A stretch of 64,000 nt of DNA from Mayamaea pseudoterrestris (GCA_027923505.1 BROI01000009.1:124001-188000); one strand, 5' to 3'; shown: positions 1 to 64,000, counted from the stretch's first letter. Translations and numbers: made by a program. Notes: generated by a model not told the origin, from the letters alone.

Positions 1-3000
1 CCCAAATACCCAATGAGTCAGGCAAAACATGTCCAGGGTATGCCATTGACAGGTGCAGAGTCTCAAATGGTGCAAAAAGGACTGCCTGGAGGCTGACAAC
101 ATGGGTACGGCCTCCACTGTGGGTATGGCCAACACCACAAGTTGCAGATTCCTTCCTGTCAAACGCCCCATGCCCTGGCCACCCAAATACCCAATGAGTC
201 AGGCAAAACATGTCCAGGGTATGCCATTGACAGGTGCATAGTCTCAAATGGTGCAAAAAGGACTGCCTGGAGGCTGACAACATGGGTACGGCCTCCACTG
301 TGGGTATGGCCAACACCACAAGTTGCAGATTCTTCCCTGTCAAACGCCCCTGCCCTGGCCACCCAAATACCCAATGAGTCAGGCAAAACATGTCCAGGGT
401 AGGCCATTGACAGGTGCAGAGTCTCAAATGGTGCAAAAGGACTGCCTGAGGCTGACACCATGGGTAGGGCCCCCCCGTTGGGTTGGCCAACACCACAAGT
501 TGCAGATTCTTCCCTGTCAAACGCCCCATGCCCTGGCCACCCAAATACCCAATGAGTCAGGCAAAACATGTCCAGGGTATGCCATTGACAGGTGCACACC
601 ATGGGTACGGCCTCCACTGTGGGTATGGCCAACACCACAAGTTGCAGATTCTTCCCTGTCAAACGCCCCATGCCCTGGCCACCCAAATACCCAATGAGTC
701 AGGCAAAACATGTCCAGGGTATGCCATTGACAGGTGCAGAGTCTCAAATGGTGCAAAAAGGACTGCCTGGAGGTGGAGGCTGACACCATGGGTACGGCCT
801 CCACTGTGGGTATGGCCAACACCACAAGTTGCAGATTCTTCCCTGTCAAACGCCCCATGCCTGGCCACCCAAATACCCAATGAGTCAGGCAAAACATGTC
901 CAGGGTATGCCATTGACAGGTGCATAGTCTCAAATGGTGCAAAAAGGACTGCCTGGAGGCTGACATCATGGGTACGGCCTCCACTGTGTGTAGGGCCAAC
1001 ACCACAACTGGCATACTTCCCTGTCAAACGCCCCATGCCCTGGCCACCCAAATACCCAATGAGTCAGGCAAAACATGTCCAGGGTATGCCATTGACAGGT
1101 GCAGAGTCTCAAATGGTGCAAAAAGGACTGCCTGGAGGCTGACACCATGGGTACGGCCTCCACTGTGGGTATGCCAACACCACAAGTTGCAGATTCATCC
1201 CCGTCAAACGCCCCATGCCCTGGCCACCCAAATACCCAATGAGTCAGGCAAAACATGTCCAGGGTATGCCATTGACAGGTGCAGAGTCTCAAATGGTGCA
1301 AAAAGGACTGCCTGGAGGCTGACACCATGGGTATGGTCTACTGTGGGTATGGCCAACACCACAAGTTGCAGATTCTTCCCTGTCAAACGCCCCATGCCCT
1401 GGCCACCCAAATACCCAATGAGTCAGGAAAAACATGTCCAGGGTAGGCCATTGACAGGTGCAGAGTCTCAAATGGTGCAAAAAGGACTGCCTGGAGGCTG
1501 ACAACATGGGTACGGCCTCCACTGTGGGTATGGCCAACACACAAGTTGCAGATTCTTCCCTGTCAAACGCCCCATGCCCTGGCCACCCAAATACCCAATG
1601 AGTCAGGCAAAACATGTCCAGGGGAGGCCATTGACAGGTGCAGAGTCTCAAATGGTGCAAAAAGGACTGCCTGAGGCTGAAAACATGGGTACGGCCTCCA
1701 CTGTGGGTTGGCCAACACCACAAGGTTGCAATCTCCTGTCAAACGCCCCATGCCCTGGCCACCCAAATACCCAATGAGTCAGGCAAAACATGTCCAGGGG
1801 ATGCCATTGACAGGTGCAGAGTCTCAAATGGTGCAAAAAGGACTGCTGAAAGGCTGACACCATGGGTATGGCCTCCACTGTGGGTATGGCCAACACCACA
1901 AGTTGCAGATTCTTCCCTGTCAAACGCCCCATGCCCTGGCCACCCAAATACCCAATGAGTCAGGCAAAACATGTCCAGGGTAGGCCATTGACAGGTGCAT
2001 AGTCTCAAATGGTGCAAAAAGGACTGCCTGGAGGCTGACAACATGGGTACGGCCTCCACTGTGGGTATGGCCAACACCACAAGTTGCAGATTCTTCCCTG
2101 TCAAACGCCCCATGCCCTGGCCACCCAAATACCCAATGAGTCAGGCAAAACATGTCCAGGGGATGCCATTGGTGGTGCATAGTCTCAAATGGTGCAAAAA
2201 GGACTGCCTGGAGGCTGACAACATGGGTACGGCCTCCACTGTGGGTATGGCCAACACCACAAGTTGCAGATTCTTCCCCGTCAAACGCCCCATGCCCTGG
2301 CCACCCAAATACCCAATGAGTCAGGCAAAACATGTCCAGGGGATGCCATTGACAGGTGCAGAGTCTCAAATGGTGCAAAAAGGACTGCTTTGAGGCTGAC
2401 AACATGGGTACGGCCTCCACTGTGGGTATGGCCAACACCACAAGTTGCAGATTCTTCCCTGTCAAACGCCCCATGCCCTGGCCACCCAAATACCCAATGA
2501 GTCAGGCAAAACATGTCCAGGGGATGCCATTGACAGGTGCAGAGTCTCAAATGGTGCAAAAAGGACTGCCTGGAGGCTGACAACATGGGTACGGCCTCCA
2601 CTGTGGGTATGGCCAACACCACAAGTTGCAGATTCTTCCCTGTCAAACGCCCCATGCCCTGGCCACCCAAATACCCAATGAGTCAGGCAAAACATGTCCA
2701 GGGTAGGCCATTGACAGGTGCAGAGTCTCAAATGGTGCAAAAAGGACTGCCTGGAGGCTGACAACATGGGTACGGCCTCCACTGTGGGTATGGCCAACAC
2801 CACAAGTTGCAGATTCTTCCCTGTCAAACGCCCCATGCCCTGGCCACCCAAATACCCAATGAGTCAGGCAAAACATGTCCAGGGGATGCCATTGACAGGT
2901 GCAGAGTCTCAAATGGTGCAAAAAGGACTGCCTGGAGGCTGACAACATGGGTACGGCCTCCACTGTGGGTATGGCCAACACCACAAGTTGCAGATTCTTC

Positions 3001-6000
3001 CCAGTCAAACGCCCCATGCCCTGGCCACCCAAATACCCAATGAGTCAGGCAAAAATGTCCAGGGTATGCCATTGACAGGTGCAGAGTCTCAAATGGTGCA
3101 AAAAGGACTGCCTGGAGGCTGACAACATGGGTACGGCCTCCACTGTGGGTATGGCCAACACCACAAGTTGCAGATTCTTCCCTGTCAAACGCCCCATGCC
3201 CTGGCCACCCAAATACCCAATGAGTCAGGCAAAACATGTCCGGGGTATGCCATTGACAGGTGCAGAGTCTCAAATGGTGCAAAAAGGACTGCCTGAGGCT
3301 GACAACATGGGTACGGCCTCCACTGTGGGTATGGCCAACACCACAAGTTGCAGATTCTTCCCTGTCAAACGCCCCATGCCCTGGCCACCCAAATACCCAA
3401 TGAGTCAGGCAAAACATGTCCAGGGGATGCCATTGACAGGTGCAGAGTCTCAAATGGTGCAAAAAGGACTGCCTGGAGGCTGACAACATGGGTATGGCCT
3501 CTCTGTGGGCATGGCCAACACCACAAGTTGCAGATTCTTCCCTGTCAAACGCCCCATGCCCTGGCCACCCAAATACCCAATGAGTCAGGCAAAACATGTC
3601 CAGGGGATGCCATTGACAGGTGCAGAGTCTCAAATGGTGCAAAAAGGACTGCCTGGAGGCTGACAACATGGGTACGGCCTCCACTGTGGGTATGGCCAAC
3701 ACCACAAGTTGCAGATTCTTCCCTGTCAAACGCCCCATGCCCTGGCCACCCAAATACCCAATGAGTCAGGCAAAACATGTCCAGGGGATGCCATTGACAG
3801 GTGCAGAGTCTCAAATGGTGCAAACTGAAAACATGGGTACGGCCTCCACTGTGGGTATGGCCAACACCACAAGTTGCAGATTCTTCCCTGTCAAACGCCC
3901 CATGCCCTGGCCACCCAAATACCCAATGAGTCAGGCAAAACATGTCCAGGGGATGCCATTGACAGGTGCAGAGTCTCAAATGGTGCAAAAAGGACTGCCT
4001 GAGGCTGACAACATGGGTACGGCCTCCACTGTGGGTATGGCCAACACCACAAGTTGCAGATTCTTCCCTGTCAAACGCCCCATGCCCTGGCCACCCAAAT
4101 ACCCAATGAGTCAGGCAAAACATGTCCAGGGAATGCCGGGGACCCAGAGGTGGCTCATGGTGCAAAAGGACTGCCGAGGCTGACACCATGGGTACGGCCT
4201 CCACTGTGGGTATGGCCAACACCACAAGTTGCAGATTCTTCCCTGTCAAACGCCCCATGCCCTGGCCACCCAAATACCCAATGAGTCAGGCAAAACATGT
4301 CCAGGGGATGCCATTGACAGGTGCATAGTCTCAAATGGTGCAAAAAGGACTGCCTGAGGCTGACAACATGGGTACGGCCTCCACTGTGGGTATGGCCAAC
4401 ACCACAAGTTGCAGATTCTTCCCTGTCAAACGCCCCATGCCCTGGCCACCCAAATACCCAATGAGTCAGGCAAAACATGTCCAGGGTATGCCATTGACAG
4501 GTGCAGAGTCTCAAATGGTGCAAAAAGGACTGCCTGGAGGCTGACAACATGGGTACGGCCTCCACTGTGGGTATGGCCAACACCACAAGTTGGGATTCTT
4601 CCCTGTCAAACGCCCCATGCCCTGGCCACCCAAATACCCAATGAGTCAGGCAAAACATGTCCAGGGGATGCCATTGACAGGTGCAGAGTCTCAAATGGTG
4701 CAAAAAAGGACTGCCTGGAGGCTGACACCATGGGTACGGCCTCCACTGTGGGTATGGCCAACACCACAAGTTGCAGATTCTTCCCTGTCAAACGCCCCAT
4801 GCCCTGGCCACCCAAATACCCAATGAGTCAGGCAAAACATGTCCAGGGGATGCCATTGACAGGTGCAGAGTCTCAAATGGTGCAAAAAGGACTGCCTGGA
4901 GGCTGACAACATGGGTACGGCCTCCACTGTGGGTATGGCCAACACCACAAGTTGCAGATTCTTCCCTGTCAAACGCCCCATGCCCTGGCCACCCAAATAC
5001 CCAATGAGTCAGGCAAAACATGTCCAGGGTATGCCATTGACAGGTGCAGAGTCTCAAATGGTGCAAAAAGGACTGCCTGGAGGCTGACAACATGGGTACG
5101 GCCTCCACTGTGGGTATGGCCAACACCACAAGTTGCAGATTCTTCCCTGTCAAACGCCCCATGCCCTGGCCACCCAAATACCCAATGAGTCAGGCAAAAC
5201 ATGTCCAGGGGATGCCATTGACAGGTGCAGAGTCTCAAATGGTGCAAAAAGGACTGCCTGAAGCTGACAACATGGGTACGGCCTCCACTGTGGGTATGGC
5301 CAACACCACAAGTTGCAGATTCTTCCCTGTCAAACGCCCCATGCCCTGGCCACCCAAATACCCAATGAGTCAGGCAAAACATGTCCAGGGGATGCCATTG
5401 ACAGGTGCAGAGTCTCAAATGGTGCAAAAAGGACTGCCTGACGGCTGACAACATGGGTACGGCCTCCACTGTGGGTATGGCCAACACCACAAGTTGCAGA
5501 TTCTTCCCTGTCAAACGCCCCATGCCCTGGCCACCCAAATACCCAATGAGTCAGGCAAAACATGTCCAGGGTATGCCATTGACAGGTGCAGAGTCTCAAA
5601 TGGTGCAAAAAGGACTGCCTGGAGGCTGACAACATGGGTACGGCCTCCACTGTGGGTATGGCCAACACCACAAGTTGCAGATTCTTCCCTGTCAAACGCC
5701 CCATGCCCTGGCCACCCAAATACCCAATGAGTCAGGCAAAACATGTCCAGGGGATGCCATTGACAGGTGCAGAGTCTCAAATGGTGCAAAAGGACTGCCT
5801 GGAGGCTGACACCATGGGTACGGCCTCCACTGTGGGTATGGCCAACACCACAAGTTGCAGATTCTTCCCTGTCAAACGCCCCATGCCCTGGCCACCCAAA
5901 TACCCAATGAGTCAGGCAAAACATGTCCAGGGTATGCCATTGACAGGTGCAGAGTCTCAAATGGTGCAAAAGGACTGCCTGGAGGCTGACAACATGGGTA

Positions 6001-9000
6001 CGGCCTCCACTGTGGGTATGGCCAACACCACAAGTTGCAGATTCTTCCCTGTCAAACGCCCCATGCCCTGGCCACCCAAATACCCAATGAGTCAGGCAAA
6101 ACATGTCCAGGGGGTGCCATTGACAGGTGCAGAGTCTCAAATGGTGCAAAAAGGACTGCCTGGAGGCTGACAACATGGGTACGGCCTCCACTGTGGGTAT
6201 GGCCAACACCACAAGTTGCAGATTCTTCCCTGTCAAACGCCCCATGCCCTGGCCACCCAAATACCCAATGAGTCAGGCAAAACATGTCCAGGGGATGCCA
6301 TTGACAGGTGCAGAGTCTCAAATGGTGCAAAAGGACTGCCTGGAGGCTGAAAACATGGGTACGGCCTCCACTGTGGGTATGGCCAACACCACAAGTTGCA
6401 GATTCTTCCCTGTCAAACGCCCCATGCCCTGGCCACCCAAATACCCAATGAGTCAGGCAAAACATGTCCAGGGGATGCCATTGACAGGTGCAGAGTCTCA
6501 AATGGTGCAAAAGGACTGCCTGGAGGCTGACACCATGGGTACGGCCTCCACTGTGGGTATGGCCAACACCACAAGTTGCAGATTCTTCCCTGTCAAACGC
6601 CCCATGCCCTGGCCACCCAAATACCCAATGAGTCAGGCAAAACATGTCCAGGGTATGCCATTGACAGGTGCAGAGTCTCAAATGGTGCAAAAGGACTGCC
6701 TGAGGCTGACAACATGGGTACGGCCTCCACTGTGGGTATGGCCAACACCACAAGTTGCAGATTCTTCCCTGTCAAACGCCCCATGCCCTGGCCACCCAAA
6801 TACCCAATGAGTCAGGCAAAACATGTCCAGGGTATGCCATTGACAGGTGCAGATACTCAAATGGTGCAAAAAAGACTGCCTGGAGGCTGACAACATGGGT
6901 ACGGCCTCCACTGTGGGTATGGCCAACACCACAAGTTGCAGATTCTTCCCTGTCAAACGCCCCATGCCCTGGCCACCCAAATACCCAATGAGTCAGGCAA
7001 AACATGTCCAGGGGGTGCCATTGACAGGTGCATAGTCTCAAATGGTGCAAAAGGACTGCCTGGAGGCTGACAACATGGGTACGGCCTCCACTGTGGGTAT
7101 GGCCAACACCACAAGTTGCAGATTCTTCCCTGTCAAACGCCCCATGCCCTGGCCACCCAAATACCCAATGAGTCAGGCAAAACATGTCCAGGGTAGGCCA
7201 TTGACAGGTGCAGAGTCTCAAATGGTGCAAAAAGGACTGCCTGAGGCTGACAACATGGGTACGGCCTCCACTGTGGGTATGGCCAACACCACAAGTTGCA
7301 GATTCTTCCCTGTCAAACGCCCCATGCCCTGGCCACCCAAATACCCAATGAGTCAGGCAAAACATGTCCAGGGGATGCCATTGACAGGTGCAGAGTCTCA
7401 AATGGTGCAAAAAGGACTGCCTGGAGGCTGACAACATGGGTACGGCCTCCACTGTGGGTATGGCCAACACCACAAGTTGCAGATTCTTCCCTGTCAAACG
7501 CCCCATGCCCTGGCCACCCAAATACCCAATGAGTCAGGCAAAACATGTCCAGGGTATGCCATTGACAGGTGCAGAGTCTCAAATGGTGCAAAAAGGACTG
7601 CCTGGAGGCTGACAACATGGGTACGGCCTCCACTGTGGGTATGGCCAACACCACAAGTTGCAGATTCTTCCCTGTCAAACGCCCCATGCCCTGGCCACCC
7701 AAATACCCAATGAGTCAGGCAAAACATGTCCAGGGGATGCCATTGACAGGTGCAGAGTCTCAAATGGTGCAAAAAGGACTGCCTGAGGCTGACAACATGG
7801 GTACGGCCTCCACTGTGGGTATGGCCAACACCACAAGTTGCAGATTCTTCCCTGTCAAACGCCCCATGCCCTGGCCACCCAAATACCCAATGAGTCAGGC
7901 AAAACATGTCCAGGGGATGCCATTGACAGGTGCAGAGTCTCAAATGGTGCAAAAAGGACTAGCGGGTCGCTGACAACATGGGTACGGCCTCCACTGTGGG
8001 TATGGCCAACACCACAAGTTGCAGATTCTTCCCTGTCAAACGCCCCATGCCCTGGCCACCCAAATACCCAATGAGTCAGGCAAAACATGTCCAGGGGATG
8101 CCATTGACAGGTGCAGAGTCTCAAATGGTGCAAAAAGGACTGCCTGAGGCTGACAACATGGGTACGGCCTCCACTGTGGGTATGGCCAACACCACAAGTT
8201 GCAGATTCTTCCCTGTCAAACGCCCCATGCCCTGGCCACCCAAATACCCAATGAGTCAGGCAAAACATGTCCAGGGTATGCCATTGACAGGTGCATAGTC
8301 TCAAATGGTGCAAAAAGGCTGACAACATGGGTACGGCCTCCACTGTGGGTATGGCCAACACCACAAGTTGCAGATTCTTCCCTGTCAAACGCCCCATGCC
8401 CTGGCCACCCAAATACCCAATGAGTCAGGCAAAACATGTCCAGGGGATGCCATTGACAGGTGCAGAGTCTCAAATGGTGCAAAAAGGACTGCCTGAGGCT
8501 GACAACATGGGTACGGCCTCCACTGTGGGTATGGCCAACACCACAAGTTGCAGATTCTTCCCTGTCAAACGCCCCATGCCCTGGCCACCCAAATACCCAA
8601 TGAGTCAGGCAAAACATGTCCAGGGGATGCCATTGACAGGTGCAGAGTCTCAAATGGTGCAAAAAGGACTGCCTTGAGGCTGACAACATGGGTACGGCCT
8701 CCACTGTGGGTATGGCCAACACCACAAGTTGCAGATTCTTCCCTGTCAAACGCCCCATGCCCTGGCCACCCAAATACCCAATGAGTCAGGCAAAACATGT
8801 CCAGGGGATGCCATTGACAGGTGCAGAGTCTCAAATGGTGCAAAAAGGACTGCCTGGAGGCTGACACCATGGGTACGGCCTCCACTGTGGGTATGGCCAA
8901 CACCACAAGTTGCAGATTCTTCCCTGTCAAACGCCCCATGCCCTGGCCACCCAAATACCCAATGAGTCAGGCAAAACATGTCCAGGGTATGCCATTGACA

Positions 9001-12000
9001 GGTGCAGAGTCTCAAATGGTGCAAAAAGGACTGCCTGGAGGCTGACAACATGGGTACGGCCTCCACTGTGGGTATGGCCAACACCACAAGTTGCAGATTC
9101 TTCCCTGTCAAACGCCCCATGCCCTGGCCACCCAAATACCCAATGAGTCAGGCAAAACATGTCCAGGGGATGCCATTGACAGGTGCAGAGTCTCAAATGG
9201 TGCAAAAAGGACTGCCTGGAGGCTGACAACATGGGTACGGCCTCCACTGTGGGTATGGCCAACACCACAAGTTGCAGATTCTTCCCTGTCAAACGCCCCA
9301 TGCCCTGGCCACCCAAATACCCAATGAGTCAGGCAAAACATGTCCAGGGTATGCCATTGACAGGTGCAGAGTCTCAAATGGTGCAAAAAGGACTGCCTGG
9401 AGGCTGACAACATGGGTACGGCCTCCACTGTGGGTATGGCCAACACCACAAGTTGCAGATTCTTCCCTGTCAAACGCCCCATGCCCTGGCCACCCAAATA
9501 CCCAATGAGTCAGGCAAAACATGTCCAGGGTATGCCATTGACAGGTGCAGAGTCTCAAATGGTGCAAAAAGGACTGCCTGGAGGCTGACAACATGGGTAC
9601 GGCCTCCACTGTGGGTATGGCCAACACCACAAGTTGCAGATTCTTCCCTGTCAAACGCCCCATGCCCTGGCCACCCAAATACCCAATGAGTCAGGCAAAA
9701 CATGTCCAGGGGATGCCATTGACAGGTGCAGAGTCTCAAATGGTGCAAAAGGACTGCCTGGAGGCTGACAACATGGGTACGGCCTCCACTGTGGGTATGG
9801 CCAACACCACAAGTTGCAGATTCTTCCCTGTCAAACGCCCCATGCCCTGGCCACCCAAATACCCAATGAGTCAGGCAAAACATGTCCAGGGTATGCCATT
9901 GACAGGTGCAGAGTCTCAAATGGTGCAAAAAGGACTGCCTGGAGGCTGACAACATGGGTACGGCCTCCACTGTGGGTATGGCCAACACCACAAGTTGCAG
10001 ATTCTTCCCTGTCAAACGCCCCATGCCCTGGCCACCCAAATACCCAATGAGTCAGGCAAAACATGTCCAGGGTATGCCATTGACAGGTGCAGAGTCTCAA
10101 ATGGTGCAAAAAGGACTGCCTGGAGGCTGACAACATGGGTACGGCCTCCACTGTGGGTATGGCCAACACCACAAGTTGCAGATTCTTCCCTGTCAAACGC
10201 CCCATGCCCTGGCCACCCAAATACCCAATGAGTCAGGCAAAACATGTCCAGGGGATGCCATTGACAGGTGCAGAGTCTCAAATGGTGCAAAAAGGACTGC
10301 CTGGAGGCTGACAACATGGGTACGGCCTCCACTGTGGGTATGGCCAACACCACAAGTTGCAGATTCTTCCCTGTCAAACGCCCCATGCCCTGGCCACCCA
10401 AATACCCAATGAGTCAGGCAAAACATGTCCAGGGTATGCCATTGACAGGTGCAGAGTCTCAAATGGTGCAAAAGGACTGCCTGGAGGCTGACAACATGGG
10501 TACGGCCTCCACTGTGGGTATGGCCAACACCACAAGTTGCAGATTCTTCCCTGTCAAACGCCCCATGCCCTGGCCACCCAAATACCCAATGAGTCAGGCA
10601 AAACATGTCCAGGGTATGCCATTGACAGGTGCAGAGTCTCAAATGGTGCAAAAAGGACTGCCTGGAGGCTGACAACATGGGTACGGCCTCCACTGTGGGT
10701 ATGGCCAACACCACAAGTTGCAGATTCTTCCCTGTCAAACGCCCCATGCCCTGGCCACCCAAATACCCAATGAGTCAGGCAAAACATGTCCAGGGTATGC
10801 CATTGACAGGTGCAGAGTCTCAAATGGTGCAAAAAGGACTGCCTGGAGGCTGACAACATGGGTACGGCCTCCACTGTGGGTATGGCCAACACCACAAGTT
10901 GCAGATTCTTCCCTGTCAAACGCCCCATGCCCTGGCCACCCAAATACCCAATGAGTCAGGCAAAACATGTCCAGGGTATGCCATTGACAGGTGCAGAGTC
11001 TCAAATGGTGCAAAAAGGACTGCCTGGAGGCTGACAACATGGGTACGGCCTCCACTGTGGGTATGGCCAACACCACAAGTTGCAGATTCTTCCCTGTCAA
11101 ACGCCCCATGCCCTGGCCACCCAAATACCCAATGAGTCAGGCAAAACATGTCCAGGGGATGCCATTGACAGGTGCAGAGTCTCAAATGGTGCAAAAAGGA
11201 CTGCCTGGAGGCTGACAACATGGGTACGGCCTCCACTGTGGGTATGGCCAACACCACAAGTTGCAGATTCTTCCCTGTCAAACGCCCCATGCCCTGGCCA
11301 CCCAAATACCCAATGAGTCAGGCAAAACATGTCCAGGGTATGCCATTGACAGGTGCAGAGTCTCAAATGGTGCAAAAAGGACTGCCTGAAGGCTGACAAC
11401 ATGGGTACGGCCTCCACTGTGGGTATGGCCAACACCACAAGTTGCAGATTCTTCCCTGTCAAACGCCCCATGCCCTGGCCACCCAAATACCCAATGAGTC
11501 AGGCAAAACATGTCCAGGGGATGCCATTGACAGGTGCAGAGTCTCAAATGGTGCAAAAAGGACTGCCTGGAGGCTGACAACATGGGTACGGCCTCCACTG
11601 TGGGTATGGCCAACACCACAAGTTGCAGATTCTTCCCTGTCAAACGCCCCATGCCCTGGCCACCCAAATACCCAATGAGTCAGGCAAAACATGTCCAGGG
11701 TATGCCATTGACAGGTGCAGAGTCTCAAATGGTGCAAACCATGGGTACGGCCTCCACTGTGGGTATGGCCAACACCACAAGTTGCAGATTCTTCCCTGTC
11801 AAACGCCCCATGCCCTGGCCACCCAAATACCCAATGAGTCAGGCAAAACATGTCCAGGGGATGCCATTGACAGGTGCAGAGTCTCAAATGGTGCAAAAAG
11901 GACTGCCTGAAGGCTGACAACATGGGTACGGCCTCCACTGTGGGTATGGCCAACACCACAAGTTGCAGATTCTTCCCTGTCAAACGCCCCATGCCCTGGC

Positions 12001-15000
12001 CACCCAAATACCCAATGAGTCAGGCAAAACATGTCCAGGGGATGCCATTGACAGGTGCAGAGTCTCAAATGGTGCAAAAAGGACTGCCTGGAGGCTGAAA
12101 ACATGGGTACGGGCTCCACTGTGGGTATGGCCAACACCACAAGTTGCAGATTCTTCCCTGTCAAACGCCCCATGCCCTGGCCACCCAAATACCCAATGAG
12201 TCAGGCAAAACATGTCCAGGGTATGCCATTGACAGGTGCATAGTCTCAAATGGTGCAAAAAGGACTGCCTGAGGCTGACAACATGGGTACGGCCTCCACT
12301 GTGGGTATGGCCAACACCACAAGTTGCAGATTCTTCCCTGTCAAACGCCCCATGCCCTGGCCACCCAAATACCCAATGAGTCAGGCAAAACATGTCCAGG
12401 GTATGCCATTGACAGGTGCAGAGTCTCAAATGGTGCAAAAAGGACTGCCTGGAGGCTGACAACATGGGTACGGCCTCCACTGTGGGTATGGCCAACACCA
12501 CAAGTTGCAGATTCTTCCCTGTCAAACGCCCCATGCCCTGGCCACCCAAATACCCAATGAGTCAGGCAAAACATGTCCAGGGGATGCCATTGACAGGTGC
12601 AGAGTCTCAAATGGTGCAAAAAGGACTGCCTGGAGGCTGACAACATGGGTACGGCCTCCACTGTGGGTATGGCCAACACCACAAGTTGCAGATTCTTCCC
12701 TGTCAAACGCCCCATGCCCTGGCCACCCAAATACCCAATGAGTCAGGCAAAACATGTCCAGGGTATGCCATTGACAGGTGCATAGTCTCAAATGGTGCAA
12801 AAAGGACTGCCTGGAGGCTGACACCATGGGTACGGCCTCCACTGTGGGTATGGCCAACACCACAAGTTGCAGATTCTTCCCTGTCAAACGCCCCATGCCC
12901 TGGCCACCCAAATACCCAATGAGTCAGGCAAAACATGTCCAGGGTAGGCCATTGACAGGTGCATAGTCTCAAATGGTGCAAAAGGACTGCCTGGAGGCTG
13001 ACAACATGGGTACGGCCTCCACTGTGGGTATGGCCAACACCACAAGTTGCAGATTCTTCTCCTGTCAAACGCCCCATGCCCTGGCCACCCAAATACCCAA
13101 TGAGTCAGGCAAAACATGTCCAGGGGATGCCATTGACAGGTGCAGAGTCTCAAATGGTGCAAAAGGACTGCCTGGAGGCTGACAACATGGGTACGGCCTC
13201 CACTGTGGGTATGGCCAACACCACAAGTTGCAGATTCTTCCCTGTCAAACGCCCCATGCCCTGGCCACCCAAATACCCAATGAGTCAGGCAAAACATGTC
13301 CAGGGGATGCCATTGACAGGTGCAGAGTCTCAAATGGTGCAAAAAGGACTGCCTGGAGGCTGACAACATGGGTACGGCCTCCACTGTGGGTATGGCCAAC
13401 ACCACAAGTTGCAGATTCTTCCCTGTCAAACGCCCCATGCCCTGGCCACCCAAATACCCAATGAGTCAGGCAAAACATGTCCAGGGTATGCCATTGACAG
13501 GTGCATAGTCTCAAATGGTGCAAAAAGGACTGCCTGGAGGCTGACAACATGGGTACGGCCTCCACTGTGGGTATGGCCAACACCACAAGTTGCAGATTCT
13601 TCCCTGTCAAACGCCCCATGCCCTGGCCACCCAAATACCCAATGAGTCAGGCAAAACATGTCCAGGGTATGCCATTGACAGGTGCAGAGTCTCAAATGGT
13701 GCAAAAAGGACTGCCTGGAGGCTGACAACATGGGTACGGCCTCCACTGTGGGTATGGCCAACACCACAAGTTGCAGATTCTTCCCTGTCAAACGCCCCAT
13801 GCCCTGGCCACCCAAATACCCAATGAGTCAGGCAAAACATGTCCAGGGGATGCCATTGACAGGTGCAGAGTCTCAAATGGTGCAAAAAGGACTGCCTGGA
13901 GGCTGAAAACATGGGTACGGCCTCCACTGTGGGTATGGCCAACACCACAAGTTGCAGATTCTTCCCTGTCAAACGCCCCATGCCCTGGCCACCCAAATAC
14001 CCAATGAGTCAGGCAAAACATGTCCAGGGTATGCCATTGACAGGTGCAGAGTCTCAAATGGTGCAAAAAGGACTGCCTGGAGGCTGACAACATGGGTACG
14101 GCCTCCACTGTGGGTATGGCCAACACCACAAGTTGCAGATTCTTCCCTGTCAAACGCCCCATGCCCTGGCCACCCAAATACCCAATGAGTCAGGCAAAAC
14201 ATGTCCAGGGTATGCCATTGACAGGTGCAGAGTCTCAAATGGTGCAAAAAGGACTGCCTGGAGGCTGACAACATGGGTACGGCCTCCACTGTGGGTATGG
14301 CCAACACCACAAGTTGCAGATTCTTCCCTGTCAAACGCCCCATGCCCTGGCCACCCAAATACCCAATGAGTCAGGCAAAACATGTCCAGGGGATGCCATT
14401 GACAGGTGCAGAGTCTCAAATGGTGCAAAAAGGACTGCCTGGAGGCTGACAACATGGGTACGGCCTCCACTGTGGGTATGGCCAACACCACAAGTTGCAG
14501 ATTCTTCCCTGTCAAACGCCCCATGCCCTGGCCACCCAAATACCCAATGAGTCAGGCAAAACATGTCCAGGGTATGCCATTGACAGGTGCATAGTCTCAA
14601 ATGGTGCAAAAAGGACTGCCTGAGGCTGACAACATGGGTACGGCCTCCACTGTGGGTATGGCCAACACCACAAGTTGCAGATTCTTCCCTGTCAAACGCC
14701 CCATGCCCTGGCCACCCAAATACCCAATGAGTCAGGCAAAACATGTCCAGGGGATGCCATTGACAGGTGCAGAGTCTCAAATGGTGCAAAAAGGACTGCC
14801 TGGAGGCTGACAACATGGGTACGGCCTCCCATGTGGGTATGGCCAACACCACAAGTTGCAGATTCTTCCCTGTCAAACGCCCCATGCCCTGGCCACCCAA
14901 ATACCCAATGAGTCAGGCAAAACATGTCCCGAGTTATGCCCTTGACAGGTGCAGAGTCTCAAATGGTGCAAAAAAGACTGCCTGGAGGCTGACAACATGG

Positions 15001-18000
15001 GTACGGCCTCCACTGTGGGTATGGCCAACACCACAAGTTGCAGATTCTTCCCTGTCAAACGCCCCATGCCCTGGCCACCCAAATACCCAATGAGTCAGGC
15101 AAAACATGTCCAGGGTATGCCATTGACAGGTGCATAGTCTCAAATGGTGCAAAAAGGACTGCCTGGAGGCTGACAACATGGGTACGGCCTCCACTGTGGG
15201 TATGGCCAACACCACAAGTTGCAGATTCTTCCCTGTCAAACGCCCCATGCCCTGGCCACCCAAATACCCAATGAGTCAGGCAAAACATGTCCAGGGGATG
15301 CCATTGACAGGTGCAGAGTCTCAAATGGTGCAAAAAGGACTGCCTGGAGGCTGACAACATGGGTACGGCCTCCACTGTGGGTATGGCCAACACCACAAGT
15401 TGCAGATTCTTCCCTGTCAAACGCCCCATGCCCTGGCCACCCAAATACCCAATGAGTCAGGCAAAACATGTCCAGGGGATGCCATTGACAGGTGCAGAGT
15501 CTCAAATGGTGCAAAAAGGACTGCCTGGAGGCTGACAACATGGGTACGGCCTCCACTGTGGGTATGGCCAACACCACAAGTTGCAGATTCTTCCCTGTCA
15601 AACGCCCCATGCCCTGGCCACCCAAATACCCAATGAGTCAGGCGAAACATGTCCAGGGGATGCCATTGACAGGTGCAGAGTCTCAAATAGTGCAAAAACG
15701 ACTGCATGGAGACTGACAACATGGGTACGGCCTCCACTGTGGGTATGGCCAACACCACAAGTTGCAGATTCTTCCCTGTCAAACGCCCCATGCCCTGGCC
15801 ACCCAAATACCCAATGAGTCAGGCAAAACATGTCCAGGGTATGCCATTGACAGGTGCAGAGTCTCAAATGGTGCAAAAGGACTGCCTGGAGGCTGACAAC
15901 ATGGGTACGGCCTCCACTGTGGGTATGGCCAACACCACAAGTTGCAGATTCTTCCCTGTCAAACGCCCCATGCCCTGGCCACCCAAATACCCAATGAGTC
16001 AGGCAAAACATGTCCAGGGTATGCCATTGACAGGTATGCCATTGACAGGTGCAGAGTCTCAAATGGTGCAAAAAGGACTGCCTGGAGGCTGAAAACATGG
16101 GTACGGCCTCCACTGTGGGTATGGCCAACACCACAAGTTGCAGATTCTTCCCTGTCAAACGCCCCATGCCCTGGCCACCCAAATACCCAATGAGTCAGGC
16201 AAAACATGTCCAGGGTATGCCATTGACAGGTGCAGAGTCTCAAATGGTGCAAAAAGGACTGCCTGGAGGCTGAAAACATGGGTACGGCCTCCACTGTGGG
16301 TATGGCCAACACCACAAGTTGCAGATTCTTCCCTGTCAAACGCCCCATGCCCTGGCCACCCAAATACCCAATGAGTCAGGCAAAACATGTCCAGGGTATG
16401 CCATTGACAGGTGCAGAGTCTCAAATGGTGCAAAAAGGACTGCCTGGAGGCTGACAACATGGGTACGGCCTCCACTGTGGGTATGGCCAACACCACAAGT
16501 TGCAGATTCTTCCCTGTCAAACGCCCCATGCCCTGGCCACCCAAATACCCAATGAGTCAGGCAAAACATGTCCAGGGGATGCCATTGACAGGTGCAGAGT
16601 CTCAAATGGTGCAAAAAGGACTGCCTGGAGGCTGACAACATGGGTACGGCCTCCACTGTGGGTATGGCCAACACCACAAGTTGCAGATTCTTCCCTGTCA
16701 AACGCCCCATGCCCTGGCCACCCAAATACCCAATGAGTCAGGCAAAACATGTCCAGGGTAGGCCATTGACAGGTGCAGAGTCTCAAATGGTGCAAAAAGG
16801 ACTGCCTGGAGGCTGACAACATGGGTACGGCCTCCACTGTGGGTATGGCCAACACCACAAGTTGCAGATTCTTCCCTGTCAAACGCCCCATGCCCTGGCC
16901 ACCCAAATACCCAATGAGTCAGGCAAAACATGTCCAGGGGATGCCATTGACAGGTGCAGAGTCTCAAATGGTGCAAAAAGGACTGCCTGGAGGCTGAACA
17001 ACATGGGTACGGCCTCCACTGTGGGTATGGCCAACACCACAAGTTGCAGATTCTTCCCTGTCAAACGCCCCATGCCCTGGCCACCCAAATACCCAATGAG
17101 TCAGGCAAAACATGTCCAGGGTATGCCATTGACAGGTGCAGAGTCTCAAATGGTGCAAAAGGACTGCCTGGAGGCTGACAACATGGGTACGGCCTCCACT
17201 GTGGGTATGGCCAACACCACAAGTTGCAGATTCTTCCCTGTCAAACGCCCCATGCCCTGGCCACCCAAATACCCAATGAGTCAGGCAAAACATGTCCAGG
17301 GTATGCCATTGACAGGTGCAGAGTCTCAAATGGTGCAAAAAGGACTGCCTGGAGGCTGACAACATGGGTACGGCCTCCACTGTGGGTATGGCCAACACCA
17401 CAAGTTGCAGATTCTTCCCTGTCAAACGCCCCATGCCCTGGCCACCCAAATACCCAATGAGTCAGGCAAAACATGTCCAGGGGATGCCATTGACAGGTGC
17501 AGAGTCTCAAATGGTGCAAAAAACATGGGTACGGCCTCCACTGTGGGTATGGCCAACACCACAAGTTGCAGATTCTTCCCTGTCAAACGCCCCATGCCCT
17601 GGCCACCCAAATACCCAATGAGTCAGGCAAAACATGTCCAGGGTATGCCATTGACAGGTGCAGAGTCTCAAATGGTGCAAAAAGGACTGCCTGGAGGCTG
17701 ACACCATGGGTACGGCCTCCACTGTGGGTATGGCCAACACCACAAGTTGCAGATTCTTCCCTGTCAAACGCCCCATGCCCTGGCCACCCAAATACCCAAT
17801 GAGTCAGGCAAAACATGTCCAGGGTATGCCATTGACAGGTGCAGAGTCTCAAATGGTGCAAAAAGGACTGCCTGGAGGCTGACAACATGGGAACGGCCTC
17901 CACTGTGGGTATGGCCAACACCACAAGTTGCAGATTCTTCCCTGTCAAACGCCCCATGCCCTGGCCACCCAAATACCCAATGAGTCAGGCAAACATGTCC

Positions 18001-21000
18001 AGGGGATGCCATTGACAGGTGCAGAGTCTCAAATGGTGCAAAAAGGACTGCCTGGAGGCTGACAACATGGGTACGGCCTCCACTGTGGGTATGGCCAACA
18101 CCACAAGTTGCAGATTCTTCCCTGTCAAACGCCCCATGCCCTGGCCACCCAAATACCCAATGAGTCAGGCAAAACATGTCCAGGGTATGCCATTGACAGG
18201 TGCAGAGTCTCAAATGGTGCAAAAGGACTGCCTGGAGGCTGACACCATGGGTACGGCCTCCACTGTGGGTATGGCCAACACCACAAGTTGCAGATTCTTC
18301 CCTGTCAAACGCCCCATGCCCTGGCCACCCAAATACCCAATGAGTCAGGCAAAACATGTCCAGGGTATGCCATTGACAGGTGCAGAGTCTCAAATGGTGC
18401 AAAAAGGACTGCCTGGAGGCTGACAACATGGGTACGGCCTCCACTGTGGGTATGGCCAACACCACAAGTTGCAGATTCTTCCCTGTCAAACGCCCCATGC
18501 CCTGGCCACCCAAATACCCAATGAGTCAGGCAAAACATGTCCAGGGTATGCCATTGACAGGTGCAGAGTCTCAAATGGTGCAAAAAGGACTGCCTGGAGG
18601 CTGACAACATGGGTACGGCCTCCACTGTGGGTATGGCCAACACCACAAGTTGCAGATTCTTCCCTGTCAAACGCCCCATGCCCTGGCCACCCAAATACCC
18701 AATGAGTCAGGCAAAACATGTCCAGGGTATGCCATTGACAGGTGCAGAGTCTCAAATGGTGCAAAAAGGACTGCCTGGAGGCTGACAACATGGGTACGGC
18801 CTCCACTGTGGGTATGGCCAACACCACAAGTTGCAGATTCTTCCCTGTCAAACGCCCCATGCCCTGGCCACCCAAATACCCAATGAGTCAGGCAAAACAT
18901 GTCCAGGGTATGCCATTGACAGGTGCAGAGTCTCAAATGGTGCAAAAAGGACTGCCTGGAGGCTGACAACATGGGTACGGCCTCCACTGTGGGTATGGCC
19001 AACACCACAAGTTGCAGATTCTTCCCTGTCAAACGCCCCATGCCCTGGCCACCCAAATACCCAATGAGTCAGGCAAAACATGTCCAGGGTATGCCATTGA
19101 CAGGTGCAGAGTCTCAAATGGTGCAAAATAAACTGCCTGGAGGCTGACAACATGGGTACGGCCTCCACTGTGGGTATGGCCAACACCACAAGTTGCAGAT
19201 TCTTCCCTGTCAAACGCCCCATGCCCTGGCCACCCAAATACCCAATGAGTCAGGCAAAACATGTCCAGGGTATGCCATTGACAGGTGCAGAGTCTCAAAT
19301 GGTGCAAAAAGGACTGCCTGAGGCTGACAACATGGGTACGGCCTCCACTGTGGGTATGGCCAACACCACAAGTTGCAGATTCTTCCCTGTCAAACGCCCC
19401 ATGCCCTGGCCACCCAAATACCCAATGAGTCAGGCAAAACATGTCCAGGGTATGCCATTGACAGGTGCAGAGTCTCAAATGGTGCAAAAAGGACTGCCTG
19501 GAGGCTGACAACATGGGTACGGCCTCCACTGTGGGTATGGCCAACACCACAAGTTGCAGATTCTTCCCTGTCAAACGCCCCATGCCCTGGCCACCCAAAT
19601 ACCCAATGAGTCAGGCAAAACATGTCCAGGGTATGCCATTGACAGGTGCAGAGTCTCAAATGGTGCAAAAAGGACTGCCTGGAGGCTGACAACCATGGGT
19701 ACGGCCTCCACTGTGGGTATGGCCAACACCACAAGTTGCAGATTCTTCCCTGTCAAACGCCCCATGCCCTGGCCACCCAAATACCCAATGAGTCAGGCAA
19801 AACATGTCCAGGGGATGCCATTGACAGGTGCAGAGTTTCAAATGGTGCAAAAATAGCCTGCCTAGAGGCTGACACCATGAGTACGGCCTCCACTGTGGGT
19901 ATGGCCAACACCACAAGTTGCAGATTCTTCCCTGTCAAACGCCCCATGCCCTGGCCACCCAAATACCCAATGAGTCAGGCAAAACATGTCCAGGGTATGC
20001 CATTGACAGGTGCAGAGTCTCAAATGGTGCAAAAAGGACTGCCTGGAGGCTGACACCATGGGTACGGCCTCCACTGTGGGTATGGCCAACACCACAAGTT
20101 GCAGATTCTTCCCTGTCAAACGCCCCATGCCCTGGCCACCCAAATACCCAATGAGTCAGGCAAAACATGTCCAGGGTATGCCATTGACAGGTGCAGAGTC
20201 TCAAATGGTGCAAAAAGGACTGCCTGGAGGCTGACAACATGGGTACAGCCTCCACTGTGGGTATGGGCCAACACCACAAGTTGCAGATTCTTCCCTGTCA
20301 AACGCCCCATGCCCTGGCCACCCAAATACCCAATGAGTCAGGCAAAACATGTCCAGGGTATGCCATTGACAGGTGCAGAGTCTCAAATGGTGCAAAAAGG
20401 ACTGCCTGGAGGCTGACAACATGGGTACGGCCTCCACGGTGGGTATGGCCAACACCACAAGTTGCAGATTCTTCCCTGTCAAACGCCCCATGCCCTGGCC
20501 ACCCAAATACCCAATGAGTCAGGCAAAACATGTCCAGGGTATGCCATTGACAGGTGCAGAGTCTCAAATGGTGCAAAAAGGACTGCCTGGAGGCTGACAC
20601 CATGGGCACGGACGGCGGAGCCAACACCACAAGTTGCAGATTCTCCCTGTCAAACGCCCCATGCCCGGCCACCCAAAACCCCAATGAGTCAGGCAAAACA
20701 TGCCAGGGTATGAGCTGACGGCCCCACGAGGTAACGGGCCTGCAACACCACAAGTTGCAGATTCTTCCCTGTCAAACGCCCCATGCCCTGGCCACCCAAA
20801 TACCCAATGAGTCAGGCAAAACATGTCCAGGGTATGCCATTGACAGGTGCAGAGTCTCAAATGGTGCAAAAAGGACTGCCTGGAGGCTGACACCATGGGT
20901 ACGGCCTCCACTGTGGGTATGGCCAACACCACAAGTTGCAGATTCCTCCCTGTCAAACGCCCCATGCCCTGGCCACCCAAATACCCAATGAGTCAGGCAA

Positions 21001-24000
21001 AACATGTCCAGGGTATGCCATTGACAGGTGCAGAGTCTCAAATGGTGCAAAAAGGACTGCCTGGAGGCTGACAACATGGGTACGGCCTCCACTGTGGGTA
21101 TGGCCAACACCACAAGTTGCAGATTCATCCGCTCCCCGCACCAGGCCACGCCAAGTACGCACCAAATACCCAATGAGTCAGGCAAAACATGTCCAGGGGA
21201 TGCCATTGACAGGTGCAGAGTCTCAAATGGTGCAAAAGGACTGCCTGGAGGCTGACACCATGGGTACGGCCTCCACGGTGGGTATGGCCAACACCACAAG
21301 TTGCAGATTCTTCCCTGTCAAACGCCCCATGCCCTGGCCACCCAAATACCCAATGAGTCAGGCAAAACATGTCCAGGGTATGCCATTGACAGGTGCAGAG
21401 TCTCAAATGGTGCAAAAAGGACTGCCTGGAGGCTGACACCATGGGTACGGCCTCCACGGTGGGTATGGCCAACACCACAAGTTGCAGATTCTTCCCTGTC
21501 AAACGCCCCATGCCCTGGCCACCCAAATACCCAATGAGTCAGGCAAAACATGTCCAGGGTATGCCATTGACAGGTGCAGAGTCTCAAATGGTGCAAAAAG
21601 GACTGCCTGGAGGCTGACAACATGGGTACGGCCTCCACGGTGGGTATGGCCAACACCACAAGTTGCAGATTCTTTTCCCTGTCAAACGCCCCATGCCCTG
21701 GCCACCCAAATACCCAATGAGTCAGGCAAAACATGTCCAGGGGATGCCATTGACAGGTGCAGAGTCTCAAATGGTGCAAAAAGGACTGCCTGGAGGCTGA
21801 CAACATGGGTACGGCCTCCACTGTGGGTATGGCCAACACCACAAGTTGCAGATTCATCCCTGTCAAACGCCCCATGCCCTGGCCACCCAAATACCCAATG
21901 AGTCAGGCAAAACATGTCCAGGGTATGCCATTGACAGGTGCAGAGTCTCAAATGGTGCAAAAAGGACTGCCTGGAGGCTGACAACATGGGTACGGCCTCC
22001 ACTGTGGGTATGGCCAACACCACAAGTTGCAGATTCATCCCTGTCAAACGCCCCATGCCCTGGCCACCCAAATACCCAATGAGTCAGGCAAAACATGTCC
22101 AGGGGATGCCATTGACAGGTGCAGAGTCTCAAATGGTGCAAAAAGGACGCCGGGCGGACGCCCGTCCCAGTGGCAACCATGGGTACGGCCTCCACGGTGG
22201 GTATGGCCAACACCACAAGTTGTAGATTCTTCCCTGTCAAACGCCCCATGCCCTGGCCACCCAAATACCCAATGAGTCAGGCAAAACATGTCCAGGGTAT
22301 GCCATTGACAGGTGCAGAGTCTCAAATGGTGCAAAAAGGACTGCCTGGAGGCTGACAACATGGGTACGGCCTCCACGGTGGTGGCCAACACCACAACCAT
22401 GGGTACGGCCTCCACGGTGGGTATGGCCAACACCACAAGTTGTAGATTCTTCCCTGTCAAACGCCCCATGCCCTGGCCACCCAAATACCCAATGAGTCAG
22501 GCAAAACATGTCCAGGGTATGCCATTGACAGGTGCAGAGTCTCAAATGGTGCAAAAAGGACTGCCTGGAGGCTGACAACATGGGTACGGCCTCCACGGGT
22601 ATGGCCAACACACAAGGTGCGATTCTTGTCAAACGCCCCATGCCCTGGCCACCCAAATACCCAATGAGTCAGGCAAAACATGTCCAGGGTATGCCATTGA
22701 CAGGTGCAGAGTCTCAAATGGTGCAAAAAGGACTGCCTGGAGGCTGACACCATGGGTATGGCCAACACCACAAGTTGCAGATTCTTCCCTGTCAAACGCC
22801 CCATGCCCTGGCCACCCAAATACCCAATGAGTCAGGCAAAACATGTCCAGGGTATGCCATTGACAGGTGCAGAGTCTCAAATGGTGCAAAAAGGACTGCC
22901 TGGAGGCAGACACCAAGGGTACGGCCTCCACTGTGGGTATGGCCAACACCACAAGTTGCAGATTCTTCCCTGTCAAACGCCCCATGCCCTGGCCACCCAA
23001 ATACCCAATGAGTCAGGCAAAACATGTCCAGGGTATGCCATTGACAGGTGCAGAGTCTCAAATGGTGCAAAAAGGACTGCCTGGAGGCTGACAACATGGG
23101 TACGGCCTCCACTGTGGGTATGGCCAACACCACAAGTTGCAGATTCTTCCCTGTCAAACGCCCCATGCCCTGGCCACCCAAATACCCAATGAGTCAGGCA
23201 AAACATGTCCAGGGTATGCCATTGACAGGTGCAGAGTCTCAAATGGTGCAAAAAGGACTGCCTGGAGGCTGACAACATGGGTACGGCCTCCACGGTGGGT
23301 ATGGCCAACACCACAAGTTGCAGATTCTTCCCTGTCAAACGCCCCATGCCCTGGCCACCCAAATACCCAATGAGTCAGGCAAAACATGTCCAGGGTATGC
23401 CATTGACAGGTGCAGAGTCTCAAATGGTGCAAAAAGGACTGCCTGGAGGCTGACACCATGGGTACGGCCTCCACGGTGGGTATGGCCAACACCACAAGTT
23501 GTAGATTCTTCCCTGTCAAACGCCCCATGCCCTGGCCACCCAAATACCCAATGAGTCAGGCAAAACATGTCCAGGGTATGCCATTGACAGGTGCAGAGTC
23601 TCAAATGGTGCAAAAAGGACTGCCTGGAGGCTGACACCATGGGTACGGCCTCCACGGTGGGTATGGCCAACACCACAAGTTGTAGATTCTTCCCTGTCAA
23701 ACGCCCCATGCCCTGGCCACCCAAATACCCAATGAGTCAGGCAAAACATGTCCAGGGTATGCCATTGACAGGTGCATAGTCTCAAATGGTGCAAAAAGGA
23801 CTGCCTGGAGGCTGACACCATGGGTACGGCCTCCACTGTGGGTATGGCCAACACCACAAGTTGTCGATTCTGACCTGTCAAACGCCCCATGCCCTGGCCA
23901 CCCAAATACCCAATGAGTCAGGCAAAACATGTCCAGGGTATGCCATTGACAGGTGCAGAGTCTCAAATGGTGCAAAAAGGACTGCCTGGAGGCTGACAAC

Positions 24001-27000
24001 ATGGGTACGGCCTCCACTGTGGGTATGGCCAACACCACAAGTTGCAGATTCTGACCTGTCAAACGCCCCATGCCCTGGCCACCCAAATACCCAATGAGTC
24101 AGGCAAAACATGTCCAGGGTATGCCATTGACAGGTGCAGAGTCTCAAATGGTGCAAAAAGGACTGCCTGGAGGCTGACACCATGGGTACGGCCTCCACGG
24201 TGGGTATGGCCAACACCACAAGTTGTCGATTCTTCCCTGTCAAACGCCCCATGCCCTGGCCACCCAAATACCCAATGAGTCAGGCAAAACATGTCCAGGG
24301 TATGCCATTGACAGGTGCAGAGTCTCAAATGGTGCAAAAAGGACTGCCTGGAGGCTGACAACATGGGTACGGCCTCCACGGTGGGTATGGCCAACACCAC
24401 AAGTTGCAGATTCTTCCCTGTCAAACGCCCCATGCCCTGGCCACCCAAATACCCAATGAGTCAGGCAAAACATGTCCAGGGTATGCCATTGACAGGTGCA
24501 GAGTCTCAAATGGTGCAAAAAGGACTGCCTGGAGGCTGACAACATGGGTACGGCCTCCACGGTGGGTATGGCCAACACCACAAGTTGTCGATTCTGTCCT
24601 GTCAAACGCCCCATGCCCTGGCCACCCAAATACCCAATGAGTCAGGCAAAACATGTCCAGGGTATGCCATTGACAGGTGCAGAGTCTCAAATGGTGCAAA
24701 AAGGACTGCCTGGAGGCTGACACCATGGGTACGGCCTCCACGGTGGGTATGGCCAACACCACAAGTTGTCGATTCTTCCCTGTCAAACGCCCCATGCCCT
24801 GGCCACCCAAATACCCAATGAGTCAGGCCAAACATGTCCAGGGTATGCCATTGACAGGTGCAGAGTCTCAAATGGTGCAAAAGGACTGCCTGGAGGCTGA
24901 CACCATGGGTACGGCCTCCACGGTGGGTATGGCCAACACCACAAGTTGTCGATTCTGACCTGTCAAACGCCCCATGCCCTGGCCACCCAAATACCCAATG
25001 AGTCAGGCAAAACATGTCCAGGGTATGCCATTAACAGGTGCAGAGGCCTCCACGGTGGGTATGGCCAACACCACAAGTTGTCGATTCTTCCCTGTCAAAC
25101 GCCCCATGCCCTGGCCACCCAAATACCCAATGAGTCAGGCAAAACATGTCCAGGGTATGCCATTGACAGGTGCAGAGTCTCAAATGGTGCAAAAAGGACT
25201 GCCTGGAGGCTGACAACATGGGTACGGCCTCCACGGTGGGTATGGCCAACACCACAAGTTGCAGATTCTTCCCTGTCAAACGCCCCATGCCCTGGCCACC
25301 CAAATACCCAATGAGTCAGGCAAAACATGTCCAGGGTATGCCATTGACAGGTGCAGAGTCTCAAATGGTGCAAAAAGGACTGCCTGGAGGCTGACAACAT
25401 GGGTACGGCCTCCACGGTGGGTATGGCCAACACCACAAGTTGTCGATTCTGTCCTGTCAAACGCCCCATGCCCTGGCCACCCAAATACCCAATGAGTCAG
25501 GCAAAACATGTCCAGGGTATGCCATTGACAGGTGCAGAGTCTCAAATGGTGCAAAAAGGACTGCCTGGAGGCTGACACCATGGGTACGGCCTCCACGGTG
25601 GGTATGGCCAACACCACAAGTTGTCGATTCTTCCCTGTCAAACGCCCCATGCCCTGGCCACCCAAATACCCAATGAGTCAGGCCAAACATGTCCAGGGTA
25701 TGCCATTGACAGGTGCAGAGTCTCAAATGGTGCAAAAGGACTGCCTGGAGGCTGACACCATGGGTACGGCCTCCACGGTGGGTATGGCCAACACCACAAG
25801 TTGTCGATTCTGACCTGTCAAACGCCCCATGCCCTGGCCACCCAAATACCCAATGAGTCAGGCAAAACATGTCCAGGGTATGCCATTAACAGGTGCAGAG
25901 CGAACGGGTTGGCGGCCACCAACCAGAGGGGCAAAGTCCCAAATGTTGCAAAAGGACTGCCTGGAGGCTGACACCATGGGTACGGCCTCCACGGTGGGTA
26001 TGGCCAACACCACAAGTTGTCGATTCTGACCTGTCAAACGCCCCATGCCCTGGCCACCCAAATACCCAATGAGTCAGGCAAAACATGTCCAGGGTATGCC
26101 ATTGACAGGTGCAGAGTCTCAAATGGTGCAAAAAGGACTGCCTGGAGGCTGACAACATGGGTACGGCCTCCACGGTGGGTATGGCCAACACCACAAGTTG
26201 TCGATTCTGACCTGTCAAACGCCCCATGCCCTGGCCACCCAAATACCCAATGAGTCAGGCAAAACATGTCCAGGGTATGCCATTGACAGGTGCAGAGTCT
26301 CAAATGGTGCAAAAAGGACTGCCTGGAGGCTGACACCATGGGTACGGCCTCCACGGTGGGTATGGCCAACACCACAAGTTGTCGATTCTGACCTGTCAAA
26401 CGCCCCATGCCCTGGCCACCCAAATACCCAATGAGTCAGGCAAAACATGTCCAGGGTATGCCATTGACAGGTGCAGAGTCTCAAATGGTGCAAAAAGGAC
26501 TGCCTGGAGGCTGACACCATGGGTACGGCCTCCACGGTGGGTATGGCCAACACCACAAGTTGTCGATTCTGACCTGTCAAACGCCCCATGCCCTGGCCAC
26601 CCAAATACCCAATGAGTCAGGCCAAACATGTCCAGGGTATGCCATTGACAGGTGCAGAGTCTCAAATGGTGCAAAAAGGACTGCCTGGAGGCTGACACCA
26701 TGGGTACGGCCTCCACGGTGGGTATGGCCAACACCACAAGTTGTCGATTCTGACCTGTCAAACGCCCCATGCCCTGGCCACCCAAATACCCAATGAGTCA
26801 GGCCAAACATGTCCAGGGTATGCCATTGACAGGTGCAGAGTCTCAAATGGTGCAAAAAGGACTGCCTGGAGGCTGACACCATGGGTACGGCCTCCACGGT
26901 GGGTATGGCCAACACCACAAGTTGTCGATTCTGACCTGTCAAACGCCCCATGCCCTGGCCACCCAAATACCCAATGAGTCAGGCAAAACATGTCCAGGGT

Positions 27001-30000
27001 ATGCCATTGACAGGTGCAGAGTCTCAAATGGTGCAAAAAGGACTGCCTGGAGGCTGACACCATGGGTACGGCCTCCACGGTGGGTATGGCCAACACCACA
27101 AGTTGTCGATTCTGACCTGTCAAACGCCCCATGCCCTGGCCACCCAAATACCCAATGAGTCAGGCAAAACATGTCCAGGGTATGCCATTGACAGGTGCAG
27201 AGTCTCAAATGGTGCAAAAAGGACTGCCTGGAGGCTGACACCATGGGTACGGCCTCCACGGTGGGTATGGCCAACACCACAAGTTGTCGATTCTGACCTG
27301 TCAAACGCCCCATGCCCTGGCCACCCAAATACCCAATAATGCAGGCCAAACATGTCCAGGGTATGCCATTGACAGGTGCAGAGTCTCAAATGGTGCAAAA
27401 AGACTGCCTGGAGGCTGACACCATGGGTACGGCCTCCACGGTGGGTATGGCCAACACCACAAGTTGTCGATTCTGACCTGCCAAACGCCCCATGCCCTGG
27501 CCACCCAAATACCCAATGAGTCAGGCCAAACATGTCCAGGGTATGCCATTGACAGGTGCAGAGTCTCAAATGGTGCAAAAAGGACTGCCTGGAGGCTGAC
27601 ACCATGGGTACGGCCTCCACGGTGGGTATGGCCAACACCACAAGTTGTCGATTCTGACCTGTCAAACGCCCCATGCCCTGGCCACCCAAATACCCAATGA
27701 GTCAGGCCAAACATGTCCAGGGTATGCCATTGACAGGTGCAGAGTCTCAAATGGTGCAAAAAGGACTGCCTGGAGGCTGACACCATGGGTACGGCCTCCA
27801 CGGTGGGTATGGCCAACACCACAAGTTGTCGATTCTGACCTGTCAAACGCCCCATGCCCTGGCCACCCAAATACCCAATGAGTCAGGCCAAACATGTCCA
27901 GGGTATGCCATTGACAGGTGCAGAGTCTCAAATGGTGCAAAAAGGACTGCCTGGAGGCTGACACCATGGGTACGGCCTCCACGGTGGGTATGGCCAACAC
28001 CACAAGTTGTCGATTCTGACCTGTCAAACGCCCCATGCCCTGGCCACCCAAATACCCAATGAGTCAGGCCAAACATGTCCAGGGTATGCCATTGACAGGT
28101 GCAGAGTCTCAAATGGTGCAAAAAGGACTGCCTGGAGGCTGACACCATGGGTACGGCCTCCACGGTGGGTATGGCCAACACCACAAGTTGTCGATTCTGA
28201 CCTGTCAAACGCCCCATGCCCTGGCCACCCAAATACCCAATGAGTCAGGCAAAACATGTCCAGGGTATGCCATTGACAGGTGCAGAGTCTCAAATGGTGC
28301 AAAAAGGACTGCCTGGAGGCTGACACCATGGGTACGGCCTCCACGGTGGGTATGGCCAACACCACAAGTTGTCGATTCTGACCTGTCAAACGCCCCATGC
28401 CCTGGCCACCCAAATACCCAATGAGTCAGGCCAAACAACATGTCCAGGGTATGCCATTGACAGGTGCAGAGTCTCAAATGGTGCAAAAAGGACTGCCTGG
28501 AGGCTGACACCATGGGTACGGCCTCCACGGTGGGTATGGCCAACACCACAAGTTGTCGATTCTGACCTGTCAAACGCCCCATGCCCTGGCCACCCAAATA
28601 CCCAATGAGTCAGGCCAAACATGTCCAGGGTATGCCATTGACAGGTGCAGAGTCTCAAATGGTGCAAAAGGACTGCCTGGAGGCTGACACCATGGGTACG
28701 GCCTCCACGGTGGGTATGGCCAACACCACAAGTTGTCGATTCTGACCTGTCAAACGCCCCATGCCCTGGCCACCCAAATACCCAATGAGTCGGGCCAAAC
28801 ATGTCCAGGGTATGCCATTGACAGGTGCAGAGTCTCAAATGGTGCAAAAAGGACTGCCTGGAGGCTGACACCATGGGTACGGCCTCCACGGTGGGTATGG
28901 CCAACACCACAAGTTGTCGATTCTGACCTGTCAAACGCCCCATGCCCTGGCCACCCAAATACCCAATGAGTCAGGCCAAACATGTCCAGGGTATGCCATT
29001 GACAGGTGCAGAGTCTCAAATGGTGCAAAAGGACTGCCTGGAGGCTGACACCATGGGTACGGCCTCCACGGTGGGTATGGCCAACACCACAAGTTGTCGA
29101 TTCTGACCTGTCAAACGCCCCATGCCCTGGCCACCCAAATACCCAATGAGTCAGGCCAAACATGTCCAGGGTATGCCATTGACAGGTGCAGAGTCTCAAA
29201 TGGTGCAAAAAGGACTGCCTGGAGGCTGACACCATGGGTACGGCCTCCACGGTGGGTATGGCCAACACCACAAGTTGTCGATTCTGACCTGTCAAACGCC
29301 CCATGCCCTGGCCACCCAAATACCCAATGAGTCAGGCACAAACATGTCCAGGGTATGCCATTGACAGGTGCAGAGTCTCAAATGGTGCAAAAGGACTGCC
29401 TGGAGGCTGACACCATGGGTACGGCCTCCACGGTGGGTATGGCCAACACCACAAGTTGTCGATTCTGACCTGTCAAACGCCCCATGCCCTGGCCACCCAA
29501 ATACCCAATGAGTCAGGCCAAACATGTCCAGGGTATGCCATTGACAGGTGCAGAGTCTCAAATGGTGCAAAAAGGACTGCCTGGAGGCTGACACCATGGG
29601 TACGGCCTCCACGGGGGGTATGGCCAACACCACAAGTTGTCGATTCTGACCTGTCAAACGCCCCATGCCCTGGCCACCCAAATACCCAATGAGTCAGGCC
29701 AAACATGTCCAGGGTATGCCATTGACAGGTGCAGAGTCTCAAATGGTGCAAAAAGGACTGCCTGGAGGCTGACACCATGGGTACGGCCTCCACGGTGGGT
29801 ATGGCCAACACCACAAGTTGTCGATTCTGACCTGTCAAACGCCCCATGCCCTGGCCACCCAAATACCCAATGAGTCGGGCCAAACATGTCCAGGGTATGC
29901 CATTGACAGGTGCAGAGTCTCAAATGGTGCAAAAAGGACTGCCTGGAGGCTGACACCATGGGTACGGCCTCCACGGTGGGTATGGCCAACACCACAAGTT

Positions 30001-30510
30001 GTCGATTCTGACCTGTCAAACGCCCCATGCCCTGGCCACCCAAATACCCAATGAGTCAGGCCAAACATGTCCAGGGTATGCCATTGACAGGTGCAGAGTC
30101 TCAAATGGTGCAAAAAGGACTGCCTGGAGGCTGACACCATGGGTACGGCCTCCACGGTGGGTATGGCCAACACCACAAGTTGTCAATTCTGACCTGTCAA
30201 ACGCCCCATGCCCTGGCCACCCAAATACCCAATGAGTCAGGCCAAACATGTCCAGGGTATGCCATTGACAGGTGCAGAGTCTCAAATGGTGCAAAAAGGA
30301 CTGCCTGGAGGCTGACACCATGGGTACGGCCTCCACGGTGGGTATGGCCAACACCACAAGTGTCGATCTGACCTGCAAAGCCCCACCCCCACAAATGAGT
30401 CAGGCCAAACATGTCAAGGGTATGCCATTGACAGGTGCAGAGTCTCAAATGGTGCAAAAGGGACGCCTGGGCTAACAGGACGGCCCACGGTGGGTATGGC
30501 CAACACCACA
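1..30510 (+). repeat. Tandem satellite array SatA, 181-bp monomer (~169 copies, continues off the left edge)
   Basis: The monomer cccaaatacccaatgagtcaggcaaaacatgtccaggg(t/g)atgccattgacaggtgcagagtctcaaatggtgcaaaaaggactgcctggaggctgacaacatgggtacggcctccactgtgggtatggccaacaccacaagttgcagattcttccctgtcaaacgccccatgccctggcca repeats head-to-tail. ORF-track starts recur every 181 (sometimes 180) bp. Hand count of the first monomer gives 97/181 G+C. The array ends at ...caacaccaca (30510). Confidence 0.99.
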
Positions 30511-32261
30511 CTGCCGTCTCAGGGGATGGCAATGTATTTGGTGACAACTTGTCACCAGTCTCAGCCCGCTGATGCCGTGACATTCAAATGCCCCTACAGC
30601 AAGCCCTGTAGGTGCCCAAACTACACCAGAATGGTGTCAACATCCTTATTCAGGCTGCGCTACAAGATGGTAGGCTTGGCTGCTGTCTGAGGGGATGGCA
30701 ATGTATTTGGTGACAACTTGTCACCAGTCTCAGCCTGCAGATGCCGTGACATTCAAACGCCCCTACAGCAAGCCCTGTAGATGCCCAAAATACACCAGAA
30801 TGGTACCAACATCATTATTCAAACTGCGCTACAAGATGGTAGGCTTGGCTGGTGTCTCAGGGGATGGCAATGTATTTGGTGACACCTTGTCACCAGTCTC
30901 AGCCCGCAGATGCCGTGACATTCAAACGCCCCTACAGCAAGCCCTGTAGGTGCCCAAAATACACCAGAATGGTGTCAACATCTTTATTCAGGCTGCACTA
31001 CAAGATGGTAGGCTTGGCTGGTGTCTGAGGTGATGGCAATGTATTTGGTGACAACTTGTCACCAGTCTCAGCCCGCAGATGCCGTGACATTCAAACGCCC
31101 CTACAGCAAGCCCTGTAGGTGCCTAAAATACACCAGAATGGTGTTAACATCCTTATTCAGGCTGCGCTACAAGATGGTAGACTTGGCTGCTGTCCCAGGG
31201 GATGGCCATGTATTTGGTGACAACTTGTCACCAGTCTCAGCCCGCAGATGCCGTGGCATTTAAATGCCCCTACAGCAAGCCCTGTAGGTGCCCAAACTAC
31301 ACCAGAATGGTGTCAACATCCTTATTCAGGCTGCGCTACAAGATGGTACGCTTGGCTGGTGTCTCAGGGGATGGCAATGTATTTGGTGACAACTTGTCAC
31401 CAGTCTCAGCCCGCTGATGCCGTGACATTCAAACGCCCCTACAGCAAGCCCTGTAGGTGCCCAAAGTACACCAGAATGGTGTCAACATCCTTTATTCAGG
31501 CTGCGCTACAAGATGGTAGGCTTGGCTGCTGTCTCAGGGGATGGCAATGTATTTGGTGACAACTTGTCACCAGTCACAGCCCGCAGATGCCGTGACATTC
31601 AAACGCCCCTACAGCAAGCCCTGTAGGTGCCCAAACTACACCAGAATGGTGTCAACATCCTTATTCAAACTGCGCTACAAGATGGTAGGCTTGGCTGGTG
31701 TCTCAGGGGATGGCAATGTATTTGGTGACACCTTGTCACCAGTCTCAGCCCGCAGATGCCGTGACATTCAAACGCCCCTACAGCAAGCCCTGTAGGTGCC
31801 CAAAATACACCAGAATGGTGTCAACATCCTTATTCAGGCTGCGCTACAAGATGGTAGGCTTGGCTGGTGTCTGAGGTGATGGCAATGTATTTGGTGACAA
31901 CTTGTCACCAGTCTCAGCCCGCAGATGCCGTGACATTCAAACGCCCCTACAGCAAGCCCTGTAGGTGCCTAAAATACACCAGAATGGTGTCAACATCAAT
32001 ATTCAGGCTGCGCTACAAGATGGTAGGCTTGGCTGGTGTCTCAGGGGATGGCAATGTATTTGGTGACAACTTGTCACCAGTCTCAGCCTGTAGATGCCGT
32101 GACATTCAAACGCCCCTACAGCAAGCCCTGTAGGTGCCCAAAATACACCAGATTGGTGCCAACATCATTATTCAGGCTGTGCTACAAGTTGGTAGGCTTG
32201 GCTGGTGTCTTAGGGAATGGCAATGTATTTGGTGACAACTTGTCACCAGTCTCAGCCCGCA
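30511..32261 (+). repeat. Tandem satellite SatB, 169-bp monomer, left block (~10 copies)
   Basis: The monomer gtctcaggggatggcaatgtatttggtgacaacttgtcaccagtctcagcccgcagatgccgtgacattcaaacgcccctacagcaagccctgtaggtgcccaaaatacaccagaatggtgtcaacatccttattcaggctgcgctacaagatggtaggcttggctggt repeats with a 169-bp period. It abuts SatA with no spacer. Confidence 0.98.
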
Positions 32262-32574
32262 TTGCAGGATGCGAACGAAAACAGCGAAAATCGGGCAAGT
32301 CACACCGAATGTCCGATAGGGTGACACAGCGGCACTCGCGGCTCACCACAGCCTCACGATCGCGTGATGCGTGGCAGCGACGGCTTCGAAGCGATTCAAC
32401 AAGCATATTGCTGAAACTAGTGCGATATAGAGTAGAAACAAGCAGACTTACTAAGCTTGAAGAGTTAAGAAAGCGATTTATTCGTCTCTCGTATTGTAGC
32501 AACTGCAAGCTTGGATTGGCCATCCAAGGACAGCTACAAGCGAAAGGTGCAACGATTTGATTTACAAGTTACAA
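32262..32574 (+). repeat. 5' LTR (313 bp)
   Basis: Runs ttgcaggatgcg...tttacaagttacaa. It matches the 3' LTR except for indels in the first ~85 bp and one C/T difference (ctctcgtatt vs ctcttgtatt). Confidence 0.95.
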
Positions 32575-32723
32575 GATTAACACTGTCTTGAGACTCATTG
32601 CCTCGGCATAGAGACTTTATCGACGAAGAGTACTATTGATTTACGAAGTAACGTGGACGCACGTTGGTTCTTGGCCCGGAAAGTTCCGCAGGTGATAGCA
32701 AGAACATTGTCACGACGACAACG

Positions 32724-35700
32724 ATGGCGGAAACTCGCGCGCAGAAAGACGCGGCGTTTGCGCATGTTTACGAAGAGAACGTAGGCGTTTTCCAAGATCC
32801 TCAGTTCAAGGAGTTATTCGACGAACTCGGAGTAGAATCGCTTACGCAATTGATCGAGATGGAGTACGACGATTTCGCGACGAAGTGGAACGTCACGACG
32901 ACGACAACGACGACGACTGACGATGGCGACAATGTCACGCAGGAAACGAGCGAACACTCGCTAACGAAGATGAAACAACGCACGATCACGAACGCGATCG
33001 AATGGTATTTGGCGCAAGAGTCGCCGGACATCAAGACATGGTCGCAACTGACCACCGAAACGCTGGCGACGTTCGTCACAGCACGAGCGAAGGAACGAGT
33101 CCAAGCGCGCAACATTGCGAGCGTGGGCAGCGGAAGCGGAGCGAAACCTCCAGCGAAGGAAAGCGAAACGGAATCCAAGAAGGACGAATCCAAGGACTCC
33201 ACGCTAACGAACGAAGGCGACGAGTCGAAACCCGACTCGGCCGACAAGGTGCCACCGACGAGCGTGGACGTGGACACGAAGCAGTCACCGACATCCGTAT
33301 TGGACCTCGGCGACGACGAAGACGACGAGAAGTATTCAGACCAATTTACAAAGTCTATCAAGTTCTCGGCGAAGGATTGTAAAGAAATGAAGCTGGATTC
33401 CTCGTGGAAACAGTGGATTTCCGAGTTGAAAGTCATCGCTACATTGCACGACTTCCACGAAGTCTTTGACGACGATTATGACCCAAAGGAAAAGGGACCA
33501 AAGGAACAGAAGGCGTATGCAAAGAAGAATGTGTTTGTGTACAGGATCTTTCTCACGCACTGTCGAACTCCGTCTGCATCACTCGCAGTACAGCAGTTCA
33601 AGAAGACGATGGATGGACGCGAAGTCTACCAACGATTGCGAACGCGATACGAAGAGGGCGCTACTGCTCACATCGAGAAGGAACGCGCGCGAACGGAACT
33701 GCAGGGAATGCGGCTGACCGAGAAGTGGTCAAGGCCGACGATCGAATTTCTCGCACTGTTCTACAAGAAAGTCATCTGGCTGCTCGAAATGGACGCAGAA
33801 GCTCTGACAGGTTTACAACGATACGACATGCTACGCGACGCTTTCTCTGAGCACACTGGATTCAGCGCATCACTAGCAGGTTTTGACGGAATGATTGCCA
33901 TCAAGAAACACATGGGGCAACACGACTCGGAAGACAATTTCGCGCAGTTGTACGCGCACTTAGAAGAGTGCTGCATCAAGTATGACAAGAAACATCCATC
34001 GACGACGAAGACTAAGCGCACAATCAATCAAGCGCAGTCTAGTGGAACGAAAGGAGGCGGCGGCGGCAATGGCGGCGCGACTCCAAGCGGCTTATCGGCG
34101 GAACGATTTGCAGCGATCATGAAGAAACCTCACGCGAGCGTGAAGGATGAAGTCTGGTTGGAGATGAAGTTCGATCAGCGAAAGCAGTTGAAGGACAAGC
34201 GTGCGACGGCGCCCAAGACACCCGAAAACGGATGGCGACCGCGCAACCAACGAGGCACGGCTACGACGCAGACGCAAGTCAACGCGGCGCATCAAGAGCG
34301 TCACGCGACGGAATCTGTAGCGAACGATCACGCAAGCGTTCCTGGCACGATTAATATTCAGCCAGGCAATAGTGGAATGTCAGTCCAAACGGCTGCACGA
34401 TCGGTTCTGCAAGCGAACAATGCGAGTACTACAACTCAGCAAGTGACAGGATCGTTGACGACTGATAACACCGGACGAGGTACATTCAGCTTCAACATGC
34501 ATCGTCGTATGCGCGTCAATCGCGCACACTACGAGCGGATCAACGAAGGCGCGCTCATCGACAGCGGCGCGAACGGAGGCTTATGCGGAGGAGACATGCT
34601 CGTCGTTTCGGAAACGAACGCCGAGGTGGATGTGACTGGTATTGACGATCATATTGTCCCAGCTCTCAAGATTGGCACTGCAGCTGGACTGGCAAAGACC
34701 CTTAGTGGCGAAACCATTCTGCTTTTGTGTCACCAGTATGCTTTAAAGCGAGACGGACCAACGATTCATTGCCCGAATCAATTGCGCGCAATGGGACATC
34801 GCGTCGACGATATTCCGACCATGTTTGGCGGAACGCAACGAATTACGACGAACATTGGAGGCTACGTTTTGCCATTGGCAATTCGCGATGGCCTGGTGTA
34901 CTTGGACGTGACGAAACCCACGTTCGATGATTTGGATAAGTATCCGACTGTCATCATGACGTCGGACGTGCCGTGGGACCCGACTGTTTACGATGTCGAG
35001 CACGCGCACGACGATTTCGACGAACAAGATCACGATTATGGATCTTTCGACGAACGATTCGATGATGACGGTATCACGCACCGCAATCGTCACACGCCGA
35101 CACGCACTGGCGATGAACTTGACGTACTGATCAATCGGTGCGTGCGACACGCTCAGTTTTCACGCGTTAATTTGCGGAAGCTAAGAAGCAAGGAACCGGA
35201 CTATAATGCTCTTCGGCCGTACCTCGGATGGGTCCCGACTGAGCGAGTTCAACAGACTTTACGTCACACGGAAGCATGGTATCATCTCAGCGAACATCCA
35301 CGATTACCATTTCGACACCTCACGAAATCACGATTTCCGGCCGCGAACGTTCAGCGGTTGCGCGAACTATTCGCCACGGACACGATACACTCTGACACGC
35401 CAGCTTTGGATGATGGAATTCTAGGGCATGGGGGAGCTACTAAGATGCAGCTCTTTGTTGGACGAGAAAGTTTTTACACGCGCGGCTACCCGATGAAGTC
35501 GGAGAGCGAAATGTCAAACGCGTTAGAGGATTTTATCCGCGAAGTGGGCGCTCCTAACGGACTGCTCAGCGACAATGCCAAGTCGGAGACTGGCAAGGCT
35601 GTGAGGGATCTCTGTCGGATGTACAATATTCCTCAAGTGACCACAGAACCGGGTCATCCAGAACAAAATCCATGCGAACGTCACACGTCGCACATTAAGC

Positions 35701-38507
35701 CAATGATGGAGAACCTCCAACGAGATTCGGGTTCGCCAGGCCATTGCTGGGTTTTGCTGATTAAATTCGTAATCATGATTCTGAACGTCCTCGCGACAAA
35801 ATCGCTGGGATGGCGCACTCCAACGGAAGTTGCGTTCGGAAATTTGCCGGATATTTCGCCTTTGTTACATTTCAAGTGGTGGGAACCGGTCACGTTTGAG
35901 GCGCAGGGGAGTTTTCCCTCGGCGGTACGATCTGGCAACAGCCGATTCGTGGGCATCGCAGAGAATAGCGGTCCGCACATGACTTTTCTCGTTCTGACGG
36001 ACGATACGCTTCAGGCGATTCCGCGCTCCAACGTGGTCTCGCGCAGCTACTTGTTACCACGAGAGTTGCCTTCCTTCCCTGAGTCTGGAGGGGAGATTTC
36101 TGAAGAAGCTACACGCGCAAGCGAACGAAATTTTGAAACTCCAGATCTCGCGACAGGACGCTACCATAGCACGAATGCGACAGAAAGTAGTCACGACAAC
36201 TACGAAGGAAACGACGACGAAACAATTCCGATGGCGAACCACGCCAACGTACCAGCGAAGTTCTTCAGAAGGGCTGAGCAAGAATCAGGGAATAAATGCC
36301 CTCTGTTCTCTCCAAGCGAACTCATCGGACGCACGTTCGTAAGGGAACACGAAAACGGTCAGAAAATGCGAGCGACTGTATGCGAATATATCGAAGTACG
36401 CGATAACGAGCTACTCGAAACGACGAAAGGTTTCTTGATCCAGATGGGAGAAGAGCCAGCGAAAGACTTAATAAGTTACAACGAACTGTCAGATTTAATC
36501 GAACGACAGATGGACGAAGATATACGAAACGATCCGGCGACTCAGTGGGTATTCACGAAAGTAATCGGACACGAGCTTAATTTGAAACCGAATGATCCGA
36601 CATACAAGGGAAGTTCAAGTAACGTTCTCGTCGAATGGACCGACGGAACGACGACGTGGGAGCCTCTCGCGATCATGAAGAAGGACGATCCGATAACGAT
36701 CGCAGAGTATGGACTCAAGCATGGCTTACTCGATAAACCAGGATGGAAGCAGCTGGAACATTACACTCGGAAGCGAAAGAAGTTTCGACAGATGGTGACA
36801 GCAGCGAAACGAAAATCGAAAGCAAACGGCGTACGCTACAAATTTGGCGTAAGATTGCCGCGCAACTATAAGGATGCGAAAGCTCTCGACGAGATCAACG
36901 GCAACACGCTGTGGACGGATGCGATTCGAACGGAACTAAATCAGATAAATGATTACGACACGTTCGCAGATCAAGGAGTCGGTAAGGTTATGCCGGCGCC
37001 GTGGAAACGAATAAACGTGCACATGATATTCGATGTCAAGCACGATTTGCGACGGAAAGCACGACTCGTCGCAGGAGGACATATGACAGAGCCGCCGAAG
37101 GATTCAGTTTACTCGGGCGTTGTGTCATTGCGAAGTCTACGAATGGTAGCGATGTTAGCGGAACTCAACGGTCTGGAACTGTGGGCAGCTGACGTCGGCA
37201 ACGCATACTTGGAAGCGAAAACGAAAGAGAAGGTTTATATCGTGGCAGGTCCGGAGTTCGGGGAGCTCGAGGGTCACACGCTCACGATCGTGAAGGCACT
37301 ATACGGTCTTCGCACGTCAGGCGCACGCTGGCACGAACACTTTGCAGACACGCTCCGCGACATTGGCTTCACGCCGTGTATCGCAGAACCGGACGTGTGG
37401 ATGCGCGATAAGGGCACGCACTACGAATACGTTTGTGTGTATGTCGACGATTTAGCGATAGCAATGAAGAATCCGAAGGAACTAACGGATCTTTTAATTG
37501 AGAACTACAACTACAAGTTGAAGGGCGTCGGTCCATTGGCATATCATTTGGGCGCAGACGTTTGGCGGGACGACGACGGCGTACTCTGCTTTGGAGCGAA
37601 GAAGTACGTCACAAGACTATTAGCGAACTACAAAGAAATGTTCGGCGAGGAACCGCGACCGCAGACAAGTCCACTACGCGACGGCGATCATCCGGAACTC
37701 GACGAAACAAAAGAACTTGACGACGACGGAATTGCGAAGTATCAATCGATCATTGGTGCGTTGCAATGGGCAGTAAGTTTATGTCGATTCGACATTCACT
37801 GTGCTGTCATGACTATGGGGAGATTCCGAGCTGCGCCACGATCGGGGCACTTGGAACGGTTGAAGCATATTTGCGGATACTTACGACGATACCCGGATGG
37901 AGCGATTCGATTCAACGTTTCGATTCCAATGGACGAGCGATACGCGACAGTTGACAAGATGGATTGGGATTACAGTGTGTACGGCAAGATCTGCGAAGAG
38001 CTTCCGTGGAACATGCCCACGCCGCGCGGCAAGGCGGTGCGAATGTCAACGTTTGAAGATGCAAACCTGTACCACGATTACACGACGGGACGGGCAGCGA
38101 TGGGCATGCTACACATGTTGAATGGAACAGTCGTCGATTGGTTTTCGAAACGCCAAGCGACGGTCGAGACGGCGACGTACGGCTCGGAGTTTGTAGCAGC
38201 GAGAGTGAGCACGGAGCAGATCATGGATCTCCGCTTCACGCTACGCATGTTGGGAGTTCCGCTCGACGGACCTTCATGGATGTTTGGAGACAACAAGTCG
38301 GTAACGCAAAGCAGCAACTTACCGCACTCTAGTCTGACGAAGCGACACAATGCACTGGCATTTCACCGTGTACGCGAAGCGATTGCGGCGGGAATTATTA
38401 ATTTCAACCACATCATGCCAAACCCTGCGGATGTACTTACCAAGTTTCTTCCACGGGCTACAGCAAGCAACCTAAAGAACCTGCTCTTCAAGGAATCTAA
38501 CTATTAG
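32724..38507 (+). CDS. Gag-Pol polyprotein (gag, aspartic protease, integrase, chromodomain-like module, reverse transcriptase, RNase H), ~1927 aa from the first ATG
   Basis: The ORF is open from 32664 and the first ATG is at 32724. Motifs: protease ALIDSGA (~34551-34571); integrase D-D-E in FATDT (35379), LSDNA (35571) and NPCER (35676); RT KARLVAGGH, AADVGNAYL, KALYGLRTSG and YVDD (37440-37451); RNase H FEDAN, WFSKRQATVETATYGSEF, GDNKS and NPADVLTK. Confidence 0.96.
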   Translation: MAETRAQKDAAFAHVYEENVGVFQDPQFKELFDELGVESLTQLIEMEYDDFATKWNVTTTTTTTTDDGDNVTQETSEHSLTKMKQRTITNAIEWYLAQESPDIKTWSQLTTETLATFVTARAKERVQARNIASVGSGSGAKPPAKESETESKKDESKDSTLTNEGDESKPDSADKVPPTSVDVDTKQSPTSVLDLGDDEDDEKYSDQFTKSIKFSAKDCKEMKLDSSWKQWISELKVIATLHDFHEVFDDDYDPKEKGPKEQKAYAKKNVFVYRIFLTHCRTPSASLAVQQFKKTMDGREVYQRLRTRYEEGATAHIEKERARTELQGMRLTEKWSRPTIEFLALFYKKVIWLLEMDAEALTGLQRYDMLRDAFSEHTGFSASLAGFDGMIAIKKHMGQHDSEDNFAQLYAHLEECCIKYDKKHPSTTKTKRTINQAQSSGTKGGGGGNGGATPSGLSAERFAAIMKKPHASVKDEVWLEMKFDQRKQLKDKRATAPKTPENGWRPRNQRGTATTQTQVNAAHQERHATESVANDHASVPGTINIQPGNSGMSVQTAARSVLQANNASTTTQQVTGSLTTDNTGRGTFSFNMHRRMRVNRAHYERINEGALIDSGANGGLCGGDMLVVSETNAEVDVTGIDDHIVPALKIGTAAGLAKTLSGETILLLCHQYALKRDGPTIHCPNQLRAMGHRVDDIPTMFGGTQRITTNIGGYVLPLAIRDGLVYLDVTKPTFDDLDKYPTVIMTSDVPWDPTVYDVEHAHDDFDEQDHDYGSFDERFDDDGITHRNRHTPTRTGDELDVLINRCVRHAQFSRVNLRKLRSKEPDYNALRPYLGWVPTERVQQTLRHTEAWYHLSEHPRLPFRHLTKSRFPAANVQRLRELFATDTIHSDTPALDDGILGHGGATKMQLFVGRESFYTRGYPMKSESEMSNALEDFIREVGAPNGLLSDNAKSETGKAVRDLCRMYNIPQVTTEPGHPEQNPCERHTSHIKPMMENLQRDSGSPGHCWVLLIKFVIMILNVLATKSLGWRTPTEVAFGNLPDISPLLHFKWWEPVTFEAQGSFPSAVRSGNSRFVGIAENSGPHMTFLVLTDDTLQAIPRSNVVSRSYLLPRELPSFPESGGEISEEATRASERNFETPDLATGRYHSTNATESSHDNYEGNDDETIPMANHANVPAKFFRRAEQESGNKCPLFSPSELIGRTFVREHENGQKMRATVCEYIEVRDNELLETTKGFLIQMGEEPAKDLISYNELSDLIERQMDEDIRNDPATQWVFTKVIGHELNLKPNDPTYKGSSSNVLVEWTDGTTTWEPLAIMKKDDPITIAEYGLKHGLLDKPGWKQLEHYTRKRKKFRQMVTAAKRKSKANGVRYKFGVRLPRNYKDAKALDEINGNTLWTDAIRTELNQINDYDTFADQGVGKVMPAPWKRINVHMIFDVKHDLRRKARLVAGGHMTEPPKDSVYSGVVSLRSLRMVAMLAELNGLELWAADVGNAYLEAKTKEKVYIVAGPEFGELEGHTLTIVKALYGLRTSGARWHEHFADTLRDIGFTPCIAEPDVWMRDKGTHYEYVCVYVDDLAIAMKNPKELTDLLIENYNYKLKGVGPLAYHLGADVWRDDDGVLCFGAKKYVTRLLANYKEMFGEEPRPQTSPLRDGDHPELDETKELDDDGIAKYQSIIGALQWAVSLCRFDIHCAVMTMGRFRAAPRSGHLERLKHICGYLRRYPDGAIRFNVSIPMDERYATVDKMDWDYSVYGKICEELPWNMPTPRGKAVRMSTFEDANLYHDYTTGRAAMGMLHMLNGTVVDWFSKRQATVETATYGSEFVAARVSTEQIMDLRFTLRMLGVPLDGPSWMFGDNKSVTQSSNLPHSSLTKRHNALAFHRVREAIAAGIINFNHIMPNPADVLTKFLPRATASNLKNLLFKESNY

Positions 38508-38524
38508 GTATGACTTGAGGGGAG

Positions 38525-38822
38525 TTGCAGGATGCGACGAAAACAGCGAAAATCCGGGCAAGTCCCGAATGTCCGATAGGGGGCAGGCCTCGGGAACAGC
38601 CTCACGATCGCGTGATGCGTGGCAGCGACGGCTTCGAAGCGATTCAACAAGCATATTGCTGAAACTAGTGCGATATAGAGTAGAAACAAGCAGACTTACT
38701 AAGCTTGAAGAGTTAAGAAAGCGATTTATTCGTCTCTTGTATTGTAGCAACTGCAAGCTTGGATTGGCCATCCAAGGACAGCTACAAGCGAAAGGTGCAA
38801 CGATTTGATTTACAAGTTACAA
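38525..38822 (+). repeat. 3' LTR (298 bp)
   Basis: Direct repeat of the 5' LTR, preceded by the PPT and followed by the TSD cgca and SatB. Confidence 0.95.
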
Positions 38823-41147
38823 CGCAGATGCCGCGACAATCAAACGCCCCTACAGCAAGCCCTGTAGGTGCCCAAAATACACCAAAATGGTGTCAACATC
38901 CTTATTCAGGCTGCGCTACAAGATGGTAGGCTTGGCTGGTGTCTCAAGGGATGGCAATGTATTTGGTGACAACTTTTCACCAGTCTCAGCCCGCAGATGC
39001 CGTGACATTCAAACGCCCCTACAGCAAGCCCTGTAGGTGCCCAAAATACACCAGAATGGTGTCAACATCATTATTCAGGCTGCGTTACAAGATGGTAGGC
39101 TTGGCTGGTGTCTCAGGGGATGGCAATGTATTTGGTGACAACTTGTCACCAGTCTCAGCCCGCAGATGCCATGACATTCAAACGCCCCTACAGCAAGCCC
39201 TATAGGTGCCCAAACTACACCAGAATGGTGTCAACATCCTTATTCAGGCTGCGCTACAAGATGGTAGGCTTGGCTGGTGTCTCAGGGGATGGCAATGTAT
39301 TTGGTGACAACTTGTCACCAGTCTCAGCCCGCAGATGCCATGACATTCAAACGCCCCTACAGCAAGCCCTGTAGGTGCCTAAAATACACCAGAATGGTGC
39401 CAACATCCTTATTCAGGCTGCGCTATAAGATGGTTGGCTTGGCTGGTGTCTCAGGGGATGGCAATGTATTTGGTGACAACTTGTCACCAGTCTCAGCCCG
39501 CAGATGCCGTGACATTCAAACGCCCCTACAGCAAGCCCTGTAGGTGCCTAAGATACACCACAATGGAGCCAACATCCTTATTCAGGCTGCGCTACAAGAT
39601 GGTTGGCTTGGATGGTGTCTCAGGGAATGGCAATGTATTTGGTGACAACTGGTCACCAGTCTCAGTCTGTAGATGCCGTGACATTCAAACGCCCCTACAG
39701 CAAGCCCTGTAGGTGCCCAAAATACACCAGATTGGTGTCAACATCCTTATTCAGGCTGCGTTACAAGATGGTAGGCTTGGCTGGTGTCTCAGGGGATGGC
39801 AATGTATTTGGTGACAACTTGTCACCAGTCTCAGCCCGCAGATGCCATGACATTCAAACGCCCCTACAGCAAGCCCTATAGGTGCCCAAACTACACCAGA
39901 ATGGTGTCAACATCCTTATTCAGGCTGCGCTACAAGATGGTAGGCTTGGCTGGTGTCTCAGGGGATGGCAATGTATTTGGTGACAACTTGTCACCAGTCT
40001 CAGCCCGCAGATGCCCCGACATTCAAACGCCCCTACAGCAAGCCCTGTAGGTGCCTAAAATACACCAGAATGGTGCCAACATCCTTATTCAGGCTGAGCT
40101 ACAAGATGGTAGACTTGGCTGCTGTCTCAGGGGATGGCCATGTATTTGGTGACAACTTGTCACCAGTCTCAGCCCGCAGATGACGTGGCATTTAAACGCC
40201 CCTACAGCAAGCCCTGTAGGTGCCCAAACTACACCAGAATGGTGTCAACATCATTATTCAGGCTGCGCTACAAGATGGTAGGCTTGGCTGGTGTCTCAGG
40301 GGATGGCAATGTATTTGGTGACAACTTGTCACCAGTCTCAGCCCGCAGATGCCGTGACATTCAAACGCCCCTACAGCAAGCCCTGTAGGTGCCCAAAATA
40401 CACCAGAATGGTGCCAACATCCTTATTCAGGCTGCGCTACAAGATGGTAGGCTTGGCTGCTGTCTCAGGGGATGGCAATGTATTTGGTGACAACTTGTCA
40501 CCAGTCTCAGCCCGCAGCTGCCGTGACATTCAAACCCCTACAGCAAGCCCTGTAGGTGCCCAACACCAGAATGGTGCCCACATCATTATTCAGGCTGCGC
40601 GACAAGATGGTAGGCTTGGCAGGTGTCTCAGGGGATGGCAATGTATTTGGTGACAACTTGTCACCAGTCTCAGCCCGCAGATGCCGTGACATTCAAACGC
40701 CCCTACAGCAAGCCCTGTAGGTGCCCAAAATACACCAGAATGGTGCCCACATCCTTATTCAGGCTGCGCTACAAGATGGTAGGCTTGGCAGGTGTCTCAG
40801 GGGATGGCAATGTATTTGGTGACAACTTGTCACCAGTCTCAGTCCGCAGATGCCGTGACATTCAAACGCCCCTACAGCAAGCCCTGTAGGTACCCAAAAT
40901 ACACCAGAATGGTGCCCACATTCTTTTGCCGTCTGCGCTACAAGATGGTAGGCTTGGCTGGTGTCTCAGGGGATGGCAATGTATTTCCGCAGATGCCGTG
41001 ACATTCAAACGCCCCTACAGCAAGCCCTGTAGGTACCCAAAATACACCAGAATGGTGCCCACATTCTTTTGCCGTCTGCGCTACAAGATGGTAGGCTTGG
41101 CTGGTGTCTCAGGGGATGGCAATGTATTTGGTGACAACTTGTCACCA
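38823..41147 (+). repeat. SatB 169-bp array, forward block (~14 copies)
   Basis: Same monomer, with ORF-track spacing 38939/39108/39277 = 169 bp. One monomer near 40986 lacks 26 bp. Confidence 0.97.
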
Positions 41148-41170
41148 TCTGCAGCCAAGCTAGATGCCGG

Positions 41171-42263
41171 GCCATCCCTGAAACAGCAGCCAAGTCTAAC
41201 ATCTTGTAGCGCAGCCTGAATAAGGATGTTGGCACCATTCTGGTGTATTTTAGGCACCTACAGGGCTTGCTGTAGGGGCGTTTGAATGTCGTGGCATCTG
41301 CGGGCTGAGACTGGTGACAAGTTGTCACCAAATACATTGCCATCCCCTGAGACACCAGCCAAGCCTACCATCTTGTAGCGCAGCCTGAATAAGGATGTTG
41401 ACACCATTCGGGTGTAGTTTGGGCACCTACAGGGCTTGCTGTAGGGGCGTTTGAAAGTCGCGGCATCTGCGGGCTGAGACTGGTGACAAGTTGTCACCAA
41501 ATACATTGCCATCCCCTGAGACACCAGCCAAGCCTACCATCTTGTAACGCAGCCTGAATAAAGATGTTGACACCAATCTGGTGTATTTTGGGCACCTACA
41601 GGGCTTGCTGTAGGGGCGTTTGAATGTCACGGCATCTACAGACTGAGACTGGTGACCAGTTGTCACCAAATACATTGCCATTCCCTGAGACACCATCCAA
41701 GCCAACCATCTTGTAGCGCAGCCTGAATAAGGATGTTGGCTCCATTGTGGTGTATCTTAGGCACCTACAGGGCTTGCTGTAGGGGCGTTTGAATGTCACG
41801 GCATCTGCGGGCTGAGACTGGTGACAAGTTGTCACCAAATACATTGCCATCCCCTGAGACACCAGCCAAGCCAACCATCTTATAGCGCAGCCTGAATAAG
41901 GATGTTGGCACCATTCTGGTGTATTTTAGGCACCTACAGGGCTTGCTGTAGGGGCGTTTGAATGTCATGGCATCTGCGGGCTGAGACTGGTGACAGGTTG
42001 TCACCAAATACATTGCCATCCCCTGAGACAGCAGCCACGCCTACCATCTTGTAGAATAAGGATGTTGACACCATTCTGGTGTATTTTGGGCACCTACAGG
42101 GCTTGCTGTAGGGGCGTTTGAATGTCATGGCATCTGCGGGCGGAGACTGGTGACAAGTTGTCACCAAATACATTGCCATCCCCTGAGACACCAGCCAAGC
42201 CTACCATCTTGTAACGCAGCCTGAATAATGATGTTGACACCATTCTGGTGTATTTTGGGCACC
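41171..42263 (-). repeat. SatB block in inverted orientation (~6.5 copies)
   Basis: Reverse-complement monomers such as gactggtgacaagttgtcaccaaatacattgccatcccctgagac. The SatB pseudo-ORFs switch to the minus strand at 41005-42191. Confidence 0.96.
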
Positions 42264-42643
42264 AGGGGATGGCAATGTATTTGGTGACAACTTGTCACCA
42301 GTCTCAGCCCGCAGATGCCGTGACATTCAAACGCCCCTACAGTAAGTCCTGTATGTGCCCAAAATACACCCAAATGGTGCCAACATCCTTATTCAGGCTG
42401 CGCTACAAGATGGTTGGCTTGGCTGGTGTCTCAGGGAATGGCAATGTATTTGGTGAAAACTTGTCACCAGTCTCAGCCCGCAGATGCCGTGACATTTAAA
42501 CGCCCCTACAGCAAGCCCTGTAGGTGCCCAAAATACACCAGAATGGTGTCAACATCCTTATTCAGGCTGCGCTACAAGATGGTAGGCTTGGCTGGTGTCT
42601 CAGGGGATGGCAATGTATTTGGTGACAACTTGTCACCAGTCTC
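42263..42643 (+). repeat. SatB terminal forward block (~2.3 copies)
   Basis: caggggatggcaatg... resumes at 42263 and ends at ...tgtcaccagtctc (42643). Confidence 0.93.
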
Positions 42644-42644
42644 T

Positions 42645-43061
42645 TAATTTAGAGTGTTGGCCACCCCCATCCTGCAGAACATTCCATGGTGTAGGCCTCC
42701 AGGCAGTCTGTTTTGCACCATTTCAGACCATCCTCATGTCCATGGCATACCCTGGACATGTTTTGCCTGACTCATTGGGTTGTTGGGTGGCCAGGGCACA
42801 GGGCATTGTAGTGGTATGATTCCATAATTTGGGGTGTTGGCCACACCCATCCTGCAGACAATTCCATGGTGTATGCCTCCCGGCAGTCCGTTTTGCACCA
42901 TGCCAGACCATCCTCATGTCAATGGCACACCCTGGACATGTTTTGCCTGACTCATTGGGTTGTTGGGTGGCCAGGGCACGGGGCATTGTAGTGGTATGAT
43001 TCCATAATTTGGGGTGTTGGCCACCCCCATCCTGCAGACCATTCCATGGTGTAGGCCTCCA
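42645..43061 (-). repeat. Diverged SatA-related satellite, 180-bp monomer, inverted (~2.3 copies)
   Basis: Period is 180 bp (ccacccccat at 42661, 42841 and 43021). The first copy contains the exact reverse complement of the SatA segment acccaatgagtcaggcaaaacatgtccagggtatgcca, while other parts differ strongly. Confidence 0.92.
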
Positions 43062-43158
43062 TGTATGTAAGTACAGAATTGTGCAAGGTAACTTTGATTT
43101 GTATATAACAGTTTATTTGTAAGCTTAAGTAACTGGCTAGAAAATCGTAGCAGATTAA

Positions 43159-44578
43159 TTAAGAAAACCGAGACACAACCGTCGCATGATAGGGCACCGA
43201 GTTTATATCGCCAACAGCTGCGAGGGAAGGATTGCTTTTTAGCATAGAACTCAAAGCCTCTTTGACTTGCGCGTCCGTCACAGCGTCATATGACTTGGCA
43301 ACACTCGCAGGACCAGAAAAGCTGCCCGACTCCAAGACAGAAGAAGTCATCACTGTTGCGAGTGATTGGCTTCCTCCATCGAGTGCAAAGAGGGCTTCGG
43401 CCTTAGCCGCACGCTTGGCGCGTTGAATGACTTCCGAAGATACTGGCGTCGTCATCGCCTTGGTAATAGCATCCATCAGGCCTGCTCCGGTGCCTCCAGC
43501 GTAGGCGCCGACCATGCCGGACGCTGTAAACCCAGAGACACCCGAATCGGCACCGACAACGTCGATGAAGGACTTAACGACATTGGCAACCGCCGACTGC
43601 TGTGGTCCGCGGAAGGCAAGAGCCACGTGTGCTATTCCGGCAGAAGGAGCAAAAACTCGGCTCTCTCCGCCCAAGTAAATCATTTCGGAATCCTCGTTGG
43701 CTCCAGCCGGTGCACCGTCCAAAAGTTGCGCTACTTGTGCGCAGAATGATTCGTGATCCTTGACGCCAGTCGCGGCCAAAATAGCTCCATTGACACCATA
43801 TGCACGTTGACGAAAGCTCTTGATGGCGTCTGGTGAGACATTGTATGCGTAGCTGCTGCGTCCAGCGGCTGACTGTGGACCAAACGCGGCGGCAAACAAA
43901 TTCTCCGTCAAGACAATCTGTGCACTAGCGCTTGCCGCTTCCGTCTCCGTCTGTGCAAGGTGTTTGGCATCCCGCATATCCCACTTTTCAAAAGTGCAGT
44001 CGACAGCCAGCAAAGGAACCAAGGTCGCAGCATACTCTGGTGGAACCGTGTATCCAAGCGTCGCCTTGGTGCGATCCCAGGTCACCAATGGCGAGCCACC
44101 ACAGTTCTCAATGGAACGAAAAATGCGAATGGTCGACATGTTTGATCCGGAATTAAACGCAAGGCATTTGTTCAAGAGAGCCGCGCCTTGCTCGTTAAGT
44201 CGCTCCGATGCGGATCCGGCGTTAGGAAACGTCATGGTAACGGTTGATGTCGTGTTGGCGCCCTCAGTTACAACTGTCAGACCATTGGAGAGAGTTGTCA
44301 CCGAGGCAGACGTTGCTTTGGCTAGTTCTGGTCTTGTGGCGGGTACTCTGGAATAGAAATAGACTGCAAATAAGCCAACTCTAACGGTCTGTACGTCACA
44401 CCATTGCAGCATATCGTCGACCTCTCTTGAACGCCTCCAAAACGTTTCCTCAATTATTTTCTTACCCTGGAAATTCATAATCCAAGCTGACCAGAGCCGA
44501 GAAGCTACGGTGGGCGGCTTTCTTCAACAAGGCAGCGCCAGAGCGTCTCGAAACAAAGCTCGACATCGTCATCATCAT
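43159..44578 (-). CDS. Peptidase M16 non-catalytic subunit: cytochrome bc1 core protein 2 / mitochondrial processing peptidase alpha-like
   Basis: Exon 1 (44578-44466) encodes an Arg/Ser-rich presequence MMMTMSSFVSRRSGAALLKKAAHRSFS. A GT-AG intron spans 44465-44348. Exon 2 has TTLSNGLTVV, AGSASE, YLGGESR, HVALAF and a C-terminal PSLAAVGDI, and no HXXEH catalytic motif. Confidence 0.85.
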
Positions 44579-44790
44579 GGTGGATTAGTTGTGCCGCGCG
44601 CCAAAAAAGGTGCGGTCGACGATGACGCAAGCTTGAAGATTCGCGCCAGAGCTAAGCGGCACTCAAAATAACTGATGTGACGCGCCAAGATCCCTTTTGC
44701 AATCCAACGAACCGTCGCCCATTTGCCGATGGCATCACTCTTTCCTTTCGCACAATCCTTCATCCTGATCCTGCAGAAAGAATCTACACC
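44579..44790. promoter_or_regulatory. Short divergent intergenic region, putative bidirectional promoter
   Basis: 212 bp between the divergent start codons of the M16 gene and MAD2. No specific element was identified. Confidence 0.45.
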
Positions 44791-45606
44791 ATGAATAGCA
44801 TTACTCCTACAACTAAGAAGACGGAGATCACCCTAAAGGGTAGCGTAGAGATTGTTTCGGACTTTTTCTTCACGGCGATTAATAGCATTCTCTACCAGCG
44901 GTGCGTACTGATACTGACTGTGAACACGGACTATCGACTACCATACTGATGATTGTTGATGTCAAGGGTCGTACAGCGCAATGATAAGAGCATTGCAAAA
45001 TTGACATATGCCGATACTCATCCATCTTATCTCATCTGTTGCAGTGGCATTTATACGCCTGAAACTTTCAAGCGCGAAATGAAGTATGGATTGTCGGTGC
45101 TCACCACAACCGACGAAGGCCTTCTTGACTACTTCAAACACGTCCACAAGCAAATCGCGGAATGGTTGCTTGCTGGTATCATCCAGCGACTTGTCGTTGT
45201 TGTCAACGGCTTGGACTCCATGGAGACTTTGGAACGCTGGCAGTTCAACGTCAGTGTGGACAAGACGGGTGCTGGTGCTGCTGCTGTTGGTGCCGAGAAC
45301 CGGACACCAAACACTACGCCAAGAAACACCATGGAAAAGACTATGAAGGAGATTCACAATGATATTCAAGCCATTATTCGCCAGATTACGGCTTCAGTTA
45401 CCTTTCTCCCTCTCTTGCAGGAGCCATGCACGTTTGATTTGCTCATTTACACGGATCGCGACGCGCAGGTGCCGCAGCGCTGGGCCGACAGTGATCCCTG
45501 TTACATTCTTAACTCGAGCGAAGTCAAGCTGCGAAGTTTTACTACGACGGTTCATAAGGTTGACTCAATGGTCGCCTACAAGGAGAAGGAGGAGTGGGAG
45601 CTTTAA
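44791..45606 (+). CDS. MAD2: Mitotic spindle assembly checkpoint protein MAD2 (HORMA domain)
   Basis: Exon 44791-44900, intron 44901-45044 (GT..CAG), exon 45045-45606. The spliced protein has ITLKGSVEIVSDFF, INSILYQRGIY, LERWQF, IQAIIRQITASVTFLPLL, FDLLIYTD and LRSFTTTVHKVDSMVAYK. Confidence 0.95.
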
Positions 45607-45793
45607 ACACGATTTAAGCGAATGGAAGAAGGACAGCATGTGCATGTTGCGGTCGACGAGTTCAATAATATCATCACAAAATAGTCACCTTGTTATACTA
45701 ATAAGAGAGCATATTAATAGCATTACCTGTCGTACAAATTGTTGAGCATAGCCTTGCCGTTGAGAGCATACCATGCATTACAGTGAAATTGAC

Positions 45794-46309
45794 CTATTTC
45801 ATAAACATGCCGTGTGCTTTATCGTTCTCTTCGTACGCGGTCAAAAGCTGAAAAAGTGATCGCAATCTTCGAATTGCTATTGTATAGGGGCGCTCCGGTG
45901 CTCCATCCTTCATGCCAACTTCAGCAACAACCCAACCGTACATCAACTCTGTTGGCCCATCCTTCCATGCGAATCCAGAAGTCGGCGCTACTAGATGAGA
46001 TGACTGGTCCCCTTCGAATTCTGTCTGTGTTTTATAGCGCTTGACGTTGTTGAATATGCACCATCCAGTGATACGAACGTGAGGAGTTGCATTATAGAAT
46101 ATAGTGTCCCCGAGCGAGCTAGTTCGGTCGATTCCGGGTGGTGACTGCAGAATCAGAATCTTGCGACCGATCAACGCTGGTGGCAATTCATATGTACGCG
46201 TTTCAATCGTCTTTTGACCGCTCGTCAGTGCTTCCGCCCAAGGTGCCTGCATTTCCAATGCGAAAGTATGGCCATCGCAGTTCCATCCTTGCCAGTCAAT
46301 TGGCACCAT
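45794..46309 (-). CDS. ASCH/PUA-like domain protein (putative nucleic-acid binding), 171 aa
   Basis: N-terminal ALEMQAPWAEALTSGQKTIETR matches the ASCH pattern L.h.QPWA..h..G.K.hE.R. Confidence 0.7.
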   Translation of the reverse strand: MVPIDWQGWNCDGHTFALEMQAPWAEALTSGQKTIETRTYELPPALIGRKILILQSPPGIDRTSSLGDTIFYNATPHVRITGWCIFNNVKRYKTQTEFEGDQSSHLVAPTSGFAWKDGPTELMYGWVVAEVGMKDGAPERPYTIAIRRLRSLFQLLTAYEENDKAHGMFMK

Positions 46310-47104
46310 TTGTAATGCAGCTGCTTCGTTGTTGCTGGTGTGTGTCGGATACAGCCGAAAAATATGATGTGAAACAAGCTTGTTGACAATTAGTAGCTAC
46401 TCAGTCAGCTTGTGAGCTCGTCCGAGTTGCTGAAGAAATGGACCGGGAGCAGCGCGATGCAATGACCGTAATCCGTAATGGGTGGGCGATGAAAACAATC
46501 TTCTCCGTGATCGCTCACGATATTAATATCGCTTAACTGTTGAAAAGCCTCAAAAGGACTGCGGCAAACTTACACGTATGTTACGGCTTATTGCGTCCTT
46601 GATACACATTCGCCATCGCAAATCCAGGATTGCATGGTTCAGTACTCGATACGGTACTTGTACCGGTACGATTCTGTCTTGGGGCTCGGTATATGGATGT
46701 GGTTGTTTGAATAGACTACTTTTGGATCAGAGTTTGTATTGAATGCAGAATTAAATGTAGTAAATACTAAAATTAATGATGGATGTGTTCAATATGCAAG
46801 TGTATGTTAGCGTCCTTTGTGCTAAGGTTATTGGAAAAGTGGTAATCCTCTAACAAGACATGCAAAGAAGTGTGAATGAGTATATGGAGTTGGCTGCAAA
46901 CCAGGCCAAACATTTAGCTTCCAGATAATAAATCGTCACACTGGCAAGTGCCACAGCAGTACATAGCTGAGCACTAAATAGAGCTCTTGCATGATGGTTA
47001 TTACCGTAGTTATGAAGCTCTGTTGCCAAGCGCGCGAGAAGTGTTCCTAAATAGCCACTATTCATTTACCACAAGCATGCGAGCGCTGCCAATTATTAAA
47101 GATT

Positions 47105-49410
47105 TTATGTTATGTGCCTTAAGTTTGGCTCGTCATCTTTGAATGCTACGTTTCTTCCTTGTTTGGTATCCACGTATCCATCGTCATACTCGTCGTCAGA
47201 GTCAAGCGCCGACGGAACGCCTGCTCCAGACAGCTCCAATTCCGATCCATCTCCTTCATAATTAGAAGAAGGCAGTTCCATTGCATAAGCATACTCTTTC
47301 GCAGTGGGGCTTGGTCGCCAAAGACAGGCGATACCAAGCATAACAATCAAATAGTTGAGTTCGGTTGCACTGTCCACCATCCAAGCGTCTTCTTCGCCCA
47401 CAATGCCGTCAGTAAAGGCATTGGCGACGGCGAAGATGGCCCATGCCGCGGCAAATAAAACGGCAAAGAGGAACAAACATCGCAGTCGGAGATACCGCTT
47501 CAGCTTGCGTGTCTGCTGCTGGGATTCCAAGTGTTCCATCGTACTGGCAAGCGCGTCCATAATCCACATGACGTATACCACATCAACGGCGGCGATGGTA
47601 AACGTCAGCAAGGTATAGATATCGTACAGATTGGACTCAACATTCTGCGATAAAGTCTCCATCGCCGTGTTAGCCACGACGAACGTCAAATCACAAAAAG
47701 CTGACAAACCAATATATAGCATACACAGCATAAAGATCCACTTGTACTTTCGACCTAGCGTGTCTCTCGTGACTCCCCAACCAAGCGACACCATGACAAT
47801 GAGACTTCTGGACCACCCTCGCTTCACCACACCAAGTACAATGCCCATGTAGCAAATCCAGATGTGCCGATGTCCGTCCGAGTTCCACACAAAGGCATCT
47901 GCTGTTTTGAACACCATCTCGCCGAGGCCTAGCAATATTGTTGTCAAAATCCATTTCTCAATGGGGATGCGCGATTCAAAGTTTAAGTGCATCATAATGC
48001 TGTACCACAAGGAGACCACCAAGTATGCAATTGTCATGGCCCCAAAAAAGTACAAGAATCCCCATAATTCCCCGGGAAGAAAGCCATGTACCGATTTGTA
48101 GGCAGCTTCGCCAGTCAGTAACAAGTCGCGGCCTTGATCGTCGCAATTTGCCATAATCAAGACGTAATTGCCAGACTCCTCCGCGTCAATCAATCCGTTG
48201 TTTACAGACTTGGCAATTTCTCCCGAATTGGGGATGGGTATCTGTCGCTTCTTGCCAGGGAGCTTTCCCTGATCAACAATAAGTCGTCCCAAATCGGCTC
48301 CTCCCTTGCACAAGCCGAGTGCGACGGCGTCGGATGAGCAGCACCATCGTAGTGTTCCGTCGGGTAGCTGAGCTCCAATTCCCAGCGATGGCCAGTCGCA
48401 TCCGGCCTTTGTGTTGGCACAATCACTTGGAAGCTTGAACGCTACAAAATCAACGAATGTCCGACCCGAATCGTCAAGATTGCGCTGCGCATTGCTGGAT
48501 TGGATATACTTGGCTGCGGTGACGGTCGACACGCTTGCAGAACTCGATTCCATGAGCTGCCTCCAGCGCAAACTGGCGCCTATCTTAGTCACGTCTGTAG
48601 ATGCTGCAAGTTTCTTCATTCTACGCTCAGAATCACCATCATCCGCGTCGTCACCGTCGTCGCCTATCGACGTTGTTGTGGATGTCGTTGGAAGCTGCGT
48701 AGGAGTATTCGTAGCCCGAGCAGTTTTGCTGTCTGTGGCAGTAGTGGGCGTCGGCGCTGGAGATACAGCCCTTGCGGTAGCGGGCGCTGGTGGAGGCGCT
48801 GGAGCCTTTGCCTTTGGACGCGAAGGTGCCTTTTGAGGCAGCGCAGGTGCGGTTTTGGTATCAGTCTTGTCGTCACCCTAAATGAACAAAACGTGAGGAG
48901 TCGAAGCAGATAAATGGGCAAATGATCCATCGTCAAGCCTACCAACCTCTACAACATCATCGACGTCAACACCGTCATCACCTTCAGCATTGTCATCATC
49001 CTCCTGTGATAAAGCGATGAGTAAGCAACATGGACGGGAGCAGACGAGACTGCAATAATCAATAATTAATGCCTTACATTTTTATCGTCGGCATTTGCAG
49101 CGCCAGGAGCATTATCGTCGCCATCATCGCCGGCAGCGCCATCGTCTCCATGATAATCGTCATCAGTCTGGATCGCCGGTGGAAAATATGACTTGTGCGT
49201 GTCGGAAGTAGCAGTCAGAATCAAGCCACTCACGTCTACCGACCCAGGTCCTCGCAGGTAGAGTTCCGTGTATTGAATCGATGTGCTCGTGGCCGGTAAA
49301 CTGATATTAAACTTTTGAATCTCTGCAGTTACTATCACACTTAGTGCAACAATGATAGCCAATGGATACATCCAAGTATCGGCAGCAACGGACCGCTTCC
49401 TCATGGTCAT
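47105..49410 (-). CDS. GPR107/TMEM87 (lung seven-transmembrane receptor family) membrane protein, 3 exons
   Basis: Predicted exons are 49410-49078, 49003-~48947 and ~48878-47105, joined in frame by GT-AG introns. The protein has a signal-like N-terminus, an acidic and Pro/Ala-rich lumenal linker, a Cys-containing lumenal domain, HGFLPG followed by seven hydrophobic segments, CLWRPS and an acidic tail. Confidence 0.8.
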
Positions 49411-49680
49411 GACGAGTTTTGTGTTGGGGTCGAGGGAGAAAGCCGCGACGGGCTGGCGCGTTTTGGAGACGTTGAGGACATGCTACTTAAGGCTTCGAGG
49501 TCATCTTTCTTGGAACGAACACTACACTTGGATGGACAGTGATGCTCTTGGGCGCCGCGCCCAGCCGCATTGGATATTCTTTGAAAGCAACAGCCACACT
49601 TTGCTCCCATCTCCCTGATACTTCCATTACGTATTGCAATACCTATCTGTAACGACCCTTTTTAAACGCTTAACAAATCT

Positions 49681-52600
49681 ATGTCACCCATTAAACGTGC
49701 CTTTTCTGAGGAAAGTCCAGAATGGCCAGGCCTCGTTCCGAAACGACTGCGAGGCGGCGGCCCCATGGATTTTGACGCCGCTGAGTTTGAACCAGCCGAG
49801 GAGGAAGACTTTTTCGTGGAGGAAGACGAAGCTGAACACATTCCCGAGGAAGTCTTGCGCGAAGCTGCACGCGTCGTTTCCGAATCGGAAAAGGTTCGTT
49901 GGACGCGACCTCCAGTCAGCGCAGAGCGACTGACGAACCAGCTTGATTTAAATTTGCAGTGGCTCGACATGGACGTATTCACTGGACAACCGCTCACGCA
50001 GAATCCTAATTCAGCGAAACCAGTCATTGGTCGGAAGGAGGGAGCTGTCCCTGTTTTGCGAACGTATGGAGTCGACGAGAATGGACATTCGGTTTCCGTC
50101 TACATTCATGGATTCACTCCGTACTGCTACTTTGCACTGCCGCCTGGATATGAGCTGACGGATGAGGCGTATCTGGGACGCATTCGCGATGAGCTCACCT
50201 TGCGTCTGCAGGGAGCGGCCAAGGGTGCGGCTGCCAAGGATGCGGCCGTACTGGGTGTCACGTACGAGCAAAACTTCCGAAGCATTATGGGTTTTAATGC
50301 GCCGCATGAAAGCTTTTTCAAGGTTTTTGTTAGCCTGCCTGGTCTCATTCCGACTTTGAAACGCATCATGGAGGAAGGCATCTCGTTGGATGGAGTCGGA
50401 CTAACGACTGGTCATACCAATGGTGGCATGATGCCTTGCTACACACCATTTGAATGCAACGTCCCTCACGTGCTTCGCTTCATGGTGGACCGCGACATCG
50501 GGGGCGCTGGCTGGCTCACCTTGCCGGCAAACACATATCGTGTGCGACGCGATGCTGAAAAGGAAACTCATTGTCAGGTATGTGTGTTCGTTGTTAAACC
50601 ATCAGTGGCTACAAGTCCTTACATTTGCGTTCCGTTTCCATCGCGTAGATCGAAGCTGACATCGTTTACAACGAGCTCTTGGTGCGCCCATCGGAAGGAG
50701 AATGGAGCAAGATGGCTCCACTTCGTGTTCTCTCTTTTGATATTGAGTGTCAAGGCCGCAAAGGGCATTTTCCGGAAGCAGAAAAAGACCCGGTCATCCA
50801 GATTGCCAATTGCGTGAGTGTCTACGGCCAAGACGAACCTATTATACGCAACGTATTCACATTGGGCGGATGCTTACCCATTGTCGGGGCCCAGGTCATT
50901 ACCTCGGACAAGGAGGAAGACATGCTTGTAAAGTGGCGTGCGTTTCTAGAGGCTGTCGATCCTGATTTGATTACTGGATACAACGTCCAAAATTTTGACA
51001 TCCCATACCTCTTGAACCGAGCTGAGCAGCTTGCGAAGGAAAGCTCACATCGAAAGAACATCCTTAAATACTTTGGTCAGTGGGGACGGATCCGCAATAC
51101 CAAAGCAAAGATGAAAGATACCATGTTTTCATCTAGTGCGTATGGCCGACGGTCCAATGTGGAAACTACGATAGAGGGACGTGTCATTTTTGACATGTTG
51201 CCCTATATGCAGAGAAACCACAAACTCAGCTCGTACTCGCTCAACTCTGTTTGCGCAGAGTTCCTCAATAACCAACAGAAGGAAGATGTGCATCACAGCA
51301 TCATTTCTGACCTTCAAAATGGTTGCGACGAAGATCGGCATCGCCTTGCTGTCTACTGTCTCAAGGATGCGCTGCTTCCCCAAAGGCTAATGGACAAGCT
51401 GAGCGTCCTTGTCAATTACATTGAAATGGCTCGCGTAACTGGTGTCCCTGTTTCCTTTCTCATATCGCGTGGCCAGCAGATCAAAGTGTTTTCCATGTTG
51501 CTCCGAAAGTGTCGACGTGAGAAGCTTTTAATACCCACTCTTCGGAAGAGCGGAATGAACGACGATGTTGGCTACGAAGGTGCTACGGTATTGGACCCAA
51601 TTAAGGGCTACTACGAGACTCCAGTTGCTACTTTGGATTTCGCGTCGCTATACCCATCTATCATGCAAGCGTACAATCTCTGCTATTCCACTCTTGTGGC
51701 GCCTCAAGATGTTGGAAGACTTGATCCGTCGATGTACCAGAAGAGCGACAATGGGCATGTCTTTGTGCACTCAACAGTGAAGAAAGGGATTCTTCCGACG
51801 ATTCTAGATGAGCTCCTTGCGGCTCGTAAGCGAGCCAAGAAGGATATGAAGAATGCGAAAAATGAATTTGAGCGCGCTGTACAAAATGGCCGTCAGCTCG
51901 CCTTGAAGGTTTCGGCAAACTCTGTTTACGGCTTTACTGGAGCAACTGTCGGCCAGTTGCCATGCGTTCCAATTGCATCCTCCGTCACTAGCTATGGTCG
52001 CATGCTACTTGAAAAGACCAAGGCATTTGTTGAAGAGACGTACACGAAGGCTAATGGATTCGAGCACGATGCTGTCGTTATTTACGGTGACACTGATTCT
52101 GTATTTGTCAAATTCGGTACTGAAACGGTTGAGAGCACATTCCCTGTCGCCATTGAGGCTGCCAAGAAGGCGTCTGACATTTTCCCAGATCCTATCTTGC
52201 TCGAGTTCGAGAAGGTGTATTATCCAATGCTTTTGATGTAAGTGCATGCCTGGTGATGAGTTTGTGTCGACGCAGTAGCCTCACTGGACAAACCATTTCT
52301 ACATAGGAACAAGAAGCGATACGCTGGTCTGATGTGGACAGAGATGGACAAGCATGACAAGATGGATACGAAAGGACTTGAAACTGTTCGTCGCGATAAT
52401 TGTGCCTTGGTTCGCGAACTCATTCAGACTTCACTGGATAAGATTCTCATTGATCGGAACGTTCCAGGCGCTATTTCGTTTGTCAAGAATCAAATTTCGG
52501 ATCTGCTACAGAACAAGATGGATATCTCTCAGCTTGTGATAACCAAGTCACTTAACAAGGGTGCAGAGTATGCCCTTGGCCTTGGTGGCAAGAAGGACGA

Positions 52601-53237
52601 CTACAAAGTTAAGCAGGCTCATGTTGAGCTCGCTGCACGAATGCGAAAGCGGGATGCAGGCTCGGCTCCGCAGATGGGTGACCGTGTTCCGTACGTCGTA
52701 ATAACCGGCGCTAAAGGAGCAGCAAATTACGACAAGGCAGAAGATCCGATCTATGCGCTTGAGAATAACCTTCCGATTGACTGCCAGTGGTACTTAAGCA
52801 ATCAGCTATCCAAACCTTTGACCCGGGTTTTTGAAGGCATTTTGACTGATCCAGAAAAGACACTGCTCCAAGGCGAACATACGCGAAAAATCTTCATCCC
52901 CACGCCCTCTGCGCGGAAAGGAAGTCTCATGATGTTTGCAGTGAAGTCTGTTCAATGTCTTGGCTGCAAAACTGGGATGACGGACACATCGAAGGGCTAT
53001 TTATGTAGGCACTGTGCCCCTCGAGAAGCCCAAATTTATCTTGAGAAGCTTGCCGTGTTGCGAGAGGCTGAACTTCGATACGCTAATCTATGGTCTGCCG
53101 CGCAGCGCATTCATGCTACCGTTCACAGTGACATCATGTGCACGGGCGACGGCTGTCTTTGTCAGTTTTATCGACGCAAGAAAGTGCAGCAAGACATCAA
53201 GCTGGCGCAGGAGATCTTGGACAGATTTGGTCGCTAA
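49681..53237 (+). CDS. POLD1: DNA polymerase delta catalytic subunit (family B), 3 exons
   Basis: Exons 49681-50577, 50649-52237 and 52307-53237 with GT-AG introns in frame. Exonuclease motifs SFDIEC, GYNVQNFDIPY and YCLKDA. Polymerase motifs LDFASLYPSIM, RQLALKVSANSVYGFTG, YGDTDS, NKKRYAG and KGLETVRRDNC. C-terminal Cys motifs are present. Confidence 0.97.
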
Positions 53238-53336
53238 TAGTACGATCACTATCCATAGTACCCTTTGGGCTGCCTTAAGATTGAAAGTTTTTATTTAAAG
53301 ATAGACTCGCTCTTTACGGCATTAAAAGAAGTCTTG

Positions 53337-55868
53337 CTACTCCTTGTTCGGATGAAATTTGTACTCCAAGCCATCATTGTGGAATAATCGTGCCACTATC
53401 GTGTTACAGGCAATCTCTTGTCGCTTATCCGTAGGCTTTTGCTTCAATGGCGCTCCTCCTTGCACTACTGCACGAGGCCGCAACGTGTGTGGCGCCATTA
53501 TCTGCTCGCCAGAGTCGGACACATCTTGCACCCAGCCCCTGCCGTCCTTCAAACGAAGCCACGACGTCCTTTCGCCCGCTGGTCTGACTCGTTCCGTGAT
53601 GGCTACAGTCTCTGATTGGAGCAACACGACGTTAGTCTTTGCAGCCGCAATCCTTGGCCCCCGTCGTACGGCAATACCATTGCTTGAAAGCACAGTATAC
53701 CGCCAGCCTTGCTTGTGGCGTTCAATTCTCGGCTCAGTGGCGCATTCCTCCAAGAAAAGTTCCTGTTCATCGAACACGTTCACCCACTCGGCTTGAACTG
53801 TGAGGCTTGCAAGAGACCTAAACCTCTGAACCGGTTTGTGCAAGCGGACATGCCTATTTCTATAGAGCTTGGCAAAGCATTCCACTGGGTCGCCGGCCTC
53901 GTTAAAGATAGTCATGACTTCGGATGCCCGGAGAAATTCGCCACATTCAAAGCGAAAGTACACTCCGTCCCCCGATTTAATGGAGGGAGCTCGTTTCGAT
54001 GGACCAAGCCGTACCTTGATTCCCCCAATAGCTTGAACCCGGAACCAGAATGATCCAAATCTAATTTCCGGAGGTGGTACACACGTTGACACACTCTTAC
54101 CAGCTTGTGACAGAGGTAACCATCCTTGACCGCCACGCAATCTAGCATATAACGTCTCAAGCTGATTGGCAGCACCTTCATCTGGCCTTTCGACCTCCAG
54201 TACCAAGCCACAAGCAATCACATTGCTGCAAGTAAGCGAGTCGGCTGGACGACGCGGCGGAGGCGCTCGTTGATTCTGCGTGACGCTTCGGTCAGCCTTC
54301 CTTGTTGGTGTACGAAACATTGCGTCAATAAAGGAGCTACCGACGGATGAAGCTACATCGGTATCTTTACTGCACAATTGCGTAATTTTTAATTCTCGAT
54401 GAACAGACGAGCCATGCGATGATAGGGACGCCGTTTCATTGTCCTCGAACGACATAGGTGGAATGGGTGGTGGGCAGGCAATTTGGACCCCGCTGCGTGC
54501 ATGCACTCTTACCCAGAGGGTCTTAAAACTTGCTGCTTGCACAGGAGCGTACTCTTTAGCAATTTCAAAGTAGTCATCAACAGCGGCACAACCGACCTCT
54601 TCGAATGCTGTACTTGCATGTCCATCTGCACAGCTCAGTTCCGCGTCAGATAAGAGTCGGTACTGCGCTTCTAACTCGTCAAATTGAGGAACGATCGCCC
54701 AACCGCTATTGTCGGATAGTTTGATGAGTCCTGCACCTTGATCATAACCCCCCGTGTTCTCCATGCGTCGGGAAGCTTCAAAGTAAGAACCGCGACGAAT
54801 GATTCGTGTCTTTAAAAACGAGTCAAACACCGCGGAGTTAGTATTGTTGCTCGCCCCGGCAGTTCCAAGCCTACCTTGATGCGATAATTTCGAGTCGCCC
54901 AGGGTGCTGAACGCGTTTAACGGAGTTAACAGGCAGCCGCCATGATGCTTTCCGTATATGAGGTTATTCACCTGCGTCTGTGGCGCGTCCAGTACTTTTA
55001 GGCCACGCGGAGCAGTGACCCGCATCAGATAGAACGTGCGACATTGGGCTGGTGGGTGTGATGATTGTTTAACGGGTGCAACACTGTTAGATGACAACAA
55101 ATTAGGTCCCATCACTTGGTCAGCAAGCTCCTGATTAATCGAGGCATCGTCAGACATCATTGAAACGTTGGAGGATGGCGTCATAACGAGTGCATCGTCC
55201 TGGCGGTTTTTATCGGCCTTGCTTCTATCCTTGACGAGCGTCGTGAATGGCGTTGATTGTTTCGCAATAGCTCCACCGACAATGTGCCTTGGAAAGGTGA
55301 TTGAGTCTCTGCCGTTCACGAATTGCCGCCTCGGAGGTCGATGACGCATTCTTGCCGCGACGGAACATAATGTCACGGCGGATACCGACGAAATGGCGAC
55401 GGAAGATCCAACGGAGTGAGATGCAATGCTGTCGCCTCCTTTACACGTTTCTGCGGAAATTTCCTTGACAACCGGCACAAAGTAGGCCCGATGGTGATCA
55501 CTGCTCTGAATAAGTTTTCGATCGGCAATCCAGCCCCGGCGATGCGACAACCTCAAAAAGTATAGGTCTTCCGTCTCCGTGTCGAGTGTAATCTTGAGGG
55601 AAAATTCATGAATCGTGCCCGGAAGTAATACCGCCTTGTTTTTTGGAGCGTCGAAGGAAGGACCCGCTAAAATCTGTATTGGCGACGTTGATACGACTCT
55701 ATACATAAATTTTCCCGACTTGGACATTGGAGTGGTCAATAGCTCTTCTACAATGACAATATTGTTCTGACGTGCCAACAAATATCCAACATGTTGCGGC
55801 CGCGTCTGATCTGTCAATGTACCATCATTGATGTTTCTGCCCAACATCGTCGTTGTATTCGTGTTCAT
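53337..55868 (-). CDS. Large hypothetical protein with repeated SH3b-like modules (843-aa ORF, probably the 3' part of a longer gene)
   Basis: A module YRV...GI.VR.GP...A......L..GE......WLRL.DG.GW recurs about five times (for example FLRLSHRRGWI, IKLSDNSGWA, ARLRGGQGWL, WLRLKDGRGWV), separated by Ser-rich linkers. Confidence 0.7.
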   Translation of the reverse strand: MNTNTTTMLGRNINDGTLTDQTRPQHVGYLLARQNNIVIVEELLTTPMSKSGKFMYRVVSTSPIQILAGPSFDAPKNKAVLLPGTIHEFSLKITLDTETEDLYFLRLSHRRGWIADRKLIQSSDHHRAYFVPVVKEISAETCKGGDSIASHSVGSSVAISSVSAVTLCSVAARMRHRPPRRQFVNGRDSITFPRHIVGGAIAKQSTPFTTLVKDRSKADKNRQDDALVMTPSSNVSMMSDDASINQELADQVMGPNLLSSNSVAPVKQSSHPPAQCRTFYLMRVTAPRGLKVLDAPQTQVNNLIYGKHHGGCLLTPLNAFSTLGDSKLSHQGRLGTAGASNNTNSAVFDSFLKTRIIRRGSYFEASRRMENTGGYDQGAGLIKLSDNSGWAIVPQFDELEAQYRLLSDAELSCADGHASTAFEEVGCAAVDDYFEIAKEYAPVQAASFKTLWVRVHARSGVQIACPPPIPPMSFEDNETASLSSHGSSVHRELKITQLCSKDTDVASSVGSSFIDAMFRTPTRKADRSVTQNQRAPPPRRPADSLTCSNVIACGLVLEVERPDEGAANQLETLYARLRGGQGWLPLSQAGKSVSTCVPPPEIRFGSFWFRVQAIGGIKVRLGPSKRAPSIKSGDGVYFRFECGEFLRASEVMTIFNEAGDPVECFAKLYRNRHVRLHKPVQRFRSLASLTVQAEWVNVFDEQELFLEECATEPRIERHKQGWRYTVLSSNGIAVRRGPRIAAAKTNVVLLQSETVAITERVRPAGERTSWLRLKDGRGWVQDVSDSGEQIMAPHTLRPRAVVQGGAPLKQKPTDKRQEIACNTIVARLFHNDGLEYKFHPNKE

Positions 55869-56772
55869 TCATCAAGGACGACCTCCCAGTTGTATATTGT
55901 TGCGTGCACGATCTCCGCGGCGTCTTGGAGTCATCTAATTCATCGATATCAGCTGGTGCGCATAAAGGAGGATCATTACACGAATCCATGGCGTAGCCGC
56001 CCGTGAGGACGCCGTCTATACGAATAAAAGTGTCGATTTGACTCGCAGTGGCAGCTGCATTTATACAAACATCGTAAGCGATATCTTCATGTGTGCCGTC
56101 TTGGATAAGGCAACTCGCGCCGTCTTCGTCGGACAAGCCATTAGTTTGGAGACAACGTCGTCTTGCCCTCGGTTTATTGTCGACGGCACATGACGATGTC
56201 AATATTTGGCGACTGAAAAAGACCTCTCCATATCCAAGGTACCACCCGGTCCGAGGAGCGCCCACCATTGGGTGCGAAAGTATGTTGGCGATTCCTTTGT
56301 ATCGAATGCGATAATATCGAATCGGACAATTGTCACTATCGTGCTGCTGTTCAAGGTGACACCGTCTGGAAGGAATGGGCAAGCTCTCGTTATTGCCAAA
56401 GTTCTCCTCGTCTGCTTCACCCCCATGACTCGAAGGAGACATGTAAGGACGTCTTCCCAAAACTTCTAACAAAGATTGGTAAGATGGACTTTCATCCAAG
56501 CATGCGTTTAACCGAGGCAGCTCGTCGTGGATAGCCATACCATGCAGATGTTGAACGGGAAGCTGCTGTAGGGGTTGGACCACTCTGACTTCATGCATTA
56601 GCTTTTCATCATCTTCATCGTTCTCGTCATCCGTTATATGTATCAATGAGTCAATATCCTTTTTCTCCTCAAGTCCTCGTCGACCAAAGCGTTTCTCAAA
56701 GGCGTCTCGTCTCGAACGGTGATCTACGCGTGAGCAAAAAGCGCCGGCGTTTGATGCTGCCAGTGAGTCCAT
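55825..56772 (-). CDS. Hypothetical protein, 315-aa ORF, likely the 5' part of the SH3b-like repeat gene
   Basis: Same strand, overlapping the 843-aa ORF by 44 bp in another frame. It contains the start of a similar module (YYRIRYKG..ILSHP...LGYGEVF...FIRID). Confidence 0.55.
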   Translation of the reverse strand: MDSLAASNAGAFCSRVDHRSRRDAFEKRFGRRGLEEKKDIDSLIHITDDENDEDDEKLMHEVRVVQPLQQLPVQHLHGMAIHDELPRLNACLDESPSYQSLLEVLGRRPYMSPSSHGGEADEENFGNNESLPIPSRRCHLEQQHDSDNCPIRYYRIRYKGIANILSHPMVGAPRTGWYLGYGEVFFSRQILTSSCAVDNKPRARRRCLQTNGLSDEDGASCLIQDGTHEDIAYDVCINAAATASQIDTFIRIDGVLTGGYAMDSCNDPPLCAPADIDELDDSKTPRRSCTQQYTTGRSSLMNEHEYNDDVGQKHQ

Positions 56773-57138
56773 CGTCCTTCCGACTTTACAGTCAATACAC
56801 CAATACTTTTATTGCAATGGTAGCGGTTACCATCCTTGATGGAAGTGGTTGTCTATGCTGCAAACAAACAAACACACATTGGCTCTTGCCTCTTGCCCAC
56901 GTTCCGTCCCGGGCTGGCGCGCATTTTCCGTCGCGCCTAACCTAAACTTATGTCGTAGCGGTTTTAGTTTTTCTCAAGAGCCAACGCCTGCCCAACTTTG
57001 TCGAGCGAGCCGACACGAATTAATTCACACGAATCGATGCATCGGTTGAGACGCAACAGCATGTTGTTACAACATCATTTGCTCAGCGCGCCTCTCAGAA
57101 ATTCAACACAACGATTACCTAAATCATTAAAGTAAGGC

Positions 57139-58200
57139 ATGGCAACTCTTGTCGGTCACTCATGGGGAAGTCCATCAGGTGTCGGATTCTCTAGTAGCCG
57201 AGGACGCAATCAACCAACGCACGAGGACATGATTGAACAGTGGTGGGACGTTTCAACTCAGGCCTTGGTGGCTCGCTGCATGCGCAAGCATCACTGGACA
57301 CTAGCCTTTGGCCAGCGATGTCTTCGAGGGTACCGGCAGTTTATGGAGCTTAAGACGGTTATGAACGATTGGACCGATGTGCAGCTGGCCGCGCCCATGG
57401 CAATCAATGTTATGTGGGAGGAACATATTTTAGACGCTCTCCGGTACTCCAATGACTGCAGTTTGCTGTTTGGTCACACGATTGGATATGATCCCGATGC
57501 AAGCTTGAACGATGGCGCATGGGTCAATCGCATCAAAACAACCAAAATTGCCTTCCAAGCCAGATTTGGTGATGACATGGATCAGGATGTATGGAATTGG
57601 GGTGATGTTGAATATGGCATGAACGAATCCACGCCGATGAATGTCGACAATGGTGGCCATTTGGGCGTGTCACACATGGGACGTCTACCCGTGGCGCCAG
57701 TCGACCGAAGCAGCGTCATAGATGGTAATTCTTTTAAAGCTCGTCAGAGCACAATACAAAGTCATCCGTGCGTGACAACACAGACGGAAGACTCGGACGA
57801 CGCTCATACGCCTCGCAAGTATACTCGGGCTGTCTCGCCAGCACGATCGTCGCCAACAACAACTCAGCAGCGGCGATCAGCGTCTCCTGTTCGCGCTAGG
57901 GCTCATGCGCTGGCTTCTAAAGCAGCGTCACACTCGCCGAAACCGTCAACTCCCACGGGAAACGACCCCATTACTATTCACTTGAAGGATCAAGATACGG
58001 GCGAACAAACCTACTTTTCGCTGCGCTATCGCATCCCCTTGCGCGTCATGTTTGCCGTTTATGCTGAGCGCAAAAATATTGACCAAGACAAGCTGCGATT
58101 CAGTTACAATGGACAGTCATTGACTGGATATGAAACGCCCTATAGTATTGGAATGGATGAGGGTGAGCACATTGATGTGCAAATCAATGGGCGAAGGTAA
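57139..58200 (+). CDS. Glycine-rich-domain-protein (GRDP)-like N-terminal domain fused to a C-terminal SUMO-like domain, 353 aa
   Basis: The N-terminal YRQFMELK...LAAPMAINVMWEEHILD...Y..DC..LFG..I.YDP resembles GRDP-type domains. The C-terminal ITIHLKDQDTGEQTYF..RYRIPLRVMFAVYAERK...LRFSYNGQ.L...ETP..IGMDEGEHIDV is a SUMO fold. Confidence 0.75.
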   Translation: MATLVGHSWGSPSGVGFSSSRGRNQPTHEDMIEQWWDVSTQALVARCMRKHHWTLAFGQRCLRGYRQFMELKTVMNDWTDVQLAAPMAINVMWEEHILDALRYSNDCSLLFGHTIGYDPDASLNDGAWVNRIKTTKIAFQARFGDDMDQDVWNWGDVEYGMNESTPMNVDNGGHLGVSHMGRLPVAPVDRSSVIDGNSFKARQSTIQSHPCVTTQTEDSDDAHTPRKYTRAVSPARSSPTTTQQRRSASPVRARAHALASKAASHSPKPSTPTGNDPITIHLKDQDTGEQTYFSLRYRIPLRVMFAVYAERKNIDQDKLRFSYNGQSLTGYETPYSIGMDEGEHIDVQINGRR

Positions 58201-58403
58201 ACAAAATGTCAAGTCATGCCAGATACACGTGATTTAATTGACTCATTCTTGTAGCTTAATAATCTCAAAAGTCAATGTTGTACATCTGTGGTTCAGTAGG
58301 ATGAATTTCATTGCGAAGGAGCAAATAATGTATTTAACAAGTTGTACAGTAATTTTCTCTCCGTCATTACTGCTGGCAAAAGCCAACTACTTTCTATCGA
58401 ATA

Positions 58404-59814
58404 CTACAGTTGCGGCCATTCGTAACTGTTATTTTGCGCCTTCCCAGTCTTCAAGTCACAAAATATCCTCATAGCCTTCGTGTATAAATCGCGCTCCAGC
58501 GTCTTGTCGGTCCCTTTAGCGTCGCTTTCGTAGTCATAAATGTCGCAATTTCCGTCGTACTTTTCCAAAACGGCCCGGCCAGCATTCTCGTCGGCCTTGT
58601 TGTGTTGCAAGGCCCTATCCACAAACCGATCGACATCGTCCTGTGTCAAGTCATGCGGAGGCTTGGGAACGTGGCACTGATCAGTAAGTTCGCGGGAAAT
58701 GCGCTTGATCTCGTCCAGCGGCTCGGCCAAAATGGCTTCGTTGCTCGAGTGAACAATGCAAAGGCCCCGACTGTTATCTAATGCTGCCTTATTGTACAAG
58801 ATCCACAGCCGCAAACCTCGGGAAATAGGCATTTCCTCGCGTGTTTTCAATGACTTCGCGACTTCAAGCGGATGCCGATACGTAAAGACAATTGCCGGTT
58901 CATTGTTCATGAGGGGAAGCCATGTTTTTAACGTAAGGCACTGTCTGGGATCCTTTTGAAGCCACGGCGAGTTGTGTGGGTCATTGTAGAACTTTAACGC
59001 TTTTTTGCCGTTGGTAAAGTCAATGGTACCATCCTTTTTCATTTGAAGTGCCTTTTCGGTGTCGTAATCGACAATGTTCAAGTTCCACCAGACGGACTGT
59101 TTGTTCATGAACTCGTCATTCTGGTACACAACGTCAAGACGCTCAAAGAAGCCTTTGACGTTATCAAAAGCACCTGCAATACAAAATAAAAGAAGCGGAA
59201 AGAGACGAAATGAGTCCACAAGTTTGCGTCGTGGAATATGCAAGCATCAGACGACACTTACCTCCGATCAATGGACCGCCCGTAATATATCCCATGCCCG
59301 TCGCCATTAACCCAGCCAGCATGCTGGTACCACTTCGATGCATACCCAGAACCATGAAGCCAGCCCGTTCGCCCAATTTAACAGGAGCTCCTACGCCACC
59401 TCCATCCACTTTGTTCTGTTGCATATCCTCGTGCTTATTCGTCCGCAGTCTCAGCATCTCCTGGTCAGCCGCCTCCATCAGATGCTTGTCTGTCAAATGT
59501 TCCGAGTGTCTGCCTTCCGCTACGAGTTGCCCTGGAGTATGCGGCAACTGCTTGACCTTTTCCACCGCTCGCTTCAACACTGGTTTTAAAATAGCTCCTC
59601 GTTGAATGTGCTGTTCATGCGGAGCCTCCTGCTTGAGCAAAGGAAATATTACCAATAACACTAACGCGTATATAAAAACGAATAATATCAAACAAACTGT
59701 AATGTTTCTGCCAAATGTCAAGTAGGAGGCGAACTGCTGCTCTTGAATGGCTCTGCGCCGTCGCCGCGATGAAACTGCAGGACGAGCGTGTATTTTTGGG
59801 GATGGCGTTTCCAT
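58404..59814 (-). CDS. Sulfotransferase-family protein, type II membrane, 2 exons
   Basis: N-terminal TM anchor and PAPS-binding-like VLGMHRSGTSML. Intron 59261-59174 joins LIGG/AFDNVKGFFE in frame, followed by KDPR and YRHPLEVAKSL. Confidence 0.8.
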
Positions 59815-60241
59815 AAGAATTCAATGATCTGCGCGTCTGTACCAATTCGTACCATAAATTACGTCTGCACGAATGACCAACCATCAAGAAGTGGGTTTGC
59901 CATGGTCATCAGCGTTGGGTTCAGAAATCTAACAGGTCGTACCGGTATCAACTTGATTGTCTTTCCGGTACTCCGTTCAACGCACCGCAAATGGACATAC
60001 ATCACGACCATGGCGAATGGCGGGGCGTCGTCATCGCGCACCCTTGTATGTAACATTCGATTAAGGGTGCAACTGGCGAGTCGACAGCGTTCGAAACCGT
60101 TGCGCGGCAACCATCGTTTGATGTTTCAATGCTGTTTCTTTCACGTTGTCAAACAAAGGAGACGATCGGAGTCCTTGGAATCTGCTATATCTCGTATCGT
60201 TCCGGATGCCACTTGCTTCGACTTTAAGAGAACTATAGACG

Positions 60242-61582
60242 ATGACAACCGCAAACAATCTCACTATTCTAATAATAGCATGGTTGCTTCCTAAATGGGG
60301 TTTTGCCAATGATACACCGCTCTTGAATGTCCAAGACTCCTCTCTACTTACGTCTCGACGAACCGATCGATTACTAACCGAGTTCACGGCCGGCGTCATT
60401 TGCTCGGTCGCTGAAAACGGTGTATCTACTGCTGCTGAAACAGAATTACACACAATCAACTTTTATTATGCATTGGGGACGAAAAATGTCACTAGTGTTG
60501 ATGCTTTACAAACTTTTGAACTGCAGCAGAAACTCTTTCACGCCGTCGAACGATCCATAGCATGGTGCTACGAGGAGCCGATCGGTACTTTTAGTGCGGC
60601 GAATGATAAAACTAGACGCAGAATGTTGAGACAGACGCGACGGAATCTTGGCATACTGGCTGTTAGCGTCGGCCCGACGGTATCAAACGTTGGTACGTAG
60701 TTGGTGTCGTGTGTCATATATCTTGGACTGAACTTGCGCAGAATCATCTACTAGCGCGACATACAGAAGAACTTCAATAGCATGAACGGCCTAAAGACAA
60801 CCCTCACATACTCTTTTTTTGCAGGCAATTGCACCAGCTCTGAGAACATCAACACTTTCATGAGTGAGACTGGAGCAGATCACTGTCAAATGAACGAAGG
60901 AAGCATACGTGTCTTGGTGCATGCTGGCAACACGCTAAACTACATGTCGTCAGTTCTTTTAGACACTTTGCGGACGGCGCTCAACGACGATTTAGTCTGG
61001 AAGGACTGGAAGGCGGAATTAAAAGGCATCTCTTTTCTTGCCTACTATGGTGCCTCCTTGGAGGAAGACGATGGAGGAAGTGCTGCAGCCGTTGCTGGTA
61101 GCGGGGCCGGTGTAGGACTTTTGCTTGGTATTGGAATCCCCATCATTCTTCTGCTACTCCTCCTCGGCTTTGTTAAATCGGGCACTAGGCGAGAGCAGGT
61201 GACGCAACGCCAATTCAATCACATGATGAAATCAGATTTTGTATTGTCTGGGACGGGTGATGCTCCTGGAAGCTTTCACCAGGGCTTGTATCACTACATG
61301 CGTGACGGAACTAGGTACCTTTCAACTAACTGCGAAGGATGCTTGGAGACTCGACGAAACAGCTATTTCGCAGATGATGGTCTGGGCACAATTATGGAAG
61401 GCACTGTGTTTCAGGAGAATATGCTCGTGAGTGCCAGCTGTACGAATCTTGGCAAGCGAACGTCCAATATGGATGTGCACAAGTGCACTAGCTCGACTTG
61501 TCAACGATGTTTTCCGCCAGCAAACGGTGGGACAAGGTTTATTCCGGCGCTCGGCGAATGGCAGGTTTTTGCTGAAGCGTGA
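60242..61582 (+). CDS. Hypothetical type I membrane protein with Cys-rich cytosolic tail, 2 exons
   Basis: Signal-like N-terminus, intron 60693-60824 in frame (VG/NCT), TM segment VGLLLGIGIPIILLLLLLGFV, and a tail with CEGC and DVHKCTSSTCQRC. Confidence 0.7.
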
Positions 61583-61921
61583 GAGTCTAATTTCGTACAC
61601 CACTTTATCGTCTGCATTGAGGCGCTGACCATTTACATGCCATACAAATAGCCAAACAAATACTCGACGTATGTCTCCTCTTCACGTTCCGCAGCTACTG
61701 CATGGTGATCGTAGCTAGATTAGTAACGGTGTGACAATGAGCGTGACAACTTTCAAAAGGCTCGACCGCGCCGTAGGTATGAACTATGAACCATCCTATG
61801 CAGCATCGTGTGGCAATCAGAGCTAGATTACGCCGTCAACTTTACTTGACAATCGTTACTTGGTGCTGTGCTGCTTAAGCGACTTTTTTACCGACGTTTG
61901 CTTGACCGATCACAAAGCAAC

Positions 61922-64000
61922 ATGTCGGACGAAGCGAACAGTCTCCTACCACGCGTACCTCGCCAGCAGTATCATTATCTTTACGGCAGTACGACGAATA
62001 TGGAACGGTACGAAGGTGGCAGTACCAGCTCGCCCAATGCCACCGATCAGGATTCTTTAGTAGGAGAAGCGTTAGTGTCAACGGACAATGAGCAAGATAT
62101 GACTCCAGTGGGTAGTGACGGCGATATACAGCAATTACTAATGACGAATGAAAATGGCGTTCAGCTTTTGGGAGGTAGTGGCAATGATAATCATGAAACA
62201 CATAAAGTAATTGGACCATTCACTTTGCAATCATTGGACTGCATTCGCTTACGACGGTCGCAGCTTTGGCTGTTCATTATAACGCTCGCTGGCGCTGCGA
62301 TCATTCTTGTCGTCTTTCAGTCACCTATAGTTGCGAGGCGGTCGAAGGGCGAAGCACTGTTAAACATGCCCTTTGCTCGAGTCGACCGTGAAGATTTTGG
62401 TGATCCTGCTGCAGGATTTATCGACAAAAGCCTCTTTGATCCGTCGCTTATAAACCGGCGAGGCAGGAAAGAATTTATATTTCCTTTTCCGACAGGTAGC
62501 TTTTGGACCAATTTGGTGCTTGCGCCAACTGCCGATCGAGGACTAAGTTATCCAGTTGTTGCGTATCCGTATGCGTACGCATGGTCCCACGCACTTCTAC
62601 AATTATCGTATTCAGCAAGCCATCGCAAAGAAGAACCCAAGATGATCCATGACTATTTTTTCCCTGATTTGACGTTGACGACGCAAGAGGGCATTTTGAA
62701 TCGACATATAACCTACTTTGACGCCCTTTCCGTGACTCTGCGCTACACTACGCAGGGCGGGAAATGGGAAACTTACCTCGTCCAAGGAAGCCCTTACGTG
62801 ACAATCCGCTACGAGAACAGCTCGCCGGTCATTCACGCCTTTTCTACATTTGCCCACGTTGGCTGCAACAATAATGAAGCTTCATCGTCTAAAAATTTGG
62901 ATGCAAACCATGGTAACAGACGGCTTGGTGAAGCTGCTACGTTCGGCGTTTGTGCGTGGGAGGAAGATTCAGCGAAATCGCATCGGATACTGAGAGGGGT
63001 GCAATTTAGAATATTTAGTCAGGAAGGGATGGAATGGATTCTTTTTTCCTCGGAACCCATTGAGCTGCAATATGATTTAATGGTGAGGTCGGCAATATCG
63101 TCTATTAACAAATTCAAGGGCGTCCTTCGGATCGCCTTCATTTCCGGCTCGCAAGGAGCAATGGCTACGTCCGGTATAAATGCTTCTGCGGCGGACAATG
63201 ATAGATATATGAACTCTTCACTGTCGACGGGACTGCAAAGACTTATCTACCATGCTGGAGTCTACCCTATTAGCGGGGATGTGAGCTGGAGTTTTCGATC
63301 TTCCGACACTGAATCAATCCTGGCTTACCCTGCCAATTCGATTTTGAGCAAGTCTGACACGGCGGCACGTGGGAAGACAGCAACAACAAACGCTGCAGAC
63401 ACTTCGCAACCTAACGGTAGTAGAATTGGAAGGCTCACTTTCCAATTTGCGACAGGCTCCTTTACTCCATCAAGCAGTGCATCAGCGGCGAAACCGCTGC
63501 TCATGCTGGCACTGCCTCACCACGCAGAGAAGCTTCCGTCATATATGCAGCTTGGTCGGGACCAATTCGATCTCGTGTATGAATGTATTAAAGGTCCGAT
63601 GCGGCCTATGATAGGCCGAATTTGGTCGTACGACGAAACTCTTCCGTCAATGGGACTCGACGATTTTGACTTCACAAACAACGAGCGAAAAGGTTACTTA
63701 GATACGAACGTGAGGTTGGTTATTATTGATAGTTTGAAAGAGGACATTACTTTGGCGCTCCCAACAATTACTGAAAATGTCTATGGATTTGGTAAGCAGA
63801 CGGCTCGGCTGGCTCAGCTAACGCACATCGCTTACATGCTGCAGCAAGGCAAGCGCACGGACTACCAGTTGGCCTCGAATGGCACGTTTGACGGCGAGAC
63901 AGCGGTTGACGACGAAGATGCGGAGGTTGCTGAAGTGTATCAAAAGTCGGTTAAGTTGCTACGAACTTCGTTGGAGCATTTTCTAAATAATAGCGTCTCA
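61922..64000 (+). CDS. Endo-1,3(4)-beta-glucanase, glycoside hydrolase family 81 (3'-truncated by the window edge)
   Basis: Absent from the ORF track because it has no stop in the window. Manual translation from ATG 61922 gives MSDEANSLLP..., a TM segment, then FPFPTGSFWTNL, AYPYAYAW, TYLVQGSPYVTIRY, LLMLALPHH, IKGPMR and NVYGFGKQTARLAQL, which are GH81-type motifs. Confidence 0.85.
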   Translation, partial: MSDEANSLLPRVPRQQYHYLYGSTTNMERYEGGSTSSPNATDQDSLVGEALVSTDNEQDMTPVGSDGDIQQLLMTNENGVQLLGGSGNDNHETHKVIGPFTLQSLDCIRLRRSQLWLFIITLAGAAIILVVFQSPIVARRSKGEALLNMPFARVDREDFGDPAAGFIDKSLFDPSLINRRGRKEFIFPFPTGSFWTNLVLAPTADRGLSYPVVAYPYAYAWSHALLQLSYSASHRKEEPKMIHDYFFPDLTLTTQEGILNRHITYFDALSVTLRYTTQGGKWETYLVQGSPYVTIRYENSSPVIHAFSTFAHVGCNNNEASSSKNLDANHGNRRLGEAATFGVCAWEEDSAKSHRILRGVQFRIFSQEGMEWILFSSEPIELQYDLMVRSAISSINKFKGVLRIAFISGSQGAMATSGINASAADNDRYMNSSLSTGLQRLIYHAGVYPISGDVSWSFRSSDTESILAYPANSILSKSDTAARGKTATTNAADTSQPNGSRIGRLTFQFATGSFTPSSSASAAKPLLMLALPHHAEKLPSYMQLGRDQFDLVYECIKGPMRPMIGRIWSYDETLPSMGLDDFDFTNNERKGYLDTNVRLVIIDSLKEDITLALPTITENVYGFGKQTARLAQLTHIAYMLQQGKRTDYQLASNGTFDGETAVDDEDAEVAEVYQKSVKLLRTSLEHFLNNSVS

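What the first reader, a model, noticed from the sequence alone, without database searches (positions are those of the whole stretch)
1..43061. Layered, nucleosome-sized satellite domain (>43 kb): candidate satellite-based centromere or heterochromatin block in a probable diatom
Seen: >30 kb of homogeneous 181-bp monomers, then a 169-bp family, then older diverged inverted monomers at the edge, with an LTR element inside and genes directly outside. Established: plant and animal regional centromeres use ~170-180-bp monomers with young cores, diverged flanking layers and embedded retrotransposons. The mapped centromeres of the model diatom Phaeodactylum are instead short, low-GC and non-repetitive. 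Inference: this ~54% GC array could be a different centromere type for the group, or a subtelomeric or knob satellite.
Basis: partly seen in the sequence, partly recalled or inferred. Interest (0 to 1): 0.8.

Follow-up and report, generated by a model that had tools for sequence, protein, structure and literature searches.

The report
One of many diatom satellite islands
This real 67-kb block of nucleosome-length tandem repeats is one of more than a hundred similar CpG-poor islands scattered among the genes of a diatom, so it looks like dispersed silent satellite DNA rather than a one-per-chromosome centromere, though a centromere role is untested.

Summary
The array is real and larger than reported: 67 kb (contig C9:99.7-167.1 kb). 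It holds 172-bp (SatD), 181-bp (SatA, 32.7 kb), 169-bp (SatB) and 180-bp (SatC) units plus one young Copia. The host is a diatom (silicon transporters) with DNMT5 and one CENH3 candidate.

Sparse sampling finds at least 111 satellite clusters on 36 of 41 contigs, with three homogeneous SatA cores on C13 alone. SatB has 7,487 exact motif hits (about 4% of the assembly). All families are CpG-depleted, and SatB and SatD show excess CpG>TpG changes.

The 'older' edge layers are a 97.6% identical inverted duplication plus 417 bp of a separately homogenised subfamily. A single-copy 38.5%-GC island on C5 hints that ordinary low-GC diatom centromeres may also exist here.

Best reading (0.6): a dispersed, methylated satellite library, like Tribolium Cast1-9. 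Rivals: monocentric satellite centromere (0.22), repeat-based holocentromere (0.10). CENH3 binding could not be tested. The scan already noted such satellite islands in many other windows of this genome.

The parts
1..30510 (+). SatA: 181-bp satellite, head to tail; continues left to C9:121.8 kb (32.7 kb in all). Homogeneous core at about 2-24 kb; variant block A' (about 7 diagnostic changes) at about 24-30.5 kb
   Evidence: CpG observed/expected 0.14-0.31
30516..32261 (+). SatB: 169-bp satellite, about 10 units; carries a 9-bp-arm dyad; not significantly related to SatA
32262..32574 (+). 5' LTR of a Ty1/Copia element (ends read as TTG...CAA; 4-bp target duplication inside a SatB unit)
   Evidence: boundaries read from the sequence
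32652..38507 (+). Uninterrupted gag-pol frame, 1951 aa stop to stop; integrase before RVT_2 (Copia order); chromodomain-like stretch at about 36480-36740, not confirmed
38525..38822 (+). 3' LTR, preceded by a purine tract; one substitution (a CpG transition) against the 5' LTR in the last 225 or so bases, several indels in the first 90
38823..41156 (+). SatB continued, about 14 units
41171..42263 (-). Inverted SatB block: 97.6% identical inverted copy of 39036-40138
42263..42643 (+). SatB, 2.3 units, forward
42645..43061 (-). SatC: 180-bp subfamily of SatA (80-81% identical, opposite orientation), 2.3 units; right edge of the island
   Evidence: junction bridged by a contig of run X1
43159..44523 (-). 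First gene outside the island: peptidase M16 family protein, with normal CpG content
   Evidence: spliced contigs of run X7 cover it down to 43107

Best explanation
This is one of the larger members of a genome-wide set of more than 100 interstitial satellite islands. Several unrelated families with units of 168-183 bp, or two or three times that, spread as short array pieces between chromosomes. They then lengthen and homogenise in blocks by unequal exchange or gene conversion, and new families and Copia elements collect in existing islands. DNMT5 keeps the islands CG-methylated, and deamination has removed most CpGs. The islands are silent chromatin with sharp edges; they are not the mark of a single centromere per chromosome. 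Shown: dispersal, multiplicity, shared monomers, CpG loss, DNMT5 gene. Inferred: present-day methylation and silencing, the spreading mechanism, nucleosome phasing, and absence of CENH3.
For: Spread: at least 111 clusters (40-kb merge; 130 at 20 kb) on 36 of 41 contigs, at least 3 on 20 contigs (built). 20 of 20 sampled hit sites were real arrays, from about 1 kb between genes to over 10 kb. C13 has three separate homogeneous SatA cores, one laid out SatA > same Copia family > SatB/SatD. Monomers 100% identical to the window's lie on C13, C18 and C23. Abundance: 7,487 SatB and 1,499 SatA motif hits. Methylation traces: CpG o/e 0.14-0.37 in satellite against about 1.0-1.3 in genes; CpG transitions 376 of 3,014 (12.5%) against 2.2-3.1% at other C contexts in SatB, and 26 of 396 (6.6%) against 1.3-2.2% in SatD; a DNMT5-type gene with SNF2 helicase motifs. 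Diatom genomes are described as isolated CG-methylated repeat islands (PMC9998398, passages). Gaps look random (CV 1.0), and 39 of 40 probes along C5 hit no array. A single-copy low-GC island exists on C5.
Against: No methylation or chromatin data exist here. SatA shows no clear CpG excess (10 of 838, 1.2%, against 1.2% at CA and 0.4-0.5% at CC/CT), and an old-paralogue test was weak (24% against 7-18%). Contigs are not chromosomes: only 1 of 81 fetched ends has a telomere and 28 of 81 end in satellite, so large arrays are under-assembled and joins through repeats are possible. Many arrays do not stop CENH3 from sitting on a few of them. The C5 low-GC island reaches only 8 low windows per 3 kb, against at least 10 for most Phaeodactylum peaks, and it carries ORFs.
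Confidence: 0.6

Rival explanations
1. Monocentric satellite centromere: each chromosome loads CENH3 on one large homogeneous array (such as this SatA core), and the other islands are non-centromeric spill-over.
For: Largest island seen here in full (67 kb); very homogeneous 181-bp core; the SatA>Copia>SatB/SatD layout recurs on C13; Copia family about 3-fold enriched near satellites (12 of 39 against 9.9%, p=3e-4); many contigs break in satellite (28 of 81 ends); one CENH3 candidate.
Against: Three SatA cores of about 22, over 40 (with an inverted variant block) and 12 kb on the 0.92-Mb contig C13. No array of 26 kb or more along the first 1.1 Mb of C5. Layers are not an age gradient. Mapped or predicted diatom centromeres are short, low-GC and mostly unique (10.1101/096016 sections 6 and 10; 10.1101/2021.11.10.468027 passages). 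A low-GC island exists on C5.
Confidence: 0.22
2. Repeat-based holocentromere (Rhynchospora/Tyba-like): the many 1-70 kb arrays, mainly 169-bp SatB, are centromere units spread along each chromosome.
For: At least 3.6 clusters per Mb, median gap 142 kb in an incomplete map; unit length close to Tyba's 172/182 bp (10.64898/2026.01.17.700053, passages); one dominant family at about 4% of the assembly; SatC joined directly to a telomere on C11 and a 4-unit telomere tract between SatB and SatA on C30 fit breakage and healing in satellite.
Against: Spacing is not regular (CV about 1.0, longest mapped gap 927 kb), though thin sampling pushes CV toward 1. 1 of 40 probes on C5 hit an array. At least nine families rather than one conserved repeat. 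Phaeodactylum is monocentric by ChIP-seq. No diatom holocentricity paper among the 19 listings of the search 'diatom'+'holocentric' (titles and abstract starts only).
Confidence: 0.1
3. Subtelomeric satellite domain internalised by chromosome fusion, or partly an assembly chimera joined through repeats.
For: SatC abuts the only assembled telomere (C11) and fills the starts of C9 and C30 in the same orientation as at this island's right edge; the assembly lacks almost all telomeres.
Against: No telomere tract in this island. Ordinary genes flank both sides. The right junction is bridged by a contig of run X1 that differs from the window at 12 of 2,984 letters. Islands of 1-2 kb between genes are too small to be misjoins.
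Confidence: 0.08

Closest known systems
Tribolium castaneum euchromatic satellites Cast1-Cast9 (PMC4675708, PMC11610590; abstracts read)
   Same: Several families, about 4% or more of the genome, units near 170 bp and 340 bp, arrays up to many kb among genes, monomer exchange between chromosomes.
   Different: Here a 30.6-Mb unicellular stramenopile; all families strongly CpG-depleted; families are nested in composite islands; no fixed array ends pointing to a carrier element; non-centromeric position not shown by FISH.
CG-methylated TE/repeat islands of diatoms maintained by DNMT5 (PMC9998398; passages read)
   Same: Isolated repeat islands in an otherwise CpG-normal genome; DNMT5-type gene present.
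   Different: Islands here are made of tandem satellites of nucleosome length (the word 'tandem' does not occur in that paper's main text); methylation only inferred.
Satellite regional centromeres of plants and animals (Arabidopsis 178 bp, human alpha 171 bp; lengths recalled)
   Same: Unit length, homogeneous core, inserted LTR element.
   Different: Tens of kb, many arrays per contig, several unrelated families, Copia mostly elsewhere, no CENH3 data.
Repeat-based holocentromeres of Rhynchospora (Tyba; 10.64898/2026.01.17.700053; passages read)
   Same: Many discrete arrays of about 170-180-bp units among genes.
   Different: Tyba is one conserved family, regularly spaced and CENH3-bound; here there are many families, random-looking spacing and long array-poor stretches.
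Phaeodactylum tricornutum and Fistulifera solaris centromeres (10.1101/096016 sections 6, 10 and passages; 10.1101/2021.11.10.468027 passages)
   Same: Same lineage only.
   Different: Those are 2.4-5.6 kb, low-GC and mostly unique (Fistulifera candidates 36-42% GC); this island is 46-55% GC and wholly repetitive. The separate C5:75-80.5 kb island resembles them more.
Phytophthora sojae CoLT-rich centromeres (PMC7082073; passages read)
   Same: Stramenopile; Copia element associated with a repeat domain.
   Different: 66 of 80 CoLT copies are centromeric there; here 12 of 39 other copies lie within 10 kb of a mapped satellite.

Membership tests
Satellite-based regional centromere | CENH3 occupancy | not testable with these tools
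   No ChIP data; one CENH3 candidate gene at C2:130 kb.
Satellite-based regional centromere | Head-to-tail arrays of about 170-180-bp units | tested here: met
   181, 169, 172, 180 bp.
Satellite-based regional centromere | One dominant array per chromosome | tested here: not met
   At least 111 clusters on 36 of 41 contigs; three SatA cores on C13. Contigs stand in for chromosomes, as telomeres are missing.
Satellite-based regional centromere | Young core with progressively older flanks | tested here: inconclusive
   Core 98.8%, variant block 95.4% but locally homogeneous; edge blocks are other families or a recent inversion.
Satellite-based regional centromere | Retrotransposon confined to the domain | tested here: not met
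   12 of 39 other copies within 10 kb of mapped satellite, 27 farther; about 3-fold enrichment; 40 of 67 candidates were scored.
Phaeodactylum-type diatom centromere | 2.4-5.6 kb, unique, at least ten 100-bp windows of 32% GC or less per 3 kb | tested here: not met
   2 of 1,880 windows in C9:1-188 kb are 32% GC or less, both outside the island.
Repeat-based holocentromere (Tyba type) | Many discrete arrays along all chromosomes | tested here: inconclusive
   Many arrays, but 1 of 40 probes on C5 and no mapped hit on C16, C35, C37, C40.
Repeat-based holocentromere (Tyba type) | Regular spacing | tested here: inconclusive
   CV about 1.0 on a map that samples about 1.7% of SatB units.
Repeat-based holocentromere (Tyba type) | One repeat family defines the units | tested here: not met
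   At least nine families without significant relation, though SatB dominates.
Repeat-based holocentromere (Tyba type) | CENH3 on the arrays along the chromatid | not testable with these tools
   Needs ChIP or cytology.
Dispersed euchromatic satellite library (Cast type) | Several families with units near 170 bp or multiples | tested here: met
   168-183 bp; 346, 352 and 506 bp units show inner offsets of 162-180 bp. Exceptions exist: 11, 21, 146, 153 bp.
Dispersed euchromatic satellite library (Cast type) | Arrays among genes, with exchange between chromosomes | tested here: met
   20 of 20 sampled sites are arrays, many with CpG-normal flanks; identical monomers on four contigs.
Dispersed euchromatic satellite library (Cast type) | Excluded from centromeres (FISH) | not testable with these tools
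   No cytology.
DNMT5-methylated repeat island | DNMT5 encoded; CpG loss specific to the repeat | tested here: met
   DNMT5 called from a serine in the SAM-binding motif plus SNF2 motifs read by eye (motif placement recalled; compare PMC9998398).
DNMT5-methylated repeat island | 5mC measured on the repeat | not testable with these tools
   No bisulfite or raw long-read signal.
Ty1/Copia LTR retrotransposon | Two LTRs, target duplication, integrase before RT | tested here: met
   ends and 4-bp duplication are atypical as read.
Chromodomain-bearing Copia | Chromodomain after integrase | tested here: inconclusive
   No Pfam or PDB chromodomain hit; nearest named Atlas clusters are Chromo at 0.80 and 0.78, a lead only.

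The most novel reading that the evidence does not exclude
This diatom has replaced the short low-GC centromere of Phaeodactylum with satellite-based centromeres. In the boldest form, its more than 100 SatA/SatB islands act as distributed centromere units: a repeat-based holocentric or polycentric chromosome, for which my searches found no diatom precedent. The probability below is for the distributed form; CENH3 on any of these satellites, monocentric or distributed, I put at about 0.3.
Probability: 0.1. Interest if true: 0.9.

Novelty: new member of a known kind. Interest (0 to 1): 0.47.

Why it matters
I found no description of an abundant satellite library in a diatom in the searches run (titles and abstract starts, and the library lacks most subscription papers). 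Here at least 5% of a compact assembly is CpG-poor satellite, in many islands, with unrelated families converging on 168-183 bp. That gives a natural test of DNMT5-driven mutation and of nucleosome-length selection in a unicellular stramenopile. It also sets up a clean three-way centromere test in one genome: large SatA cores, dispersed SatB islands, or unique low-GC islands such as C5:75-80.5 kb. The answer bears on how general the low-GC diatom centromere is and on episome design.

Tried and rejected
- Common ancestry of SatA and SatB: an apparent collinear likeness was not significant (z=1.3, p=0.12; below the z 2.5 print threshold). One short D-E local match (z=7) was not followed up.
- 10-bp AT-dinucleotide periodicity: 1 of 12 units at p<0.05, so no support for intrinsic nucleosome phasing.
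- Carrier transposon with fixed ends: 20 array edges showed no common phase or terminal motif; a few edges abut LTR-like sequence.
- Copy number from run depth: satellite depth was thousands of times gene depth in runs X1 and X2, but summed contig depth is no copy number, so it was not used.
- Expression of the satellite: no RNA holder listed; no conclusion.
- A genome-wide A/T-run pattern to find low-GC islands: 10 of 10 trial patterns missed the one known island, so the search was not run.
- Old-paralogue test of CpG decay: weak.
- Chromodomain by Pfam and PDB: no hit.
- Nucleosome repeat length for diatoms: 3 listings, none on diatoms by title.
- ORFs in the satellite's minus strand are translated repeats.
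- The J/M/N-family hits and the C5:1102-kb array are not in the cluster counts.
- The extent of the C5 low-GC island beyond 75.0-80.5 kb and the end of C41 were not seen.

Full report
Observation. The window is G000:C9:124001-188000 of a 30.6-Mb, 41-contig assembly. A 181-bp array (SatA) fills 1-30510. A 169-bp array (SatB) fills 30516-32261 and 38823-42643, and 2.3 units of a 180-bp repeat (SatC) end at 43061. CpG observed/expected is 0.14-0.37 in the satellites, 1.3-1.7 in the LTR element and about 1.0-1.3 in the genes. To the left of the window SatA continues to C9:121.8 kb. It is preceded by about 21 kb of a 172-bp family (SatD, 46% GC) with an inverted SatB block inside, starting at 99.7 kb. 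The island is therefore 67 kb, with CpG-normal sequence on both sides.

The layering is not an age gradient. SatA averages 98.8% identity to one monomer at 2-20 kb and 95.4% at 24-30.6 kb, but the latter is a variant block that is locally up to 99-100% homogeneous. The inverted block at 41171-42263 is a 97.6% identical copy of 39036-40138. SatC is 80-81% identical to SatA but 91-94% identical to arrays at the starts of C9, C11 and C30. SatA, SatB and SatD are not significantly related.

Host. Silicon-transporter genes, including three SIT domains in one frame, identify a diatom. Among 20 histone-fold matches one H3 variant has CENH3-like changes (diagnostic features recalled). Of three C5-methyltransferase matches, one is a long DNMT5-type gene with SNF2 motifs.

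Genome-wide distribution. An 18-mer of SatA has 1,499 exact matches and one of SatB 7,487, with 0 for reversed controls. That is at least about 0.27 and 1.27 Mb, about 5% of the assembly. Listings stop at 100 places, so I mapped arrays with rare-variant motifs and contig ends. The SatB variants sample only 129 of about 7,500 units, so the map is a lower bound. From coordinates that I condensed by hand from those listings, there are 111 clusters at a 40-kb merge (130 at 20 kb). They lie on 36 of 41 contigs, with at least 3 on 20 contigs; median gap 142 kb, CV 1.0, longest gap 927 kb. All 20 sampled hit sites were real CpG-poor arrays, from about 1 kb to over 10 kb, often composite. C13 (0.92 Mb) has three separate homogeneous SatA cores, one with the layout SatA > the same Copia family > SatB/SatD. 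28 of 81 fetched contig ends are satellite, and further families of 168, 174, 174-183, 346, 352 and 506 bp appear; the last three show inner offsets of 162-180 bp. Repeats of 11, 21, 146 and 153 bp also occur.

Telomeres. The assembly holds two tracts: 27 units at the start of C11 joined directly to SatC, and 4 units between SatB and SatA at C30:219.8 kb. A loose end in run X4 shows a similar join. Chromosome number cannot be derived, and contigs may be joined or broken at repeats. The island's right junction is bridged by a 6.5-kb contig of run X1 with 45 letters in the satellite and 12 other letters in 2,984. Spliced contigs of run X7 cover the neighbouring gene to within 46 bp of the array.

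Methylation traces. Against family consensus, C>T or G>A at CpG occurs in 376 of 3,014 sites in SatB (12.5%; other contexts 2.2-3.1%) and 26 of 396 in SatD (6.6%; 1.3-2.2%). SatA shows no clear excess (10 of 838, 1.2%; CA 1.2%, CC/CT 0.4-0.5%), and an old-paralogue comparison was weak. In Phaeodactylum, DNMT5a maintains CG methylation on isolated repeat islands (PMC9998398, passages). Present-day methylation here is inferred.

The retrotransposon. It is an intact Ty1/Copia element (integrase before RVT_2). Its LTRs differ by one CpG transition over their last 225 or so bases, and it duplicated 4 bp of a SatB unit. 40 of 67 candidate copies were scored at 96-100% identity. Leaving out this copy, 12 of 39 lie within 10 kb of a mapped satellite against 9.9% of random places (p=3e-4; 11 of 32 after merging neighbours). 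It is enriched near satellites but not confined to them, unlike CoLT in Phytophthora sojae (66 of 80 centromeric; PMC7082073, passages). A chromodomain-like stretch was not confirmed.

A test on an array-poor contig. Forty 5.5-kb probes every 31 kb along C5 hit one satellite array, at 1,102 kb, so the first 1.1 Mb has no array of about 26 kb or more. This counts against both an obligatory large array and an even holocentric spread, if C5 is most of a chromosome, which is unknown. One probe, C5:75.0-80.5 kb, is 38.5% GC throughout (other probes 43.7-52%). It matches only itself in the genome search and has the highest count of low-GC windows among 121 stretches (8 per 3 kb, next 3). That is below the ten typical of Phaeodactylum CENP-A peaks (10.1101/096016, section 6) but within the 36-42% GC of Fistulifera candidates (10.1101/2021.11.10.468027, passages). 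It also holds ORFs, one with an MBD domain, so it may be a foreign or decayed insert. It is a lead for ordinary diatom centromeres here, no more.

How it most likely works. Array pieces move between chromosomes (identical monomers on four contigs; no fixed ends). They expand and homogenise in blocks, attract DNMT5 methylation, lose CpGs, and collect further families and Copia copies. The route of spread (circles, gene conversion or repair capture) is inferred. The convergence on 168-183 bp suggests one nucleosome per unit, but no 10-bp periodicity was found. The closest described system is the Tribolium Cast1-9 set: nine euchromatic families, about 4.3% of the genome, mostly 170 and 340 bp, kept apart from centromeric satellite (PMC4675708, PMC11610590; abstracts). 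Unit length and homogeneity alone therefore do not mark a centromere.

Rivals. A monocentric satellite centromere on the largest arrays remains possible (0.22). A Tyba-like holocentromere (10.64898/2026.01.17.700053, passages) is the boldest reading (0.10): density and unit length fit, while family diversity, irregular spacing and C5 do not. An internalised subtelomere or chimeric join is less likely (0.08).

Novelty and verdict. Searches for diatom with centromere and satellite, holocentric, satellite DNA, tandem repeat and CENH3 listed no paper on such a diatom satellite library. I saw only titles and abstract starts for most, read no supplements, and the library lacks most subscription papers; assembly-paper supplements could mention these repeats. 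PMC7290008 (abstract) describes satellites in an oomycete. The scan's own notes record similar satellite islands in many other windows of this genome; they are unchecked AI notes, not support. Verdict: real, a new member of a known kind, interest 0.47. The centromere claim for this locus is weakened but open.

Noticed in passing
L189 = G000:C5:75001-80500: Single-copy, non-repetitive island of 38.5% GC, at least 5.5 kb, with an MBD-domain ORF and two orphan ORFs; candidate low-GC diatom centromere or foreign insert.
   Followed up: partly
window 32258-32264 and 38819-38826: The Copia element reads best with TTG...CAA ends and a 4-bp target duplication instead of TG...CA and 5 bp (usual pattern recalled).
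   Followed up: partly
L165 = G000:C30:219806-219829: Four telomere units sit between a SatB and a SatA array; a similar join appears as a loose end in run X4.
   Followed up: partly
SatB unit (e.g. window 30539-30557) and the 346-bp family at L038 (C26 start): Both carry long dyads (9-bp and 13-bp arms) around the same 9-letter centre, which also occurs in the SatA' variant; possible protein-binding site, significance not established.
   Followed up: partly
L124 (C13:499.3-500.8 kb), L126 (C11:839.6-843.5 kb), L136 (C8:103.3-104.2 kb): CpG loss extends from arrays into neighbouring non-satellite DNA, including a gene-like stretch and decayed copies of a sequence that adjoins SatC at C9:8.8 kb.
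   Followed up: partly
window 44953-45606 and 49666-53237: A HORMA-domain (MAD2-like) gene and a family-B DNA polymerase gene lie within 10 kb of the island; probably chance.
   Followed up: no
G000:C1:2970661-2974680: Three silicon-transporter domains in one 1,445-aa open frame.
   Followed up: no
L030 (C18:1-1500): An 11-bp repeat with almost no CpG fills the start of C18, 10 kb from a SatA hit.
   Followed up: no
G000:C9:18-24 kb (L010-L011): A 6-kb stretch of 61-65% GC near the contig start.
   Followed up: no
window 29900-31000: SatA/SatB words are held by runs of several coded organisms and of rhizosphere, soil and leaf-litter metagenomes at shares of 0.23-0.74; only four runs were laid, on another stretch.
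   Followed up: partly
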